A stretch of DNA of 64,000 nucleotides from the NCBI GenBank assembly GCA_963702475.1, contig CAVPCT010000009.1, positions 256,001-320,000 on the forward strand, read 5' to 3'. Source of the stretch: an uncultured Thermoleophilia bacterium (lineage in GTDB: Bacteria; Actinomycetota; Thermoleophilia; UBA2241). Below are positions 1 to 64,000 of the stretch, one piece after another (the first letter of the stretch is position 1; the number at the start of each line of letters is the position of its first letter). The position numbers and the translations under genes were made by a program. The notes beneath the pieces were generated by a model. The model had not been told where the DNA came from. It saw only the letters and a list, made by a program, of their open reading frames with translations, and searched no databases.

Positions 1-2
1 GC

Positions 3-68
3 ATCCCCGTCGACCGCCTCAGGGAGGGCCTCGAGGTGTTCCGGGCGCTCGTCCTCTCGCGAGCCTGA
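3..68 (+). CDS. 3' end of an upstream gene (IPVDRLREGLEVFRALVLSRA*), product uncertain
   Basis: Open frame with high-GC3 codons from the window edge to TGA 66-68. Confidence 0.45.
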   Translation: MPVDRLREGLEVFRALVLSRA

Positions 69-130
69 GCCCGCCGCCGGCGGCAGAGGGTCCCGCTACC
101 GCGGTCGCGGCGCCACAACGTCACGCGCCC

Positions 131-160
131 TTGCCGCGGCCCGCCGCCAACTGCTACCAT
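131..160 (+). promoter_or_regulatory. Candidate sigma70-type promoter of the pyr operon
   Basis: TTGCCG 131-136, 18 nt, TGc-TACCAT 152-160, just upstream of the PyrR site. Confidence 0.5.
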
Positions 161-167
161 ACCTTGG

Positions 168-245
168 TCCTTTAACCACGTCCCGAGAGACGAAAAGGGG
201 GTGCAGCGCTGCCGTACGCCTACAGGGCCGGTGGCGCGTTTTTTT
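168..245 (+). promoter_or_regulatory. PyrR-binding attenuator (binding loop plus terminator)
   Basis: CCTTTAACCACGTCCCGAGAGACGAAAAGG resembles the PyrR loop consensus; stem 206-214/229-237 followed by a T run 239-245 before pyrR. Confidence 0.8.
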
Positions 246-833
246 ATGCCTGGATCCAGACCGGAGAACGAGGCCGTCGTCATGACGGCCGAGCAGCTGT
301 CGCGCACGCTCACGCGCATCGCCCACGAGATCCTCGAGAAGAACCCCGGCGGGGAGCATCTCGCCGTGGTCGGCATCCATACGCGCGGCGCCTTCCTCGG
401 CGCGCGCATCCACAAGCTGCTCTGCGAGGTGGGCGGGCAGCAGTACGCCAGCGGCGACATCGACATCTCGTTCTACCGCGACGACGTCGCCGCGCGAGGC
501 GCGGTCGGAGTCATACCGAGCAGCACCCCCCAGCCGGTGGTGCGAGACAGCCACCTGCCGTTCGACATCGACGGCGCCCGTGTGGTGCTGGTCGACGACG
601 TGCTCTACACCGGGCGCACCATCCGCGCCGCCATCGACGCGCTGTTCGACTTCGGGCGGCCGGCCTGCGTGCAGCTCGCGGTCCTCGTGGACCGCGGCCA
701 CCGCGAGCTGCCGATCCGGCCGGACTATGTGGGCAAGAACCTGCCGACAGCCCCGCGCGAGCGCATCAGCGTGCGCGTGGCTGAGTGCGACAGCGTGGAC
801 GAGGTCGTCCTCGTGCGCGCCAAGGAGGCCTGA
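246..833 (+). CDS. pyrR: Bifunctional pyr operon regulator / uracil phosphoribosyltransferase
   Basis: LTRIAHEILEKN, VLVDDVLYTGRTIRAA, DRGHRELPIRPDYVGKN. Confidence 0.96.
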   Translation: MPGSRPENEAVVMTAEQLSRTLTRIAHEILEKNPGGEHLAVVGIHTRGAFLGARIHKLLCEVGGQQYASGDIDISFYRDDVAARGAVGVIPSSTPQPVVRDSHLPFDIDGARVVLVDDVLYTGRTIRAAIDALFDFGRPACVQLAVLVDRGHRELPIRPDYVGKNLPTAPRERISVRVAECDSVDEVVLVRAKEA

Positions 834-834
834 C

Positions 835-1776
835 ATGCCCAAGCGGGACCTCATCAGCATCGAGGACCTCTCGCGCGCCGACGTCGAGCTCATCCTCGAC
901 ACCGCGGAGAGCTTCCTGCCGGTGCTGGAGCGCGACATCAAGAAGGTACCGACCCTGCGCGGGCGCACCATCATCAACCTCTTCTGGGAAGCCTCCACCC
1001 GTACCTCGTCCAGCTTCGACCTGGCGGCCAAACGGCTCTCGGCCGACACCCTGGCTCTCAAGGCCAGCGGCTCGGCCGTGGAGAAGGGTGAGACGCTCAA
1101 GGACACGGCCATCACCCTGAGCGCCTACGCGCCCGACATCATCGTCATGCGGCACCCCTCGGCCGGCGCCTGCCAGACGCTCTCGGCCAACACCGAGGCG
1201 AGCGTCATCAACGCCGGCGACGGCAAGCACCAGCACCCCACGCAGTGCCTGCTGGACCTGTTCAGCATGCGCCAGAACCTGGGTCGGGACCTCACCGGCC
1301 TCAAGGTCTTCATCATCGGCGACATCCTGCACAGCCGTGTGGCGCGCAGCGACATCATGGGCTTCCAGATGCTGGGCATGGACGTCACCCTGGTCGCGCC
1401 GCCCACGCTCATGCCGCGCGGCATCGAGGCCATGGGCGTCAAGGTGGAGTACGACCTCGCGAACCTCAAGGACGCGGACGTCATCTACCTCCTGCGCATC
1501 CAGAAGGAGCGCATCAAGGCGGGCGCCAACTACCTGCCGTCGCTGCGCGAGTACAGCCGCCTGTGGGGCATCAGCCAGGCGCGGCTGCGGGCGGGGCAGC
1601 GGGTCATGCACCCCGGCCCCATCAATCGCGGCGTGGAGATCGCCAGCGACATCGCCGACGACGACGAGAACCTCATCGCCCACCAGGTGTTCAGCGGGCT
1701 GGCGGTGCGCATGGCCATCCTCTACAGGACCATCGTCGGCTACAGCGACAGCGCGGCGAACGAGGAGGTGCTCTGA
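835..1776 (+). CDS. pyrB: Aspartate carbamoyltransferase catalytic subunit
   Basis: FWEASTRTSSSF, NAGDGKHQHPTQ, MHPGPINRGVEI; AGGAGG RBS. Confidence 0.96.
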   Translation: MPKRDLISIEDLSRADVELILDTAESFLPVLERDIKKVPTLRGRTIINLFWEASTRTSSSFDLAAKRLSADTLALKASGSAVEKGETLKDTAITLSAYAPDIIVMRHPSAGACQTLSANTEASVINAGDGKHQHPTQCLLDLFSMRQNLGRDLTGLKVFIIGDILHSRVARSDIMGFQMLGMDVTLVAPPTLMPRGIEAMGVKVEYDLANLKDADVIYLLRIQKERIKAGANYLPSLREYSRLWGISQARLRAGQRVMHPGPINRGVEIASDIADDDENLIAHQVFSGLAVRMAILYRTIVGYSDSAANEEVL

Positions 1777-3093
1777 TGGAACGCACCTGGTGCAAGAGCC
1801 TCCCGGCCGCCGACCTGCTGCTCAGCGGCGGCCGCGTCGTCGACCCAGCTTCCGGCCTCGACGGCGTCACGGACGTGCTGATCGCGAAAGGCAGGATCGC
1901 CGGAGTCGGCGACGGCCTCGAGGGCGGCAGGAACACCCGCGTGGTCGACGCCTCCGACATGCTGGTGCTGCCCGGCTTCGTCGACCTGCACGCGCACTTC
2001 CGCACGCCGGGGCGAGAGGACGAGGAGGACCTGGCCACGGGCTCGGCCGCTGCCGCGACCGGCGGCTACGTGGCCGCCTTCGGCATGGCCAACACCGACC
2101 CGGTCACCGACTCGGCGCCGCTTCTCCGTGGCCTCGCGGAGCAGGCCGGGACCGAGGCCGTGATCCCGCTCGGCTTCTGGGCCGCCGTCACCTGTGGCCT
2201 CGCCGGTGAGCAGCTCACCGAGATGGGCGAGCTGGGCGAGGCCGGCGCAGTGGGCTTCAGCGACGACGGCAAGCCGCTGCCCACCTCCGCGCTCACGCGC
2301 CGCGCCCTGCAGTACGTCAAGGTCAGCGGGCGCTTCGTCGGCATCCACGCCCAGGACGACTCGCTCTTCAAGGGTGGGCAGATGCACGAAGGTCCCGCCT
2401 CGGCCCGCCTCGGCCTCACGGGCATCCCGTCGCTCTGCGAAAGCCTGGACGTCTCGCGCTCACTGGATGTGTGCGCCTACGAGGACGCGCACCTGCACGT
2501 CCACCACGTGAGCACCGAGGCGTCGCTCGAGGCCATCGCCCGTGCCAAAGCAGCCGGCGTGAAGGTCACGATCGAGGCCACGCCGCACCACCTCACCATG
2601 AACGACGAGGCCGTCGCCTCGCTCGACCCCAACCTCAAGATGAACCCGCCGCTGCGCGCCGAGAGCGACCGCCAGGCGCTCGTCGCGGCGCTGAGGAGCG
2701 GTCTTGTCGACTGCGTCGCGACCGATCACGCGCCGCACGCGTCTGAAGAGAAGGACGTGCCGTACCGAGGAGGCGCCGTTCGGGTGCATCGGCCTGGAGA
2801 CCGCGTTCAGCGTGCTCTACGCCGGGCTCGTCGAGCCGGGCCTCCTCGATCTCGGCACGCTGGTGACACGCATGAGCACAGCTCCCGCCGGCATCGCCGG
2901 CCTCACGCCGCCGGCCGTCTGCGCCGGCGCTCCCGCAGACCTCTGCGTAGTCGATCCCCGCGCCACGTGGGCGGTCACCCCGCAGACCCTGCAGTCCCGT
3001 TCGTTCAACTCGCCGTGGCTCGGCAAGGAGCTCACGGCCAGGGTCAGGCTCACAGTCGCAGCGGGTCGTGTGGCCTGGGACGACCTTGCCTAG
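1776..3093 (+). CDS. pyrC: Dihydroorotase with a +1 frameshift near 2766 (probable sequence error)
   Basis: PGFVDLHAHFRTPG, KMNPPLR, ATDHAPH in one frame; EEAPFGCIGLETA continues in the next frame after an extra C; ends TAG. Confidence 0.9.
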
Positions 3094-4188
3094 CCCGGCC
3101 GTCATCGTCCTCGAGGACGGGGCCCTGTTCCACGGCGAGGCTCTCGCCGGCGGCGGCTCCGTGGGCGGCGAGGTCGTGTTCAACACGAGCATGTCCGGCT
3201 ACCAGGAGATCGCCACCGACCCGTCCTACTGCGGGCAGCTGATCACGTACACGTTCCCGATGAACGGCAACTACGGGGCCGACCCGGACCGCGACGAGTC
3301 GGGCAAGGCGCACGCCCGCGCCATCATCACACGCGAGCTCACCAACTACCGCTACAACCGCGCTTCGCGCACCACCTGGCTCGACTGGCTGGCCGAGCAC
3401 GGCGTGCTGGCCGTGACCGGCGTCGACACGCGCGCCCTCACGCGACACATCCGCGAGGCGGGCGCCATGCGCGCCGTCGTCAGTACCGAGACGGCGGACA
3501 TCAAGCACCTGCGTCAGGCCGCCCAGAAGCTGCCGGTCATGGGCGGCCTCGACCTCGCCAAGGTCGTCACCTGCGGGGAGGCGTACGAGGCGCCGGCGCC
3601 CGCAGGGGCGGCGCCCGACCTGCACGTCGTGGCCTTCGACTACGGCATCAAGCGCTCCATGCTCGGCTACCTGGCGAACGCCGGCTTCCGCGTCACCGTT
3701 GTGCCGGCTGCCACGAGCGCGAAGGACGTGCTCAAGCGCGAGCCCGACGGCGTGTTCCTCAGCAACGGCCCGGGCGACCCGGCCGCCGTCGGCTACGCCG
3801 TCAAGACCATCGAGAGGCTGCTCGGCAAGGTGCCCTTGTTCGGCATCTGCCTCGGTCACCAGCTGCTCGCCCAGGCGCTCGGCCTGAGCACGTACAAGCT
3901 CAAGTTCGGGCACCGCGGCGCCAACCACCCCGTCAAGGACCTGCGCACCGGAGTGATCGAGATCACCACGCAGAACCACGGGTTCGCCGTGAAGAACGAG
4001 CCCGTGCCCGGCGCGGAGATCACCCACATCAACCTGAACGACGACACCGTCGAGGGTGTAGCGGCCCCCAACGACTACGCCTTCTCCGTCCAGTACCACC
4101 CGGAGTCGACGCCCGGTCCTCACGACTCGCTCTACCTGTTCGACCGCTTCCGCGACGAGATCGCGCGCTTCAAGAAGGGCGGTGTGTG

Positions 4189-4189
<1 letters not shown>
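3086..4189 (+). CDS. carA: Carbamoyl-phosphate synthase small subunit
   Basis: [34 protein letters not shown]. Confidence 0.96.
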
Positions 4190-7386
<3,197 letters not shown>

Positions 7387-7406
7387 GACAGGGGGGCGAC
7401 GACGTG

Positions 7407-8195
7407 ATGAGCGGACCCGCGACAGAGCACACGCAGGGCGAGCAGTGGGCGGAGACGTCACACTGCCGGGTCGCCGGCGTCCGCCGGTTCGGCGTCTTCA
7501 CGGCGCTGGAGGTGGTGGCGCCGCGCGTCGCCGCGAAGGCGGCGCCCGGGCAGTTCGTCATGGTCGCCGTGCCCGGCGGCGGCTTCCTGCTTCGCCGCCC
7601 CGTCTCGCTCTTCAGCGTGCGCGCCGACAGGGTCGGCCTGTTCGTCGAGTCGCGGGGCGCCGGCAGCGAACGCATCGCTCAGGCGGAGGTGGGGGAGAGC
7701 CTGGATCTCGCCGGGCCGCTGGGCTCGGCCTTCCCGGTCGAGGGCGTCGCGAGCGCCCTGCTGATAGGCGGCGGCATCGGTTGCGCGCCCCTGCAGTACC
7801 TTGCCGACGAGCTGGCGGCGGCCGGCGGTCACGTCACCGCCGCCTTCGGCTTCCGCGACTTCCGCGCCGCCCGCGCCGCCGGGGCGTTCACCATCGAACG
7901 CCTGTGGGTCGCCACGGAGGACGGGAGCATCGGGCGGCGCGGCATGGTCCTGGATGTGCTCGCGGAACTGGACGTCCCGCCGCAGACCGTCGTGTACGCG
8001 TGCGGTCCGTCGGCGATGATCGGCGCCGTGCAGCGCTGGACGCTGGCGGAAGGGCTGCGCGGCTACGCGTCCCTCGAGGCGCACATGGCCTGCGGAACCG
8101 GCTCGTGCCACGGTTGCGTGGTCGAGACCACCAGAGGGGCGCTGCGCGTGTGCAGCGAGGGGCCTGTGTTCGCGCTCGATGAGGTGGTCGCGTGA
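7407..8195 (+). CDS. pyrK: Dihydroorotate dehydrogenase electron transfer subunit
   Basis: PGQFVMV, LLRRPVS, GGGIGCAP, EAHMACGTGSCHGC...VCSEGPVF 2Fe-2S motif. Confidence 0.92.
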   Translation: MSGPATEHTQGEQWAETSHCRVAGVRRFGVFTALEVVAPRVAAKAAPGQFVMVAVPGGGFLLRRPVSLFSVRADRVGLFVESRGAGSERIAQAEVGESLDLAGPLGSAFPVEGVASALLIGGGIGCAPLQYLADELAAAGGHVTAAFGFRDFRAARAAGAFTIERLWVATEDGSIGRRGMVLDVLAELDVPPQTVVYACGPSAMIGAVQRWTLAEGLRGYASLEAHMACGTGSCHGCVVETTRGALRVCSEGPVFALDEVVA

Positions 8196-9166
8196 GAACT
8201 GCGCTACCCCCCGAGAGCGTCAGACTCGGCGTCGAGCTGGGCGGGCTGCACCTCGCCCACCCGCTCGTCGACGCCTCAGGTACGTTCGACGTGCTCGAGT
8301 ACGCGCGGCGCTTCGAAGGCGACTACTTCGCGTGCTTCCCGTACGCGGCCTACGTACCCAAGACGGTCACCGCGGACCCGCGCACCGGCAACCCGCCCCC
8401 GCGCGTCACCGAGACGCCGGCCGGCATGATCAACGCTATCGGCCTGGAGAACCCCGGCATCGATGCCTGGATAGTGCAGCTGCCGGAGTGGGCGCGGCTG
8501 GAGCAGCCGGTCATCGTCAGCGTCGGCGGCAACGCTCCCGAGCAGTACGCGGCCGTGGTCCGCCGCCTCGAGGAGCACCTGGCGTCAGCGGACGCGAGGA
8601 CCGTGCCGCCCATCGAAGGCTACGAGCTCAACGTGTCCTGCCCCAACGTCTCCGGCGGGCTGCAGATCGGCGCCGATCCCACCGCTACGGCGGCCGTCGT
8701 CGGCGCCGTCCGCGCCGAGACCGGACGGCTTCTGCTGGCCAAGCTCACACCCAACGTGGCGGATGTCGTCGCTGTCGCCCGCGCCGCCACGCTGGCGGGC
8801 GCGGACGGCCTCTCGCTCATCAACACCGTCAAGGCCATGGTGCTCGACCGCGACACCTTACGGCCGTTTCTGGGCAACCGCACCGGTGGCCTCTGCGGAC
8901 CGGCTATCAAGCCCATCGCCCTCCGCATGGTCGCGGAGGTGGCGCAGGCTCTGCCGGGCGTGCCGCTGGTAGGCATGGGTGGCGTCATGACCGGCCTCGA
9001 TGCGCTTGAACTCATCGCCTGCGGCGCCACGGCCGTGGCCGTCGGCGCCGCCAACTTCACCGGCATGGAGGCGCCGGCCCGGATACTCACAGAGCTGCGT
9101 CTGGAGCTGGCGGCGCGGGGCTTCGCGTCGCCGGCGGAGGCGCGGGGGGTGGCGCTGCGCGCCTGA
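8192..9166 (+). CDS. pyrD: Dihydroorotate dehydrogenase (family 1B) catalytic subunit
   Basis: GNPPPRVTETPAGMINAIGLENPG, ELNVSCPNV, KLTPNV. Confidence 0.94.
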   Translation: MRTALPPESVRLGVELGGLHLAHPLVDASGTFDVLEYARRFEGDYFACFPYAAYVPKTVTADPRTGNPPPRVTETPAGMINAIGLENPGIDAWIVQLPEWARLEQPVIVSVGGNAPEQYAAVVRRLEEHLASADARTVPPIEGYELNVSCPNVSGGLQIGADPTATAAVVGAVRAETGRLLLAKLTPNVADVVAVARAATLAGADGLSLINTVKAMVLDRDTLRPFLGNRTGGLCGPAIKPIALRMVAEVAQALPGVPLVGMGGVMTGLDALELIACGATAVAVGAANFTGMEAPARILTELRLELAARGFASPAEARGVALRA

Positions 9167-9247
9167 CCCGCGCCGCCGCTTCCGGGCCCGCGGCGTCCCT
9201 GGCCGAGAAAGTACCAGCTAGCGGCCTCATTCGTCCCCGCCCGTCTG

Positions 9248-9277
9248 TTGAACTGCGCGAGAGCCTTCACATATACT
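9248..9277 (+). promoter_or_regulatory. Sigma70-type promoter; mihF transcript probably leaderless or nearly so
   Basis: TTGAAC-18-TATACT with the ATG 8 nt later and no SD. Confidence 0.55.
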
Positions 9278-9285
9278 CTCGCGCG

Positions 9286-9621
9286 ATGTCCACCACCTCA
9301 GCCAGGCAGTCCAACACAGCCCCCGAGCGCTCACTGGGCCAGCGCATGGACGCGCTGGGCAGAGCGAACGAGGTCCGCAGCCGTCGCGCCGCCCTCAAGG
9401 CCGACCTCAAGCGCGGCGCCGTCGGCATCAAGGATGTCCTCCAGGCGCCTCCTGAATTCCTGCTCACCGCCAAGGTCCAGGACCTTCTGATGGCGGCGCC
9501 CAAGTGCGGACGCGTGAAGTCCGCCAAGATCATGGAGCAGTGTCGCATCAGCCCGAGCAAGACCGTCGGCGGTCTCTCGGAGCGCCAGCGCACCGAGTTG
9601 CTCGCTCACTTCGGAGGCTGA
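9286..9621 (+). CDS. mihF: Actinobacterial integration host factor (mIHF/sIHF)
   Basis: RAALKADLKRG...KVQDLLMAAPKCGRVKSAKIMEQCRISPSKTVGGLSERQR; upstream of gmk. Confidence 0.9.
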   Translation: MSTTSARQSNTAPERSLGQRMDALGRANEVRSRRAALKADLKRGAVGIKDVLQAPPEFLLTAKVQDLLMAAPKCGRVKSAKIMEQCRISPSKTVGGLSERQRTELLAHFGG

Positions 9622-9633
9622 CCCATCCCCGCC

Positions 9634-10185
9634 GTGTTCGTCATCTCGGGGCCTTCGGGCGCCGGGAAGGGCACCGTCATCGCGCTCGTCAGGGAACAGC
9701 TGGACCACGTGGTGACGTCGGTGTCGGCCACTACGCGGCCGCCGCGGCCCGGTGAGGTGGACGGTGGGGAGTACTACTTCTTGCAGCGGGCGGCCTTCGA
9801 ACGCGGCGTCGAGGCGAGGGAGTTCCTGGAGTGGGTAGAATACAGCGGCAACCTGTACGGCACGCTGCGCCGCGACGTCATGGCCAAGCTTGCGGCCGGC
9901 AACGACGTCATCCTCGAGATCGAGCTCGTGGGGGCTCGTGCCGTACGGACGACCATGCCCGAGGCGGTGAGCGTGTTCATCGCGCCGCCGTCCATGGCCG
10001 AGCTGGCGCTGCGGCTCCGCGGTCGCGCGACCGAGACGGACGAGGCCATCGCCCGCCGCCTGCACAGGGCGGTGACCGAGGTGGCGGCGGCCGGTGAGTT
10101 CGACCACGTGGTGGTCAACGACGACGCAAAGCGGGCGGCCGCAGAGGTGGCCGCCATCATCGCAGACAGACGAAAGGGAACCTAA
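9634..10185 (+). CDS. gmk: Guanylate kinase
   Basis: ISGPSGAGKGT, SVSATTRPPRPGEVDG. Confidence 0.96.
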   Translation: MFVISGPSGAGKGTVIALVREQLDHVVTSVSATTRPPRPGEVDGGEYYFLQRAAFERGVEAREFLEWVEYSGNLYGTLRRDVMAKLAAGNDVILEIELVGARAVRTTMPEAVSVFIAPPSMAELALRLRGRATETDEAIARRLHRAVTEVAAAGEFDHVVVNDDAKRAAAEVAAIIADRRKGT

Positions 10186-10425
10186 GTGGACAAGCCCCGC
10201 ATCGACGAGCTCTTGCCGCACGCCGACGGCTCACGGTACGAGCTGGTCATGATCGCCGCCAAGCGCGCGCGCCAGATCAACAGCTACTACCACAGCCTCG
10301 GCGAGAACACGATGGGCATCGAGGACCTCACCCCGCCGCTCATCAACACACGCAGCACGAACCTCCTCACCATCGCCTTCGAGGAGATCGTCGACAACAA
10401 GATCGAGCACACCTGCCCCGAGTGA
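10186..10425 (+). CDS. rpoZ: RNA polymerase omega subunit
   Basis: SRYELVMIAAKRARQINSYY; between gmk and coaBC. Confidence 0.93.
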   Translation: MDKPRIDELLPHADGSRYELVMIAAKRARQINSYYHSLGENTMGIEDLTPPLINTRSTNLLTIAFEEIVDNKIEHTCPE

Positions 10426-10432
10426 ACCGGGC

Positions 10433-11650
10433 ATGAGCGACGGCGGCCAGCACGCGGCCGGCGGCGGCCGCAGCGTCCTCGTCGGCGTCACCGGCGGCAT
10501 CGCCATCTACAAGGCGGTCGACCTGGTGCGCGGGCTGGTGAAGGACGGCTTCGAGCCGTTCGTGGTCACCACCGAGGCGGCGCAGCGGTTCGTCATGCCG
10601 CTCACGTTCGCTGCCGTCTCGCAGGCCCCGGTGCTCGACGACTCCAGCGCCTGGCAGGCGAGCGGCGGCTGGTTCCAGCACATCGAGGCGGCCCGCTCGG
10701 CGCGCGTCATGGTGGTCGCCCCCGCGACCGCCAACACCATCGCCAAGATGGCCGCCGGGCAGGCCGACAACCTGCTCACCGCCATCTACCTCGCCTTCCG
10801 GGGACCCGTCATCGTGGCGCCGACCATGAACTGGGCCATGAACGAGCACCCGGCGACCGTGGACAACCTGCGGGTGCTCGCGGAGCGCGGTGTGGAGGTG
10901 CTGCCCACCGAGACCGGCGAGCTGGCCTGCGGCGAGGAGGGCTCGGGCCGCATGGCTTCGCCCGACGCCATCCGCATGGCCGTGCGGCGCGCCTTCGCGA
11001 GCACGGCCACGGGACCCCTCGCGGGAAAGAAGGTCGTCGTCACCTCCGGCGGGACGCGCGAGCATATTGACGCGGTGCGCTTCATCGGTAACCGCTCCAG
11101 CGGCAAGATGGGCCGCGCGGTGGCCGACGAAGCCTACCTGCGCGGCGCCCGCGTGGCGCTCGTCACCACGCAGCCGGCCTCGGGCGTGCCGTACGACATC
11201 GTGCCGGTGGAGAGCGCCGACGACATGGCCGCGGCCGTCGGCCGGGAACTGGAGGACGCCGACGTGCTCGTCATGGCCGCCGCCGTGGCCGACTTCCGGC
11301 CCAGGGAGGTCGACGGCGGTAAGATCCCGCGCGGTGACCGCGATACGCTCACGCTCGAGCTCGTGCGCACGGTCGACGTGCTCGCCGGCACCGCGCGTCC
11401 CGGTCTCTTCCGCGTCGGCTTCGCCGCCGAGGCCGGCCCGCAGCTGCAGCGCGCTCGCGAGAAGAAGGCGGCGAAGGCCGTCGACCTCCTGGTGTTCAAT
11501 GACATCCTCGCCGAGGGCGTCGGCATCGGCGCCGACGAGAACGAGATCACCATCATCGGCGCACTCGGCGAGACCCACGTGCCGCGCACGAGCAAGTCGG
11601 TCTGCGCGGCCGCCATCGTCGATCACATCGAACGGGGACTGGCGACATGA
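10433..11650 (+). CDS. coaBC: Phosphopantothenoylcysteine decarboxylase/ligase
   Basis: GVTGGIAIYKA, APATANTIAK, LACGEEGSGRM, GNRSSGKMG. Confidence 0.95.
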   Translation: MSDGGQHAAGGGRSVLVGVTGGIAIYKAVDLVRGLVKDGFEPFVVTTEAAQRFVMPLTFAAVSQAPVLDDSSAWQASGGWFQHIEAARSARVMVVAPATANTIAKMAAGQADNLLTAIYLAFRGPVIVAPTMNWAMNEHPATVDNLRVLAERGVEVLPTETGELACGEEGSGRMASPDAIRMAVRRAFASTATGPLAGKKVVVTSGGTREHIDAVRFIGNRSSGKMGRAVADEAYLRGARVALVTTQPASGVPYDIVPVESADDMAAAVGRELEDADVLVMAAAVADFRPREVDGGKIPRGDRDTLTLELVRTVDVLAGTARPGLFRVGFAAEAGPQLQRAREKKAAKAVDLLVFNDILAEGVGIGADENEITIIGALGETHVPRTSKSVCAAAIVDHIERGLAT

Positions 11651-12207
11651 GTGCGTCGACGCGCGACCAGGTGCTCGCCTTGCTCGAGCAGCGTGTCGCG
11701 AACGACCACCTGCGCCGCCACATGTTCGCCACCGAGGCCATCATGAGAGCTGTCGCCGTCCGGCTCGGTGAGGACGAGGCGCTCTGGGGCATCGCCGGTT
11801 TGGCCCACGACCTCGACTCGGAGGAGACCGACGACGACTTCGCGCAGCACGGTGTCGGTGCGGCGCAGGCCCTGCGCGACCTCGGGGTGTCGGAGGAGGC
11901 GGCGCACGCCGTGGCTGCGCACAACCCCGACACCGGCGTGCTCGCCGGCACGCGGATGGACGTCGCACTCATCGCCGCCGACCAGCTGAGCGGGCTCATC
12001 ACAGCCGCGGCGTTGGTGCGCCCGGACAGGGATCTCGCCGGGGTGCAGCTCAAGTCGGTGCGCAAGCGCTATCGCGAGGGCGCGTTCGCGCGCGGGGTCG
12101 ACCGCGCCTCCATCGCGCGCTGCGCGGAGCTCGGTCTGGCGCTCGACGACTTCATGGCGCTCGGCCTCCAGGCCATGCAGGGTATCGCCCCGGAGCTGGG
12201 GCTGTAG
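11647..12207 (+). CDS. HD/HDIG-domain hydrolase
   Basis: LRRHMFATE, WGIAGLAHDLD, FARGVDR; ends GGG CTG TAG. Confidence 0.85.
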   Translation: MSASTRDQVLALLEQRVANDHLRRHMFATEAIMRAVAVRLGEDEALWGIAGLAHDLDSEETDDDFAQHGVGAAQALRDLGVSEEAAHAVAAHNPDTGVLAGTRMDVALIAADQLSGLITAAALVRPDRDLAGVQLKSVRKRYREGAFARGVDRASIARCAELGLALDDFMALGLQAMQGIAPELGL

Positions 12208-12220
12208 CCTCACGCGGCAG

Positions 12221-12613
12221 ATGGACGACCGCATCCGGCGAGAGCCGGCCTTCGAGCCGGAGAGCGAGGCCTACGATCTCTTCACCCGCGGCATGGCCTT
12301 TCTGCGCGACAAGCACCCGCCGCAGGCCGCCATGCTCCTTCGCCGCGCGCTCGAGCTGGAGCCCGGCCGCAACTCCATCCGCGAGGGCCTGGGCCGGGCC
12401 GAGTTCGCGCTCGGCCGCCACCAACAGGCCGCCGAGCTGTTCGGCGCCCTGCTCGCCGACTGCCCCGACAACGACTACGCGCACTACGCACGGGGGCGCT
12501 GCCTGCTGGCTCTTGGCTGCGACGACGAAGCGCGGGCGCATCTGCGTCTGGCCCGCGCTCTCGCGCCACACAGCGACCTGTATCGCGCGACGCTCGCCGG
12601 GGCGGAGGGCTGA
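12221..12613 (+). CDS. Tetratricopeptide repeat protein
   Basis: TPR-like helices (ALELEP..REGLGRA; PDNDYAHYARGRCL). Confidence 0.8.
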   Translation: MDDRIRREPAFEPESEAYDLFTRGMAFLRDKHPPQAAMLLRRALELEPGRNSIREGLGRAEFALGRHQQAAELFGALLADCPDNDYAHYARGRCLLALGCDDEARAHLRLARALAPHSDLYRATLAGAEG

Positions 12614-12664
12614 GGAGCGGCCGGAGCGACGCACGTCGCTCCCTGTCGGTCGCCGGCCGCCCGG

Positions 12665-13738
12665 TCAGTGAGGCACGACGGGGGGTGGAGGCCCGCTGCG
12701 GCCGCCCGCGGGCGGCACGACCGGCAGCACCGCGGGCACCGGCGGGGATGTGTGAGCGGCCGCCGCGGCGTCGTCCGCGATGCCCTGCCGGCTGCGAGTG
12801 AGGGCGTCCGGATCGGCGTGCGCCATCTCCAGCAGGATGGCGATGCGCTTCTGGATCGGCGGGTGGGTGTCGAACAGGCCCGCCGACTCCTTGAGCTTCT
12901 TGCCCTTCAGCGGGTTGGCGATGAACAGGTGCGCCGTGGCCCGGTTCGCGCTGCGCAACGGCTGTGGGTCTGTGGCGATCTCGTTGAGGGCCCGCGCCAG
13001 GCCCAGGGGGTTGCGCGTGAGTTGCACGGCCGTGGCGTCGGCGAGGTACTCACGGCGCCGCGAGATGGCGAACTGCACCATGTAGGCGGCCAGGGGCGCG
13101 AGGATGGCCAGCACGATGGCGACGATCATGAAGATCATCTGGCCCTGGTCGCCGCCGCCGCTGTCGCTGCCGCGGCGGCGTCCCATGCCGCCCCAGAAAG
13201 TCCAGCGCAGGAAGAAGTCGGCGACGAGCGCGACCATGCCCACCAGCACGCCGACGAGCATGGCGAAGCGGATGTCGTAGTTGCGCACGTGCGAGAGCTC
13301 GTGGGCGAGGACACCCTGCAGCTGCTCGCGGTCGAGCCGCCTCAGGAGGCCGCGCGTCACCGCGACCGCCGCATGCTTGGGGTCACGGCCGGTAGCGAAC
13401 GCGTTGAGCGCCTGGTCCTCGATCACGTACACCGCCGGGGGCGCTGCGAGGCCGGCGGCGATGCTGACCTCCTCCACCACGTTACAGAGCTGCGGCTCGT
13501 CGTCGTGGGTCACGTGGTGGGCGCCGCTCGCGGCCAGGACCATCTTGTCGCCGGCGTAGTAGCCGATGAGGCTCCAGGCGATGGCCGCCACGCCGAACAC
13601 GCCGAGCAGACCCAGGCCTCCGGTGCTGTCGCCGGCCACGGCGTAGCCGATCACAAAGCCGAGCGCGGCGAGTATGGCGACCACGAGCCCCATGAGGAGC
13701 CACGAGGCCCGCTGGTTGCGGGCGATCTGTTCGTACAT
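12665..13738 (-). CDS. htpX: M48 zinc metalloprotease (HtpX family)
   Basis: NAFATG, HELSH, SRRREYLADA, FDTHPP; follows lemA. Confidence 0.9.
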   Translation of the reverse strand: MYEQIARNQRASWLLMGLVVAILAALGFVIGYAVAGDSTGGLGLLGVFGVAAIAWSLIGYYAGDKMVLAASGAHHVTHDDEPQLCNVVEEVSIAAGLAAPPAVYVIEDQALNAFATGRDPKHAAVAVTRGLLRRLDREQLQGVLAHELSHVRNYDIRFAMLVGVLVGMVALVADFFLRWTFWGGMGRRRGSDSGGGDQGQMIFMIVAIVLAILAPLAAYMVQFAISRRREYLADATAVQLTRNPLGLARALNEIATDPQPLRSANRATAHLFIANPLKGKKLKESAGLFDTHPPIQKRIAILLEMAHADPDALTRSRQGIADDAAAAAHTSPPVPAVLPVVPPAGGRSGPPPPVVPH

Positions 13739-13758
13739 GGCGGTGAGCTACGCGGCGC

Positions 13759-14319
13759 TCAGCGCAGGTTGACCGTGGGCACCTCGCGGTCGCCGGCGGG
13801 CGCCTCGAAGAACTGGCGGGCGCTGAAGTTGAACATGCCCGCGATGATGTTGCTGGGGAACATCTGGATCTTGTTGTTGTAGGTGAGCACGCTGTCGTTG
13901 TAGAACTGGCGCGCGAACGAGATCTTGTTCTCGGTCGCGGTGAGCTCCTCTTGCAGACTCAGGACGTTCTGGTTGGCCTTGAGGTCGGGGTAGTTCTCAA
14001 CGACGGCGAACAGCGACTTGAGAGTACCCGTGAGCACGTTCTCGGCCTCGGCCTGCGCCTGGGGCCCGGCGTCGCCCGCCTGGATGGCCGCCGCCCGCGC
14101 GTTGGTGACGTTGGTCAGCGTCTCCTGCTCGTAGGACATGTAGTCCTTGACGGCCTCGACGAGGTTGGGGATGAGGTCGTGCCGGCGCTTGAGCTGCACG
14201 TCGATCTGGCTCCACGCGTTGTCGACCTGGTTGCGCCGTTTGACGAGGCTGTTGTACATGCCCGCCACGATGATGCCGAGCACGACAAGCACCACGATGA
14301 TGATGATGACGGCGACCAC
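13759..14319 (-). CDS. lemA: LemA family protein
   Basis: [30 protein letters not shown]. Confidence 0.95.
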
Positions 14320-14496
14320 TGGGCTCCTTTCGTCGAGTGCAGCGCTGAGTCAGTAGAGTATGCCACCGCGGGGCCCGGCCCATGCGCGGGGAGGAGAACA
14401 CGCCGTGCCGTCCCGCGCGAGGGACGATGAACGCGGCTGCGGCTGCCGGTGCGCCCGGCGTTTGTCGGCCCTCCGGGGGTCCAGTATCCTTGAACG

Positions 14497-15291
14497 ATGA
14501 ACGGTCGCGTGACCACCATCCTCCTGACCGTCGCGGCGGTCGCAGCCGTGGTGGCTATGGGGCTCGCCGGCTACGGCGTCGTGCGCGCCCGGGCGCAAGG
14601 TCTCCAGCCCCGACAGGTGCTCGCGCCAGTCGAGCTGCCCTCCGTGCCGCCCTCGGCGAGCGCGGCGCCCGAGCCTCAGTACGAGCGCTGGACGGTGGGC
14701 GTCGCAAGGCGTCAGGTCACGGTACACAAGCGCCCGGACAAGGACTCCAGGGTCGTGGAGAGGTTCGCCGTCCGTTCCGTGGCCGACTACCCCACCCTCT
14801 TCCTGGTCGACACGGTCCGCACTGTGGACGGCTCGCCTTGGTACAAGGTCTGGCTGCCGGCGCCGCCCAACGGCTCTCAAGGCTGGGTCGCCGACGGGGA
14901 GCTGGCCTTCTACCGGACGAGCTCCAGGATCGAGATCGACCTCTCGGAGCGGCGTCTCACCGTGGTCCGAAGGGGAGCCGAAGAGGGCAGTTGGCCGGTC
15001 GCCGTCGGCCGGCCCGGCCTTGAGACACCCACGGGCACGTTCTTCGTGACGCTCAAGCTCAGGCCGCCCGACCCAGGGGGAGTCTATGGCGCCGTCGCCC
15101 TCGGCACCAGCGCCTACCAGGCCGAGCTCAGCGACTGGGAGGGGGGCGGCATCGTCGCCATCCACGGCACCAACGAGCCGTGGCTCATCGGCGAGGCCGT
15201 CAGCCACGGCTGCGTGCGCATGAAGAACACGGCCATACTCAAGGTGAACAAGCTGGTGCCCGCCGGGAGCCCTATCTTCATCCGGGAGTAG
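14497..15291 (+). CDS. L,D-transpeptidase (YkuD family)
   Basis: N-terminal TM/signal segment; AIHGT...SHGCVRM; ends TAG. Confidence 0.88.
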   Translation: MNGRVTTILLTVAAVAAVVAMGLAGYGVVRARAQGLQPRQVLAPVELPSVPPSASAAPEPQYERWTVGVARRQVTVHKRPDKDSRVVERFAVRSVADYPTLFLVDTVRTVDGSPWYKVWLPAPPNGSQGWVADGELAFYRTSSRIEIDLSERRLTVVRRGAEEGSWPVAVGRPGLETPTGTFFVTLKLRPPDPGGVYGAVALGTSAYQAELSDWEGGGIVAIHGTNEPWLIGEAVSHGCVRMKNTAILKVNKLVPAGSPIFIRE

Positions 15292-15349
15292 CTCCGGTCG
15301 TCTCACGGTGCGGCCGGCGTGAGCCGACCCGCCGCACCGCCTCCGCGGC

Positions 15350-15634
15350 TCACCAGTAGTCGCCCTGGTGCAGCAGCATGTCGTGGGCCTTGCACTTCGG
15401 GCAGGTGTACGACGACGACTTGTCGAGAAAGAACAGCTCGCTGCCGCACATGACGCAGGGGAACTCGTCGACGTGGATGTCTGCCCCGGTCAGGTCGACC
15501 TCGACGATGATGCCGCACTCCACACAGTAGGCCGGCATGAACCGCCGCCTGGGGTCCAGGACGCCGACCCCCCAGCGGATGCGTTCGGCACGATAGCCGC
15601 ACTCCCGACACTCGAACGTGGTGTACTCGCCCAT
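15350..15634 (-). CDS. Small protein with four CxxC motifs (double zinc-ribbon-like)
   Basis: CREC, CVEC, CVMC, CPKC in 94 aa; GAGGGGAG RBS. Confidence 0.75.
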   Translation of the reverse strand: MGEYTTFECRECGYRAERIRWGVGVLDPRRRFMPAYCVECGIIVEVDLTGADIHVDEFPCVMCGSELFFLDKSSSYTCPKCKAHDMLLHQGDYW

Positions 15635-15705
15635 CGCACTCCCCTCAGCTGCCTGGGGTGCGTATCGGCAGGGTCCGCCCGCCTGTTGAGCGCTTTCAGG
15701 GTTCC

Positions 15706-15735
15706 TTGAACGGCAGGGCGCCGACGGTATATACT
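15706..15735 (+). promoter_or_regulatory. Promoter of the rimP-nusA-infB operon
   Basis: TTGAAC-18-TATACT. Confidence 0.6.
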
Positions 15736-15775
15736 TCTTCGGCTGGAAACACACCACGAGGCGGACTCTTGCGCG

Positions 15776-15800
15776 AAAAGTCGGTGGGTAACCGACTTTT
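15776..15800 (+). terminator. rimP leader attenuator hairpin
   Basis: Perfect inverted repeat AAAAGTCGGT-GGGTA-ACCGACTTTT just upstream of rimP. Confidence 0.7.
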
Positions 15801-15819
15801 GTCTTGTCAGGGGTCGTGT

Positions 15820-16284
15820 ATGGGCGGAAGAAGAGAGGAACTGGAGACGATGGTCGAGGCCATGTTGGCCGAGCGCTTCCCGGAGGTCGAACTCATCGAC
15901 CTCGAGGTGCGCGGCGGCGCCGCGGCCACGCTGACGCTGTTCATCGACAGCCCCGGCGGCGCCGACCTGGATCTGTGCGCAGCCGTCAGCGAGTCGCTGG
16001 AGGACATCCGCGAGCGGTACGCGCTCGAGGTGTCGTCTCCGGGCCTCGACCGCAGGCTGCGCAAGCCGGCGCATTTCGCCGCCGCGCTCGGTCGCGACGT
16101 GGCGATCATGCTCACGGCGCCGCAGGACGGCCGCCGCAACTTCCGCGGCGAGCTCACGGCGGCCGGCGAGAGCAGCGTCACGCTCGTGCTTGCAGAAGGC
16201 GGCGAGGTCACGCTGCCGATCGCCGCGGTCGCCCGCGCCCACGTGGTCCACAACTTTGACAGTGACGGAGGCCGTCGTGAGTAG
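15820..16284 (+). CDS. rimP: Ribosome maturation factor RimP
   Basis: LFIDSPGG..LDLCAAVS, YALEVSSPGLDRRL; ends TAG. Confidence 0.93.
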   Translation: MGGRREELETMVEAMLAERFPEVELIDLEVRGGAAATLTLFIDSPGGADLDLCAAVSESLEDIRERYALEVSSPGLDRRLRKPAHFAAALGRDVAIMLTAPQDGRRNFRGELTAAGESSVTLVLAEGGEVTLPIAAVARAHVVHNFDSDGGRRE

Positions 16285-17557
16285 AGAGATCATCGAGGCG
16301 CTGCGCCAGATCGAGAAGGAGAAGGGCATCGCCTTCGCGGCCCTCGTGGAGGCTCTCGAGGACGCCCTGCTCTCGGCGTACAAGAAGACCCCGAACGCCG
16401 TGGAGCACGCCAAGGTCGAGGTCGACACCGAGACCGGCGACATGCGCGTGTACGAACTCATCTTCCCCGAGCACATCGACGTCGAGGCGCTCAAGGTCCA
16501 CGACGACGAGACCGGCGAAGAGATCGGGCTCGACCTCTCGAGCGTCGACATGAGTGAGGTCGAGCGCGTGGAGGTCACCCCCGACGACTTCGGCCGCATC
16601 GCCGCGCAAACGGCCAAGCAGGTCATCCTGCAACGCATCCGCGAGGCCGAGCGCGACCTCATGTACGAGGAGTACATCGACCGCATCGGGGAGCTCGTCA
16701 CCGGCATCGTGCAGCAGAGCGACCCTCGGCACAACACGCTCGTCGAGCTCGGCCGCGTGGAAGCCGAGCTGCCTCGCGGCGAGCAGATCGAGACCGAGCA
16801 CTACGACCACGGCGCCCGCATCAAGGCGGTCATCATGCGCGTCGAAGACTCGGCCAAGGGCCCGCAGGTCAAGCTGTCGCGCCGCAGCGAAGAGCTCGTG
16901 CGCAAGCTGTTCGAGCTGGAGGTGCCCGAGATCGCCGACGGCCTGGTCGAGATCAGGCAGGTCGCCCGCGAGACCGGCTATCGCGGCAAGGACGGCAAGC
17001 CGGTCCCCGGCCGCTGCAAGATCGCAGTGATATCGCACGCCGACGGCGTCGACCCGGTGGGGGCGTGCGTGGGCCCACGCGGCTCGCGCGTCCGCATGGT
17101 CGTCAGCGAGCTGCGCGGCGAGCGCATCGACATCATCCCGTACAACGACGACGCGGCGCGCTTCGTGGCCAAGGCGCTCTCGCCGGCCCGCGTGCGCGAG
17201 GTCATCGTCGACGACGAGGAGAAGACGGCTACCATCATCGTGCCCGACGACCAGCTGTCTCTGGCCATCGGCAAGGAGGGTCAGAACGCGCGCCTGGCGA
17301 GCAAGCTCACCGGCTGGCGCATCGACATCAAGAGTCAGCAGCAGATGGCTGAGGCCGAGAGCGCCCTGGAGTTCGGCGACGACGAAGGCGTGGACGGCCA
17401 GTGTCAGGCCGTCATGCGCAACGGCAAACGCTGCCCGAACCAGGCCGAGCCGGGCTCGCGCTACTGCAGTCTCCACAAGGACTACGTCGAGCCCGAGCGG
17501 CCGGCGCCGGCCGAGGCCACTGAGGCGGCGGCGGAGCCGGAGGCCGGCGAGGAGTGA
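16277..17557 (+). CDS. nusA: Transcription termination/antitermination factor NusA with a C-terminal Cys/His extension
   Basis: [40 protein letters not shown]. Confidence 0.96.
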
Positions 17558-17832
17558 CGCCGGTGGCGGTCCCTGAACGCACCTGCGTAGGCTGCCGCAC
17601 GCGGCGGCCGCAGGCCGCGCTCGTGCGCGTCGTCCTGCGGCACGGCGCCGTGGTGCCGGCCGGAAAGGGAGTGCCGGGGCGCGGGGCGTACCTGTGCCCC
17701 GACCACGAGTGTCTGGCGGCCGCGCAGAAGCGACGCGCGTTCACGCGCGCTTTTCGCGCCGCTGCCGTGATGGAGCATGAGGCCGAGCAGGCCATTGCAC
17801 AGACGATTGAGTCACGAAAGGCGGTGAGGTGA
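17554..17832 (+). CDS. ylxR: YlxR (DUF448) RNA-binding protein
   Basis: [16 protein letters not shown]; between nusA and infB. Confidence 0.88.
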
Positions 17833-19903
<2,071 letters not shown>

Positions 19904-19914
<11 letters not shown>

Positions 19915-20227
19915 CGCCTGCCTCGGCGTCCTGCTGGCGGAGCTGCACTTCCCGCAGAGCAGGTCGCTGAAGGAGAAGCGCGCGCCCCTCGCGTCGCTCC
20001 GCGACGCGGTCCACGCGCGCTTCAAGGCGTCCTTCAGTGAGGTCGGCCTGCACGACGTGTGGCAGCGCTCGCGCGTGCTCGTCGTGCTGGCGGCATCCTC
20101 GCTGCAGCAGGCCTCCCAGCAGATAGACGAGGTCGACCGGCATCTTCACTCCCAGGAGTTCGAGGTGTCGCGCGTCCTCCTCAAGAGCACAGACACGGTG
20201 GACACCCTGTGGGACATCGACTTCTGA
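19904..20227 (+). CDS. DUF503 (YlxP) family protein
   Basis: ELHFPQSRSLKEKR, SEVGLHDVWQR; between infB and rbfA. Confidence 0.8.
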
Positions 20228-20664
20228 GGATCAACGAGAGCATCAAGGAGATCGTGTCGTCCGTCATCACGGCCGAGGGTCTCAAAGACCCGCGCGTCGG
20301 GTTCGTCACGGTCACGGGCGTGGAGACGTCGCGGGACCTCAGGTACGCCAAGGTGTACGTCAGCGTGCTCGGCAAGCAGGCGGAGCGCGACGCGTGCATG
20401 GATGCCCTCGAGCACTCGCGCGGGTACCTGCAGGCGCGACTCAACGCTGTGTCGCACATGAGGCGCACGCCGCAGCTCGAGTTCCTGTACGACAGCACGC
20501 TGGACGACGCGCTGCACCTTGACGAGGTGATGCGGCGCGAGGAAGCTGCGCTCGGCGCCGAGCCGCGCGAGATCCCGGTGCCGGGCGCCGCCCTGCGTGA
20601 CGAGTCCCCTGCCGACGACTGGGACGACGAGCCCGTGGACGTCGACGACGAGGAGCCCGCGTGA
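20209..20664 (+). CDS. rbfA: Ribosome-binding factor A
   Basis: LKDPRVGFVTVTGVETSRDLRYAKVYVS, RRTPQLEF. Confidence 0.93.
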   Translation: MGHRLLRINESIKEIVSSVITAEGLKDPRVGFVTVTGVETSRDLRYAKVYVSVLGKQAERDACMDALEHSRGYLQARLNAVSHMRRTPQLEFLYDSTLDDALHLDEVMRREEAALGAEPREIPVPGAALRDESPADDWDDEPVDVDDEEPA

Positions 20665-21638
20665 AGGCTCTCCCGGCCGACCTCGCCGCCGTGTGCCGGC
20701 GCATGCGTGCCGACTCGCGCGTGGCTCTCGGCGTGCACGAGAAGCCGGACGCCGACGCCCTGGGCGCGGCCGGTGGCATGCTCGACCTGTTCGCACAGCT
20801 GGGTCGCGAGGCCCGCCTGTACGTGGACGAGGGCGAGCTCCTGCCGTTGCAGCACCTGCTCCTGCCGGAGGGAGCCGTCGTCCGCGGCCTGCCGCCCGCG
20901 GGACTGCCTCTCTACGCATTGGACTGCGGGTCGTTCGCCCGGCTCGCCCTGGCTATCGATTCCTGGGAGGGCCCTCTCGTCGACATCGACCACCACCACG
21001 ACAACGCGGGGTTCGGCCACACCGTGCTCCTCCGCCCCGACGCCAGCAGCACGTGCGAGATCGTCTGCGAGATCGCGCGGGCTCTGGGCCTCACACCGTC
21101 GCTCGCTGCCGCCACCGCGCTGTACGCCGGCATCTCGTTCGACTCGGGCCACTTCCATCACGGCAGCACAAGCGCCGACACGTTCCGCTGCGCCGCGTGG
21201 CTGCGCGAGCTCGGTGTCGACGTGACGGCGGTCTATGGCGAGTTGTACGAACGGCGCACCCTGGGCGCCGTGCGCCTGTGCGCCCTCGCCGTCGGTGGAG
21301 CGCTGCAGGTGGACGGCGGCCGCGCCCTCGTCGCCACGCTGACGCGTGACGACTACCTGGCCGCGGGGGCCGGTGAAGACGAGACCGAGGGCATCGTCGA
21401 GACCCTGCGCGCCGTGGGCGGCGTGGAGGCGGCCGCCCTTGTCAGAGAACAGTCCTCCGGAGCGCGTGTGCGCGTCAGTCTCCGGTCGCGGGCGGTGGAC
21501 GTCAGCGCCATCGCCGCCGCCCGCGGCGGCGGCGGCCACCGGCTCGCCGCCGGCTTCTCCAGCGCCGACGCTCCTGAGGAGGTGAGCGCGTGGGTCAGTT
21601 CCGAACTCGCAAAGTCCCTCTCGACGGCGTCCTCCTGA
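20661..21638 (+). CDS. nrnA: DHH/DHHA1 phosphoesterase (NrnA-like nanoRNase/pAp phosphatase)
   Basis: HEKPDADALG, DIDHH, GGGGH. Confidence 0.85.
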   Translation: MKALPADLAAVCRRMRADSRVALGVHEKPDADALGAAGGMLDLFAQLGREARLYVDEGELLPLQHLLLPEGAVVRGLPPAGLPLYALDCGSFARLALAIDSWEGPLVDIDHHHDNAGFGHTVLLRPDASSTCEIVCEIARALGLTPSLAAATALYAGISFDSGHFHHGSTSADTFRCAAWLRELGVDVTAVYGELYERRTLGAVRLCALAVGGALQVDGGRALVATLTRDDYLAAGAGEDETEGIVETLRAVGGVEAAALVREQSSGARVRVSLRSRAVDVSAIAAARGGGGHRLAAGFSSADAPEEVSAWVSSELAKSLSTASS

Positions 21639-22501
21639 TCGACAAGCCGGCGGGCGCCACGTCCCACGACGTGGTGGCGCGTGTGCGCCGTCTGCTGCGC
21701 CCCGCCGTCAAGAAGGTCGGCCATGCCGGCACCCTGGACCCGTTCGCCACAGGCCTGCTCGTGGTCCTCGTGGGGCGCGCGACGAAGCTGGCGCGCTTCT
21801 TCGTCGATTTGCCCAAGGAGTACGAGTGCACTGTGCAGTTCGGCGTGCGCTCGGACAGCGGCGACCTCACAGGGCAGCTGGAGGCGACCGGCCGGACCAC
21901 CACACTGGACGCGGTCGAGGCCGTGCTGCCCGCGTTCCTCGGACTCATCATGCAGTCAGTGCCCATGACGTCGGCGGTCAAGGTCGACGGGGAGCGCCTC
22001 TACAAGAAGGCGCACCGCGGTGAGGTCGTGGAGACCCCGGTCAAGGAGGTCGAGATCGAGTCCATCGAGCTGTTGGGGTTCGACGAGACGTCCCAGCAGC
22101 TGCGCTGCCGCATCGCCTGCTCCAAGGGCACGTACGTGCGACAGCTGGCCATCGACATCGGTGAGGCTGTGGGCGCCGGGGCGCACCTGGTGCAGCTGGC
22201 GCGTACGGCCACCGGCGAGCTGCACCTGGACGACGCCCAGACACTCGCCGGGTTCGAGCAGGCGGTCGGCTCACGAGAGCCGGGCGACGAGCACATCCCC
22301 GGCCTTGTGCAGCCGTCGGCCGCGCTGCAGTTCATGCCGGCCATCGAGCTCTCGGCGGCCCAGGTGACCGCCGCTCGCAACGGCGCCCGCCTGCCGGGCG
22401 GCCCGCCGGAGCCCGTGCGCCTCACGTTCCGTGGCGAGCTGGTGGCGATCTACGGCCCTGCGGAAGAGGGGCACTCGCTCAAGCTGCTCGTCAAGCTCTG
22501 A
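21590..22501 (+). CDS. truB: tRNA pseudouridine(55) synthase
   Basis: KVGHAGTLDPFATG, CSKGTYVRQL. Confidence 0.95.
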   Translation: MGQFRTRKVPLDGVLLIDKPAGATSHDVVARVRRLLRPAVKKVGHAGTLDPFATGLLVVLVGRATKLARFFVDLPKEYECTVQFGVRSDSGDLTGQLEATGRTTTLDAVEAVLPAFLGLIMQSVPMTSAVKVDGERLYKKAHRGEVVETPVKEVEIESIELLGFDETSQQLRCRIACSKGTYVRQLAIDIGEAVGAGAHLVQLARTATGELHLDDAQTLAGFEQAVGSREPGDEHIPGLVQPSAALQFMPAIELSAAQVTAARNGARLPGGPPEPVRLTFRGELVAIYGPAEEGHSLKLLVKL

Positions 22502-23475
22502 TGCGCGTCCTCCGCGACCTCGCCGAGCTCGAGCCGCGGCCGCGCGCGCTGGCGATCGGCACCTTCGACGGCGTGCACGTCGGCCACCAGGCCGTGATCG
22601 GACGCGCCGTCGAGCTCGGCACGCAGCGCGACCTCCTCACCACCGTCGTCACGTTCGATAGGCACCCGCTGTCCGTCGTGGACCCGGCGCACGTGCCGCG
22701 GCTGCTCACGCCGCTCACCGAGAAGGTGCGCCTCATCGAGGCGCTCGGCCCCCGGGAGCTGGTCCTGCTCCCGTTCGACCTCCGGCTCGCAGCCCTCACC
22801 GCGCAGGAGTTCTGCGGGCAGATCCTCGCCGGCGCCCTGCAGGCGCGAGTGGTCGTCGTGGGCGAGAACTTCAACTTCGGCGCCGGCGGCGCGGGCGACG
22901 CAGCCGTGCTTCGCGCGTGCGGAGCCGCCCGGGGCTTCGAGACGGTGGCCTTGCCTCTCGTCACGGAGCACGGCAAGACGATCAGCTCGACGCGCATCCG
23001 CCGACTGCTGCACGAGGGCGAGCTCGAGGAGGTCCGCGAGATCCTGGGCCGGCCGCCGTCGGCCACCGGCCGTGTGGTGGCCGGTGACCAGCGCGGCCGA
23101 ACCCTCGGCGTACCTACCGCCAACATCGACGTCGAGGCTGGGACCATATTCCCCGGACGCGGCGTGTACGCCACGCGCGTGCACGTGCGCGAACGTTGGT
23201 ACCGCGGCGCCGTGAACATCGGTCACAACCCGACGTTCCGCAGTCGTGAGGAGGAGACCGCCCACGTCACAGTCGAGGCCTTCCTGCTCGACTTCAGCGG
23301 GGACATCTACCATTGCGACATCCGCGTGGACTTCCTTCACCGCATCCGCGAGGAGAGGCGCTTCGCCTCGGTGGACCAGCTCGTGGAGCAGATGCGCAGC
23401 GACATCGCCGTCACGGCCGACCTCGGCGACCCCGCGTTCGCCGAGGTGGGTCTGGCGACGGGCGGCGCGGCCTGA
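22501..23475 (+). CDS. ribF: Riboflavin kinase / FAD synthetase
   Basis: [29 protein letters not shown]. Confidence 0.95.
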
Positions 23476-23648
23476 GCGGTCGCCTGCGCGCCCGGCCTGC
23501 GCCTTCGAACGCCGGGCGCGGTGCCGAACGAGCCTACGGTTTCGCCGCGCCCTACCCTGTGCTACCCTACCTCGACCGTTTTCTCGGTTGCGGGCGGCCT
23601 ACCCGCTACTGGGTTCCCGGACACCCCTGTGAAGGAGGTGAACACCAC

Positions 23649-23918
23649 ATGGCAATCACCAAAGACGTCAAAGAGACGATCATCGCCAAGCACGCCAAGC
23701 ACGAAGGCGACACCGGCTCCCCCGAGGTACAGATCGCGATCCTGACCGCGCGTATCGAGACCCTCACCGAGCACCTCAAGACGCACAAGAAGGACCACCA
23801 CAGCAGGCGCGGCCTGCTCAAGATGGTCGGTCAGCGCCGGCGCCTGCTCAATTACCTGCAGGCCCGTGACCTGGAGCGCTACCGCGCCCTGGTCAAGGAG
23901 CTCGAGCTCCGCAAGTAG
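23649..23918 (+). CDS. rpsO: 30S ribosomal protein S15
   Basis: [26 protein letters not shown]; ends TAG. Confidence 0.97.
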
Positions 23919-24031
23919 GCAGCACCGATGCGGCGCCCGACGCGCCGTCACCGTCGTCCTCGCGCGCCCGCGCGCGGACGGACAAGTACCCGCGCGCAAT
24001 GGGGCGCCGGGTCCGAAGGTCGAAGGAAGAA

Positions 24032-26128
24032 ATGAACACAGTAGAAGTCGACGTCGCCGGCAAGACGATCACCCTCGAGACCGGCCGCATGGCCAAGCAG
24101 GCAAACGGAGCCGTGCTGGTCCGCTGCGGCGACACCACGGTGCTGGTCACCGCGGTCGGTCGCACCGAGGGCCGCGAGGGGCAGGATTTCTTCCCCCTCA
24201 CGGTCGACGTCGAGGAGCGGCACTACGCCGCGGGCAAGATCCCCGGCGGCTTCATCAAGCGCGAGTCGCGACCCAGCGAGAAGGCCACGCTGGCGGCACG
24301 CCAGATCGACAGGCCCATCCGGCCTCTGTTTCCCAAGGGCTACATGAACGAAGTGCACGTGGTCGCCACCGTGCTGTCCGTGGATCTGGAGAACAGCTAC
24401 GACACGCTGGCCACCATCGGCGCCTCCGCGGCTCTCACGCTGAGTGAGATCCCGTTCAGCGGTCCGGTCGCGTCCGTGCGCGTCGGTCGCATCGAAGACG
24501 AGTTCGTCATCAATCCCACGCTCGTCCAGATCCAGGACGAATCCGAGATGGACCTCGTGGTCACGGGGACCAAGGACGCCATCGTGATGGTGGAGGCCGG
24601 CGCCCAGCAGGTGTCGGAGGACATCGTCGTCGACGCGCTTCGCCTGGCTCACGACGAGATCAAGAGGATCATCGACGTCCAGTTAGAGTTGCAGCGGCTC
24701 GCGGGCAAGCCCAAGTGGGACGTGCCTGAGTGGGTCGTGGACGAGGGCGTCCTCGCCGAGGTCCAGGGCCAGTTCGGCGCCGCGCTCGACGCCGCCACCC
24801 AGGTGCCCGGCAAGATGGAGCGCATGCAGGCCACCGGCGCCGTCAAGGACTCCGTGTACGCGGCGCTCATCGGCGAAGACGCCGATCCCGCGCGCGTCGC
24901 GCAGGTCAAGCGCGCCTTCGCCAAGCTGGAGAAGGACATCATCCGCCGGCGTATCGCCGTGGAGAAGGTGCGTCCCGACGGGCGCGCCACCGACCAGGTC
25001 CGGCCCATCAGCTGTGAGGTCGGCGTGATCCCGCGCGTGCACGGCAGTGCCCTCTTCACGCGCGGCGAGACCCAGGCCCTGAGCCTGCTCACTCTCGGCG
25101 GGACCGGCGAGTTCCAGCGCATCGACGGCCTCGGCATCGAGGACAAGAAGCGCTACATCCACCACTACAACTTCCCGCCCTTCTCGGTGGGTGAGACCGG
25201 CTTCATGCGCGGCCCCAAGCGCCGCGATATCGGCCACGGCGCCCTCGCCGAGCGCGCGCTTCTGCCTGTCCTTCCGGACGAGGTCGCGTTCCCGTACACC
25301 ACACGCATCGTCTCCGAGATCCTCGAGAGCAACGGCTCGTCGTCGATGGCCAGCGTGTGCGGCTCGACCCTGTCGCTCATGGACGCCGGCGTGCAGATCA
25401 AGGCTCCGGTGGCGGGTACGGCCATGGGCCTCATCAAGGAGGGCGACGCCTACACCGTCCTCACCGACATCGCCGGCGTCGAGGACCACCTCGGCGATAT
25501 GGACTTCAAGGTGGCCGGCACGGCCACCGGCATCACGGCGCTGCAGATGGACATCAAGATCAGCGGCGTGACCTTCGAGATCCTCACCGAGGCCCTCGAG
25601 CAGGCCCGCAAGGCTCGCCTGCACATCCTCGGCAAGATGCTCGAGACCATCGCGGAGCCGCGCAGCGAGCTCTCCGAGTGGGCGCCGCGCATCTTCAGCA
25701 TCCAGATCAACCCGGACCAGATCGGGCTCATCATCGGCAAGGGCGGCGAGACCATCCGCGGCATGACCGACGAGTTCGGCGCCGACATCGACATCCAGGA
25801 GGACGGCACGATCTTCATCTGTGCCCCCGATCAGGAGTCGGCGGAGGGAGTCATCAACCGCATCCAGTCGATGACCAAGGAGATCGAGGTCGGTGACGTG
25901 TTCACCGGCCGCGTGGTCAAGACCACCGACTTCGGAGCGTTCGTCGAGCTCAAGAAGGGCACCGACGGCCTGCTCCACATCTCGCGCCTTGCCCCCAAGG
26001 GCGAGCGCGTGAAGTCCGTGGACGATGTGGTCAAGCGCGGTGACTCGGTGACCGTCGAGGTCGTCGAGATCGACAAGGCGCGCAACCGCATCGGGCTCCA
26101 GCTCCTCAAGGGTCCCGGCGACGACTGA
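24032..26128 (+). CDS. pnp: Polyribonucleotide nucleotidyltransferase
   Basis: DFFPLTV, SNGSSSMASVC, GDMDFKVAG, KH and S1 domains. Confidence 0.97.
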   Translation: MNTVEVDVAGKTITLETGRMAKQANGAVLVRCGDTTVLVTAVGRTEGREGQDFFPLTVDVEERHYAAGKIPGGFIKRESRPSEKATLAARQIDRPIRPLFPKGYMNEVHVVATVLSVDLENSYDTLATIGASAALTLSEIPFSGPVASVRVGRIEDEFVINPTLVQIQDESEMDLVVTGTKDAIVMVEAGAQQVSEDIVVDALRLAHDEIKRIIDVQLELQRLAGKPKWDVPEWVVDEGVLAEVQGQFGAALDAATQVPGKMERMQATGAVKDSVYAALIGEDADPARVAQVKRAFAKLEKDIIRRRIAVEKVRPDGRATDQVRPISCEVGVIPRVHGSALFTRGETQALSLLTLGGTGEFQRIDGLGIEDKKRYIHHYNFPPFSVGETGFMRGPKRRDIGHGALAERALLPVLPDEVAFPYTTRIVSEILESNGSSSMASVCGSTLSLMDAGVQIKAPVAGTAMGLIKEGDAYTVLTDIAGVEDHLGDMDFKVAGTATGITALQMDIKISGVTFEILTEALEQARKARLHILGKMLETIAEPRSELSEWAPRIFSIQINPDQIGLIIGKGGETIRGMTDEFGADIDIQEDGTIFICAPDQESAEGVINRIQSMTKEIEVGDVFTGRVVKTTDFGAFVELKKGTDGLLHISRLAPKGERVKSVDDVVKRGDSVTVEVVEIDKARNRIGLQLLKGPGDD

Positions 26129-26135
26129 TGACGAG

Positions 26136-27422
26136 ATGAGCGGAGGGACGGGCGCGGTCACGTACCGGTTCTCGACGCTCGACAACGGCCTTCGGGTGGC
26201 CACCGAGCGCATGGACAACGTGCGCTCGGTGGCCCTCGGGCTGTGGATCGCCGCCGGCTCGCGGCAGGAGCCGCGAGAGCTGGGCGGCGTTTCCCACTTC
26301 ATCGAGCACCTCATCTTCAAAGGCTCCGACAGGTACACGGCCTGGGACATCGCCCGCATCTTCGACGACATCGGCGGCGAGCCCAACGCCTCCACATCCA
26401 AGGAGCACACGCTCGTCAACGCGCGCTTTCTCGATGATGACCTCGAAAAGGCGTTCGAGGTCATCGCCGAGATGGTCGCGCGACCGAGCTTCGCGGATCT
26501 CGACCAGGAGCGCGAGGTCGTCCTCGAAGAAGTGGCCATGTACGAGGACTCGCCGCAGGAGCTCATCCACGACGACATGAGCGAGGTCCTCTTCCGTGAC
26601 CACCCGCTCGGACGGCCCATCATCGGTCACGTCGAGAGCCTGGAGCGGCTGGACCTCGACACGGTCCGCGCGTACCACGACGGCCACTACGTGAACCCGG
26701 CCATCGTGGTGTCGGCGGCCGGGCACGCCGAGCACGACCGGCTCTGCGAACTGGCTGCGCGGCACTTTCTCCCGGAGCCCGGCGCCGTGGTGCCCGAGCC
26801 CGAGCTCAGCCAGCCGGGTTTCCGCCACGTGGCCAGCTTCCGGGAGAAGGACACCGAGCAGTACCACGTGTGTCTGGGGGGTCCGGGCCCTCGCCGCGGC
26901 GACCCGGACCGCTACGCCGTGTTCGTCGTCGACACCATCCTGGGGAGCTCGTGGAGCTCGCGCCTCTTCCAGGAGGTGCGCGAGAAGCGCGGTCTCGCCT
27001 ACTCCGTGTACTCGTACGTGTCGTTGTACGCCGATGCGGGGCTCACCGGCATCTACTGCGGCTCTCGAGAGGAGGCCATGGAAGAGGCCATGGACGTCGT
27101 CCTCGGAGTGCTGCACGATTTCGAGGAGGACGTCGCCGACGAGGCCATCCAGCGCGCCAAGAACCACCTCAAGGGCCAGCACGTGCTCAGCATGGAGAGT
27201 CCAGGCGCGCGCATGCAGTCGCAGGGCCGCGCCGTCCTCACCGGCCAACCCGTGCTCACCGTCGACGAGGTCCTCTCGCGGATCGACGCGGTCACGCACG
27301 ACGACGTCATGACCGCGGTGCACCGCTACTACGACCAGCAGAAGTGGTCCACCGTCTGTATCGGCCCGCGGCCGGAGCCGTTCCGGGCCGTCACCGAGGG
27401 CTTCGAGTGGGAGGAGCGATAA
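26136..27422 (+). CDS. M16 family zinc peptidase
   Basis: HFIEH inverted zinc motif, SRLFQEVREKRGLAYSV. Confidence 0.9.
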   Translation: MSGGTGAVTYRFSTLDNGLRVATERMDNVRSVALGLWIAAGSRQEPRELGGVSHFIEHLIFKGSDRYTAWDIARIFDDIGGEPNASTSKEHTLVNARFLDDDLEKAFEVIAEMVARPSFADLDQEREVVLEEVAMYEDSPQELIHDDMSEVLFRDHPLGRPIIGHVESLERLDLDTVRAYHDGHYVNPAIVVSAAGHAEHDRLCELAARHFLPEPGAVVPEPELSQPGFRHVASFREKDTEQYHVCLGGPGPRRGDPDRYAVFVVDTILGSSWSSRLFQEVREKRGLAYSVYSYVSLYADAGLTGIYCGSREEAMEEAMDVVLGVLHDFEEDVADEAIQRAKNHLKGQHVLSMESPGARMQSQGRAVLTGQPVLTVDEVLSRIDAVTHDDVMTAVHRYYDQQKWSTVCIGPRPEPFRAVTEGFEWEER

Positions 27423-27474
27423 GCGGAATGTATCCCCGGTGTCCCCCTTGTGTACGCCGGAAGACAGGGGCGTC

Positions 27475-28233
27475 ATGACCGACGTCCTCGTCACCGGCGC
27501 GGCCGGCAAGATGGGCAGTATCAGCGTCCAGACCATCGCCGCACAGGACGACTTCGAGGTCGTCGCCCTGGTCGACCCCAGGGGTGGCGCCAAAGCCGGG
27601 GGAGAGGCGCCGTGCTTCGCGACCGTCGAGCAGGCCCTCGCCCTCACCTCGCCGCAGGCGGCGCTCGAGTTCAGCGTTCCGGGGGCCGTGTTCGACAACA
27701 CGCGGCGCCTTCTCGAGGCCGGCGTGCCCACCGTGGTGGGGGCCACCGGCCTCAGCGACGTACAGGTCGGCGAGCTCTCGGCCGCTGCCGCGGCCTCCGG
27801 CGTCGGCCTCGTCATCGTCCCGAACTTCGCTCTCGGCGCGGTGCTCCTCATGCGCTTCGCGGCGGAAGCGGCGCGGTATTACGAGCGCGCCGAGATCATC
27901 GAGCTCCACGAGGCCGGCAAGCTGGACGCGCCGTCGGGCACCAGCCTCCGCACCGCGCGTCTCATGGCCGACGCGCAAGGCTCCGCCCTTCAGGATGGCT
28001 CCGGCGACCAGCCGTCGCGCGGCCTCGCGGCCGACCGCGTCCGCATCCACAGCGTGCGTCTGCCGGGCGTCGTCGCGCACCAGGAGGTCCTCTTCGGCGG
28101 CGACGACGAGCTGCTCACCATCCGCCACGACTCGCTCTCACGCCGCTCGTTCATGAGCGGCGTGCTCCTCGCCCTCCGCAAGGTCACGTCGGTGCAAGGG
28201 GCTGTCGTCGGGCTGGAGAACCTCCTAGACTAG
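27475..28233 (+). CDS. dapB: 4-hydroxy-tetrahydrodipicolinate reductase
   Basis: GAAGKMG, ELHEAGKLDAPSGT; ends TAG. Confidence 0.93.
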   Translation: MTDVLVTGAAGKMGSISVQTIAAQDDFEVVALVDPRGGAKAGGEAPCFATVEQALALTSPQAALEFSVPGAVFDNTRRLLEAGVPTVVGATGLSDVQVGELSAAAAASGVGLVIVPNFALGAVLLMRFAAEAARYYERAEIIELHEAGKLDAPSGTSLRTARLMADAQGSALQDGSGDQPSRGLAADRVRIHSVRLPGVVAHQEVLFGGDDELLTIRHDSLSRRSFMSGVLLALRKVTSVQGAVVGLENLLD

Positions 28234-28354
28234 TGGCCGGAAGCGGCACTGAGCGCGTCGCGGGACGCAGGGCCCAGCGCGAGGCGGACCAGGCGGGCTC
28301 GTCGTCGCGTACCCGGAGCAACCACCAGAGTCGGCAGCAGTAAGGAGACACGCC

Positions 28355-29236
28355 GTGCCACAGAGCCTGGGGACCATCCTCACCGCCATGGTGACGCCGT
28401 TCGACGTCGACCTCGCCGTCGACCATCGCCGCCTCGCGGGGTTGGCGGCGTACCTGCTCGACAACGGCTCCGACGGCCTCGTGGTGGCCGGCACCACCGG
28501 AGAGTCGCCCACTCTCACCGACGCCGAGAAGCTGGCGATGTTCCGCACGGTGGTCGAGGCCGTGGGCGACCGGGCTCCCATCGTGGCCGGCACCGGCAGC
28601 AACGACACGGCTCACTCGGTCGAGCTCACCCGCAACGCGGAGAGCTGCGGCGTCGACGCCGTGCTCGTGGTCACCCCCTACTACAACAAGCCGCCGGAGC
28701 GCGGACTCATCGCGCACTTCCGCGCCGTGGCGGCGGCCACGAGCCTTCCGGTGATCGTCTATAACATCCCCGGACGCTGCGTGGTCAACCTCTCGCCTGA
28801 CACACTCGCCGAGCTGGCCGCGGTGGAGAACATCGTGGCCGTCAAGCAGGCCGACCCCGACATCGAGCACACGCGCCGGCTGCGCGAGCTCTGCGACCTC
28901 CAGGTGTACGCCGGCAACGACGACATGCTGCTCGACGTGCTGGAGCTGGGTGGCGCCGGCGGCATCTGCGTGGCCAGTCATCTGGTGGGCCGTCAGCTCG
29001 CCGAGATGGCCCGGCTCGTCCGCGCCGGCGAGCACGAGAAGGCGCGCGTCCTCGACGGATCCCTGCGGGAGCTGTACCGCGTCCTCTTCATCACCGCCAG
29101 CCCCATCCCCGTGAAGACGGCGTTGAACCTGCTGGGGCAGGAGGTCGGAGACCTTCGCCTGCCCCTCGTCCCGGCCACGGATTCGGAGACGGCGGCGGTG
29201 GCGGCCGAGCTCCGGCGTCTGGACCTGCTTTCGTGA
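28355..29236 (+). CDS. dapA: 4-hydroxy-tetrahydrodipicolinate synthase
   Basis: GTTGESPTL, TPYYNKP, YNIPGR. Confidence 0.95.
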   Translation: MPQSLGTILTAMVTPFDVDLAVDHRRLAGLAAYLLDNGSDGLVVAGTTGESPTLTDAEKLAMFRTVVEAVGDRAPIVAGTGSNDTAHSVELTRNAESCGVDAVLVVTPYYNKPPERGLIAHFRAVAAATSLPVIVYNIPGRCVVNLSPDTLAELAAVENIVAVKQADPDIEHTRRLRELCDLQVYAGNDDMLLDVLELGGAGGICVASHLVGRQLAEMARLVRAGEHEKARVLDGSLRELYRVLFITASPIPVKTALNLLGQEVGDLRLPLVPATDSETAAVAAELRRLDLLS

Positions 29237-29269
29237 GCAGGCGCCGCTCGGTGGTAAGGATGGACACGC

Positions 29270-30931
29270 ATGGCTGACACCGTCCGCATCACTCCCCTCG
29301 GCGGGCTGGGCGAGATCGGCAAGAACATGACCGCCTTCGAGCACCGTGGCAAGATCGTCGTCGTCGACTGCGGGGTCGAGTTCCCGCGCGACGAGATGCT
29401 CGGCATCGACCTCGTGCTTCCCGACATCACCTGGTTGCTCGAACGCCGAGACGACGTGCTGGGTTTTGTGATCACCCACGGGCACGAGGATCACATCGGA
29501 GCGCTCCCCTTCGTGCTCCGCCAGCTGAACGTGCCCGTGTACGCGAGCCGCTTCACGCTTGCGCTCATCAAGTCGAAGCTGGACGAGCACGGGCTGCTGC
29601 GTACGGCGGACGTCAACGAGGTGAGCGAGCGGTCGCGGGTGGCGCTCGGGCCCTTCGACATCTCGTTCGTGGCCGCAAGCCACAGCGTTCCGGACGCGCT
29701 CTCCATCGTGCTCGGCACGAGCCTCGGCCGCGTGGTCGTCACTGGTGACTACAAGTTCGACCACACGCCCATCGATGGGCGCATCACCGACGTCAACACG
29801 TTCGCGCGGCTGGGCCAGGAGGGTGTCCTGGCGCTCCTGGCCGACTCCACCAACGCCGAGACCGCGGGTTCCACGCCGTCAGAGGCCATCGTCGGTCAGG
29901 CCTTCCACCAGATCTTCGCCGAAGCCGAAGGACGGGTCATCGTCGCCTGCTTCGCCTCGCACGTGCACCGGGTCCAGCAGGCCATCCAGATCGGCCACCT
30001 GCACGGACGCAGGTTCGCGGTGTCCGGCCGGTCGATGCAGAAGAACGTCAACATCGCCAAGAGCCTCGGGCTCCTGCAGATCCCCGAAGGCGCCATGATC
30101 AAGCTCACCGAGATCGACGCCTACCGGCCGGAGGAGATCCTCGTGCTCGCCACCGGCAGTCAGGGCGAACCCCTCTCGGCGCTCACCCGCATGGCCTTCG
30201 ACGACCACCCGCAGGTGGCCCTGCACGAGGGCGACACGGTCGTCATCTCGGCCACCCCCATCCCCGGCAACGAAGTGAGCGTGATGACCACCGTCAACCG
30301 CCTGCTCAAGGTCGGCGCCACGGTCATCTACGGCCGGGAGAGCGGCGTTCACGTGTCTGGCCACGCCGCCCAGGAAGACATGCGCATGATGCTCAACCTC
30401 GTGCGGCCGCAGTACTTCGTGCCCGTCCACGGAGAGTACCGGCACCAGCACATCCACGCAGGGCTGGCCCGGCAGGCAGGACTGGGCGACGAGCAGATCT
30501 TCATCCTCGAGAACGGCGACGTGCTCGAGATAGAGGAGGACAACGCCGAGATCGTCGACAAGGTGCCCACGGGCATGGTCTTCGTCGACGGGTACGAGAT
30601 CGGCGAGGCCGGAGGGCTGGTGCTGCGCGACCGCCAGCAGCTCGCCGGCGACGGCATCCTCATCGCCGTCGTCACCATCGATGCCCAGTCGGGCGACACG
30701 GTGGCGGCGCCCGAGCTCGTGGGGCGCGGGTTCCTTCACGACGACGAGCGGCTCAAAGACGTCCTCGAAGAGTGCACCACCACGCTCGACGACCTCATGG
30801 AGGAGCTGGGTCAGGTGCACGTCACGGGCCAGCGCCTCATCAAGGAAGACATCAAGGAGAAGCTCTCCGAGCTGGTGTATGCGCGCACCCGGCGCCGCCC
30901 GCTCATCCTGCCGGTCGTGGTCGAAGTCTGA
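29270..30931 (+). CDS. rnj: Ribonuclease J
   Basis: GGLGEIGKN, THGHEDHIG, HVSGHA. Confidence 0.95.
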   Translation: MADTVRITPLGGLGEIGKNMTAFEHRGKIVVVDCGVEFPRDEMLGIDLVLPDITWLLERRDDVLGFVITHGHEDHIGALPFVLRQLNVPVYASRFTLALIKSKLDEHGLLRTADVNEVSERSRVALGPFDISFVAASHSVPDALSIVLGTSLGRVVVTGDYKFDHTPIDGRITDVNTFARLGQEGVLALLADSTNAETAGSTPSEAIVGQAFHQIFAEAEGRVIVACFASHVHRVQQAIQIGHLHGRRFAVSGRSMQKNVNIAKSLGLLQIPEGAMIKLTEIDAYRPEEILVLATGSQGEPLSALTRMAFDDHPQVALHEGDTVVISATPIPGNEVSVMTTVNRLLKVGATVIYGRESGVHVSGHAAQEDMRMMLNLVRPQYFVPVHGEYRHQHIHAGLARQAGLGDEQIFILENGDVLEIEEDNAEIVDKVPTGMVFVDGYEIGEAGGLVLRDRQQLAGDGILIAVVTIDAQSGDTVAAPELVGRGFLHDDERLKDVLEECTTTLDDLMEELGQVHVTGQRLIKEDIKEKLSELVYARTRRRPLILPVVVEV

Positions 30932-30974
30932 CGCGCGCCTAGGGAATGGCGCGCGCGCGTTGAATAGACGACGC

Positions 30975-33498
30975 ATGGCGACTGCACGCCCCAAGTCCAC
31001 ACGGAGGCGCGCGGGCCCTGCGTCGCGTCCCCGGTCGCGCGCGTCCGCAGCCAAGCCGAGCCAGAAGAGCACGCCCTCCGGGCATGGCCGCGAGCTCGCG
31101 GCCATCGCCTGCGTCGCCGTGGCCGTCTTTCTCGCCTTCGTCATCTACCTCGGCTGGGACGGCGGCGTCCTGGGCCGCTGGGCCGGCGACGCCGCCCGCT
31201 GGCTGGTCGGCGTGCTCGTGTACGCCCTTCCGCTGCTGCTGTGCTTCGCCGCCTACCTGCTGCTGGCCCGCGGCGAGCAGCGCCCGCGCCGCGGCCTCAC
31301 GTGGGGACTCGGGACTCATCGTCGCGGCCTTCCTCCTCGCGGCGGCGGCAGACGCCTTTGGCCTCTTCGCCGGCGACCGCCCCGCTGCTCTGTACCGCGA
31401 CTCGTACATGGCCGCCCACGGCGGTGTGACGGGGGAGACCCTGTGGGCGGTGACGCACCCGTTCGTAGGCGGCGTCGGGGTGGACGTGCTCGTGTTGTCC
31501 CTGTTCGTCGCCGGCGTGCTCCTGGTGACCGGCTCGTCGTTGCGGCAGTGGGCGGGGCACTCGCGGCGCGGCGTCGCGGCCGCCGGGCGCGCCGCCCGCA
31601 GCCAGGCCGAAGCGCTCGGGGCGCGACACCGCGACGCCGCCGTCACCCGTGTGCTCGAACCCGACGAGAGCCCTACGCTAGACGGCTCGGAGCACGTGCG
31701 GACCAGCGTCATCACCGTCCCCGAGTTCGACCAGGTGCCCGAGTACCTTCCGCCGGCACCGCCGGAGACCAGGCCGCAGACCCGAGGCCCGCAGCTCATC
31801 GACGGCGTCTACACGGCGCCGGAGATCTTCGGTGGGCCGCCAGACACGCCGCAGGATCCCCACGAGCCGCGACCCCGCAGCGCCCACGAGCCGCCCCCGG
31901 ACCACGAGGCCACGTCGGCCGAGGGCGCCGAGCAGCTCTCGCTCGCCGACGCCGCCGGGGCCGAGCCGGAGGCACAGGCGGCGGCCGTCTCCTTCCACGA
32001 GGCGGAGAGGCGCCGCTGGGTGCTGCCGGACCCGTCGCTGCTCCAGCGCATCGGAGAGCACACCGGCGAGTCCCCCGACGCCATCCGCAGCGTGTCGGGG
32101 CGCCTCGTGGAGACACTCGGGCACTTCGGCGTCACGGCCACGGTCATCGGCACAGTCTCAGGGCCGCGCGTGACGCGCTACGAGCTTCAGCTGGCCCCCG
32201 GCATCAAGGTCAGCCGGGTGGCCTCACTCAAGGACGACCTGGCCTACGCGCTCGCCGCCACCGACATCCGCGTGCAGGCGCCCATCCCCGGCAAGACGGC
32301 CGTGGGCGTCGAGGTCCCCAACGTGCAGGCCAACTACGTGTCGCTCGGCGATATCCACCAGCTGTTCCCCAGCCACGCGTCGCCCATGGCCTTCTGGCTC
32401 GGCAAGGACGTCTCCGGCAAGGCGGTCATGGCCGACCTGGTCCCCATGGTCCACCTGCTCGTGGCCGGCACCACCGGCTCGGGCAAGAGCGGCTGCCTCA
32501 ACGCTCTCATCAGCTCCGTGCTCCTGCGCGCCACGCCCGAAGAAGTGCGCATGATCATGATCGACCCCAAGAAGGTCGAGCTCAGCGCCTTCGACGGGGT
32601 GCCGCACCTGCTGGCGCCCGTCATCACCAATCCGAAGCAGGCCACCTACGCGCTCGACAACCTCACGCGCGAGATGGACCGCCGCTACGACGTCCTGTCG
32701 CGCAACAGCTGCCAGCACATCCGCGCCCTCAACAAGAAGCTGGCGAAGGCCGGCGAGGACCACATGCCCTACATCATGGTGGTGGTCGATGAGCTGGCCG
32801 ACCTCATGATGGCGGCCCCGTCGGAGGTCGAGGACTCCATCATCCGTCTCGGCCAGCTCGGGCGCAGCTGCGGCATCCACCTGGTCGTCGCCACGCAGCG
32901 TCCGTCGGTGGACGTGGTCACCGGGATGATCAAGACGAACATCCCCTCACGCATCGCGTTCGCGGTGTCCTCGCAGACGGACTCGCGCATCATCCTCGAC
33001 CAGGGCGGCGCCGAGAGCCTCCTGGGCATGGGCGACATGCTCTTCAGCCCGCTCGGCAGCAACAAGCTGCTGCGCGTACAGGGTGCCCTGATCACGGCGC
33101 ACGAGATGAAGCTCATCACCGAGCACTGGAAGAGGCAGGCCAAGCCCGAGTTCCGCGAGGACCTCCTGGAGAACCCGGCCGGGCCGGACGCCGAGCAGCC
33201 CGGCCAGGCCATCGGCGGCGACGAGCTGCTCGGCGAGGCCATCAAGACGGTCGTCATGACCGGCGCTGCCTCGGTGGCGCTGCTGCAGCGTCGCCTGCGC
33301 GTCGGCTACGCCCGCGCCGGTCGTCTCATCGACATCATGGAGGAGATGGGCATCATCTCGGGCTACGACGGCAGCAAGGCGCGGGCCGTGCTCATCGACG
33401 AGTCGGGCCTGCAGGCGGCGCTGGCAAGGGTGGCCGGCGACGAGCCTGTCGCGCAGACTGCGGCCCCCGACCTCGGAGAGGAGCCGGACGAGTCCTGA
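30975..33498 (+). CDS. ftsK: DNA translocase FtsK with a +1 frameshift near 31311-31314 (probable sequence error)
   Basis: N-terminal TM helices in one frame, the rest (AGTTGSGKS, ATQRPSVDV, LQRRLRVGYARAG) in another; junction TGG GGA CTC GGG A CTC ATC. Confidence 0.9.
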
Positions 33499-33526
33499 GT
33501 GTCGCGAGAGAACCGCGCCGCCCGGT

Positions 33527-33555
33527 TTGTCAGGCTCCGGCGCTGTCACTAGACT
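33527..33555 (+). promoter_or_regulatory. Candidate promoter of the rodZ-yajQ-rimO-pgsA-cinA operon
   Basis: TTGTCA-17-TAGACT. Confidence 0.55.
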
Positions 33556-33610
33556 GTGATTTCGGGCGCTCTCTCGGGCGCCCGTGTCAGCAAGGAGAGG
33601 CTAACCCGTC

Positions 33611-34378
33611 GTGTTCGAGATCGGCAGCACCCTGCGCGAAGCCCGTGTCCGTCGCAACCTCACGTTGCAGCAGGTGGAGGAGGACACGAAGATCCGCGTC
33701 AAGTACGTGCAGGCGATGGAGAACGAGGACTTCGACATCATGCCGGGTCCAACGTACGTCAAGGGCTTCCTCCGCACGTATTCCGAGTATCTCGGCCTTG
33801 ACCCCGACGTCATCGTCGGCGAATACCGCACACGGGAACCGCGCGGCATCGCCCGCGTCCACGAGGAGCCCTTCGGGGGTGTCTCCACCCTCGGCAAGCC
33901 GCGCAGCCATAGGGGCCGCAACACCATCGTGTTCGTGGCGGTGATCTGCCTCCTCGTGCTCGCCGTGATCTGGGCCCTCGGTCGCAACCAGACGCCGCAG
34001 TCCCAGCTGCCCACCGAACCCGACGACATCGGTCTCGCCAGCCCGTCACCCACACCGTCGCCCACGCCCATCCCCACGGTGACGCCCGTGCCGGTGCGAG
34101 ACATCGTCAAGATCACCGCCAAGGACGGCGACTGCTGGATCGAGGTCCGCCGTAACGGCCCCGAAGGCCTCAAGCTGTACTCGGGCACCGTCACCGACGG
34201 CGAGCGCAAGAAGTTCCGCGGCGAGCGCCTCTGGATCAGCTTCGGGAACCCTGTCGCCGTCCAGCTGATCGCGGGAGGGAAGAAGGTCAAGCTCGAGAGC
34301 GACGTGGGCCCGTGGCCGGTCGAGATCGTCAAGGGCAAGGTCAGGCAGGGAACAGACACGACACAGGTGGCGCAATGA
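33611..34378 (+). CDS. rodZ: RodZ-like HTH / TM / DUF4115 protein
   Basis: IGSTLREAR, YVKGFLRTYSEYLGLD, single TM, WIEV..GNP. Confidence 0.85.
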   Translation: MFEIGSTLREARVRRNLTLQQVEEDTKIRVKYVQAMENEDFDIMPGPTYVKGFLRTYSEYLGLDPDVIVGEYRTREPRGIARVHEEPFGGVSTLGKPRSHRGRNTIVFVAVICLLVLAVIWALGRNQTPQSQLPTEPDDIGLASPSPTPSPTPIPTVTPVPVRDIVKITAKDGDCWIEVRRNGPEGLKLYSGTVTDGERKKFRGERLWISFGNPVAVQLIAGGKKVKLESDVGPWPVEIVKGKVRQGTDTTQVAQ

Positions 34379-34866
34379 GCAAGGAATCGTCCTTCGACGT
34401 GGTCTCCAAAGCGGACCTCAACGAGGTGCGCAACGCCGTCAACATGGCGCAGAAGGAGATCGCCACCCGATACGACTTCAAGAAGAGCGTGAGTGCCGTC
34501 GCCCTGGAAGGAGACGCGCTCGTGCTGGTCTCGGACAACGACGGCAAGCTGCGCCAGGTGGTCGAGGTCCTCGAGGACAAGCTGGTACGGCGCAAGGTGC
34601 CTCTCAAGGCCCTGCAGTACGGCAAGGTCGAGGAGGCGCTCGGCGGCACCGTGCGACAGCGCGTCGGCATCGCCAACGGCATCCCCGACGAGAAGGCCAA
34701 GGCCATGAACAAGCTGTTGCGGCAGCGGTTCAAGAAGGTCAAGGTCCAGATCCAGGGCGACACCGTACGCATCTTCTCGCCCAGCAAGGACGAGCTCCAG
34801 GCAGCCATGACCGCGCTGCGGGACGAGGACTGGGGCATCCCGCTGCAGTTCGTCAACTACCGCTGA
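34375..34866 (+). CDS. yajQ: YajQ family nucleotide (c-di-GMP)-binding protein
   Basis: SFDVVSK, RYDFK, QIQGD, LQFVNYR. Confidence 0.93.
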   Translation: MSKESSFDVVSKADLNEVRNAVNMAQKEIATRYDFKKSVSAVALEGDALVLVSDNDGKLRQVVEVLEDKLVRRKVPLKALQYGKVEEALGGTVRQRVGIANGIPDEKAKAMNKLLRQRFKKVKVQIQGDTVRIFSPSKDELQAAMTALRDEDWGIPLQFVNYR

Positions 34867-36191
34867 GCCCGACCGCCGGGGGCACCACGGGCGCGAGCTA
34901 TTTCATCCACACGCTGGGCTGCCCGAAGAACGAGGCCGACTCCGACGCCCTCGAGCGTGGCCTGAGGGCGGCCGGCCACCGTCCCACAGCGGCCGCCCGG
35001 GCCGACGTTGTCGTGGTCAACACCTGCGGTTTCATCGACGCCGCCAAGGAGGAGTCCATCGATGCGCTCCTCGATGCTGCCGAGGTCGCCCACGCGCACG
35101 GCGGTCGTGTCGCTGCCGTCGGGTGCCTGGTGCAGCGCTACGGGGACGAGCTCTCCGCCGAGCTTCCCGAGATCGACCTCTGGTGCGGTCTCGACATGGG
35201 GCCTCTGCTGGCAGCTCTGGCTGAGCCCGGGGGCGCTTCCGTGAAGCGTGAGGAGCGGGGCACGGCCGTGCCGACGCCTCGCCGTCAGCGTCCGGTGGCC
35301 GCCTACGTGAAGATCTCAGACGGCTGCGACCGGCTCTGCGCCTTCTGCGCCATCCCACTCATCAAGGGCGACTACGAGATCGTCGAGGCCGCGGGGGTGT
35401 TGCGCGCCGCCCGTGCGGCGCTCGCCGCCGGGGCCCGGGAGATCGTCCTCGTCGGTCAGGACACGTCCCGTTGGCGTCAGCCGGGCTGGGGCGGCGTCAA
35501 GCGCCTGCTCGCCGCGCTCGCCGCGCTCGACCCGGGGCCTGTGTGGCTGCGCCTTCTCTACTTGCAGCCGGACGGTATCGATGCCGAGCTGCTCGAGGCG
35601 ATGGCTGAGCACGCCGTACCCTACGTGGACGTCCCGCTGCAGCACGCCTCGCGGGACGTGCTCCGTCGCATGGGACGCAGTGGTGACGGCGCTACCTACC
35701 TGCGTCTGCTCGAACGCGTGCGCGCAGCTCTGCCCGGCGTCGCCGTCCGGTCCACGTTCATCGCCGGCTTCCCCGGCGAGACCGATGCCGACCACGAGGA
35801 GCTCCTGGCTTTCGTGCGGGCCGCCGGCCTGGCGGCGGCCGGGGTGTTCCCCTACGACGCGCAGGAGGGCACGGCCGCGGCATCGATGCCCGGCCGGGTC
35901 CCGACGGCGCTCTCCTTCGAGCGCGCCGCCGAGATCGGCGAGGTCATCGACGACGGGGCGGCCGGCTTCTGGACCGGCCTCGTGGGACGCCGCGTCGACG
36001 TCCTCATCGAGCGGGGCACCTCGCAGCCCGGCGGCGTCGCCGTGGGCCGCAACGCCCTCCAGGCGCCGGACATCGACGGTCGCACGCTGGTGCGCGGGTC
36101 CCGCTGTCGCCGCGGGGACGTCGTGCACGCCGTCGCCGTCGAAGCCGTCGGGTATGATGTCGAGGCGGTCACACAGCCGCCTCGACCATGA
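34863..36191 (+). CDS. rimO: Ribosomal protein S12 methylthiotransferase (probable CTG start)
   Basis: TLGCPKNEADS upstream of the first GTG; NTCGFI, CDRLCAFC radical-SAM motif, APDIDG. Confidence 0.88.
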   Translation: MSPTAGGTTGASYFIHTLGCPKNEADSDALERGLRAAGHRPTAAARADVVVVNTCGFIDAAKEESIDALLDAAEVAHAHGGRVAAVGCLVQRYGDELSAELPEIDLWCGLDMGPLLAALAEPGGASVKREERGTAVPTPRRQRPVAAYVKISDGCDRLCAFCAIPLIKGDYEIVEAAGVLRAARAALAAGAREIVLVGQDTSRWRQPGWGGVKRLLAALAALDPGPVWLRLLYLQPDGIDAELLEAMAEHAVPYVDVPLQHASRDVLRRMGRSGDGATYLRLLERVRAALPGVAVRSTFIAGFPGETDADHEELLAFVRAAGLAAAGVFPYDAQEGTAAASMPGRVPTALSFERAAEIGEVIDDGAAGFWTGLVGRRVDVLIERGTSQPGGVAVGRNALQAPDIDGRTLVRGSRCRRGDVVHAVAVEAVGYDVEAVTQPPRP

Positions 36192-36859
36192 GCAGCCAAC
36201 TCAACCTCGCCAACAGCATCACCATCGCCCGGATCCTGCTGATCCCGGTGTTCCTGGTGTTGTTGCTGGGCGGCCTGCCCGAGCCGTACGGCGACATCGC
36301 GGCGGCGGCGGTGTTCATCCTCGCCGCCGCAACCGACAAGCTCGACGGTTATGTGGCCCGACGCAGCCAGCAGATCACCACCCTGGGGCAGTTCCTCGAC
36401 CCGCTGGCCGACAAGCTCCTCATCGCCGCCGCTCTCATCGCGCTCGTCAGCCAGGACCGGGTCTCCGCATGGGTCGCCACGCTCATCATCGTCCGTGAGG
36501 TCGCGGTGAGCGTGCTCCGCATCATCGGTGTCTCACAGGGTGTCTCCATCCCCGCCGACAAGTACGGCAAGCTCAAGACGGTGTTGCAGATCGTCTACAT
36601 CGTCTACGTCCTCATCCCGACGCAGAGCATCGCCGACGTCATCAACGTGTCCACCGGCGTCGCGACTGTCGTCCAGTGGGTCCTCGCGGGGGTGGTCGTG
36701 GTCGTCACTCTGGCGTCGGGGGTGAACTACTTCCTCAACGCACGCGGTCTCATCCACATGCCCGGGGGCGAGCCGAAGCCGGACGACCGCGCCGCTGGCC
36801 CCGGGCCGGCGGCCGGGTCGTCGTCCGTCCCGGGGGACCAGCAGGACGATGAGTGGTGA
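36188..36859 (+). CDS. pgsA: CDP-diacylglycerol--glycerol-3-phosphate 3-phosphatidyltransferase
   Basis: TDKLDGYVARR...GQFLDPLADKLL. Confidence 0.93.
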   Translation: MSSQLNLANSITIARILLIPVFLVLLLGGLPEPYGDIAAAAVFILAAATDKLDGYVARRSQQITTLGQFLDPLADKLLIAAALIALVSQDRVSAWVATLIIVREVAVSVLRIIGVSQGVSIPADKYGKLKTVLQIVYIVYVLIPTQSIADVINVSTGVATVVQWVLAGVVVVVTLASGVNYFLNARGLIHMPGGEPKPDDRAAGPGPAAGSSSVPGDQQDDEW

Positions 36860-38099
36860 CCTGCCGCGGGCGGCCGTCGTCCTCAGCGGCAACGAGCTGC
36901 TGGACGGCCGCACGCGCGACACCAATGGTGCCTTCGTCGGCTCCGACCTCAGCGCGCGCGGCGTCAAGGTCACCAGCGTGCTCACCGTCGCCGACGACGC
37001 CGAACGCCTGACGGCGGCCTTCAAGTACAGCTTGGCCGCGCGTCCCGACCTCCTGGTGATCGGTGGCGGCCTCGGGACGACACACGACGACCTCACCGTC
37101 GCGTGTCTCGCGGACACCCTGGGCGTCGGGCTGCGCGAAGACCCACAGGCTCTCGCCTGGGTCGAGGAGAAGGTGCGCCTCGTCGCCAAGCGGCGCCGCA
37201 TACGCTTCGAAGACGTCTTTCCGGTGGCGCGCCGGCAGGCGCTGCTGCCCGAGGGCGCGACACCGGTACCTCCGGCCGGCGTCGCGCCCGGCATCGCTGC
37301 GCGCAGCGGGCCGACGCGCATCTTCGCGTTCCCCGGGGTGCCCTGGGAGTTCGAGGCCATGTGGCGCGGGGTGGCCGCGGGGCTTCAGAGCGAGGGCGTG
37401 TTCCCCGACGTCGCGGTGCGCGTCGTGCGCGTCTTCGGCGTCGGGGAGTTGCAGGTGGGGCCGGTACTCGACGCCACGCCGCACGACCTCCTCGAGACCG
37501 GCATCAACGTCGGCGGGGGAGAGGTCACCGTGCGCCTGAGGTACCGGAGCTCCGACGCCGCTGCGGTCCAGTCCGACGCCGTGGTCGCCGCCCTTCGGGC
37601 GGCGGTCCCCGTGTTCAGCGCCGACGGCCGTACGGTCGACGACTTCGTCGCCGACGGACTGCGCAGCTCCGGTGCCACCGTAGCGGTCGCAGAATCCTGC
37701 ACCGGCGGACTGCTCGGCGCGCGCCTCTCGCAGCGGTCGGGTGCGTCAGACTACTTTCTTGGAGGGATCATCAGCTACGCGAACCAGGTCAAGATGGACC
37801 TGCTCGACGTGCCGCCAGGCATGCTCGCCCAGTACGGCGCCGTGTCTGAGGAGGTCGCCGGCGCCATGGCCGAGGGAGTGCGCGCGGCGACCGGCGCCGA
37901 CTACGCCCTGGCCGTCACCGGCGTGGCCGGGCCCGAAGGGGGCACACCCCAGAAGCCGGTCGGCCTCGTCCACGTCGGGTGCACGGGCCCGGCGGGGACG
38001 CGCGTGCAGCGCGGTCACTACCCCGGCGACCGCGCCTCGGTGCGCGAGTTCAGCTGCACGGCGGCCCTGCACCTGTTGCGCGTGGCGCTTTCTCCATGA
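36849..38099 (+). CDS. cinA: Competence/damage-inducible protein CinA (MocF + NMN deamidase)
   Basis: GNELLDG..DTN, GGLGTTHDDLT, AESCTGG, GAVS. Confidence 0.92.
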   Translation: MSGDLPRAAVVLSGNELLDGRTRDTNGAFVGSDLSARGVKVTSVLTVADDAERLTAAFKYSLAARPDLLVIGGGLGTTHDDLTVACLADTLGVGLREDPQALAWVEEKVRLVAKRRRIRFEDVFPVARRQALLPEGATPVPPAGVAPGIAARSGPTRIFAFPGVPWEFEAMWRGVAAGLQSEGVFPDVAVRVVRVFGVGELQVGPVLDATPHDLLETGINVGGGEVTVRLRYRSSDAAAVQSDAVVAALRAAVPVFSADGRTVDDFVADGLRSSGATVAVAESCTGGLLGARLSQRSGASDYFLGGIISYANQVKMDLLDVPPGMLAQYGAVSEEVAGAMAEGVRAATGADYALAVTGVAGPEGGTPQKPVGLVHVGCTGPAGTRVQRGHYPGDRASVREFSCTAALHLLRVALSP

Positions 38100-38650
38100 C
38101 CGGGGGCGAACCGCCGGACGTCCTGCGCCTGTTCGTGGCACAGGAGCTCCCGACGGACACGCTGCGTGCCGTCGAGGACTGGCAGCGTGACGCCCTCGCC
38201 CCGCACGACGAGCTCCGCCTGAACCACGCCCTGCACCTCACGCTCGCGTTTCTGGGCGACGTCGACCGCGCGCGGGTGGAGGTCCTCGTCGCGGCCCTCG
38301 GCTCCGTGCGCTACGCGCCCTGCCGTCTGGAAGCCGCGGAGGCGCTGTTCCTGCCGCAGCGGGGGCCCAAACGAGTGGTCGCGCTCTGCTTGCGTGACGG
38401 CGACGGCACCCTCGCGCGCCTGCAGTCGGACGTCTCCGCGGCGCTCGCCGGCACCGGCCTCTACGAGGCTTCGAAGCGCCCTTGGCTGCCCCACGTGACG
38501 GTGGCCCGATTCCGCCGTCCGGGTCACCCATTTTCCCTGCAAAATGTGAACATCCCGGGGTTTTGTTCCGTCCGGACCGTCTTGTATAGTAGCCTCCTGG
38601 AGCGCACCGGAGCGGTGCACACTCCTCTGGCAGATTTCCCCGCGTCCTGA
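38096..38650 (+). CDS. thpR: RNA 2',3'-cyclic phosphodiesterase
   Basis: [13 protein letters not shown] and PHVTVAR 2H motifs. Confidence 0.88.
38563..38590 (+). promoter_or_regulatory. Candidate recA promoter inside thpR
   Basis: AT-rich patch with TTGTTC-16-TATAGT. Confidence 0.45.
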
Positions 38651-38669
38651 GCAGGAGAGGAGCGCTACC

Positions 38670-39764
<1,095 letters not shown>

Positions 39765-39772
39765 CCGCCGCC

Positions 39773-40468
39773 GTGCCCGTCGTCACCGCGCTCCGCGCCT
39801 CGCGCCGCGGCCGCATCGCGGTGCACGTAGACGACGAGTTCGTGTGCGCGGTGAGCGAGGCCATCGTGGCACGCTGGCGCTTGCACAAAGGGCGCGAGCT
39901 CAGCCCTGAGGATCTCGGCCTGCTCGTCGCTGAGGCGACGGCCGATCTCGCCCTGGCCGACGCGTTCCGCCTGCTCGGCCATCGGGCGCGCAGCACGGCC
40001 GAGGTGCGTCGGCGTCTGCTCGCCAGGGAGCACGCGCCGGAGGCCGTCGAGGCAGCGCTACAGACGCTCATCGACGACGGCCTTCTCGACGATGCGGCGT
40101 TCGCCGCGAGCTACGTCGCGGACAAGCGGCGGCTGGCGGGGTGGGGCACGCAGCGCATCCGCCGCGGGCTCTCCGAGGCGGGTGTCGCACGGCCGGACGT
40201 CGAGGCCGCGCTCGACGGAGCCTCGGCCGGTGACCCCGACGACGCAGAGCTGCAGCGCGCCCTCGATGCCCTGCGCCGACGCGCGCCCCGGGGCGGGCGC
40301 CCCGACGATGCCGCTCGCCGCCGCGTCTACCAGCTGCTGCTCAGGCGAGGCTTCGACTCCGGCGTCGCCTACGCCGCTGTGCAGAAGTGGAGCGGGGAGG
40401 AGGTGCGGCGGACCCAGGGCACCGGCGATGAGGTCGAGCCGCCCTCACCTGACAGCGCGGACGCCTGA
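39773..40468 (+). CDS. recX: Regulatory protein RecX
   Basis: RARSTAEVRRRL, GLLDDAAFA, LLRRGF; follows recA. Confidence 0.88.
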   Translation: MPVVTALRASRRGRIAVHVDDEFVCAVSEAIVARWRLHKGRELSPEDLGLLVAEATADLALADAFRLLGHRARSTAEVRRRLLAREHAPEAVEAALQTLIDDGLLDDAAFAASYVADKRRLAGWGTQRIRRGLSEAGVARPDVEAALDGASAGDPDDAELQRALDALRRRAPRGGRPDDAARRRVYQLLLRRGFDSGVAYAAVQKWSGEEVRRTQGTGDEVEPPSPDSADA

Positions 40469-40498
40469 CCGTCTTGGCCCACGTGGGCCGCAGCCGCT

Positions 40499-42073
40499 TC
40501 AGCGATCGAGCGGGGCCTCGGTGAACCACACTTCGAGCTCTGTGCCGCGGCGCGCTCGCCGGTACAGCCCCGAGATCAGGTACACGCCGAACGAAGCCGC
40601 GTACAGCAGGAGAGTGGCGACGATGGGCACCACGAGGCCCAGGCCGAGGCTCAAGCCGTAGTCGACCGCGTACCGAGCCACGACCCACACGGTGAACACC
40701 AGGAACGCGGCCCCTGCAAGGGTGATCGCAGGCACTCCGAAGAGCTCATAGCGGGATGCCGCCGTCTCGCGGTACAGCTCGCGGCGCACGAACGGAAAGG
40801 CCGCGCCCGTAGCGCAGGTCACGGCGAACGCCAGGATGTTGACCAGCGCCACCGTGTTGAGCGTCAGGCGCCAGTAGGGTGTGAACGCGTACACGACGCA
40901 GGGCACGACGCACATCACGCTGAACAGCGTGATCGCCTTCACCGGAGCCTTGGTGGTCGCGTTCAGGTGGCCCACCCAGCGGGGCAGGATGCGGTCCGAC
41001 GACATCGCCATGAGCACGCGCGAGGCCGCGAGCGTGGGGTTGGGGGCGTTCATCCAGAAGAGAGCGTTGAGGAGCAGCGCGACCGCGACGGCGAACACGC
41101 TCGCCGCGGGCGAGACGTCGGCCCACCACAGGAACGGCACCGTGGGGAGCGGCATGGCCTCCGGGTGCTCCAGAAAGAGAAACGCTGCCGCTCCGAGCGC
41201 CTCCGGGCCCAGCTTGGCGGCCACGAGCCCGCCCAACAGCGCCGAGAGCGCACCCGAGACCAGCATGGCGCCCAGGATGATGAACACCTGGGCGCGCAGG
41301 CGGTCGGCGTCGCGCGTCTCGCCGGCCTGCTGGGTGCTCCAGCCGGCATAGACGAGCATGTAGCTCGCCAGGGGGACGATCGCGACGGTCTGCGCCAGGT
41401 ACGACTGCGTGTCCGGCGCGTAGCCCAGGCTCGCCGCGCGTGCCATGGCCTCTCGGTAGACCGGCAGACTGCCCAGGTCGTGCGCGCGCAGGAGGGCGAC
41501 CACCACGACACCAAGACCCACGGCCCCCGCCAGTGAGAACCATCGCTGCCACGTCGCGTACGTGGGCATGCCCAGGATGATGGGAACGGCCGCCCACACG
41601 ATGACGACCATGGACAGCGCCAGCACACCCCAGGCGCTGCGCGTCCATACGGCGGCGTCCAGCAGTGATTGGGAGTCGAAGGCGACACTCAGCGAGAAGA
41701 GCAGAGGGCCGACGGCGAACGTGGCCGCACACCACCCCGACACCGCGATCCACAGGGTGCCCCCCAGCACGATGGCGGAAAAACAAAAGACCGAGCCTGT
41801 GCCGGTGGAGAGGATGCGAGCCTGGAAGTAGTACTCGCCGCCGCTCCGGGGCATGCAGGCCGCGAGGAACGCGTAGACCAGCGCCTCCGCGACGCAGAAC
41901 ACCACGGCGATGCCGGTGGCGACCACCCAGTCGCCGTGGGGATAGACCATGTACGCGGTGAGGAACGCGAGCGCGAAGCCCATCAGCACGTTCATGACCT
42001 GCGCGTTGTAGAGCAGCGCGTCGAATGGCGACCAGACGCGCTCTACGCGCCGGCTCGGCAGGAGGGTGACCAC
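40499..42073 (-). CDS. APC family amino acid/amine permease (start approximate)
   Basis: About 12 hydrophobic segments; MPRSGGEYYF, SRVLMAMSSDRILP. Confidence 0.8.
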   Translation of the reverse strand: MVTLLPSRRVERVWSPFDALLYNAQVMNVLMGFALAFLTAYMVYPHGDWVVATGIAVVFCVAEALVYAFLAACMPRSGGEYYFQARILSTGTGSVFCFSAIVLGGTLWIAVSGWCAATFAVGPLLFSLSVAFDSQSLLDAAVWTRSAWGVLALSMVVIVWAAVPIILGMPTYATWQRWFSLAGAVGLGVVVVALLRAHDLGSLPVYREAMARAASLGYAPDTQSYLAQTVAIVPLASYMLVYAGWSTQQAGETRDADRLRAQVFIILGAMLVSGALSALLGGLVAAKLGPEALGAAAFLFLEHPEAMPLPTVPFLWWADVSPAASVFAVAVALLLNALFWMNAPNPTLAASRVLMAMSSDRILPRWVGHLNATTKAPVKAITLFSVMCVVPCVVYAFTPYWRLTLNTVALVNILAFAVTCATGAAFPFVRRELYRETAASRYELFGVPAITLAGAAFLVFTVWVVARYAVDYGLSLGLGLVVPIVATLLLYAASFGVYLISGLYRRARRGTELEVWFTEAPLDR

Positions 42074-42114
42074 CAGATCCTGACCGGCCTCGGCGCCCGT
42101 CTGGCGCGTCGCGG

Positions 42115-42750
42115 TCAATCCAGCAGGCCCTTCCTCATGGCGACGGCGACCGCGTGGGCGCGATCCGAGACCTCCAGTGTTCGGTAGATGGCCTCGAGGT
42201 GGCTCTTGACGGTCTCGACGCTGATGAAGAGGTGGAGCGCCACCTGGCGGTTCGTCGCGCCCGCCGCCACCATGCGCAGGATCTCGAGCTCGTGCGGCGT
42301 GAGGAGGTCTTTGTCGCGGGCGCGTTGCTCGTCGCTCAGGAACGCCTTGACCACCACCTCGTCGAAGTGGCGTCCGCCCGCGGCCACATGGCGGATGGCG
42401 CGCACGAGCTCGTCCGCCGACGCGTTCTTCATCACGTAGCCGCTGGCGCCCGACTTGACGGCGCGCAGCACGATCTCGTCGTCGTCGTGGATGGTGAGCA
42501 CGATGACCTTCGGCCACTCCCGGCCGTCCTTGACCAGGTGAGGGATCACCTCCAGGCCGTGCATGCCGTGCATCTGCAGGTCGAGGAGGACGATGTCGCA
42601 CTCGACCCTGGCCGCGAGCGTCACGGCCTCCTCGCCGCTGGCGGCTTGGCCCACCACCTCGAGGTCGTCGCAGGCGCTCAAGATCCCCTCAAGCCCGCGG
42701 CGCACGACCTCGTGGTCGTCGACGATGACTATGCGTATCGGCGCGTCCAT
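42115..42750 (-). CDS. NarL/LuxR family response regulator
   Basis: IVDDHEVVRRG, LLDLQM, GASGYVMK, LTPHELEIL...TVKSH HTH. Confidence 0.93.
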   Translation of the reverse strand: MDAPIRIVIVDDHEVVRRGLEGILSACDDLEVVGQAASGEEAVTLAARVECDIVLLDLQMHGMHGLEVIPHLVKDGREWPKVIVLTIHDDDEIVLRAVKSGASGYVMKNASADELVRAIRHVAAGGRHFDEVVVKAFLSDEQRARDKDLLTPHELEILRMVAAGATNRQVALHLFISVETVKSHLEAIYRTLEVSDRAHAVAVAMRKGLLD

Positions 42751-42775
42751 GACATCCCTGCTGCGCGTACCCCGC

Positions 42776-44926
42776 TCACCTTGAGAGCGGGACGTCGAGT
42801 GTGACCACCGTTCCGCGCTCGCGCGCGGACTCGAGCGAGAGCCGCGCGCCGATGACGGTGGCTTGCTCCTCCATCATGGCACACCCGAAGTGCGCCGCAT
42901 TGCGCATGGACGTGACGTCGAACCCCACGCCGTCGTCCCGCACGCTCAGCCGCGCGGAACGGCCTGCATCGCTCTGCACTTCCTCCAGCCTGATCCAGAT
43001 GTGGCTCGCTTCAGCGTGCCGGCTGGCGTTCAGGGTCGCCTCCCGGGCGACCTTGTAGACGGCCGTCGCCGTCTCGCGGTTGAGCGCGGGTATCTCCTTG
43101 ACGGCGGTGTGGACGAGCGTGGACCCGTAGGCGTTGCCCAGGCGCTGGCCGAGCGCGGCGAGCGACGCCTCGAGCCCCAGCTCGTCCAGGACCGGCGGGC
43201 GCAGCTCCCAGACGATCCGGCGGGCGTCGTCCACGGTCTGCTGAAGCACCCCCACGGCCTCATCGAGGATCTCGGCGGAGGCATCCGGGTGTCGCCGCAG
43301 GAACGACTCGAGAAGATACCGCGCCCCCACGACGGACTGGATGATGTCGTCGTGCACCACACTGGCGAACGTCTGGCGCTCGTCCTGGCGTATCTCCACG
43401 ATGCGGTGGGCCAGCGACTGGATCGACTCGCGGCTGTGCATCAGGTCGCGGTAGAGCCGCGCGTTGTGGATGGCGATGGCCGCCTGTTCGGCGACTTCGC
43501 CGGCCCGCGCCATGTCCTGTTCCGAGTACCGCGTGCGGCGGCCGACCGAATACAGGACAAGCGATCCGATGAGCTCGCCCTGTGACAGCACGGGCACGAT
43601 GAGCGCCGAGCGCAGGTTGAGCAGGCGCCGCGCCTCGGAGTCCACACCGGCGCCGGCGATGAGGTCGTCCACGAGGATGCTGCGGCGGTCCTGCAACATC
43701 GCCGCCAGGCTCTGCCCGGTGCGGAACCGCACGCGCAGGCCTATGAGGCTGGCTGCGTCGGCATCCGACGCAGCCACCGTGACGAGGTCGCCTGTCTCGT
43801 TGTTGAGCTCGAGCAGGAGACAGCTCGAGCCGCTCACCGTGGCCACGGCGCTCATGGCGATCTCCTGGTAGGTCTCATTGAGGTCCAGACTCTGGGAGAT
43901 CGTGTGCAGGACGGCCTGGGACGAGTGCAGGATGACCTGGTCCCGCTGGCTGCGTTCCACGAGGATGTGGCTGTGGACCAGGGGGCCGATGGCCTCGCAC
44001 GCCGTAGCCAGGGTGCGGGCGCTCTCCAGCGCGAGCTCGCGCTCGTGTGACGTGCTCACCACCACCCACGCCGACACGGCGTGCCCGGCGAGAGCCGGTG
44101 CGAGCGCGGCGAAGCGAAACCCGCGACTCATGACCGCCTTGAGGCTCCGCTGTAAGGCGTCGTGAGGCTGGAGGACGGTGAGCTGCGGCTGCTGGGCCAG
44201 ACGGACCATGGCCGGGTCGGTGAGGTCGAGATCCTCGTAGGGGTAGCCCCGCTGGCGCGTGGACCCGTGGATCGCCATCAGCCGTGCCGCCCGGCTGTCA
44301 CCGCACACGAACACGGCGCCTGCGTCCATCCCCAGCGCGTCCAGAAGGTGGGGCAGGGTGGTCGAGAGGCCCTGCCTCAGGTCCCGGTCCTGGTTGAGCG
44401 CTGAGAGGATGGTCTGGCCGATGCCCGCCTGCCGCTGCAGCCGCAGCGCGGTCTCGAACACGTGGTTCGGCGTTCGTCCCGACTCGGCCTGCAGCGACAG
44501 AAGCAGGCTGCTCTTCGCGCCGCGGACGCCGGGCCGGTAGTCGAGAGCACACAACCACACACGCGCGCCGACGCGCGCGAAGAACTCGCCGGCGAGGTGG
44601 CGGCGCTCCGCGAAGGCCGCGTCCACCGACACGGCGGTGCTCGGGTCCCAGCGGCCGAGGAAGTCGTGCAGCGGCTCTCCGGCGCGCGCCTGCCACAACC
44701 GTCGGACGCGTCTGTCGGGGCACTCCGCCCTGGTGATCTCGCCGCGCTCGTCCACGTCGAGTGCGAGAAAGCAGCCTGCCCCCTGTTGGGGGGGCGCTAC
44801 GGCCGTCTCAGGCTCCGTGCCGGCGCGAGTCTCCCCCGGCGCGTCGACCGGGGGAACGTCGTTCTCTTCACTGCGTCTCAGAGACCGAAGAAGCGGCACG
44901 CCACGGCTTCCGATGCGAGCCCTCAT
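42776..44926 (-). CDS. Soluble GAF-domain sensor histidine kinase (HisKA_3 type)
   Basis: Two GAF-like regions, VHDDIIQS H-box, ELRPPVLDELGL, EATLNASRHA, DDGVGF; no obvious TM. Confidence 0.88.
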   Translation of the reverse strand: MRARIGSRGVPLLRSLRRSEENDVPPVDAPGETRAGTEPETAVAPPQQGAGCFLALDVDERGEITRAECPDRRVRRLWQARAGEPLHDFLGRWDPSTAVSVDAAFAERRHLAGEFFARVGARVWLCALDYRPGVRGAKSSLLLSLQAESGRTPNHVFETALRLQRQAGIGQTILSALNQDRDLRQGLSTTLPHLLDALGMDAGAVFVCGDSRAARLMAIHGSTRQRGYPYEDLDLTDPAMVRLAQQPQLTVLQPHDALQRSLKAVMSRGFRFAALAPALAGHAVSAWVVVSTSHERELALESARTLATACEAIGPLVHSHILVERSQRDQVILHSSQAVLHTISQSLDLNETYQEIAMSAVATVSGSSCLLLELNNETGDLVTVAASDADAASLIGLRVRFRTGQSLAAMLQDRRSILVDDLIAGAGVDSEARRLLNLRSALIVPVLSQGELIGSLVLYSVGRRTRYSEQDMARAGEVAEQAAIAIHNARLYRDLMHSRESIQSLAHRIVEIRQDERQTFASVVHDDIIQSVVGARYLLESFLRRHPDASAEILDEAVGVLQQTVDDARRIVWELRPPVLDELGLEASLAALGQRLGNAYGSTLVHTAVKEIPALNRETATAVYKVAREATLNASRHAEASHIWIRLEEVQSDAGRSARLSVRDDGVGFDVTSMRNAAHFGCAMMEEQATVIGARLSLESARERGTVVTLDVPLSR

Positions 44927-45059
44927 CGTTCTGGAGCGACGCCGCGGCGCTCACGCCACAGCATGGCGCGGCTCCGGCCCGGAGGGCTGTTGCTGGGGCG
45001 CAGTCCATTGTCAGTCATGGCCACGACGGATGCAACGGTTGGCCCAGATGGCGCAGCCC

Positions 45060-45106
45060 TACCCCCAGGCGGGTATTGCCAGCGACCCGCGCAGGTATTG
45101 TAAGCT
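45060..45106 (+). promoter_or_regulatory. NarL-type 7-2-7 site abutting the candidate mtmB promoter
   Basis: TACCCCC-AG-GCGGGTA 45060-45075, then TTGCCA 45076-45081, 19 nt, TAAGCT. Confidence 0.55.
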
Positions 45107-45362
45107 GGCCCGCGCGGGTGGTGACGGCCGTTTCGTGGCTGCAGTAGTCTCGGACCCCAAGCCGGGATGCAGCCGGCGGTCACCGTCCACGGTCTGTCCG
45201 TCCGATGGGCGCTTGACGGTGAATCGCATCTCGCCGGTGCAGGGCTGGGAAAGCGTTCCGCCATGAACTCGCCTCAAGCGGTCACAGAGGGGGTGATGCT
45301 CTCCACTCGAGTCCTTGGGTTCTTACCTACGTCGTCAGCAAGAGTCCGGAAGGAGGAGCCAC

Positions 45363-46769
45363 ATGGCTGGACCTGGGACGAAAGCCCAGCGAGCGCGCAT
45401 GACGGTCTTCGAAGCGTACGAGAGGGCCCGTAAGGGTCCCAAGTTCGATGAGGCGGTCTGGAACTTCGAGCTCATCCCACAGACCGCCAAGCGGTTGAAG
45501 GAGAAGTACGAGATCGTGATGGACAAGTCCGTCATGGTCCCAACCGATCCCGAGCTCATGACGAAGCTGTACAAGGCCGGCCTTGAGATGCTGGTCGAGT
45601 GCGGCGTGTACGTCATCGACACGAAGCGCATCATCAAGTACACCGAGGAAGAGATCCTCCTCGGCCTCGCGACGGCGCCCAAGACGTGCGTGATCGGCGA
45701 AGGCCTCCACGCGCGCCCCATGGAGTACCGCACCCACAAGGACTCGCGCCCGCCGCTGGTCCAGGGCGGTCCGACCGGCGCTCCCTGCAGTGAGCAATAC
45801 TTCTTCCCGATCCACGAGTCGTACGTCAAGGAAGGCATCGTCGACTGCATCGTGGACGGCGTGCTCTCCACCGTGAACGGCTACAACCCCGCCCCCGACA
45901 CGCCCTGGGAGGTCCTCGCCGGCCGCCAGGAGATCATGATGGTGCGCATGGCGCAGGCCAAGTGCGGCCGCGCGGGCATGGGGTTGTAGGGTCCCGAGAC
46001 CACGCTGAACGCAGCCGCCACGATCTCTCAGGACTTCCCGGGCGGCATGCGTACCTCGGACAACCACGAGGTGTCGCAGCTGAATGAGCTGAAGACCGAC
46101 CTAGGAGCGTTGCTCTTCACCTCTCATTACAGTCTCGCTGCGAACAACATCATGGTTGAGCAGATGCCGATCTTCGGCGGGTTCGCCGGTGGTCTCGAGG
46201 AGACGACCATCGTCAACGTCGCCACGCATATCAACTCGTTCGTGACGTTCGGCGGCACCTGGCACCTCGACGGTCCTGTCCACATGCGGTGGGGCATCAC
46301 GACGACCAGGGAGGCCCTGGCTATCGCGGGTCACGCCATCATGGCGGTCAACTCCGTCTGGCCGATCCTGAGCGGCAACCAGTACTACACCATGGCCGGT
46401 CCCTGCACCGTCATGTGCCTCCTGGAGACGGCTGCACAGGCCATCACCGATACCGCCAGCGGTCGCGAGATCATGTCCGGCGTCGCCGCCGCCAAGGGCG
46501 TCATCACCGACAAGACCACCGGCATGGAAGCCCGCTTCATGGGCGAGTGTGCGCACGCTGTCGCCGGCATGCCGACCGAGCAGACCAACGAGGTCCTCGA
46601 CGCGTTGGTGAAGATGTACGAGGGCGACTACAAGACGGCCGACCAAGGCAAGTTCTTCTACGAGTGCTACGACGTGGAGAAGGTCGTGCCCACGGACGAG
46701 TACCTCGAGGTCTACGACAAGGCTTGCGAAGTGATGAAGGGCCTCGGCGTCAAGCATCCACTCTGGTGA
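45363..46769 (+). CDS. mtmB: Monomethylamine:corrinoid methyltransferase with an in-frame amber (Pyl) codon at 45987-45989 (468 aa)
   Basis: AYERARKGPK, VQGGPTGAP, GRAGMGL-O-GPET; frame continues HEVSQLNELK, AGPCTVMCL, TGMEARFMGE; AGGAGG RBS. Confidence 0.93.
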
Positions 46770-46817
46770 GACGCGCCCGGTCAGTGAACACGCCGAGTCA
46801 GAGGAGGCTCTAGGCAA

Positions 46818-47459
46818 ATGGGAGACGCTGAGTTCATCAATGAAGCGATCGACTCGCTCCTGAACTACGACAAGGACAGGGCCGTCGACGTCGCAAACAA
46901 GGCCATCGCCGCCGGCATGGCACCAGACAAGCTGATGGCCGAGGGATTCGTGATCGGCATCCGCCAGCTGGGCGACAAGTTCGACGAGGGCGAGGTCTAC
47001 CTGCCCGAGCTCATGCTCGCGGCGGCCGCCATGGAAGCTGCCATGGCGATCTGCAACGCCGCGCTGCCTGAGGGCAAGAGCGAGGTACGCGGCAAGGTCG
47101 TCATCGGCACCGTCGAGGGCGACGTGCACGATATCGGCAAGGCCATCGTCTGTGCGTACCTGCGCGCCAACGGCTACGAGGTCTGGGACCTGGGCCGCGA
47201 TGTGCCGGTCGAGGACTTCGTCGACAAGGCCGAGGAGGTCGGCGCCGACATCATCGGCGCCAGCGCCCTGCTCACGGCCACCATGCGCAAGCAGTCGGAG
47301 ATCGTGGCGGAGCTCAAGGACCGCGGTATCCGCGAGAAGTACAAGTTCGTCGTCGGCGGCGCGCCCTGTACGCAGGAGTACGCCGACTCCATCGGCGCCG
47401 ACGCCTACGCGGCCGACGCCAGCGACGGCCTCAAGAAGATCGAGGAGCTCGTCAAGTAA
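46818..47459 (+). CDS. mtmC: Methylamine corrinoid protein (cognate of MtmB)
   Basis: YLPELMLAA, GTVEGDVHDIGK, SALLT, VGGAP. Confidence 0.9.
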   Translation: MGDAEFINEAIDSLLNYDKDRAVDVANKAIAAGMAPDKLMAEGFVIGIRQLGDKFDEGEVYLPELMLAAAAMEAAMAICNAALPEGKSEVRGKVVIGTVEGDVHDIGKAIVCAYLRANGYEVWDLGRDVPVEDFVDKAEEVGADIIGASALLTATMRKQSEIVAELKDRGIREKYKFVVGGAPCTQEYADSIGADAYAADASDGLKKIEELVK

Positions 47460-47497
47460 GAGTTGAGCCGGCGGCAGGCCGGCAGACACACCTGCCT

Positions 47498-47534
47498 GGA
47501 GGGCGGCGCTCGCACCACGCGGGCGCCGCCCTTC
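47498..47534 (+). terminator. GC-rich hairpin after mtmC
   Basis: 16-bp stem (2 GU) GGAGGGCGGCGCTCGC/GCGGGCGCCGCCCTTC. Confidence 0.6.
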
Positions 47535-47663
47535 GCCGTACAGCAGAGATTGTGCTGAGTGTCACGTTCACATAAGGCACCTTGGCGGCCCATCAGTCGC
47601 CTTCACTTGGGGAGGTAGCCGAATGAAGAGCAGATCGCACCTGCACGACGACGGAGCGGCGCC

Positions 47664-48023
47664 ATGAGCACCCCGGACGTCGACTCCATCGTCGAACAAG
47701 CACTCGAAGCGGAAGTGCACGGCGGCAAACACGACCCGCGCATCGACAAGCTCTTCCGCCAGGACGTCATCACCATCTACGTCTTCGTCATCGCCCTGTG
47801 GCTCGTGCTCTGGACGGTGTTCTTCCTCGTCGCCAACCCTGTGATCGACGACGACAAGCTGCGCTGGCTCCTCATCGGACTCGGCGTGTTCGCCTCGATC
47901 TTCAACAGCGTCGGCATGATCTCCAACACCCGCAGGCTCAAGCACGAGGCCGTGCGCTTCTACTCGCAGGACCTGTTCTGGCAGGACGAGAAGAAGCGGC
48001 GCAAGGCCGCAGGGCTGCTGTGA
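47664..48023 (+). CDS. Small 2-TM membrane protein
   Basis: Two hydrophobic helices, high-GC3 codons, RBS. Confidence 0.8.
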   Translation: MSTPDVDSIVEQALEAEVHGGKHDPRIDKLFRQDVITIYVFVIALWLVLWTVFFLVANPVIDDDKLRWLLIGLGVFASIFNSVGMISNTRRLKHEAVRFYSQDLFWQDEKKRRKAAGLL

Positions 48024-48053
48024 GCGGGCCGTGGTTCGGGAAGGAGGCACGGA

Positions 48054-48236
48054 ATGACTGACCTGGACAACCAGCCGCCGCAGGTCCAAGAGGAGGAGTG
48101 GGTGCCGTACAAGGGGTACGTGCCGCCCACGCAGAGCAAGGTGTGGCAGGTCATCGACGTACTGTTCGTGATCATCCTCTGCTACGTCTGCCTGCTCATC
48201 CCGATCCTGCTCACCGGCAAGATGATCGTGGGGTGA
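48054..48236 (+). CDS. Small 1-TM membrane protein
   Basis: AAGGAGG RBS; VIDVLFVIILCYVCLLIPILL. Confidence 0.75.
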   Translation: MTDLDNQPPQVQEEEWVPYKGYVPPTQSKVWQVIDVLFVIILCYVCLLIPILLTGKMIVG

Positions 48237-48239
48237 CCG

Positions 48240-48578
48240 ATGAGCCTACGTTCACTCACCCGCACCGGACGCGGCCGCAGGTCGCGCCGCGCCGCGGTGC
48301 TCCTGACCTTCGTGGTGCTTGCGGCGGTGCTGTTTCTGAGCGTCGCCGGCGGCGCCCTGGCCGCAGACGACACCGCCGTGTTCACCGAGGGCAACCCGAA
48401 CGTGCAGACGGCGGAGGGCCTGGAGGCCCCCGAGCTCGACTACAACTTCGTGTGGTGGACCTTCATCCTCACCTTCGGTCTTCTGATCGTGTACTACCTC
48501 GTGATCCTCCGGATCTCCGAGACTGAGTTCAAGAAGATCGTCGATGCCCACTTCGGGCCCAAGCGCGAAGGGAGGTGA
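48240..48578 (+). CDS. Small membrane protein (signal or TM plus second TM)
   Basis: Basic N-terminus, hydrophobic segment ending ALA, second TM, then RISETEFKKIVDAHFG. Confidence 0.75.
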   Translation: MSLRSLTRTGRGRRSRRAAVLLTFVVLAAVLFLSVAGGALAADDTAVFTEGNPNVQTAEGLEAPELDYNFVWWTFILTFGLLIVYYLVILRISETEFKKIVDAHFGPKREGR

Positions 48579-48585
48579 CGGGGAG

Positions 48586-48774
48586 ATGCAGGCAATCAAC
48601 TACGTCATCTGGGCGATCGCCATAGCCCTGCTCGTCTGGCTCGTCTACGACGCGTTCCGCATCGAGACGACCTACGACGCCGAGCTCCTCGTCAGCTCCG
48701 TCGAAGGCGAGATCGAGAAGGAGATCCTCGACCACGCGCACCCGAGCACGCCGCCGCAGGGGGGTGCTAGCTGA
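48586..48774 (+). CDS. Small 1-TM membrane protein
   Basis: MQAINYVIWAIAIALLVWLVYDAFR...LLVSSVEGE; stop overlaps the permease start. Confidence 0.75.
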   Translation: MQAINYVIWAIAIALLVWLVYDAFRIETTYDAELLVSSVEGEIEKEILDHAHPSTPPQGGAS

Positions 48775-50195
48775 TGGCCGCCCACGAAGTCGCAGCCGTC
48801 GGCGGCGCCGACATCACGCAACCGAAGCGCCTGAGCCTGCTCCGCGTCCTCGGCCCCATGCACGTGTGGGCTCTGGGCGTCGGCATCGTGCTCGTGGGCG
48901 AGTTCATGGGCTGGAACTTCACCGTGGCCAAGGGCGGCGTGTTCGGCGGCCTCGTGGCCTGCTGGTTCTCGGGCATCCTGTACTCCTGCGTCGCCATGAT
49001 CGACTCCGAGGTGAGCTCGACGGTGGCGTCGGCAGGCGGGCAGTACGCCCAGGCCAAGCACATCCTCGGCCCGCTCGCCGCGTTCAACATCGCCCTGTTC
49101 ATCATCTTCGAGTACTGCATGCTGTCGGCCGGCGACGCCCTCGTCATCGGGGCCCTGGTCAACAGCCTCGATCCCGCCCTCAGCCCCACGCCGGTCGTCG
49201 TGCTCACCATCGCCTTCCTGGCGTGGCTGAACTACCGCGGGGTGCACACCACGCTGACGTTCAACTTCATCATCACCGCCATCGCGTTCGTCACGATCCT
49301 GATCCTGATCGCGGGGGCGGAGTTCTGGAACCCGGGCCACATCACCCAGACCGAGGCTCTCTTCGCGCAGCCGCCCGGTGGCCTCGACCCGAAGTTGCCG
49401 TACGGCTGGCTCGGCATCCTGGCGGCGCTTCAGTTCGGCATCTGGTACTACCTCGGCATCGAAGGTACGTGCCAGACGGCCGAGGAGTGCCGCTCCGCGC
49501 CGCGCGCGCTGCCGGTGGGGACCATGTCGGGTCTGATCACCCTGCTGCTGGCAGCCACGCTCACCTGGTACATCTGCACCGCACTGGTGAACTGGATCTC
49601 CCTGGGCGAGTCGGTGTACCCGCTCTACGACGCCGCCGTGAACACCGGCAAGGGCTGGCTGATGGTGATCCTCTGGATAGGGTCGCTGCTCAGCTGTCTG
49701 GCGTCGTCCAACGGGTGCATCAACGACGCCTCGCGGGCCTGGTTCGCCATGGGGCGCGACCAGTTCATCCCCCGCTGGTTCGGCGGCGTCCACCCGAAGT
49801 ACAAGACGCCCTACCGCGCCATCCTGTTCCTGGTGCCGATCATGATCGCCTTCGGCTACACCGGGCTGCTCGACCAGGTCATCACCTTCTCGATCATCTC
49901 CGGCTGCCTGATCTACTTCATCATGCCGCTGAACATGATCAGGTTCCGCCGGCTCTACCCCATGGACTCGATCAAACGAGGGTACGTGTCTCCGTTCCAC
50001 CCGCTACCTTCGTACGTGTTGTTCGCGTTCGTGCTGCTGACGTTCATCGCCATGTACTTCGGCTACTGGCGCAACCTCGTCGCAGCTTTGGTCTTCTACG
50101 GCCTGTGCTCGCTCTGGTTCGTGCTGCACAGGTACAAGTTCGTGGACCGCACCAAGCTCTACACGATGCCGTGGCCGCGGCCCAAGGGCTACTGA
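48774..50195 (+). CDS. APC family permease, probable (mono)methylamine transporter
   Basis: VWALGVGIVLVGEFMGWNF, YLGIEG..QTAEE, HPKYKTPYRA; downstream of mtmBC. Confidence 0.85.
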   Translation: MAAHEVAAVGGADITQPKRLSLLRVLGPMHVWALGVGIVLVGEFMGWNFTVAKGGVFGGLVACWFSGILYSCVAMIDSEVSSTVASAGGQYAQAKHILGPLAAFNIALFIIFEYCMLSAGDALVIGALVNSLDPALSPTPVVVLTIAFLAWLNYRGVHTTLTFNFIITAIAFVTILILIAGAEFWNPGHITQTEALFAQPPGGLDPKLPYGWLGILAALQFGIWYYLGIEGTCQTAEECRSAPRALPVGTMSGLITLLLAATLTWYICTALVNWISLGESVYPLYDAAVNTGKGWLMVILWIGSLLSCLASSNGCINDASRAWFAMGRDQFIPRWFGGVHPKYKTPYRAILFLVPIMIAFGYTGLLDQVITFSIISGCLIYFIMPLNMIRFRRLYPMDSIKRGYVSPFHPLPSYVLFAFVLLTFIAMYFGYWRNLVAALVFYGLCSLWFVLHRYKFVDRTKLYTMPWPRPKGY

Positions 50196-50208
50196 GCGAG
50201 GGGAGGAC

Positions 50209-50655
50209 ATGATGTTCGAGACTCTGCTGGTAGCTACCGACGGGTCCATAGCCGCGGAGAAGGCCGTGACCTGGGCCGTCGACTTCGCCAAACGGCACGA
50301 CTCGAAGCTCGTCGTGCTCAACGTCACACCTGACAAGCGTGTGCGGCTCCAGGACCAGGAGCCCAACGCCCCGCCCGCCGGCGACGTGTCGCCGGCGGAC
50401 GCCGGGGATCTCGTCTCGGACGAGGCCCTGGCCCGGGCCGAGAGGCTGGCCAAGGAAGCGGGCGTGACCTACGTGCTCGAGGAGGTCTACGGCCGCAATA
50501 TCGCCGCCACCATCGCCAAGGAGGCGCTCAACGTCGGCGCCGACCACATCATCATCGGCTCCACCGGGGTGACCGCGCTGGCCACCTGCGTCCTCGGCTC
50601 GGTCGCGCAGAACGTGGTGCACTACGCGCACTGTCCCGTGACGGTGGTCAGGTAA
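50209..50655 (+). CDS. Universal stress protein
   Basis: LLVATDGS, IIIGSTG, LGSVAQNVVHYAHCPVTVV. Confidence 0.9.
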   Translation: MMFETLLVATDGSIAAEKAVTWAVDFAKRHDSKLVVLNVTPDKRVRLQDQEPNAPPAGDVSPADAGDLVSDEALARAERLAKEAGVTYVLEEVYGRNIAATIAKEALNVGADHIIIGSTGVTALATCVLGSVAQNVVHYAHCPVTVVR

Positions 50656-50701
50656 TGCGACGCCGAGGCCGCAGCCACGGCGCGGGGGAGGTGAGGACCA
50701 C

Positions 50702-51370
50702 ATGGACGTCACCCTCATCATCAAGATAGCCGTCATCGTGGCTGCGGCCCTCGGCCTCGGTTACCTGTACGTCACGTACGTCTATCGCGACCGCCACCGG
50801 ACGCAGCACATGCTCGACGGCTTCCTGCCAATCCTGGAAGGGCCGACGGTAGGGAGAAGTTCCTGGGGCTACGAGCGCCTCGAGGGCGTCCTGGATGGAG
50901 ACCGGGTCAAGATCGACCTGCTCCCGGACTCGCTCATCACGCGGACCCTTCCCACGCTCTGGCTCGAGGTGTGCCTGTGCCGTCCTTTCGACGCGTTCCT
51001 GTGTGTGATCACATTGTGCAACGGCATGGAGTACTTCGCCGACGAGGTCGACGAGGGCACGCTCCTCAACACGCCGAGCACCTGGCCCGAAGGCGTGAGG
51101 GTGCGAGGCAAGAGCTTCGGCAGCGTGGGGCTCCTGCGGCGCGTCGCGGACGTCGACATCGGGGCCTACCCGCACCTCAAGCTGCTGGTCTTCAGCGAGA
51201 CCGGACTCAAGGTGGTCATGCGTGCCGCCCGCGGGGACGTCTCCCAATACAGGGTCATGCGGTCGGCAACCTTCGCTGAAGACTCAGTCAAACCCGAACT
51301 CGTCGACGAGACGGTCCGGCTCGTGCGCCACCTCGAGCGCGTGCTGGTACGTGGAGAGGAGATAGCGTGA
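50702..51370 (+). CDS. Hypothetical protein with an N-terminal TM anchor
   Basis: GAGG RBS, N-terminal hydrophobic helix, stop overlaps the next start. Confidence 0.75.
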   Translation: MDVTLIIKIAVIVAAALGLGYLYVTYVYRDRHRTQHMLDGFLPILEGPTVGRSSWGYERLEGVLDGDRVKIDLLPDSLITRTLPTLWLEVCLCRPFDAFLCVITLCNGMEYFADEVDEGTLLNTPSTWPEGVRVRGKSFGSVGLLRRVADVDIGAYPHLKLLVFSETGLKVVMRAARGDVSQYRVMRSATFAEDSVKPELVDETVRLVRHLERVLVRGEEIA

Positions 51371-51831
51371 GCAAGGTGCGCCGGGCCCGGCGGCCCCAGA
51401 AGCCGGCCCCCAAAGGCGAACTCAAGAAGCCGCGTCCGGTGTGGTTCGTCACGCTGCTGGCGTTCGTCCTGCCCGGGAGCGGCCAGTGGCTGAACGGCGC
51501 CCCCATCAGAGGCATGGTCATGCAGTTCAGCATGGTGCTGGGCGCGTACCTCACGTACCAGCTCACCACGCCCGAGATCTCGCCGGTCGGCCGCCTTGCC
51601 GGAGGCCTGCTGGTATGGGTCTTCTCGATCGTGGACGCCCATGGGATCGCCACCCGCAGGGTGAAGGCGTGGGCGCGCATAGAGGCGTCGCAGGCCGCCT
51701 CGCCGAACCCACCGCAGGCGAAGAAGGCCGGCGGCGCGAGCGACGGCAAGCCGTCCGGAGGCGCCCCGCGACGCATGCAGCCGAAAGGCGCCTCCCGGCG
51801 GCCGGCGACCTCGGGGAGTCACGACACCTGA
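51367..51831 (+). CDS. Hypothetical 3-TM membrane protein
   Basis: LAFVLPGSGQWLNG...RG motif and hydrophobic segments. Confidence 0.75.
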   Translation: MSKVRRARRPQKPAPKGELKKPRPVWFVTLLAFVLPGSGQWLNGAPIRGMVMQFSMVLGAYLTYQLTTPEISPVGRLAGGLLVWVFSIVDAHGIATRRVKAWARIEASQAASPNPPQAKKAGGASDGKPSGGAPRRMQPKGASRRPATSGSHDT

Positions 51832-52003
51832 GCGGTGCCGAAGGCCCGCAGGTGCAGAGCGGCCCGGGCGACGCCCGGGCCGCTCTGCGTACGCGGCCCT
51901 CACACCGCGCGCCACGTGGGACCAGGTGTGGGAGGCGCCCACCTGCGGAAGAACCGACCCACCGGCGGCAGCGGCCGCCGGCCGCAACTGACCGGGGGTG
52001 CCC

Positions 52004-52213
52004 ATGAGCATCACGCTCTACACGCGACCCGACTGTCGCTACTGTGACGCGGCGCGCCGCTACTTGGACGAGCGCGGCGATGCCTATGAAGAGCGGGACA
52101 TCAGCGCCGACGTCGAGGCCGAACGGGAGGTCATCGCCATCACCGGCGGACCCCTGAGCGTGCCGATCACGGTCGAGGACGGCGACGTCAGGGTCGGCTT
52201 TCCGTATCAATGA
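52004..52213 (+). CDS. Glutaredoxin/NrdH-like protein
   Basis: LYTRPDCRYC, SVP, VGF. Confidence 0.8.
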   Translation: MSITLYTRPDCRYCDAARRYLDERGDAYEERDISADVEAEREVIAITGGPLSVPITVEDGDVRVGFPYQ

Positions 52214-52317
52214 GGAGGGGCGCGAGGGCGTACGCGCTGGATCTTCCAGCACGACCCCGAGCGCCGGCGCGCGTGACGCGCCTGGACCCGCCACACCTGA
52301 GCTGACCGGGCGAGCCC

Positions 52318-52442
52318 TGCTCCATTATGGAGCACGTTCTTGATTGACTTGTCCAATCTGGTATTCTGTGCCCGGATTGCAGTCTTTTCGCATGCCCCAG
52401 AGCCCCGAAAGCCTTGACGGACACTCCGAGGCTACATACATT
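52318..52442 (+). promoter_or_regulatory. Palindromic operator and two candidate promoters upstream of mtbB
   Basis: TGCTCCAT-T-ATGGAGCA 52318-52334; TTGATT-16-TATTCT with extended TG; TTGACG-17-TACATT 52414-52442. Confidence 0.55.
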
Positions 52443-52730
52443 GTGTCGCACACGCGAGGCCGGCTGTGCCCAAACGGCATACGCCTTGTACTGAAGCTAT
52501 ACTTCGTGGCCTCACGAGGTGACCAGCTATCGACTCCGAACGCTCGACGCGGTACCCCCGCGAACGGCAAAGGGAGGCCCGTCCTGTGTCGACGGACCAT
52601 GCGATGCGATCCACCGAGCGTGCCGCGTCACCAGGGGGCTCGTTGCCTTGGATGACCGACGACGCCCCACGCCCACCGCCCGTGCGCGGTCTGTCTCCGC
52701 GCTCTCTCACCACAATGGAGGTGTGACGCA

Positions 52731-54131
52731 GTGAGCAAGATCTGGACCCGAATGGGTGACGGCAACGCCGTCGAACTGACCCCAGACGAACTCCGCCAGG
52801 ACATCATCGCGGCGACTGAAGACGCCGCGGACAAGGGGCACATCCCGCCCCTTGAAGAGAACGAGATCGACCACCTGTATGACCTCTTCGCGGCGCCGTA
52901 CCGCATCATCGGCGTCGAGCCCGGCCATGAAGTGCCGCTGACCAAGGACGAGACGGCGTGCACCCTCGTCTCCTCGCAGCTGTCGAGTGGTTCACACCTG
53001 GCGATAAGCCGCGAAGACGCAGTCGAAGTCTTCGAGCGCGTGTTCGCGTTCGACACCATGGAGCTGGGCTGGATCGACTACTCCTTCAAGCCGGCGAAGC
53101 CCATGGTCTCTCTGGACCAGGTCTCCATCGAGCGCATCATGGCCACCACCGTGTTCCCGGTGCTCTACGGCGCCATGCCGAACATGGGCCTCTACTACAC
53201 GCCGGACGGGCCGTTCACCAACCCGGCCGACCTCCTCGGCATGATGAAGGTCGAAGAGGCGCGTGAGGAGGAGATGAAGGCCGCCGAGCTCTGCATGGAA
53301 GACATGATCTTCGTGTGCGAGCGCATGAACGAGATCGGCGCCGACGGCATCGACTTCGACACCACGGCCTCCGCGGGTGACGCCGACTTCTGGTCGGTCC
53401 TCAAGACGGTCGAGCATCTCAAGGCCCACACCGACCTCGGCGTCGAGATGGGCATGTCCGGCGAGTTCATCCTCGGCATGCACGGCGAGGTCGAGTACAA
53501 CGGCAAGAGGCTCGCCGGCATGTTCCCGCACCAGCAGCTGAAGTGCGCGGAAGAGGCGGGCGTCGACATCTTCGGCCCCGTGGTCAACACCAAGACCAAC
53601 AAGTCCTGTGCCTGGAACGTCGCCCGCGCCGTCACGTTCGTCAAGGAAGTCTGCAAGCAGGCCACCATCCCGATCCACGCGAACGTGGGTATGGGCGTAG
53701 GCGGCACGCCGATGTTCGAGACACCGCCGATCGACGCTCTCAGCCGCGCGAGCGTAGCCATGGTCGAGATCGCCAAGGTCGACGGGTTGTAGGTCGGCGT
53801 CGGCGATCCCTACGGCATGTCCATCATGCACTCGATCGCATCTGGAATGGGTGGCATCCGCACCGCTGGAGACCTGGTGGCAAGGATGGAGCTCAATCAC
53901 CGGATGAGGCTTCCCGAGGCGAAGAAGTACGTGGCCGACAAGCTCGGCGTCAGCGTGTTCGACCTGTCGGACTCCACCGTCATGCGCAACCTGCGCGAAG
54001 AGCTCAACATCGGCGTGATCGAGGCGATCCCGGGCCTGGCGAAGGGCTACACCGCCAAGGCGCGCATCGCCGATCTCCTCGACATCAAGATCAACGGCGT
54101 CGAGCGCCAGATGGCGAAGATGCCGGCTTGA
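52731..54131 (+). CDS. mtbB: Dimethylamine:corrinoid methyltransferase with an in-frame amber (Pyl) codon at 53790-53792 (466 aa)
   Basis: [45 protein letters not shown]...[12 protein letters not shown]. Confidence 0.93.
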
Positions 54132-54191
54132 TGCGGGAGTCAGCGACTCTCTCGCAGGTTCAGCGAACTCTGACCCACGGAGGTCACGGGA

Positions 54192-54839
54192 ATGGCGAAT
54201 GAAGACTTCTATGCGGATGCGAAAGCCGCAATCCGCGCGTGTGACGCCGACAAGTCCGCTCAGGTGGCAACAGACGCCCTCGCGGCCGGCGTAGCGCCCG
54301 ACGACATGCTGAAGCTGGGATTCATCCCGGGCATCAGCGCGATGGGCGATCTCTTCGAGCGCGGCGAGGTGTTCCTCCCCGAGCTCGTCCTCGCGGCGAA
54401 CGCCATGACGGCGGCTGCTGCGGTGTGTAACGCGGCCCTGCCCGAGGGCGAGGCGGAGGCGAAGGCCATCGTCGTCATCGGCACCGTCCAGGGCGACGTG
54501 CATGATATCGGCAAGACCATCGTCGTCGCGTTCCTCAGGGCCAACGGCTACAACGTGTTCGACCTTGGTCGCGATATCTCGGGCGACAAGTTCATCGCCG
54601 CCGCGGAGGAGAAGGGCGCCGCCGTCATCGGTATGAGTGCCCTGCTCACCACCACCATGCGCGAGCAGACGCGTGTCATCGAGGCTCTCAAGGCCGCGGG
54701 TCTGCGCGACAAGTACAAGGTCATCGTCGGCGGCGGCGCCTGCACCCAGCAGTGGGCCGACAAGATCGGCGCGGACGCGTACGCCGAAGACGCCAACGAC
54801 GGCATCCGCAAGATCAACGAGCTCACGGGAAACGCGTGA
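54192..54839 (+). CDS. mtbC: Methylamine corrinoid protein (cognate of MtbB)
   Basis: FLPELVLAA, GTVQGDVHDIGK, SALLTTTM. Confidence 0.9.
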   Translation: MANEDFYADAKAAIRACDADKSAQVATDALAAGVAPDDMLKLGFIPGISAMGDLFERGEVFLPELVLAANAMTAAAAVCNAALPEGEAEAKAIVVIGTVQGDVHDIGKTIVVAFLRANGYNVFDLGRDISGDKFIAAAEEKGAAVIGMSALLTTTMREQTRVIEALKAAGLRDKYKVIVGGGACTQQWADKIGADAYAEDANDGIRKINELTGNA

Positions 54840-54862
54840 CCGCACGTTGTTAGGGCGGGATC

Positions 54863-54899
54863 CCGGCGGCGCGGTGGAGCTACTCCGCCGCGCCGCCGG
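54863..54899. terminator. Hairpin between convergent genes
   Basis: 17-bp stem CCGGCGGCGCGGTGGAG/CTCCGCCGCGCCGCCGG. Confidence 0.65.
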
Positions 54900-54904
54900 C
54901 GCCC

Positions 54905-55786
54905 TCAGCGTTCACGCACCCATTTCGCGTAGATGTTGGCAGCACGCCGGTCCATCTCCTCGGTCTCGGTCACACCGCTGCGCTCAAGCGCCTCGGCCGC
55001 ACCCTTCACTCGTGCCCGGCGCAGACAGATCAGCGTGACGACAAGCAGGCTGCGCGTGCCCTTGTCGGCCGAGGGCAGCGCCTCCTCGATCGGGGGGATC
55101 ACCCCTCCGCCGAGCTCTTCCAGGCCGAGTGCGAGCAGAGGGCCCACGACGGCCTCGCCGTACTCGGACGCCACGGAGATGACGTGCCGCACGCCGGCGT
55201 AGCGCATCGCCGAGATCTTCGCGCGAGCCTCCGTGCGGCCCGAGTGGACCGTGGAGTACATGCGCATGATCGTGCTCCCTCGGTCCAGCTGCATCCGTGT
55301 CAGACTGGCGCTGATGCGCGAGAGCTGCCGGTCGATCTCCTCGTTGCGGGTCCGCGTCAGTTGCTCGACCTGCTCGCTCATCGCCGCGGCCGGTCCGGCG
55401 AGGTCGGGGCGCGATGCATCCGACGCGACAACGCGCAGCAGCTCGTGGGCGGCGGGCAGGTCACGGTAGCGGGCGTAGAGGTACACGGTGTACAGAGCGC
55501 CGCGGCGGCGCACGTCGTCGTCGGCGTCCAGCTGCCCGGCGACGTCGGTGAACGTCGCTTCGCCGAGCTCGACGAGCACGGCGCCGGCCTTGCGCTGCAG
55601 GCTCTCGTCCCCGAGGCAGGTCAGCAGCGACTCCCGGCCGTTCTGACCGAGGTCGGCGAGAGCCGCGAGGATGGGCCGGCGCACGTCGCGCCTGGTGGCC
55701 GCCGCGTACAGCTGCGTGAGGCCGGCCACATCACCGGCGTCGTGAAGGCTGGTGATGTCGCTCTGGCTCGGCATCTGGTTGCTCAT
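54905..55786 (-). CDS. Hypothetical alpha-helical (HEAT-repeat-like) protein
   Basis: GGGGAG RBS; DVRRPILAALADLG, DDDVRRRGAL, VIPPIEEAL repeats. Confidence 0.65.
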   Translation of the reverse strand: MSNQMPSQSDITSLHDAGDVAGLTQLYAAATRRDVRRPILAALADLGQNGRESLLTCLGDESLQRKAGAVLVELGEATFTDVAGQLDADDDVRRRGALYTVYLYARYRDLPAAHELLRVVASDASRPDLAGPAAAMSEQVEQLTRTRNEEIDRQLSRISASLTRMQLDRGSTIMRMYSTVHSGRTEARAKISAMRYAGVRHVISVASEYGEAVVGPLLALGLEELGGGVIPPIEEALPSADKGTRSLLVVTLICLRRARVKGAAEALERSGVTETEEMDRRAANIYAKWVRER

Positions 55787-55900
55787 CGGCTCTCCCCGGG
55801 ACGTTCGCTGACATGCCGGCCACACGCCGGCGACGGACAGCGTACCCGCGCCGGTCGCGCAAGGCCAGCGAGGCACCCGGCTGCGGGCGAGCCACGGCCG

Positions 55901-55946
55901 GGCCCATGCAAGGGTATTGACTCCTCGGGTAGACGCAAGGTACCTT
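55901..55946 (+). promoter_or_regulatory. Degenerate 7-2-7 site abutting the SSS transporter promoter
   Basis: GGCCCAT-GC-AAGGGTA 55901-55916 then TTGACT-18-TACCTT; same GGGTATTG junction as at mtmB. Confidence 0.5.
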
Positions 55947-56197
55947 GCCTCATCCTTCGGCCCGCCGCGCCCCATCGGGGGAGCGCCGGCGCGACCGACA
56001 GAGGTGTATCCCTGGTCCTGCGTGCACGGCATCCGGGGGGATCGCCGTCGCACTGGGGAGGTGGTGCCGCAACCTGAGCCGCCGGACGACCACCGGTCTC
56101 GCGCCCGGTGCCGGCCCGTTTCATGCCGGCACGTCACCGGGCCAAAGCCATGGTCCCGGGATCTCTCACACAACGTCAACGAGCAGAGGGGGGAGCA

Positions 56198-57817
56198 ATG
56201 ATAGTGGCAGCCGCGATCAGTCCAGTCTGGTACTGGGTCATCGTGCTCGGCTACATGCTCGTGCTGATCGGGATCGGCGCCTGGACGTACCGCTACCAGA
56301 AGCAGCAGAAGTCCGCGACCGACGAGCACGACGACTACTGGATCGCCAAGCGCCGCAACAACGCCCTCGTGGTGGGCTGCGCCATCGCTGCAGGCTGGTT
56401 CCTGATGGGCTTCATCACCTGGGCCATGTACAACACCTACATGTACGGCATCGGCGGCATCTGGGCCATGGTCGTACCGTGGACGGTGCTGCTGTTCTGC
56501 ATGGTGATCCTCGTGCCGTGGGTACGGCGCATGAAGGCCATCTCGCAGCCGCAGATGCTCCAGCAGCGCTTCGGACTGGCTCTGCGCGTGCTCGTGAGCC
56601 CGTTCAACATGTTCTGCTTCATCATCTGGGCCGCGGCGGAGATCTGGACGGTCTCGCTGTACATGGCGTCGGCATTCGGCGTCCAACCCTGGGTCCTCTA
56701 CATCGTCTTCGCCGTGCCCTGCGCCCTCTACATGGCCCTGGGCGGCTTCCACGCCGTCATCAGCGCCAACCTGCTGCAGTTCGCCATGGGCGTCACCTTC
56801 GTCACCATCATCTTCTTCGTGATGGTCTTTGAGGCGTGGGACGCCCTGCCCAGTGGCCAGAGCATGATCGACTACCTCGGGAGCGTCGTACCGGCGGGCA
56901 ACTCGGAAGGCGACAGTGCGCTCACGCTCTTCAGCCTGGGCATACCGTTCGCCATCTTCTCGCTCATCGCACTCCTGCCGGGGTGGGTGATCGAGGAGGA
57001 CTGGTGGCTCAAGGCGCAGTCGGCCAAGAGCACGCGTGCCGCACGGCAGGGCATCTGGGCCAACCTGAGCTACAACCTCATCTGGATCCTCGGCCTGCCG
57101 AGCCTCATCGGCCTCTTCGCCCTCGTGCTTTATCCGCCGGAAGTGCTCGACACCAAGCTGGCCGGGAACGCCTACGAGCTCATGCCGGTGTTCCTGGGTG
57201 ACTACTTCCCGCCTTGGCTGCAGATGATCGTGTTCTGCCTCATGGCTGCACACGCCGTAGCCACGGTGGCTACGTTCACCAACGTGTCGGCCCTCAACAT
57301 CAGCTACGACGTCCTGCAGCCGCTCGTATACCGCAAGCGCGGGTGGGGTGACGCCAGGATCGTGCTGGCCAGCCGCATCGCGTCGCTGTTGGTCGTCATC
57401 GCCACCCTGGGCGTGACGTTCCTCATCGACATGCTGCCGCAGGGCCTGTGGGACGCGTACTACCTGTCCAGCGGTGTGCTCTCTGCTGCCGTCGGCGTCT
57501 CCGTACTCTCCATCTTCTGGAAGCGCGCCAACTTCGCCGGTGCTTTCGCTGCGTCGCTCGTCGGTGGCGTCACCACACTCGTGCTGTTCATCGTGGAGAA
57601 GTACGTCTGGGAGTACGACTGGCCGATCCCGATCCCGGATTCCATGGTCGCTACCGGCTACGCCTACGCGGTGGTCGGCGTGATCCTCGCCATCATCACC
57701 CTGGTCGTGGTCACGCTGCTGACGCCCAAGCCGCCGCAGATCAACCTCGACTCCATCTCGGCGCAACCCGTTGACGATCACGCCGAGTTCTTCGCCGGCG
57801 TGCGTGAGACGTACTGA
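56198..57817 (+). CDS. Sodium:solute symporter family transporter
   Basis: DYWIAKR, QMLQQRFG, YMALGGFHAVISANLLQF, FWKRANFAGA; about 13 TM. Confidence 0.88.
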   Translation: MIVAAAISPVWYWVIVLGYMLVLIGIGAWTYRYQKQQKSATDEHDDYWIAKRRNNALVVGCAIAAGWFLMGFITWAMYNTYMYGIGGIWAMVVPWTVLLFCMVILVPWVRRMKAISQPQMLQQRFGLALRVLVSPFNMFCFIIWAAAEIWTVSLYMASAFGVQPWVLYIVFAVPCALYMALGGFHAVISANLLQFAMGVTFVTIIFFVMVFEAWDALPSGQSMIDYLGSVVPAGNSEGDSALTLFSLGIPFAIFSLIALLPGWVIEEDWWLKAQSAKSTRAARQGIWANLSYNLIWILGLPSLIGLFALVLYPPEVLDTKLAGNAYELMPVFLGDYFPPWLQMIVFCLMAAHAVATVATFTNVSALNISYDVLQPLVYRKRGWGDARIVLASRIASLLVVIATLGVTFLIDMLPQGLWDAYYLSSGVLSAAVGVSVLSIFWKRANFAGAFAASLVGGVTTLVLFIVEKYVWEYDWPIPIPDSMVATGYAYAVVGVILAIITLVVVTLLTPKPPQINLDSISAQPVDDHAEFFAGVRETY

Positions 57818-57861
57818 GCCGGGTCGGCGAAGGCCACTTCAGGCAAGAGAGGACGGTCAGC

Positions 57862-58317
57862 ATGGCATACACAATCGTGGTGGGGTACGACGGGTCCGAG
57901 CCGGCCAAGAAGGCGCTGGCCGCGGCCATCGAGTTCGCCAAGACCACACCCGACGCCGAGATCGTGGTCGTCTGCGGCCAGGACCGCAGGCCGGGGTACT
58001 TCTACTATGACGACCAGCCACTGTGGAAAGAGGCCATCAAGCTCGACCAGATGTGGGAGCACATGGAGGCCAAGATCGAGGAGGACCTCCAGGAAGCGGT
58101 GAAGGTCGTCCAGGACGCAGACGTGAAGGCGACCGCTGCCTGCGGTCGCGGACGGCCGTCTTCGATCGTGCTGAACGTGGCGCGAGAGACCGGCGCCCGC
58201 CTCATCGTCGTGGGCACACACGGCTCCGGCAAGGACGAGGAGACCACGGTGATGGGCTCCACGACGACGGAGCTGCTTCACCAGACGCACGTGCCAGTGC
58301 TGGTCGTGCCTCACTGA
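57862..58317 (+). CDS. Universal stress protein
   Basis: IVVGYDGS, LIVVGTHG, MGSTTTELLHQTHVPVLVV. Confidence 0.9.
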   Translation: MAYTIVVGYDGSEPAKKALAAAIEFAKTTPDAEIVVVCGQDRRPGYFYYDDQPLWKEAIKLDQMWEHMEAKIEEDLQEAVKVVQDADVKATAACGRGRPSSIVLNVARETGARLIVVGTHGSGKDEETTVMGSTTTELLHQTHVPVLVVPH

Positions 58318-58512
58318 CCACCGTGCGCGCCTGACGCGCACGGAGTGCCCGGCCGCCGGCGAGTCTCTGGCTCGCCGGCGGCCGGTAGTACGGCCCGGCC
58401 CGGGCCGTGGAACATACGGGGAGAGTCGCGACCGGCGGCCGTCCGGGGGCTCGTTCGTCTGAGCCCGGAGGTCCACCGGTCGTGTCCCCTCTTAACATCC
58501 TTGGGGGAGTCG

Positions 58513-59367
58513 GTGACCTTCGACGAATTCGCACTCATGCTCACAGCTGGGCCCAGGGCCAAGCTGCGGGCGGAAGTCTCCCTGGAGGACCGCGAGCGCA
58601 TCCTGCGCTCCCTCATGGGCCGCCTTCCCGTCATGGTCTACCGCTGCGCCGACGACGCCCAGTGGACCATGGAGTTCGTGAGCGCCGGAGCAGAGGAGAT
58701 CACCGGCTACAAGCCGGAGGAGCTCGTTGGCAACGCCCGGCTGGCGTACACCGACCTGGTGGTGCCGTGGCACTACGAGGGCGTCTGCCGCGACATCCAG
58801 CACGCCATCGAGAAGCACAACGCGTGGACGACGTCCTACCCCATCATCACCGCGTCAGGCGACCGCAAGTGGGTGTGGGAGCGCGGTGTGGCCGTGCTCG
58901 ACGACGCCGGGGAGGTGATAGCGCTTGCAGGGATCATCATCGACATGACCGTGGAGCGCGAGGCCGAGGAGTCACTCGAGCTCGCGCTCGCCGAGTGGCG
59001 CCAGGTGTTCGACGCCATGGACGACGCCGTGATGGTCCTGGACGGCGACGGCGAGGTGCTGCGAGCCAACGCGGCGGCAGCGGCTCTCAGCGGACTCGAT
59101 CAGGCCGAGATGGCCGGGCTCAAGTGCTCGGACGCGCTGCAGGAGCTCTGCGGCCAGGCCCAGGGCATGTGTCCTCGCGACAGGGTGCTGCTGTCGGGGC
59201 GGACGGAGATGACCTACGTGGAGCACGAAGGCAGGCTGCTTCGCCTGACGTTCAAGCCGACCCCGGTCATGGACGGACGCGTCAACGGCGGCTTGTACGT
59301 CGTGAGCGACGTCACGGACGCCGTCCGGGCACGGCCGCAGGACGCACCGGGTACGTCCTACGTGTGA
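58513..59367 (+). CDS. Tandem PAS-domain protein without an output domain (start approximate)
   Basis: MVYRCADDAQWTMEFVS..EITGY; EWRQVFDAMDDAVMVLD..LRANAAA. Confidence 0.8.
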   Translation: MTFDEFALMLTAGPRAKLRAEVSLEDRERILRSLMGRLPVMVYRCADDAQWTMEFVSAGAEEITGYKPEELVGNARLAYTDLVVPWHYEGVCRDIQHAIEKHNAWTTSYPIITASGDRKWVWERGVAVLDDAGEVIALAGIIIDMTVEREAEESLELALAEWRQVFDAMDDAVMVLDGDGEVLRANAAAAALSGLDQAEMAGLKCSDALQELCGQAQGMCPRDRVLLSGRTEMTYVEHEGRLLRLTFKPTPVMDGRVNGGLYVVSDVTDAVRARPQDAPGTSYV

Positions 59368-59406
59368 GACGCGGCGGGCGCCGCCCGCCGCGCGTCTGCA
59401 CCGGCG

Positions 59407-59748
59407 TCAGGATGCTGAGCGTCTGAGGAGGTCGGCCGCACTCGCGAAGAGCCATTCGGTGCGGGTGCGACACGTGACTATCGTGGCCAGGTCGAGCTCG
59501 CCCGGCAGCTCTTCGTCGACGAACGCGGCCGCAAGGTCCTTGACGCGGATCGGCTCCTGGCCGCCCCTCTCCATCTCGGCCAGTTCCATCATCACGGCCA
59601 CGCCCTTGCCGTCCCACTCATTGGGGACCACTGCGCACGAGAAGACGAAGGGGTGACCGTCGAGCTCGTATTCCTGGATCTCCCGCCGGCGCGCCAAAGA
59701 GACGGGATCGGTTGCCGGGTCCCCGCTGCGAACCAGCCACTCGCTCAT
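59407..59748 (-). CDS. Hypothetical protein (113 aa)
   Basis: GGGAGGA RBS, high-GC3 codons. Confidence 0.65.
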   Translation of the reverse strand: MSEWLVRSGDPATDPVSLARRREIQEYELDGHPFVFSCAVVPNEWDGKGVAVMMELAEMERGGQEPIRVKDLAAAFVDEELPGELDLATIVTCRTRTEWLFASAADLLRRSAS

Positions 59749-59963
59749 CGTGTCCTCCCGCTCGTTCGCTCGGCGCATCGCCCGCCTCGAGTGCCAGTGT
59801 GGAAGTGCGAGAGCGGAATCTTGTGCCGTTCTGGCGAATTCAGTGCCCTGTGGGGCCTTATGCGGTAGAGTACTGCGCAACAGGGTGCGGGAAGCGGCAA
59901 AACAGATGTTCACTGTGTCCATCTATAAGCTACGCACTAGGCCATAACAAACAACATTGAGCC

Positions 59964-59993
59964 TTGATGCAGGGGTCGCGTATCTCCTATAGT
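59964..59993 (+). promoter_or_regulatory. Candidate mttB promoter
   Basis: TTGATG-18-TATAGT preceded by an AT-rich stretch. Confidence 0.5.
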
Positions 59994-60261
59994 CGCGCTC
60001 ACCACCGTCCATAACGGCGACACATCGAGAAGGCTCTGTGTACTGTCTGGGTGCACGGCCTTTCTCATCGCACGTTGTCACACTCCGGGCTTCGGCCCAC
60101 GCGTCGACCATGACGGGCCACGTTCCCACCGTCGACTGGATCGTGGCGCGAACCGCGCTCAAGGGAGGAGGCGGGATGACGAGATGAGGGCGAGCCCACG
60201 AGGCCCTGCGGCCGGGTTCGCCCAGAACCGCTATCTGCAAAGTGCGTAAGAAGGAGGCGGA

Positions 60262-61737
60262 ATGATTCGAAGTCAAAGGTCAGGCATCAACCACCAGGGC
60301 GGCATCGGCATCGATGTCTTCAGCGAGGATGAGAGGCAGGCCATCCACTGGGGCACCGTCGAGGTGCTCGAGACGGCCGGCATCTGGGTGGAGGACGACG
60401 AGGCCCTCGACCTGTTCGCCGACGGCGGCTGCAAGGTCGACCGCTCGACGCGCAAGGTGCGGATCCCGCAGCACGTGCTCGAGGAGTGCATCAGTTGGGC
60501 GCCCTCCACGGTCACCCTCTGCGGCCGCGACCCCGCCAAGGACCTCGTCATGGAGGGCCGGCGGGTCGCGTTCACCAACTTCGCCGAGGGAGTGAAGGCC
60601 GTCGACCTGTACGACGGCAAGCTTCGCCCGACCACCAAGAAGGACGTCGGCGACCTCGCCCGTCTCGTCGACGCGCTCTCCGACATCGAGGTCTACACGA
60701 TCGCGGTGACGGCCACCGACGTGCCCCCGGAGGTCGCCGAGGCGCACCTCATCGAGCAGTCGTTGCTGAACACGACGAAGCCCATCTGCAGCCTGGCCCT
60801 CGCCCATCACGGCGCCCGCCTCCACATCGACGCCGCGGCCGCCGTGGTCGGCGGCCACGACAAGCTGGCCGACCGGCCGATGCTGCTCTTCCTCAGCTGC
60901 CCGGTCAGCCCGCTCAAGCTCATGGGCGAGTTCAGCGGGTGCATCATCGAGGCGGCCCGCGCCCATCAGGTCGCGATGCCGCTATCGATGGCCATGTCAG
61001 GCGGCTCCGCCCCGGTCACCCTGGCCGGCACCATGGTCACGCACAACGCCGAGGTGCTCGCCGGCATCGTCCTGGCGCAGCTCGCCGAGAAGGGCGCCAA
61101 GTGCGTCTACGGCACCTCCACCACCGCCTTCGACCTGCAGCGCGCGGCCGCGACCGTGGGCACCCCGGAGCTCGGCCTCATCAGCGCGGCCGTGGCCGAG
61201 ATGGGCCGCTACTATGGCCTGCCGACCTACGGCGCCGGGTTGTAGAGCGATTCCAAGCTCGGCGGCGACGCCCAGGTCGCGCACGAGAAGACCGTCACCG
61301 GCCTCCTGCCAGCGTTGGGAGGGCTCAACCTGATCTATGGAGCCGGGATGATCGAGTCGGGCGTCACCATCGACTACGGCACGCTCGTCATGGACAACGA
61401 CATCGCCCGTATCTGCAAGTACGTCCTGCGTGGCATCCCCACGAACGACGCGACGCTGATGGTTGATGAGATCATCGAGGTGGGGTCCGAGGAGGACTTC
61501 CTCTCGAGGATGAGCACCCTGAAGCTGATGCGTGAACACCAGTCCAAGGCCGGCAACATCGACCGCCGCGTGCGCGAGGAGTGGGAGATGGACGGCGGCA
61601 AGGACATGTACAGCCGCTGCAACGAGATGGCCAAGGAGCTCGTCGAGAGCCACACGGTTCCCGAGCTGCCGAGCGACGTCAAGGACCAGATCAGGGCCAT
61701 CGTCGTCAAGGCCGAGAAGGACGCTGGAGTCGCCTGA
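60262..61737 (+). CDS. mttB: Trimethylamine:corrinoid methyltransferase with an in-frame amber (Pyl) codon at 61243-61245 (491 aa)
   Basis: NTTKP, CPVSPL, SMAMSGGSAPVTLAGT..THNAEVL, GTPELG, YGAGL-O-SDSK...HEKT, NLIYGAGM. Confidence 0.93.
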
Positions 61738-61786
61738 GAGCTCAGCGCTCCGCAACGAACGCACGACGTGGAGGACATAGGATCCT

Positions 61787-62413
61787 ATGGCAGACTTTGA
61801 CTCTCTCAAGCAGATGATCGTCGACGGCAACGACGCCGCCACGGCCGCCACCCAGGCGCTCGTGGACGGCGGCGCCTCCGCCCGCGATATCCTCGACAGC
61901 GCCCTGCTTCCCGGCATGGACATCGTCGGCGCGCAGATGAAGAGCGGCGACAAGTTCATCCCCGAGGTGCTGCTCAGCGCCCGCACCATGCAGGGCTGCC
62001 TCGACATCATCAAGCCGCTTCTTGGTGAGGGCGGCGGCTCCCTCGGCACGGTCGTCATCGCCACCGTCGAGGGCGACATGCACGACATCGGCAAGAACCT
62101 CGTCGCCATGCTGCTCAGCGGCGCCGGCTTCGAGGTCGTCAACCTCGGCAAGGGCATCACCTGCGCCGACATGGTCGCCGCCTGCAAAGAGCACGACGCC
62201 GACATCCTCGGCATGAGCGGCCTGCTGACCACCACCATCCCCAAGATGCCCGAGACCATCCAGGCCCTCAAGGACGCCGGCCTGCGCGACAAGGTCAAGG
62301 TCATCGTCGGCGGCGCCCCGGTCAGTGCCGAGTGGGCCGCCGAGGTGGGCGCCGACGCCTACGGTGCCAACGCGTCCCTCGGCGTCGAGAAGTGCAAGGA
62401 GCTCATGGGCTGA
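61787..62413 (+). CDS. mttC: Corrinoid protein (cognate of MttB)
   Basis: FIPEVLLSA, TVEGDMHDIGKNLV, SGLLTTT, VGGAPV. Confidence 0.9.
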   Translation: MADFDSLKQMIVDGNDAATAATQALVDGGASARDILDSALLPGMDIVGAQMKSGDKFIPEVLLSARTMQGCLDIIKPLLGEGGGSLGTVVIATVEGDMHDIGKNLVAMLLSGAGFEVVNLGKGITCADMVAACKEHDADILGMSGLLTTTIPKMPETIQALKDAGLRDKVKVIVGGAPVSAEWAAEVGADAYGANASLGVEKCKELMG

Positions 62414-62462
62414 GTCCCAGCCCGTGAGGGCGGCCTCGCCGCCCTGGATGAGCTGCGTGACG

Positions 62463-62506
62463 GGGAGCGCCCCCGCCGCCTACCCGGCGGCGGGGGCGCT
62501 CCCTTG
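62463..62506 (+). terminator. Terminator-like hairpin after mttC
   Basis: Perfect 18-bp stem GGGAGCGCCCCCGCCGCC-TACCC-GGCGGCGGGGGCGCTCCC then TTG. Confidence 0.7.
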
Positions 62507-62538
62507 TCGTCCGCCTCCCCCGAAGCCACGAAACCCTG

Positions 62539-62566
62539 TTGACGCGCGCCGAGACCGACGTATGGT
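62539..62566 (+). promoter_or_regulatory. Candidate promoter of the last permease
   Basis: TTGACG-16-TATGGT. Confidence 0.5.
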
Positions 62567-62759
62567 TCGTTGTACAAAGGGCAGGGGCCCACGCCGGGCC
62601 ATGGACACAAGGAGGATGCGACAGCCGAAGCAGACAAGGGACCCGGCCCCGCACGGTCTCGGCGACATGTCAAGGGCCCGGATGGGCACCGACGCCCTCA
62701 GCGCCACCAAGGGCCAGGCGCCAGAGTGAACGTCAGGCAGCGTACGCACGGGGGAGAGC

Positions 62760-64000
62760 ATGGCACAGAACGACTACCTTGAAGGGTACTCAGAGGAGTA
62801 CAAGGCATCCCGGATGAACACGAACATGCGCCGCGACCTGAGCTGGGTCGGCGCTTTCTTCGTCGCCGCCGGAGTGCCCGCGCTGGTCCTCTTCCAGATG
62901 GGCGGCGTCTCCGGCATGACCGGGGCGGTTGCAGCGCTCGTCTGGACGATCTCGGTCCTCATCGGCTTCGTCGACGCGTTCACCTACGCGGAGATCGCCG
63001 GGCTGCACCCCAAGAAGTCAGGCGGCACGGCCGTCCACGGCGCCACCGCCTGGATCCGCTACATCCGCCCGACGGCGGCCATCTCGCTGTGGTGCAACTG
63101 GCTGGCGTGGACACCGGTGCTCGCCATCGGCGCCGGCCTCGGGGCCTCGTATCTTCTGTCCATCTTCTACGCACCCGACTCCACGATCATGACGTGGCAG
63201 TGGACCATTGCCGACCTGGGCTTCCTCAAGGACGGCCTCACGCTGCGTATCAACGCCGTGTTCATCGTCGGCGCCGTCATCATCCTGGCCGTCTGGAACA
63301 TCCAGCACTACGGCATCCTGCGCACCGCGCGCGTACAGACGATCCTCACCATCGGCGCCGTCACGCCGCTGCTGGTGCTCTCGATCGTGCCGCTGGTCAC
63401 CGGCGACGTCGTGATGAGCAACTTCTCGCCCTTCACGCCCGTCAACGGCGCCTGGGACATCACCGGCTGGGAGTTCTTCCTCGGGGCCCTCTTCATCTGC
63501 GCCTGGACGACCTACGCCTTCGAGACCGCCGTCTGCTACATGAGTGAGTTCAAGAACCCGGCGAAGGACATGTCGAAGGCGATCATCATCTCCGGCCTGT
63601 TCTGCATCCTGTGCTTCACGCTCATCCCGTTCGTGTTCCAGGGTGTGCTCGGCACCGAGTACATGCTGCAGGCCGACGTGATCTCCGGTGCGGCGGTGCC
63701 CCAGGCCTGGGCCGACGTCGTGAGCGCCGGCAGCTTCCTGACCAACGTCATCATCGTGCTCCTGTTCTTCACGGTGGTCGTCGCGATCATGACGGCCATG
63801 TCCGGCTCGTCGCGCACGCTGTTCCAAGGCGGGCAGGACGGCTGGCTGCCCAAGTACCTGTCGCACCTGAACAACCACAAGGTGCCCACGTACGCCATGT
63901 GGACCGACCTCGGCGTCAACCTCGTGCTGCTGCTCATGTCGGACTACCTGTTCGTGCTGGCGGTGTCCAACTGCAACTACATGATCTTCAACTTCCTGAA
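62760..64000 (+). CDS. APC family permease, probable methylamine transporter (MtbP-like); runs off the window end
   Basis: Absent from the ORF track (no stop); read by hand: MAQND..RDLSWVGAFFVAAGVPALVLF, YAEIAGLHPKKSGG, WCNWLAWTPVL, YAFETAVCYMSEF. Confidence 0.85.
   Translation, partial: MAQNDYLEGYSEEYKASRMNTNMRRDLSWVGAFFVAAGVPALVLFQMGGVSGMTGAVAALVWTISVLIGFVDAFTYAEIAGLHPKKSGGTAVHGATAWIRYIRPTAAISLWCNWLAWTPVLAIGAGLGASYLLSIFYAPDSTIMTWQWTIADLGFLKDGLTLRINAVFIVGAVIILAVWNIQHYGILRTARVQTILTIGAVTPLLVLSIVPLVTGDVVMSNFSPFTPVNGAWDITGWEFFLGALFICAWTTYAFETAVCYMSEFKNPAKDMSKAIIISGLFCILCFTLIPFVFQGVLGTEYMLQADVISGAAVPQAWADVVSAGSFLTNVIIVLLFFTVVVAIMTAMSGSSRTLFQGGQDGWLPKYLSHLNNHKVPTYAMWTDLGVNLVLLLMSDYLFVLAVSNCNYMIFNFL

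Follow-up and report, generated by a model that had tools for sequence, protein, structure and literature searches.

Does an actinobacterium decode UAG as pyrrolysine (Pyl) in order to demethylate trimethylamine (TMA), or are its methylamine methyltransferase genes simply broken? This question is raised by three genes (mtmB, mtbB and mttB), each interrupted by an in-frame TAG codon, that lie in a 64,000-nt stretch of contig C9 of a Thermoleophilia genome (the window; coordinates are those of the window unless a contig is named). The genome is a bin with 93.8% completeness and 6.5% contamination. Together with a pyl system found elsewhere in the genome, the island that carries these genes very probably serves the Pyl-dependent, stepwise demethylation of TMA to dimethylamine (DMA), monomethylamine (MMA) and finally ammonium in an anaerobic actinobacterium.

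In-frame TAG codons of the methyltransferase genes

Under translation table 11, each of the three B genes is called as two open reading frames (ORFs), all on the plus strand: 45315-45989 and 46047-46769 for mtmB, 52731-53792 and 53817-54131 for mtbB, and 60262-61245 and 61315-61737 for mttB. Standard annotation thus yields six fragments, as had been anticipated from the sequence. When TAG is read through, mtmB, mtbB and mttB become single frames of 484, 466 and 491 amino acids, respectively, with exactly one odd codon each. The monomethylamine:corrinoid methyltransferase gene mtmB (45363..46769) matches PF05369 (661 bits), and its read-through product matches the solved MtmB1 (1tv2/1nth) with 534 bits. 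Its TAG (45987..45989), which is codon 209 when numbered from the ATG at 45363, is aligned to Pyl202 of the solved enzyme, and each of the 10 Pyl-type mtmB loci in the genus has a TAG. The dimethylamine:corrinoid methyltransferase gene mtbB (52731..54131) matches TIGR02368 (544 bits; cut-off 369) and PF09505 (656 bits), and its TAG at codon 354 (53790..53792) falls in one column in 10 of 10 mtbB copies of the genome, with the context D-G-[LF]-*-[VA]-G. [quoted passage not shown] Congeners keep the TAGs at the identical column. The sequence-only reading had placed the amber codons at 209, 354 and 328 and compared them with known Pyl sites; the read-through frames give the same positions.

Rfam elements begin at each of the three TAG codons, although these models mostly mirror conserved coding sequence: PYLIS_2 at mtbB (53790-53889; 78.1 bits) and PYLIS_3 at mttB (52.8 bits) exceed their gathering scores of 36 and 38 and begin exactly at the TAG, whereas PYLIS_1 at mtmB (47.8 bits) stays below its gathering score of 70. 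The downstream halves, described as intact in the sequence-only reading, are under purifying selection. For mtmB, dN/dS is 0.14-0.18 upstream and 0.11-0.12 downstream of the TAG; the corresponding values are 0.20 and 0.17 for mtbB and 0.13 and 0.28 for mttB. Overall, values of 0.11-0.28 after the TAG compare with 0.13-0.20 before it in four of four comparisons, and the TAG column is conserved. A 1705-nt RNA-library contig (run X15; 93% alike) spans the mtbB TAG and continues into mtbC, and near-identical RNA-library contigs (run X16) cover mtmB; because such contigs are 90-99% alike, some derive from relatives, and they may contain DNA.

Pyrrolysine machinery and the use of UAG

Contig C3, which belongs to the same genome, encodes all six components of a pyrrolysine system. 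Apart from pylT, an ARAGORN call, they score above their curated cut-offs: PylB (438 bits; cut-off 348), PylC (323.8 bits; cut-off 248), PylD (209 bits; cut-off 150), PylSn (126 bits; cut-off 51) and PylSc (314.6 bits; cut-off 178). The tRNA-Pyl(CUA), which lies between pylD and pylSn (C3:641046-641118; called as tRNA-Pyl(cta)), folds into a cloverleaf whose D-loop has 5 nt and whose acceptor and D stems are one base apart. The first four genes run pylB-pylC-pylD-pylT, and an oppositely oriented Germane/Gmad2 gene separates them from pylSn. About 15 kb beyond pylSn comes pylSc, which is encoded on the other strand and converges with an mtbB of the Pyl type. Spore-related domains (CwlD/SleB-like and Germane) adjoin pylSc and pylT. 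Among solved enzymes, PylSc is nearest to the split bacterial type (3dsq/2zni; 312 bits), with archaeal forms at 231 and 187 bits. Across the genome, 21 intact Pyl-codon methyltransferase genes are found (13 MttB, 7 MtbB and 1 MtmB), plus five mttB/mtbB copies split by frameshifts.

RF1 is also present (477 bits; cut-off 423), and 321 of the 2243 crudely called ORFs stop at TAG (~14%); therefore, Pyl insertion would compete with termination at a codon that is not reassigned. The crudely called ORFs ending in TAG display no excess of nearby back-up stops, and read-through of ordinary TAG-ending genes would be costly. That the B genes are decaying pseudogenes or truly split, with every TAG a plain stop codon and no translation beyond it, is hardly credible: RF1, the many TAG-terminated ORFs and the five frameshift-broken copies are compatible with such a state, but every B gene has a single stop that is always TAG and always at the catalytic Pyl column, the TAG is kept throughout the Pyl-type mtmB loci of the genus, purifying selection persists after it, and the full pyl machinery is at hand. 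From these comparisons, Pyl is predicted to be inserted at the UAGs of MtmB, MtbB and MttB.

Insertion site and host

The island occupies ~26.5 kb between recX and rny (C9:296469-323011) and extends ~3 kb beyond the window end. It begins directly after the stop codon of recX (39773..40468, plus strand; RecX_HTH1/2/3 domains). The same recX/rny site holds the island in the congeners G020 and G064, two independent assemblies in which the contigs that bear it are 810 kb and 1.25 Mb long; in two further congeners, G007 and G059, it is absent, and recX directly adjoins rny. On the island contig, nusA, infB, pnp, ftsK and recA are found upstream, and rny, miaB, miaA and hflX downstream. The GC3 of the island genes (0.86-0.95) is similar to that of housekeeping genes, the tetranucleotide correlation of the island with every contig is 0.97-0.98 (0.99 for the pyl region), and all contigs of the genome have 69.5-70.9% GC. 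The site shared by G020 and G064 shows that island and housekeeping genes do not form a chimera, a concern that had accompanied the first description of the locus; the composition of the island also matches the genome.

A binning or assembly artefact would place the island or the pyl locus in another organism (e.g., a Firmicute or deltaproteobacterium) and leave the actinobacterium without Pyl use. The contamination of the bin, the separation of the pyl genes on C3 from the island on C9, and the spore-related domains beside pylSc and pylT could be taken in this sense. However, such an origin is very improbable given the housekeeping genes on the island contig, the identical junctions in both congeners, the Pyl-type mtbB and mttB copies that C3 itself carries, and the uniform GC content and tetranucleotide correlations of at least 0.97. 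Moreover, 43 of the 48 sampled congeners have a PylSc that scores above its cut-off, as do 72 of the 79 sampled genomes of the family.

The host was first described as an apparent actinobacterium, and PNPase trees support this at the phylum level. PNPase falls within a starred Actinomycetota set (98*, FastTree, 81 rows) and also groups in a clade (99*) with MAGs that bear the label Solirubrobacterales or Actinomycetes and with three genomes of the same class. The gene order around the island (nusA-infB-truB-ribF-pnp-dapB-dapA-rnj-ftsK-pgsA-cinA-recA-recX ... miaB-miaA-dapF-hflX) is one that we take to match the mycobacterial order. WhiB, an actinobacterial hallmark, was found neither in this genome nor in five of five other genomes of its class. 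This absence, a best PNPase identity to named records of 62% among the matches listed, and the use of PNPase as the sole marker treed, with a limited sample of named records, would fit a high-GC member of another phylum; the position of PNPase in both clades and the presumably mycobacterial gene order make that identity improbable. The data support an anaerobic actinobacterium with ~70% GC as the host.

Other genes of the island

A corrinoid-protein gene follows each B gene on the plus strand, and all three products contain B12-binding and B12-binding_2 domains. Against TIGR02370 (cut-off 215.3), the mtmC-type protein (46818..47459) scores above the cut-off with 227.6 bits, the mtbC-type protein (54192..54839) slightly below it with 212.3 bits and the mttC-type protein (61787..62413) below it with 169.2 bits. 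Paralogues of mttC that are 90-94% identical adjoin other Pyl-mttB copies of the genome.

Three transporters had been counted among these genes, with a fourth just upstream, and all four can be located. An APC permease resembling ethanolamine permeases (48774..50195, plus strand; PF00324 and PF13520; TIGR00908 at 207 bits, short of its cut-off of 382) is, from its context, a candidate methylamine importer. A sodium:solute symporter (SSF) family transporter (56108..57817, plus strand; PF00474, 71 bits) has a 74% identical counterpart, inverted, in the G064 island. The third, an APC permease beginning at 62760 on the plus strand, is cut by the window end (62760..64000; NF053774, 580 bits truncated); its full gene reaches window-equivalent position 64370 and, with 753 bits at full length, exceeds the cut-off of 690 for the TMAO-permease equivalog. 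The upstream transporter is the first gene of the island, a weakly matching APC-family permease-like ORF on the minus strand (40499..42100, end approximate and start uncertain; PF13520, 40.6 bits) with a 77% identical homologue at the equivalent place in G020.

The island also carries sensory genes. A LuxR/NarL-type response regulator (42115..42750, minus strand; Response_reg and GerE domains) is 87% identical in the G020 island, and a GAF-containing histidine kinase (42776..44926, minus strand; HisKA_3/HATPase_c), divergent to mtmB, is 74% identical in G020. This kinase is a candidate island sensor, and the kinase/LuxR pair, together with a PAS-domain sensor protein (58345..59367, plus strand; PAS_4, PAS_9 and PAS_3; TIGR00229), may regulate the island. 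Two universal stress proteins (50209..50655, PF00582 103 bits; 57862..58317, PF00582 83 bits) are encoded on the plus strand. The remaining plus-strand ORFs are small or hypothetical and have homologues in the islands of G064 and G020: a conserved, probably membrane protein of 119 amino acids (47664..48023; GC3 0.92; Pfam matches sub-threshold only; 82-94% identical), a small conserved protein of 112 amino acids (48240..48578; GC3 0.88; no family match; 47-61%), a conserved hypothetical protein of 222 amino acids (50702..51370; without a Pfam or NCBIfam match and only in unnamed clusters of the Atlas; 57-63%) and one of 154 amino acids (51367..51831; no family match; 63-64%).

Proposed pathway of methylamine demethylation

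The presence of the pyl machinery and the non-chimeric island support the inference, first made from the window, that UAG is decoded as Pyl for the demethylation of TMA to ammonia. Methylamines would enter the cell via the island permeases (two APC-type, one TMAO-permease equivalog and one SSF). MttB would then take the first methyl group from TMA; MtbB would remove the second and MtmB the third, which sets ammonium free. The lone in-frame UAG of each gene is predicted to place Pyl in the active site of the enzyme, which would methylate the Co(I) corrinoid protein of its own system (MttC, MtbC or MtmC). PylBCD would synthesise pyrrolysine, and the split bacterial-type pair PylSn/PylSc would load it onto tRNA-Pyl(CUA); C3 encodes all of these components, and insertion of Pyl at UAG would compete with RF1 termination. 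The corrinoids may be held reduced by RamA-type activators, and the methyl groups probably pass to tetrahydrofolate (THF) via methyltransferases encoded elsewhere; the Wood-Ljungdahl pathway could then convert methyl-THF to acetyl-CoA or oxidise it to CO2.

The island had been called complete, and for the MtxB and MtxC components it is. Its window part yielded neither a methylcorrinoid:THF/CoM methyltransferase (MtxA) nor RamA; candidates of both types are encoded elsewhere in the genome. RamA/RACo occurs at three loci, and the URO-D family has 11 matches in the genome. The same enzymes might serve another physiology, such as mainly nitrogen scavenging or methyl oxidation coupled to an external electron acceptor or to syntrophy rather than acetogenic methylotrophy via the Wood-Ljungdahl pathway, or TMAO might be imported in place of TMA. 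The score of the third permease as a TMAO-permease equivalog and the lack of a methyl acceptor gene in the window part of the island are in line with these options, and three Usp proteins with the PAS and GAF sensors suggest stress- or signal-gated use. Conversely, the genome encodes AcsB, with RACo and an AcsE-like pterin-binding gene adjoining it, and the AcsB/RACo/AcsE route is that of methylotrophic acetogens. A different physiology seems possible but rather unlikely, and Pyl-dependent demethylation of TMA feeding the Wood-Ljungdahl pathway is the favoured reading.

Comparison with known systems

The solved structures of MtmB (1nth/1tv2) and MttB (7xcl-7xcn) are presumably those of Methanosarcina barkeri enzymes. 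As in M. barkeri, the same three non-homologous B families each have one UAG in the same column and a cognate corrinoid-protein gene next to them. Unlike M. barkeri, the host here is a bacterium, PylRS is split into PylSn and PylSc rather than fused, the methyl acceptor would be THF leading to the Wood-Ljungdahl pathway rather than coenzyme M and methane, and all three systems share one island with four transporters. Acetohalobium arabaticum reportedly uses Pyl in a TMA-dependent manner, with code expansion regulated by carbon source. There too, UAG stays a stop codon while Pyl is inserted in methylamine methyltransferases, and a sensor-gated island would fit this pattern; here, however, the GAF kinase/LuxR pair would regulate the island together with the PAS protein. 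The island and the pyl genes are also on different contigs, although C3 has a Pyl-type mtbB beside pylSc.

We take the PylSc structures 2zni/3dsq to be from Desulfitobacterium hafniense and its gene order to be pylT-Sc-B-C-D-Sn. Split PylSc/PylSn with pylBCD and pylT are common to both organisms, and these solved chains are the most similar to PylSc; the order differs here, with pylB-C-D-T, the Germane/Gmad2 gene and pylSn in a row and pylSc at a distance on the other strand. For D. hafniense, just one MttB homologue with Pyl is reported (PMC1976440), compared with the 21 Pyl-codon methyltransferase genes in this genome. The same source gives the delta1 symbiont of Olavius algarvensis eight Pyl proteins (six MtbB and two MttB, no MtmB), called the largest bacterial number in 2007 (PMC1976440). 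This symbiont is likewise a bacterium that possesses the machinery for both Sec and Pyl along with numerous mtbB/mttB paralogues of the Pyl type, but it belongs to another phylum; the count here is 13 MttB, 7 MtbB and 1 MtmB intact, plus the 5 split copies. Within Actinobacteria, as far as the cited passages go, 81 bacterial PylRS genomes include two members of the phylum (PMC9630628), and Actinobacteriota MAGs from a thawing permafrost mire express Pyl-encoding mttB and mtbB (PMC10805028). Because these sources already report Pyl in Actinobacteria, the novelty suggested for the lineage was overstated. The same passages share with this genome the phylum and, for the mire MAGs, Pyl-type methylamine methyltransferases, whereas mtmB, the pyl locus, the island, its insertion site and the paralogue expansion are not described in them (PMC10805028; PMC9630628). 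The lineage stands out by its unusually high number of Pyl-codon methyltransferase genes.

Methylamine Methyltransferase Genes and Their In-Frame TAG Codons

Under translation table 11, the mtmB, mtbB, and mttB genes of the window are each called as two ORFs, as the sequence-only reading had expected when it spoke of six annotated fragments. When the TAG is read through, every gene becomes one frame with that single odd codon (mtmB at 45315–46769, mtbB at 52731–54131, and mttB at 60262–61737), and the amber positions previously proposed, codons 209, 354, and 328, are obtained again when mtmB is counted from the ATG at 45363. Read-through MtmB matches PF05369 over its full length (661 bits, profile positions 1–449 of 450) and scores 534 bits against the solved MtmB1; no matching model for MtmB was found in NCBIfam. 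MtbB scores 656 bits with PF09505 and 544.4 bits with the equivalog TIGR02368, exceeding the cut-off of 369.1. MttB scores 619.2 bits with the equivalog TIGR02369, exceeding the cut-off of 525 that divides pyrrolysine (Pyl)-type MttB from the non-Pyl members of the MttB superfamily, and it gives 374 bits to the solved MttB (7xcm) versus 199 bits to the glycine betaine enzyme (2qne/9yce). Directly after each of the three B genes lies the gene of a two-domain corrinoid protein (B12-binding plus B12-binding_2); relative to the TIGR02370 cut-off of 215.3, MtmC is above (227.6), MtbC just under (212.3), and MttC below (169.2). The frames and family scores confirm the three B genes with one TAG in each.

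In mtmB and mttB, the TAG codons occupy the expected columns. Alignment to the solved M. barkeri-type MtmB1 (1tv2/1nth) puts the mtmB TAG (45987) at residue 202 of chain 1tv2_A, and in the solved MttB the counterpart of the mttB TAG (61243) is residue 334 of 7xcm_A. For mtbB, an alignment among the copies of this genome places the TAG in one column common to all 10, which may correspond to the Pyl column at about residue 356 of Methanosarcina MtbB. The Rfam models PYLIS_2 (78 bits) and PYLIS_3 (53 bits) start exactly at the mtbB and mttB TAG, respectively, and exceed their gathering scores; PYLIS_1 at the mtmB TAG reaches 48 bits, under the gathering score of 70. These matches are taken here to reflect conserved context and do not by themselves establish a functional element. 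When the genome is compared with two congeners (G064 and G020), the TAG lies in the identical alignment column, and dN/dS values are 0.11, 0.12, 0.17, and 0.28 after the TAG versus 0.14, 0.18, 0.20, and 0.13 before it. Because dN/dS is as low after the TAG as before it, the downstream halves have been kept as in-frame coding sequence.

Two public RNA-library runs bear on expression. In run X15, a 1705-nt contig with 121 differences lies on 53067–54772 and crosses the mtbB TAG into mtbC, and in run X16 contigs lie on mtmB with a single difference. Since RNA libraries can contain DNA, these contigs are only a hint of expression. X15 covers mtmBC but leaves several bins uncovered, among them those of the kinase/regulator region and of the sodium–solute symporter (SSF) gene; neither transcription nor silence is read from this pattern. 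Incorporation of Pyl at UAG is predicted, indirectly, from the purifying selection after the TAG and from the RNA-library contig across the mtbB TAG.

Pyrrolysine Machinery and the Two Meanings of UAG

The reading of these codons as Pyl depended on pyl genes elsewhere in the genome (4.31 Mb in 9 contigs, 93.8% complete, 6.5% contamination), and a complete set is present on contig C3. The genes pylB (C3:637885–638913; 438.1 bits, cut-off 348.2), pylC (C3:638955–640109; 323.8 bits, cut-off 248.3), and pylD (C3:640193–640975; 209.1 bits, cut-off 150.05) are contiguous (C3:637885–640975). The tRNA gene pylT with anticodon CUA (C3:641046–641118) is called tRNA-Pyl(cta) by ARAGORN, pylSn is at C3:642228–642485 (TIGR03912, 126 bits, cut-off 51.15), and pylSc is on the minus strand at C3:657647–658372 (TIGR02367, 314.6 bits, cut-off 178.15). 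The tRNA folds into a cloverleaf (−34.8 kcal/mol) whose acceptor and D stems are a single base apart, whose D-loop has 5 nt, and whose anticodon stem is long, all of them traits of tRNA-Pyl. Among solved structures, PylSc most resembles the split bacterial enzyme (3dsq/2zni, 312 bits); the archaeal forms score 231 and 187 bits. ARAGORN found no tRNA in the 19 kb around pylSc (locus L003), and pylT was located 16 kb away by a whole-genome scan. Minus-strand ORFs downstream of pylSc were considered as pylBCD and rejected, nine of the ten showing either no relevant family or a CwlD/SleB-like amidase.

The order of the pyl genes is unusual (C3:637885–658501): pylB-pylC-pylD-pylT is followed by a Germane/Gmad2 lipoprotein-like gene on the opposite strand, pylSn, and a corrinoid protein gene, and pylSc lies approximately 15 kb beyond pylSn on the minus strand with a CwlD/SleB-like amidase gene after it. 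Convergent with pylSc is another Pyl-type mtbB, which has a PYLIS_2 match of its own. Upstream of pylBCD are homocitrate-synthase-like, aconitase-family, and isocitrate/isopropylmalate-dehydrogenase-family genes (C3:628830–633676), and a saccharopine dehydrogenase gene is found downstream of pylSn (C3:645979–647253). An aminoadipate-type route may supply lysine beside the synthesis of pyrrolysine, which consumes two lysines.

Release factor RF1 is present in the genome, and TAG ends 321 of 2243 crudely called ORFs (~14%); UAG therefore has two meanings in this organism and has not been reassigned. A tRNA-Sec gene with anticodon TCA is also present (C3:167171–167268), which makes it probable that the 21st amino acid is used alongside the 22nd. 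With its high GC content, RF1, hundreds of TAG stops, and over 20 Pyl genes, the bacterium is a useful natural case for studying dual UAG reading, and its lineage offers divergent bacterial PylRS/tRNA-Pyl pairs.

Organization and Site of the Island

The island begins on the minus strand with the genes for a weak APC-like permease (40499 to about 42100), a LuxR-type regulator, and a GAF histidine kinase. These are followed by mtmB, mtmC, two small ORFs, an APC permease (48774–50195), Usp, and two hypothetical genes; by mtbB, mtbC, the SSF symporter (56108–57817), Usp, and a PAS protein; and by mttB, mttC, a TMAO-type APC permease (from 62760; 753 bits with the TMAO-permease equivalog at full length, cut-off 690), Usp, and a QueG/RDH-like Fe-S protein. 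The three transporters claimed for the methyltransferase span, two APC permeases and one SSF symporter, are thus real, and the fourth, claimed upstream of them, corresponds to the weak APC-like gene. Two hypothetical proteins (orf222 and orf154) fall only in unnamed clusters of the Protein Atlas. Gaps of 0.9–1.3 kb without a GC3-supported ORF are found upstream of mtbB (51831–52731), of the SSF gene (54839–56108), and of mttB (59367–60262). No Rfam family matches these three gaps at an E-value of 1 or lower, and they may hold promoters or leaders.

On contig C9, of which the window covers 256001–320000, the island is preceded by carB, nusA, infB, truB, ribF, pnp, dapB, dapA, rnj, ftsK, pgsA, cinA, recA, and recX and followed by rny, miaB, miaA, dapF, and hflX. 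The GC3 of island genes (0.86–0.95) is that of the housekeeping genes, and all contigs of the genome share a GC content of 69.5–70.9% and tetranucleotide correlations of at least 0.97. In G007 and G059, two congeners without Pyl-type mtmB, recA-recX-rny-miaB-LigB-miaA are contiguous and recX and rny are separated by approximately 340 bp; in the present genome and in G020 and G064, which are independent congeneric assemblies with the island at the same site, 22–27 kb lie between recX and rny. The content of the island is rearranged among genomes, and G064 is without the left three genes. In G020 (C14:682146–691795, locus L124), the island has two mtmBC pairs, each MtmB ~92% identical to that of the window, and an inverted mttBC. 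Between genomes, island proteins are 47–95% identical, the B proteins and their corrinoid partners 82–94%, and the flanking RecA and RNase Y 88–94%. Neither a direct repeat of at least 9 nt in the flanks nor an integrase or a tRNA at the ends of the island was found. In the public run X1, no single Logan contig spans the recX/island junction; it is covered only by two contigs that overlap by 14 nt, so this run adds nothing to the synteny evidence.

Past the end of the window, a leader of approximately 300 nt precedes rny (C9:323011–323406) and is conserved across congeners (G007 and G059, loci L126–L129). Its features are a TTGACT...TACTAT pair resembling a promoter, a CCTGACCCCTGGACG block, and, immediately ahead of the start codon, a GC-rich hairpin with TTTTT after it. 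The leader might act as an attenuator for RNase Y.

Placement of the Host

In a FastTree phylogeny of 81 rows, whose named loci are among the matches listed by a pattern search, the PNPase of the window falls inside the starred Actinomycetota set (98*). A second tree, to which five same-class genomes were added (rows L119 and L121 are a wrong ORF and were disregarded), places it in a 99* clade that contains three of these classmates as well as MAGs bearing the titles Solirubrobacterales or Actinomycetes; these titles are the submitters' own, and two members of the clade are titled Actinomycetes. One same-class genome (G028) nests with MAGs titled Solirubrobacterales, and the 99* clade does not include a MAG whose title is Coriobacteriia. 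The position of PNPase in both trees argues for a host within Actinomycetota, probably of a Thermoleophilia-like class, and bears out at the phylum level what had been called an apparent actinobacterium. WhiB (PF02467) is absent from the genome and also from 5/5 classmates that are 99–100% complete (G007, G193, G028, G025, and G029), with a positive Corynebacterium control; since classmates lack it too, WhiB as a phylum marker gives neither support nor clean contradiction.

Fate of the Methyl Groups

The island had been described as complete, which is true for its B and C components; however, the methylcorrinoid:acceptor methyltransferase (MtxA) and the reductive activator (RamA) were not found in the part of the island that lies in the window. 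Elsewhere, the genome encodes RamA/RACo at three loci, AcsB next to a RACo gene, and three pterin-binding proteins, among them an AcsE-like one beside AcsB. In addition, the URO-D family has 11 matches, and by coordinates several of these lie no more than a few kb from corrinoid-protein genes. Based on these genes, methyl groups would be transferred to tetrahydrofolate (THF) and would enter the Wood–Ljungdahl pathway. The overall interpretation of the sequence-only reading, Pyl-based demethylation of trimethylamine (TMA) all the way to ammonia, appears to hold on the evidence of the genes, the TAG alignments, and the pyl set.

Distribution and Paralog Expansion

Of the 401 genomes sampled from the class, 81 have PylSc above its cut-off. 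Within the host's own family it is found in 72/79 sampled genomes from 10 genera (43/48 congeners), and in a second family (f4) in 9 of 61 genomes; it was found in none of the remaining sampled families of the class (79, 76, 28, 24, and 44 genomes, plus small families). Pyl decoding may be vertically inherited in the host family. Pyl-type mtmB, defined as having one TAG and more than 585 bits, is rarer than PylSc and occurs in only 9/54 genomes of the genus, where non-Pyl MtmB-like paralogs are common; thus the full TMA-to-ammonium route is the trait of a subset within a lineage in which Pyl is the rule. Non-Pyl MtmB homologs are found in most of the 54 congeners. The present genome has four full-length, stop-free MtmB-family paralogs (C5:571067–572416, C4:65316–66659, C9:248475–249818, and C2:42577–43938), which score 221–308 bits and in which the Pyl column is occupied by V, N, or a gap.

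The other two families are expanded. The MttB superfamily has 56 matches in the genome at an E-value of 1e-60 or lower, and 15 MttB proteins exceed the Pyl-type equivalog cut-off, 13 with TAG and 2 with Leu (CTC) at that column. All seven MtbB copies above the cut-off have TAG. Together with one MtmB, the genome therefore has 21 intact Pyl-codon genes (13 MttB and 7 MtbB). The Pyl-type MttB/MtbB paralogs are only 44–59% identical to the island copies, and their substrates may be methylated amines other than TMA and dimethylamine (DMA). Five other genomes have 2, 7, 7, 7, and 2 Pyl-type MttB genes (four of the same family, and G141 of family f4). The host family may have the largest bacterial pyrroproteomes known to us. 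Standard gene callers cut at least 21 genes of this genome into two apiece, and the lineage's metabolism is systematically underestimated as a result.

In five further Pyl-type mttB/mtbB copies, the gene is interrupted by frameshifts, an internal TGA, or the end of a contig (split-copy loci C5:362183–365021, C5:931603–933068, C7:37206–38568, and C4:73–1439); these copies may be pseudogenes or long-read homopolymer errors. The two Leu-type MttB paralogs have no stop codon (C4:42548–43945, plus strand, and C4:59964–61364, minus strand; 636 and 611 bits), and a comparable copy without a stop is present in G064 (652 bits); the two look like recent Pyl-to-Leu replacements or neofunctionalized copies. 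Approximately 26 corrinoid-protein loci are present in the genome and about 30 MttB-family genes on contig C4 alone, stretches rich in the superfamily being, for example, C4:2384–234872 and C5:331708–372531.

Environmental Occurrence and Comparison With Known Pyrrolysine Systems

Parts of the stretch 45300–55000 are present in 20 public runs from 9 studies. Three runs, which are sediment and wastewater metagenomes, hold at least half of the sampled words, and the best-holding run may be the sample from which the window was assembled. Near-identical DNA occurs in sediment, wastewater, and freshwater-sediment runs. Methylamines are commonly regarded as "non-competitive" substrates for methanogens, and a widespread, species-rich bacterial lineage that takes TMA fully to ammonium would divert methyl groups from methane. 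These observations can be joined in one reading, in which a large actinobacterial clade with vertically inherited Pyl has the largest bacterial pyrroproteomes and diversified paralogs, tolerates UAG ambiguity, and is an overlooked competitor of methanogens; as a whole, we consider it rather doubtful. If it were true, the clade would be a natural bacterial model for managing a codon of dual meaning, heavy UAG ambiguity would be tolerated despite RF1 and ~14% TAG stops, and, in sediments, wetlands, and wastewater, a major rival for the methylamines used by methylotrophic methanogens would have been overlooked.

Pyl use in this phylum is already in print, which removes the novelty of the lineage at the level of the phylum. 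[quoted passage not shown] In the literature searched on Actinomycetota, no account of mtmB, a pyl locus, an island, or a paralog expansion was found, and supplements could hold such detail. Relative to the literature searched, the island between recX and rny with all three B/C pairs, the family-wide occurrence of Pyl, and the size of the pyrroproteome were not found in print. Measured against the bacterial record of 2007 alone, which stood at 8 Pyl genes (PMC1976440), the present genome has 21 intact Pyl-codon genes.

Follow-up and report, generated by a model that had tools for sequence, protein, structure and literature searches.

The 5' codon context is reportedly able to affect both termination and nonsense suppression in Escherichia coli, in work by Isaksson and colleagues, and effects of stop codon context are likewise said to have been described by Tork et al. 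in 2004 and by Cassan and Rousset in 2001. Among the cis elements described for UAG codons read as Pyl is PYLIS, a stem-loop 3' of the UAG of Methanosarcina mtmB that is, in the excerpted text of a 2025 study, thought to improve read-through and considered nonessential (PMC12626013). According to the same excerpts, neither a way of targeting Pyl insertion nor a sequence cue of broad conservation is known (PMC12626013), and the excerpted text of a 2026 ribosome-profiling study mentions "local codon context" as no more than a possibility (PMC13663744). In mammalian cells, silent changes flanking UAG alter suppression by tRNAPyl 1.4- to 22.9-fold, upstream nucleotides outweighing downstream ones, as stated in the sections consulted (PMC8216290). 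Within the portions of the literature covered by our search, no prior report of a constraint on the codon directly preceding a Pyl UAG (position −1) was found.

Three methylamine methyltransferase genes, each with one in-frame TAG, lie on the plus strand of the window (the whole stretch of 64,000 nt analyzed here, from an uncultured Thermoleophilia bacterium): mtmB (monomethylamine methyltransferase; 45315 to 46769; PF05369, E = 1.2e-198), mtbB (dimethylamine methyltransferase; 52731 to 54131; PF09505, E = 2.6e-197), and mttB (trimethylamine methyltransferase family; 60262 to 61737; PF06253, E = 2.4e-89). In all three, the TAG was the sole in-frame stop within a full-length family match (661, 656, and 300 bits for MtmB, MtbB, and MttB, respectively, against a curated Pfam cutoff of 25 bits) and aligned with the TAG of homologues. 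The genome encodes tRNA-Pyl, pylS (C-terminal domain), pylB, and pylD, as well as 26 TAG-bearing genes of the mtmB, mtbB, and mttB families. By profile, aligned TAG, and genomic machinery, the three window proteins are Pyl-dependent methylamine methyltransferases. By a crude estimate, TAG also terminates about 1 in 7 long open reading frames of this genome. The open reading frame program listed mtmB from a TTG at 45315; the Pfam match covers the protein only from residue 29 onward, which makes the ATG at 45399 the likelier start. Corrinoid (B12-binding) proteins are encoded on the plus strand downstream of mtmB (46818 to 47459; PF02310 and PF02607) and of mtbB (54192 to 54839; profile search).

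A sequence-only reading of this DNA had claimed that the amber sites of mtmB, mtbB, and mttB share the codons GGG (Gly at −2), TTG (Leu at −1), and TAG (Pyl). A scan of the whole window indeed located GGGTTGTAG on the plus strand at 45981 to 45989, 53784 to 53792, and 61237 to 61245, respectively. Including a minus-strand copy at 45881 to 45889, which is antisense to a Tyr-Asn-Pro stretch of mtmB and was absent from the list of that reading, four copies were present versus 0.08 expected, a number reached in 0 of 100 dinucleotide-preserving shuffles. The window holds no further copies; the 9-mer is therefore absent from all true TAG stops, again as had been claimed. The minus-strand copy and the mtmB Pyl site form a 9-bp inverted repeat, 91 nt apart; the fold of the region spanning it (45875 to 45995) gave z = −0.61, and the repeat is probably incidental.

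Codon counts confirmed that GGG and TTG are minority choices. Genome-wide, GGG makes up 18% of Gly codons and TTG 2.8% of 51,694 Leu codons (TTA, about 0.1%; CTG, 47%), and within the three families GGG amounts to 14 to 18% and TTG to 4 to 11%. With Gly-Leu taken as given at all three sites, the naive probability that each would be encoded as GGG-TTG, a calculation proposed in the sequence-only reading, was about 1e-7 to 1e-6. Across the genome, GGGTTGTAG occurs 39 times, 11 of which are Pyl sites, and its use as a predictor of Pyl proteins returned known families only. Three of the 28 non-Pyl copies were looked at, and all three were antisense of Tyr-Asn-Pro codons; one non-Pyl copy sits, by eye, in tRNA-like sequence.

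The presence of the exact 9-mer at 11 of the 26 Pyl sites, together with a GGG share at −2 of 53% in Thermoleophilia mtbB versus 18% overall, would fit a convergent cis signal in which all nine nucleotides, including the E-site GGG, mark a sense UAG. The −2 codon, however, varied freely between close orthologues, and all four Gly codons occurred there (GGG 68, GGC 36, GGA 14, and GGT 4 in bacterial mtbB; GGG 5, GGC 2, and GGT 1 in the eight mtmB orthologues of the genus), as did Ala in bacterial mtmB. Moreover, among all Gly codons followed by TTG in this genome (182 pairs), GGG already accounts for 42%, and other Gly columns reach a GGG share of 45 to 53%. The excess of GGG at −2 is thus attributable to a generic GGG-before-TTG codon-pair bias, and a signal comprising the whole 9-mer is very unlikely. 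Gly at −2 is constrained by the protein, as had been supposed, and the codon for it is free to vary; GGG drops out of the proposed signal, since relatives vary synonymously at −2, which the sequence-only reading had itself named as counting against it. The exception was Ala-type mttB, which read GGT GCG TAG in 30/30 rows (35 GCG and 37 GGT in the global tally described below).

For the Leu codon at −1, the data supported a 5' synonymous constraint associated with sense UAG. Leu precedes the TAG in 17 of the 26 Pyl genes of this genome and is encoded by TTG in 16 and by CTG in 1; the mtbB gene adjoining pylS reads GGT CTG TAG, and one orthologue reads GGC CTC TAG. The −1 codon was TTG in 8/8 mtmB orthologues of the genus and in 30/31 rows of mtbB relatives (TTA in 1/31), and Leu-type mttB read GGG TTG TAG in 12/12 rows (the window's own gene, 9 orthologues, and 2 less closely related Leu-type genes). 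In a global tally of 346 distinct Pyl sites, each counted as a distinct 183-nt context, TTG or TTA (TTR) encoded 196 of the 207 bacterial Leu residues at −1 in three unrelated families (109/111 in mtbB, 69/78 in mtmB, and 18/18 in mttB), the sequences counted being related and hence not independent. These codons were found at −1 in Actinomycetota, Bacillota, and Desulfobacterota. TTA was present in 20/80 rows of one mtbB set, 18 of these rows being from loci of 61 to 70% G+C, and in 20/122 distinct bacterial mtbB contexts. Exceptions among the 78 Leu sites of bacterial mtmB were CTC (4), CTT (4), and CTG (1), with 6 parsimony switches; ACC TAG and TAC TAG also occurred at Pyl sites.

Control Leu and Ile columns were taken from the same alignments as the −1 column and therefore share its tree. 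In bacterial mtbB (n = 120), TTR reached 97% at −1, with 2 parsimony switches, versus 0 to 12% in 23 other Leu columns, and in mtmB (n = 91) it reached 86% versus 12 to 63% in 24 other Leu columns. In every control alignment the −1 column ranked first among the Leu columns, sharing that rank in the mtmB set of 8 sequences. TTR-rich Leu columns away from the UAG were found at +41 in mtmB (63 to 91%) and at +24 in mttB (90%). Non-Pyl paralogues with Leu at the equivalent position used CTC or CTG in 11/11 cases, and Leu before stop-like TAGs was encoded by CTG in 19, CTC in 4, and TTG in 4 of 27 cases, 2 of the 4 TTG cases being antisense artifacts (P = 1.7e-7 by Fisher's test). The synonymous constraint at −1 is specific to TAG-bearing genes and phylogenetically broad.

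Composition or ancestry could in principle leave such a trace, through avoidance of CTAG, codon-pair bias, shared descent, or gene conversion between paralogues. The third base of the −1 codon before stop-like TAGs was G in 211/298 and C in 64/298 cases, whereas before TGA C led (1130/2078); CTAG avoidance can thereby explain the loss of CTC and the use of GCG over GCC, and pair bias accounts for GGG. CTG, however, creates no CTAG and is the Leu codon used at true TAG stops (19/27), and TTG was not enriched before TAC (3.4% of 1115 Leu-TAC pairs). In addition, the three families are unrelated, and the paralogues share only 45 to 60% protein identity and have reverted to CTN in their other Leu columns. 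These data already largely refute a by-product of composition or ancestry, which we regard as extremely unlikely.

Folding of ±40 nt around the UAGs of mtmB, mtbB, and mttB gave z scores of +0.46, −1.95, and −1.51, respectively, with differing shapes, and no structure common to the three contexts was found. The −1 codon might nevertheless owe its fixation to RNA folding around the UAG, in a PYLIS-like element or a long-range helix, given that columns of low GC3 are concentrated immediately 3' of the UAG in mtbB and mttB, that the 124 nt downstream of the mtmB UAG folded better than 199/200 shuffles (z = −2.88, versus −1.19 in mtbB and −0.84 in mttB), and that RNAalifold proposed a helix joining the UAG region of Ala-type mttB to codons about +29 to +33. 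The alignment columns are near-invariant, so that no covariation could be read from them. No consensus helix covered the −1 codon in the mtbB or mttB alignments, and in the helices that can be drawn a C at −3 would pair at least as well as a U. One codon choice in three unrelated genes of several phyla would, moreover, need three different structures. A structural cause is unlikely.

In Methanosarcinales, the −1 codon was ATA in 28/28 mtbB and 16/26 mtmB sites. ATA was found at −1 in 30/30 rows of the archaeal mtbB alignment, versus 0 to 50% in 30 other Ile columns, and in 16/16 Ile residues at −1 of archaeal mtmB, versus 0 to 54% in other Ile columns. Val at −1 of archaeal mtmB was always GTT, Ser at −1 of archaeal mttB varied freely (TCA, TCG, or TCC), and one Methanosarcinales genome had CTG at −1 of mtmB. 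The residues that the sequence-only reading gave for Methanosarcina were roughly right (I/V/L in mtmB, I in mtbB, and S/T/G in mttB of Methanosarcinales). The remaining residues at −1 follow no shared pattern, so that neither a single-nucleotide rule nor a "weak codon" rule accounts for every site.

The scarcity of TTG and TTA among Leu codons here, and of ATA in archaeal genes (13 to 15% of Ile), is compatible with their being kept as rare, slow codons that impose a pause before the UAG or tie production of the methyltransferases to a particular tRNA, as are the further TTG-rich columns in mtmB and mttB. A precedent for tRNA-dependent synthesis is the control of TTA codons by bldA in Streptomyces. 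In low-GC bacteria, however, TTR makes up about one-third of Leu codons and was still found at −1 in 18/18 low-GC mtbB (0 to 56% in 23 other Leu columns) and 11/11 Bacillota mtmB sequences (0 to 70% in 28 other Leu columns), and a pause one codon upstream offers no obvious gain for UAG decoding. Rarity as such has, in our view, a small chance of being the cause.

The reading that we favor, with moderate confidence, is that the identical 9-mer would be the sum of a protein constraint on Gly at −2, the GGG-TTG pair bias, and a Leu codon at −1 selected as P-site codon or tRNA context. With this codon in the ribosomal P site and the Pyl UAG in the A site, UUG or UUA would be kept by purifying selection at a synonymous site, UUR being retained despite 97% CUN elsewhere in the genome; AUA, frozen at −1, would be the Methanosarcinales analogue. 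The UUR-reading tRNA-Leu, the AUA-reading tRNA-Ile2, or the W-U-R nucleotides may tip the competition at UAG toward Pyl-tRNAPyl over release factor; alternatively, the P-site context may help the unusual tRNAPyl to be accommodated or translocated. UUR or AUA at −1 is a strong preference and no absolute requirement. More tentatively, these comparisons suggest that the P-site codon could be a general cis determinant of Pyl decoding (UUR in Bacteria and AUA in Methanosarcinales), in which case the corresponding tRNA or a W-U-R triplet adjacent to the UAG would raise Pyl insertion over termination to a measurable degree.

The constraint, which spans three unrelated enzymes and at least three bacterial phyla and takes another form in methanogens, bears on how Pyl-using organisms handle an ambiguous UAG. 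If the proposed role is correct, it would be a first sequence cue assisting cells rich in TAG stops in decoding the proper UAGs as sense, and might be used to improve amber suppression with PylRS/tRNAPyl and guide context design for genetic code expansion. When high-GC genomes are annotated, an in-frame TAG that immediately follows a rare TTG or TTA can serve as a rough flag for a Pyl gene.

Like PYLIS, the feature is a cis context adjoining a Pyl UAG. PYLIS is, in the text consulted, a downstream structure described as conserved in mtmB, whereas the 9-mer lies 5' and includes the UAG, and the feature here is a single, nonstructural codon 5' of UAG in mtmB, mtbB, and Leu-type mttB. The iPASS work concerns the same tRNA family decoding UAG and found that the two flanking codons matter, but its contexts were engineered and its system was heterologous and eukaryotic, and its consulted sections are silent on native Pyl genes and on the choice of UUR or AUA (PMC8216290). 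SECIS is similar in being a cis signal that helps to recode a stop to a nonstandard amino acid; it is structured RNA recognized by an elongation factor of its own, whereas folding revealed no structure common to the three UAG contexts here. In 5' stop codon context effects, the identity of the final decoded codon, of its tRNA, or of the final amino acids shifts the competition between a release factor and a suppressor tRNA. Here, a synonymous constraint specific to the recoded stop was found at −1, with none at −2 before TTG. Those effects were measured on reporters, whereas what comparison points to here is a natural, conserved synonymous choice at Pyl sites.

The amber codons of mtmB, mtbB and mttB, the genes for mono-, di- and trimethylamine methyltransferases, do share one exact context, as the sequence-only reading had stated: the window has GGGTTGTAG at 45981, 53784 and 61237, always on the + strand, and dinucleotide-preserving shuffles give 0.08 expected copies. 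Reading through the TAG yields full-length MtmB (PF05369, E 1.2e-198), MtbB (PF09505, E 2.6e-197) and MttB (PF06253, E 2.4e-89), and corrinoid protein genes lie downstream of mtmB and of mtbB. The 9-mer occurs a fourth time at 45881-45889 (- strand), opposite codons of mtmB that specify Tyr-Asn-Pro. The inverted repeat of mtmB (45881-89/45981-89) forms a helix in the minimum free energy structure, but shuffled sequences fold equally well (z = -0.61), and the upstream arm of the repeat is fixed by the protein sequence. Reading these TAGs as pyrrolysine (Pyl) is justified because the host genome (assembly of 4.3 Mb, 70% G+C, with the window at C9:256001-320000) encodes tRNA-Pyl(CUA), pylS, pylB and pylD. 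Its Pyl cluster (contig C3, whole region C3:637885-658372) is split, with pylB, pylD and tRNA-Pyl at C3:637885-641118 and pylS (C-terminal domain) at C3:657647-658372; pylS adjoins the single mtbB paralogue with GGT CTG TAG (C3:655986-657347). Close relatives (82-86% MtbB identity) are uncultured Thermoleophilia (Actinomycetota) MAGs.

Both codons before the TAG were also correctly named as minority choices, GGG making up 18% of Gly and TTG 2.8% of Leu codons in 2006 long ORFs of the host (14-18% and 4-11%, respectively, inside the three gene families). From codon usage, the probability of meeting GGG-TTG at all three sites by chance, given Gly-Leu, is about 1e-7 to 1e-6, as the proposed calculation now shows; the coincidence of the 9-mer therefore calls for an explanation. 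The two codons fared differently. Gly stands at the -2 codon of all 26 Pyl sites of the host, encoded by GGG, GGC or GGT. Genome-wide, Gly codons before TTG are GGG in 42% of 182 pairs versus 18% overall (still about 40% without the Pyl-site pairs, at most 16), and GGG reaches 45-53% in other Gly columns of mtbB. GGG is thus common at -2 because the genome prefers it before any TTG. Judged on these codon counts, GGG is incidental, and the signal, if one exists, lies in the -1 codon rather than in the 9-mer. Use of the 9-mer as a predictor of further Pyl proteins failed: the genome holds 39 copies, 11 of which are known Pyl sites, and the other 28 were inspected in part. Apparent stops with GGG TTG TAG at C3:479336 and C3:445285 were the antisense of real genes with Tyr-Asn-Pro, and a scan for TAGs with coding-like sequence behind them added a single TTG-TAG candidate (C5:365913), which translated into low-complexity antisense junk.

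Searching the host genome with the three proteins (tblastn) returned about 75 MttB-superfamily, 10 MtbB-family and 5 MtmB-family loci; TAG stands at the Pyl column in 26 of these (1 mtmB, 10 mtbB and 15 mttB). Leu occupies -1 at 17 of the 26, encoded by TTG in 16 and CTG in 1; the non-Leu codons are GCG (3), TAC (2), CAG (2), ATG (1) and TTC (1). Frameshifted or split copies (C7:38260, C5:363200, C4:414, C5:932086 and C5:364551) are counted in this tally and were left out of alignments; copies of such appearance span C5:362174-365021, C7:37206-38562 and C4:85-1439. The methyltransferase repertoire is very large for 4.3 Mb (e.g., C4:2000-235000 and C5:331000-373000). MtmB-family homologues lacking an in-frame TAG lie at C5:571067-572416, C4:65316-66659, C9:248475-249818 and C2:42577-43938 and in loci L041-L062; non-Pyl MtmB-like proteins are common in the genus (E 1e-63 to 1e-113) and are present in Methanosarcinales too. 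Where paralogues of the host without TAG have Leu at the Pyl-flanking column, it is CTC or CTG in 6/6, and the same holds for non-Pyl homologues in relatives (5/5).

In the genus and its neighbours, 31 mtbB rows have TTG (30) or TTA (1) at -1, while -2 alternates among GGG, GGC and GGT and the codons of the neighbouring Val, Asp and Thr residues vary freely. For mtmB, TTG was found in 8/8, preceded by GGG (5), GGC (2) or GGT (1). Leu-type mttB had GGG TTG TAG in 12/12 rows (the window gene, 9 orthologues and 2 more distant Leu-type genes), and even the orthologue group of the lone CTG exception had TTG in 8/9 and CTC in 1/9. Free synonymous variation in relatives, which was to speak against a signal, was thus seen at the Gly codon but not at the Leu codon. 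Of the proposed 5' cis signal, the constrained Leu codon at -1 stands, while GGG at -2, which varies in orthologues and fits a generic pair bias, falls away.

The preference extends across bacteria. Among 80 mtbB loci from GTDB species representatives (Thermoleophilia/Actinomycetota, Thermincola, Peptococcaceae, Natroniella, other Bacillota and Desulfobacterales), 79 have Leu at -1, encoded by TTG (59) or TTA (20), and the sole archaeon has ATA. Eighteen of the 20 TTA cases are in loci of 61-70% G+C; TTA accounts for about 0.1% of Leu codons in the host. TTA-TAG mtbB genes in Actinomycetota of 61-70% G+C are found at loci L124-L127, L133, L135, L136, L138, L139, L146, L151, L153, L155, L156, L169, L173, L177 and L186, TTA being near-absent from Actinomycetota genomes of such G+C. 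The 15 Bacillota mtmB rows, from 12 of 401 sampled genomes, have TTG (14) or TTA (1) at -1; the residue at -2 is Gly or Ala, encoded by any of their codons. At 80 metagenome mtmB loci, -1 was TTG (44), TTA (8), CTC (5), CTT (4), CTG (1), ATG (16) or ACG (2), and the CTC, CTT and CTG cases count against a strict rule. In a global tally of 346 distinct contexts (TAG required in the aligned position, each 183-nt sequence counted once), TTG or TTA (TTR) made up 196/207 of bacterial Leu codons at -1 (mtbB 109/111, mtmB 69/78 and mttB 18/18). Given the exceptions, we therefore speak of a preference and not of a requirement.

Shared ancestry could hold a codon in place, but the three families are unrelated and other Leu columns within them have long gone to CTN. 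Other columns of one alignment control for relatedness because they share its tree; tblastn segments entered the codon alignments if they covered over 380 query residues and had a single TAG as their only in-frame stop, and duplicates were removed. In Thermoleophilia mtbB (58 CDS), TTR at -1 was 94%, versus 0-11% in 20 other Leu columns; in all bacterial mtbB (120 CDS), it was 97% of 109 Leu with 2 parsimony switches, versus 0-12% in 23 columns. In mtmB (91 CDS), -1 was the top column, with 86% TTR versus 12-63% in 24 others and 6 switches. TTR is not rare in the low-GC bacterial mtbB and Bacillota mtmB sets, yet it is fixed at -1 there (18/18 versus 0-56% in 23 other Leu columns, and 11/11 versus 0-70% in 28 columns). 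From these codon comparisons, the constraint on the -1 codon is very probably real and selected.

General sequence biases did not account for it. Of 1115 Leu-TAC pairs, 3.4% use TTG, which disposes of a general TTG bias before TA-starting codons. Avoidance of CTAG is real and can remove CTC, but not CTG, so that the choice of TTG over CTG is unexplained by it; the third base of the codon before stop-like TAGs is G in 211/298, and before TGA, C leads. Stop-like TAGs preceded by Leu had CTG 19, CTC 4 and TTG 4 (two of the TTG being antisense artefacts), and their Leu codons differed from those of Pyl sites (Fisher P = 1.7e-7), the stop sets being crude ORF calls passed through a GC1/GC2/GC3 filter with antisense artefacts still present. 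By such a crude call, TAG ends about 14% of long ORFs in the host, alongside the 26 TAG-bearing methyltransferase genes. A common structure of the three UAG contexts was not found in ±40-nt folds (z = +0.46, -1.95 and -1.51, with unrelated shapes), nor did RNAalifold place a helix over the -1 codon in mtbB or mttB. A Pus7-like UGUAR motif, avoidance of +1/-1 slippage and a "weak P-site codon" rule were dropped by reasoning alone, since CUG fits equally or GCG, GTT and ACC at -1 break them.

Other features were recorded downstream of the UAG and in Ala-type mttB. In a 51-CDS alignment, Ala-type mttB had GGT GCG TAG in 30/30 (host sites C6:948-956, C7:36703-36711 and C4:179952-179960; loci L093-L112 and L117-L122). 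CTAG avoidance can account for the GCG at -1; the GGT before it is invariant in these genes, although genome-wide GGT makes up only 7.6% of the Gly codons that precede GCG. In Ala-type mttB, RNAalifold points to a long-range helix with codons about +29 to +33. The +26 Gly of mtbB (window 53868-53876 for +26 to +28) is the rare GGA in 76/76 bacterial sequences (58 high-GC and 18 low-GC), followed by GAT in 60/76 and then CTG in 64/76, Methanosarcinales having mostly GGT GAC CTT; the stretch is Shine-Dalgarno-like, 5 nt before a GTG codon and within a predicted hairpin. Leu is TTG-rich at mtmB +41 (window about 46110-46112; 8/8 in the genus; TTR 63% overall and 91% in high-GC members of the 91-CDS alignment) and at mttB +24 (window 61315-61317; 90% of 51). 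In mtbB and mttB, almost every column of low GC3 lies in the first 32 codons or so that follow the UAG; in mtmB, folding of the 124 nt behind the UAG gave z = -2.88. Such features may reflect a PYLIS-like constraint downstream. Elsewhere in the window, ARAGORN called an unusually long, 93-nt tRNA-Arg(TCG) at 10519-10611, inside ORFs 10433-11650 (+) and 10367-11626 (-); either the call is spurious or the tRNA may be an atypical one.

Archaea, sampled from one order (Methanosarcinales), showed a comparable freeze at a different codon. The -1 codon of mtbB was ATA in 30/30 rows, ATA being 15% of Ile codons in these genes and 0-50% in 30 other Ile columns. Among 29 mtmB rows with TAG it was ATA (16), GTT (11) or CTG (2), so that Ile was ATA in 16/16 versus 0-54% in other columns. 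A small search for mttB gave 7 TAG sites and no freeze (TCA 2, TCG 2, TCC 1, ACC 1 and GGA 1). No single nucleotide rule covers all -1 codons, as GCG, GTT, ACC and TAC occur.

While UAG is read in the A site, the P site holds the -1 codon with its tRNA. Using UUR instead of CUN changes both the tRNA that decodes -1 and the first base of the codon, either G or A being accepted at the third base even under strong GC pressure, and AUA in archaea likewise picks a distinct tRNA. On the simplest reading, such a P-site context would favour Pyl-tRNAPyl over release factor or would aid accommodation or translocation of the atypical tRNAPyl. We put the chances of a P-site context mechanism at Pyl UAG at roughly even. 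In mammalian cells, silent changes in the codons flanking UAG shift tRNAPyl suppression 1.4- to 22.9-fold, the upstream side counting more (PMC8216290). A 2025 paper on Pyl-archaea states that no targeted-insertion mechanism and no broadly conserved cue are known (PMC12626013), and a 2026 ribosome-profiling paper goes no further than to list local codon context as one possibility (PMC13663744). A Pyl-gene predictor considered only downstream sequence (PMC3639795). The literature passages covered do not describe a conserved codon 5' of the Pyl UAG, though an earlier mention may exist. The claim that a 5' signal is undescribed may hold for the conserved codon but not for the kind of effect: influence of 5' context on stop codons is itself known, and the constraint on the -1 codon at Pyl UAG would belong to the same kind.
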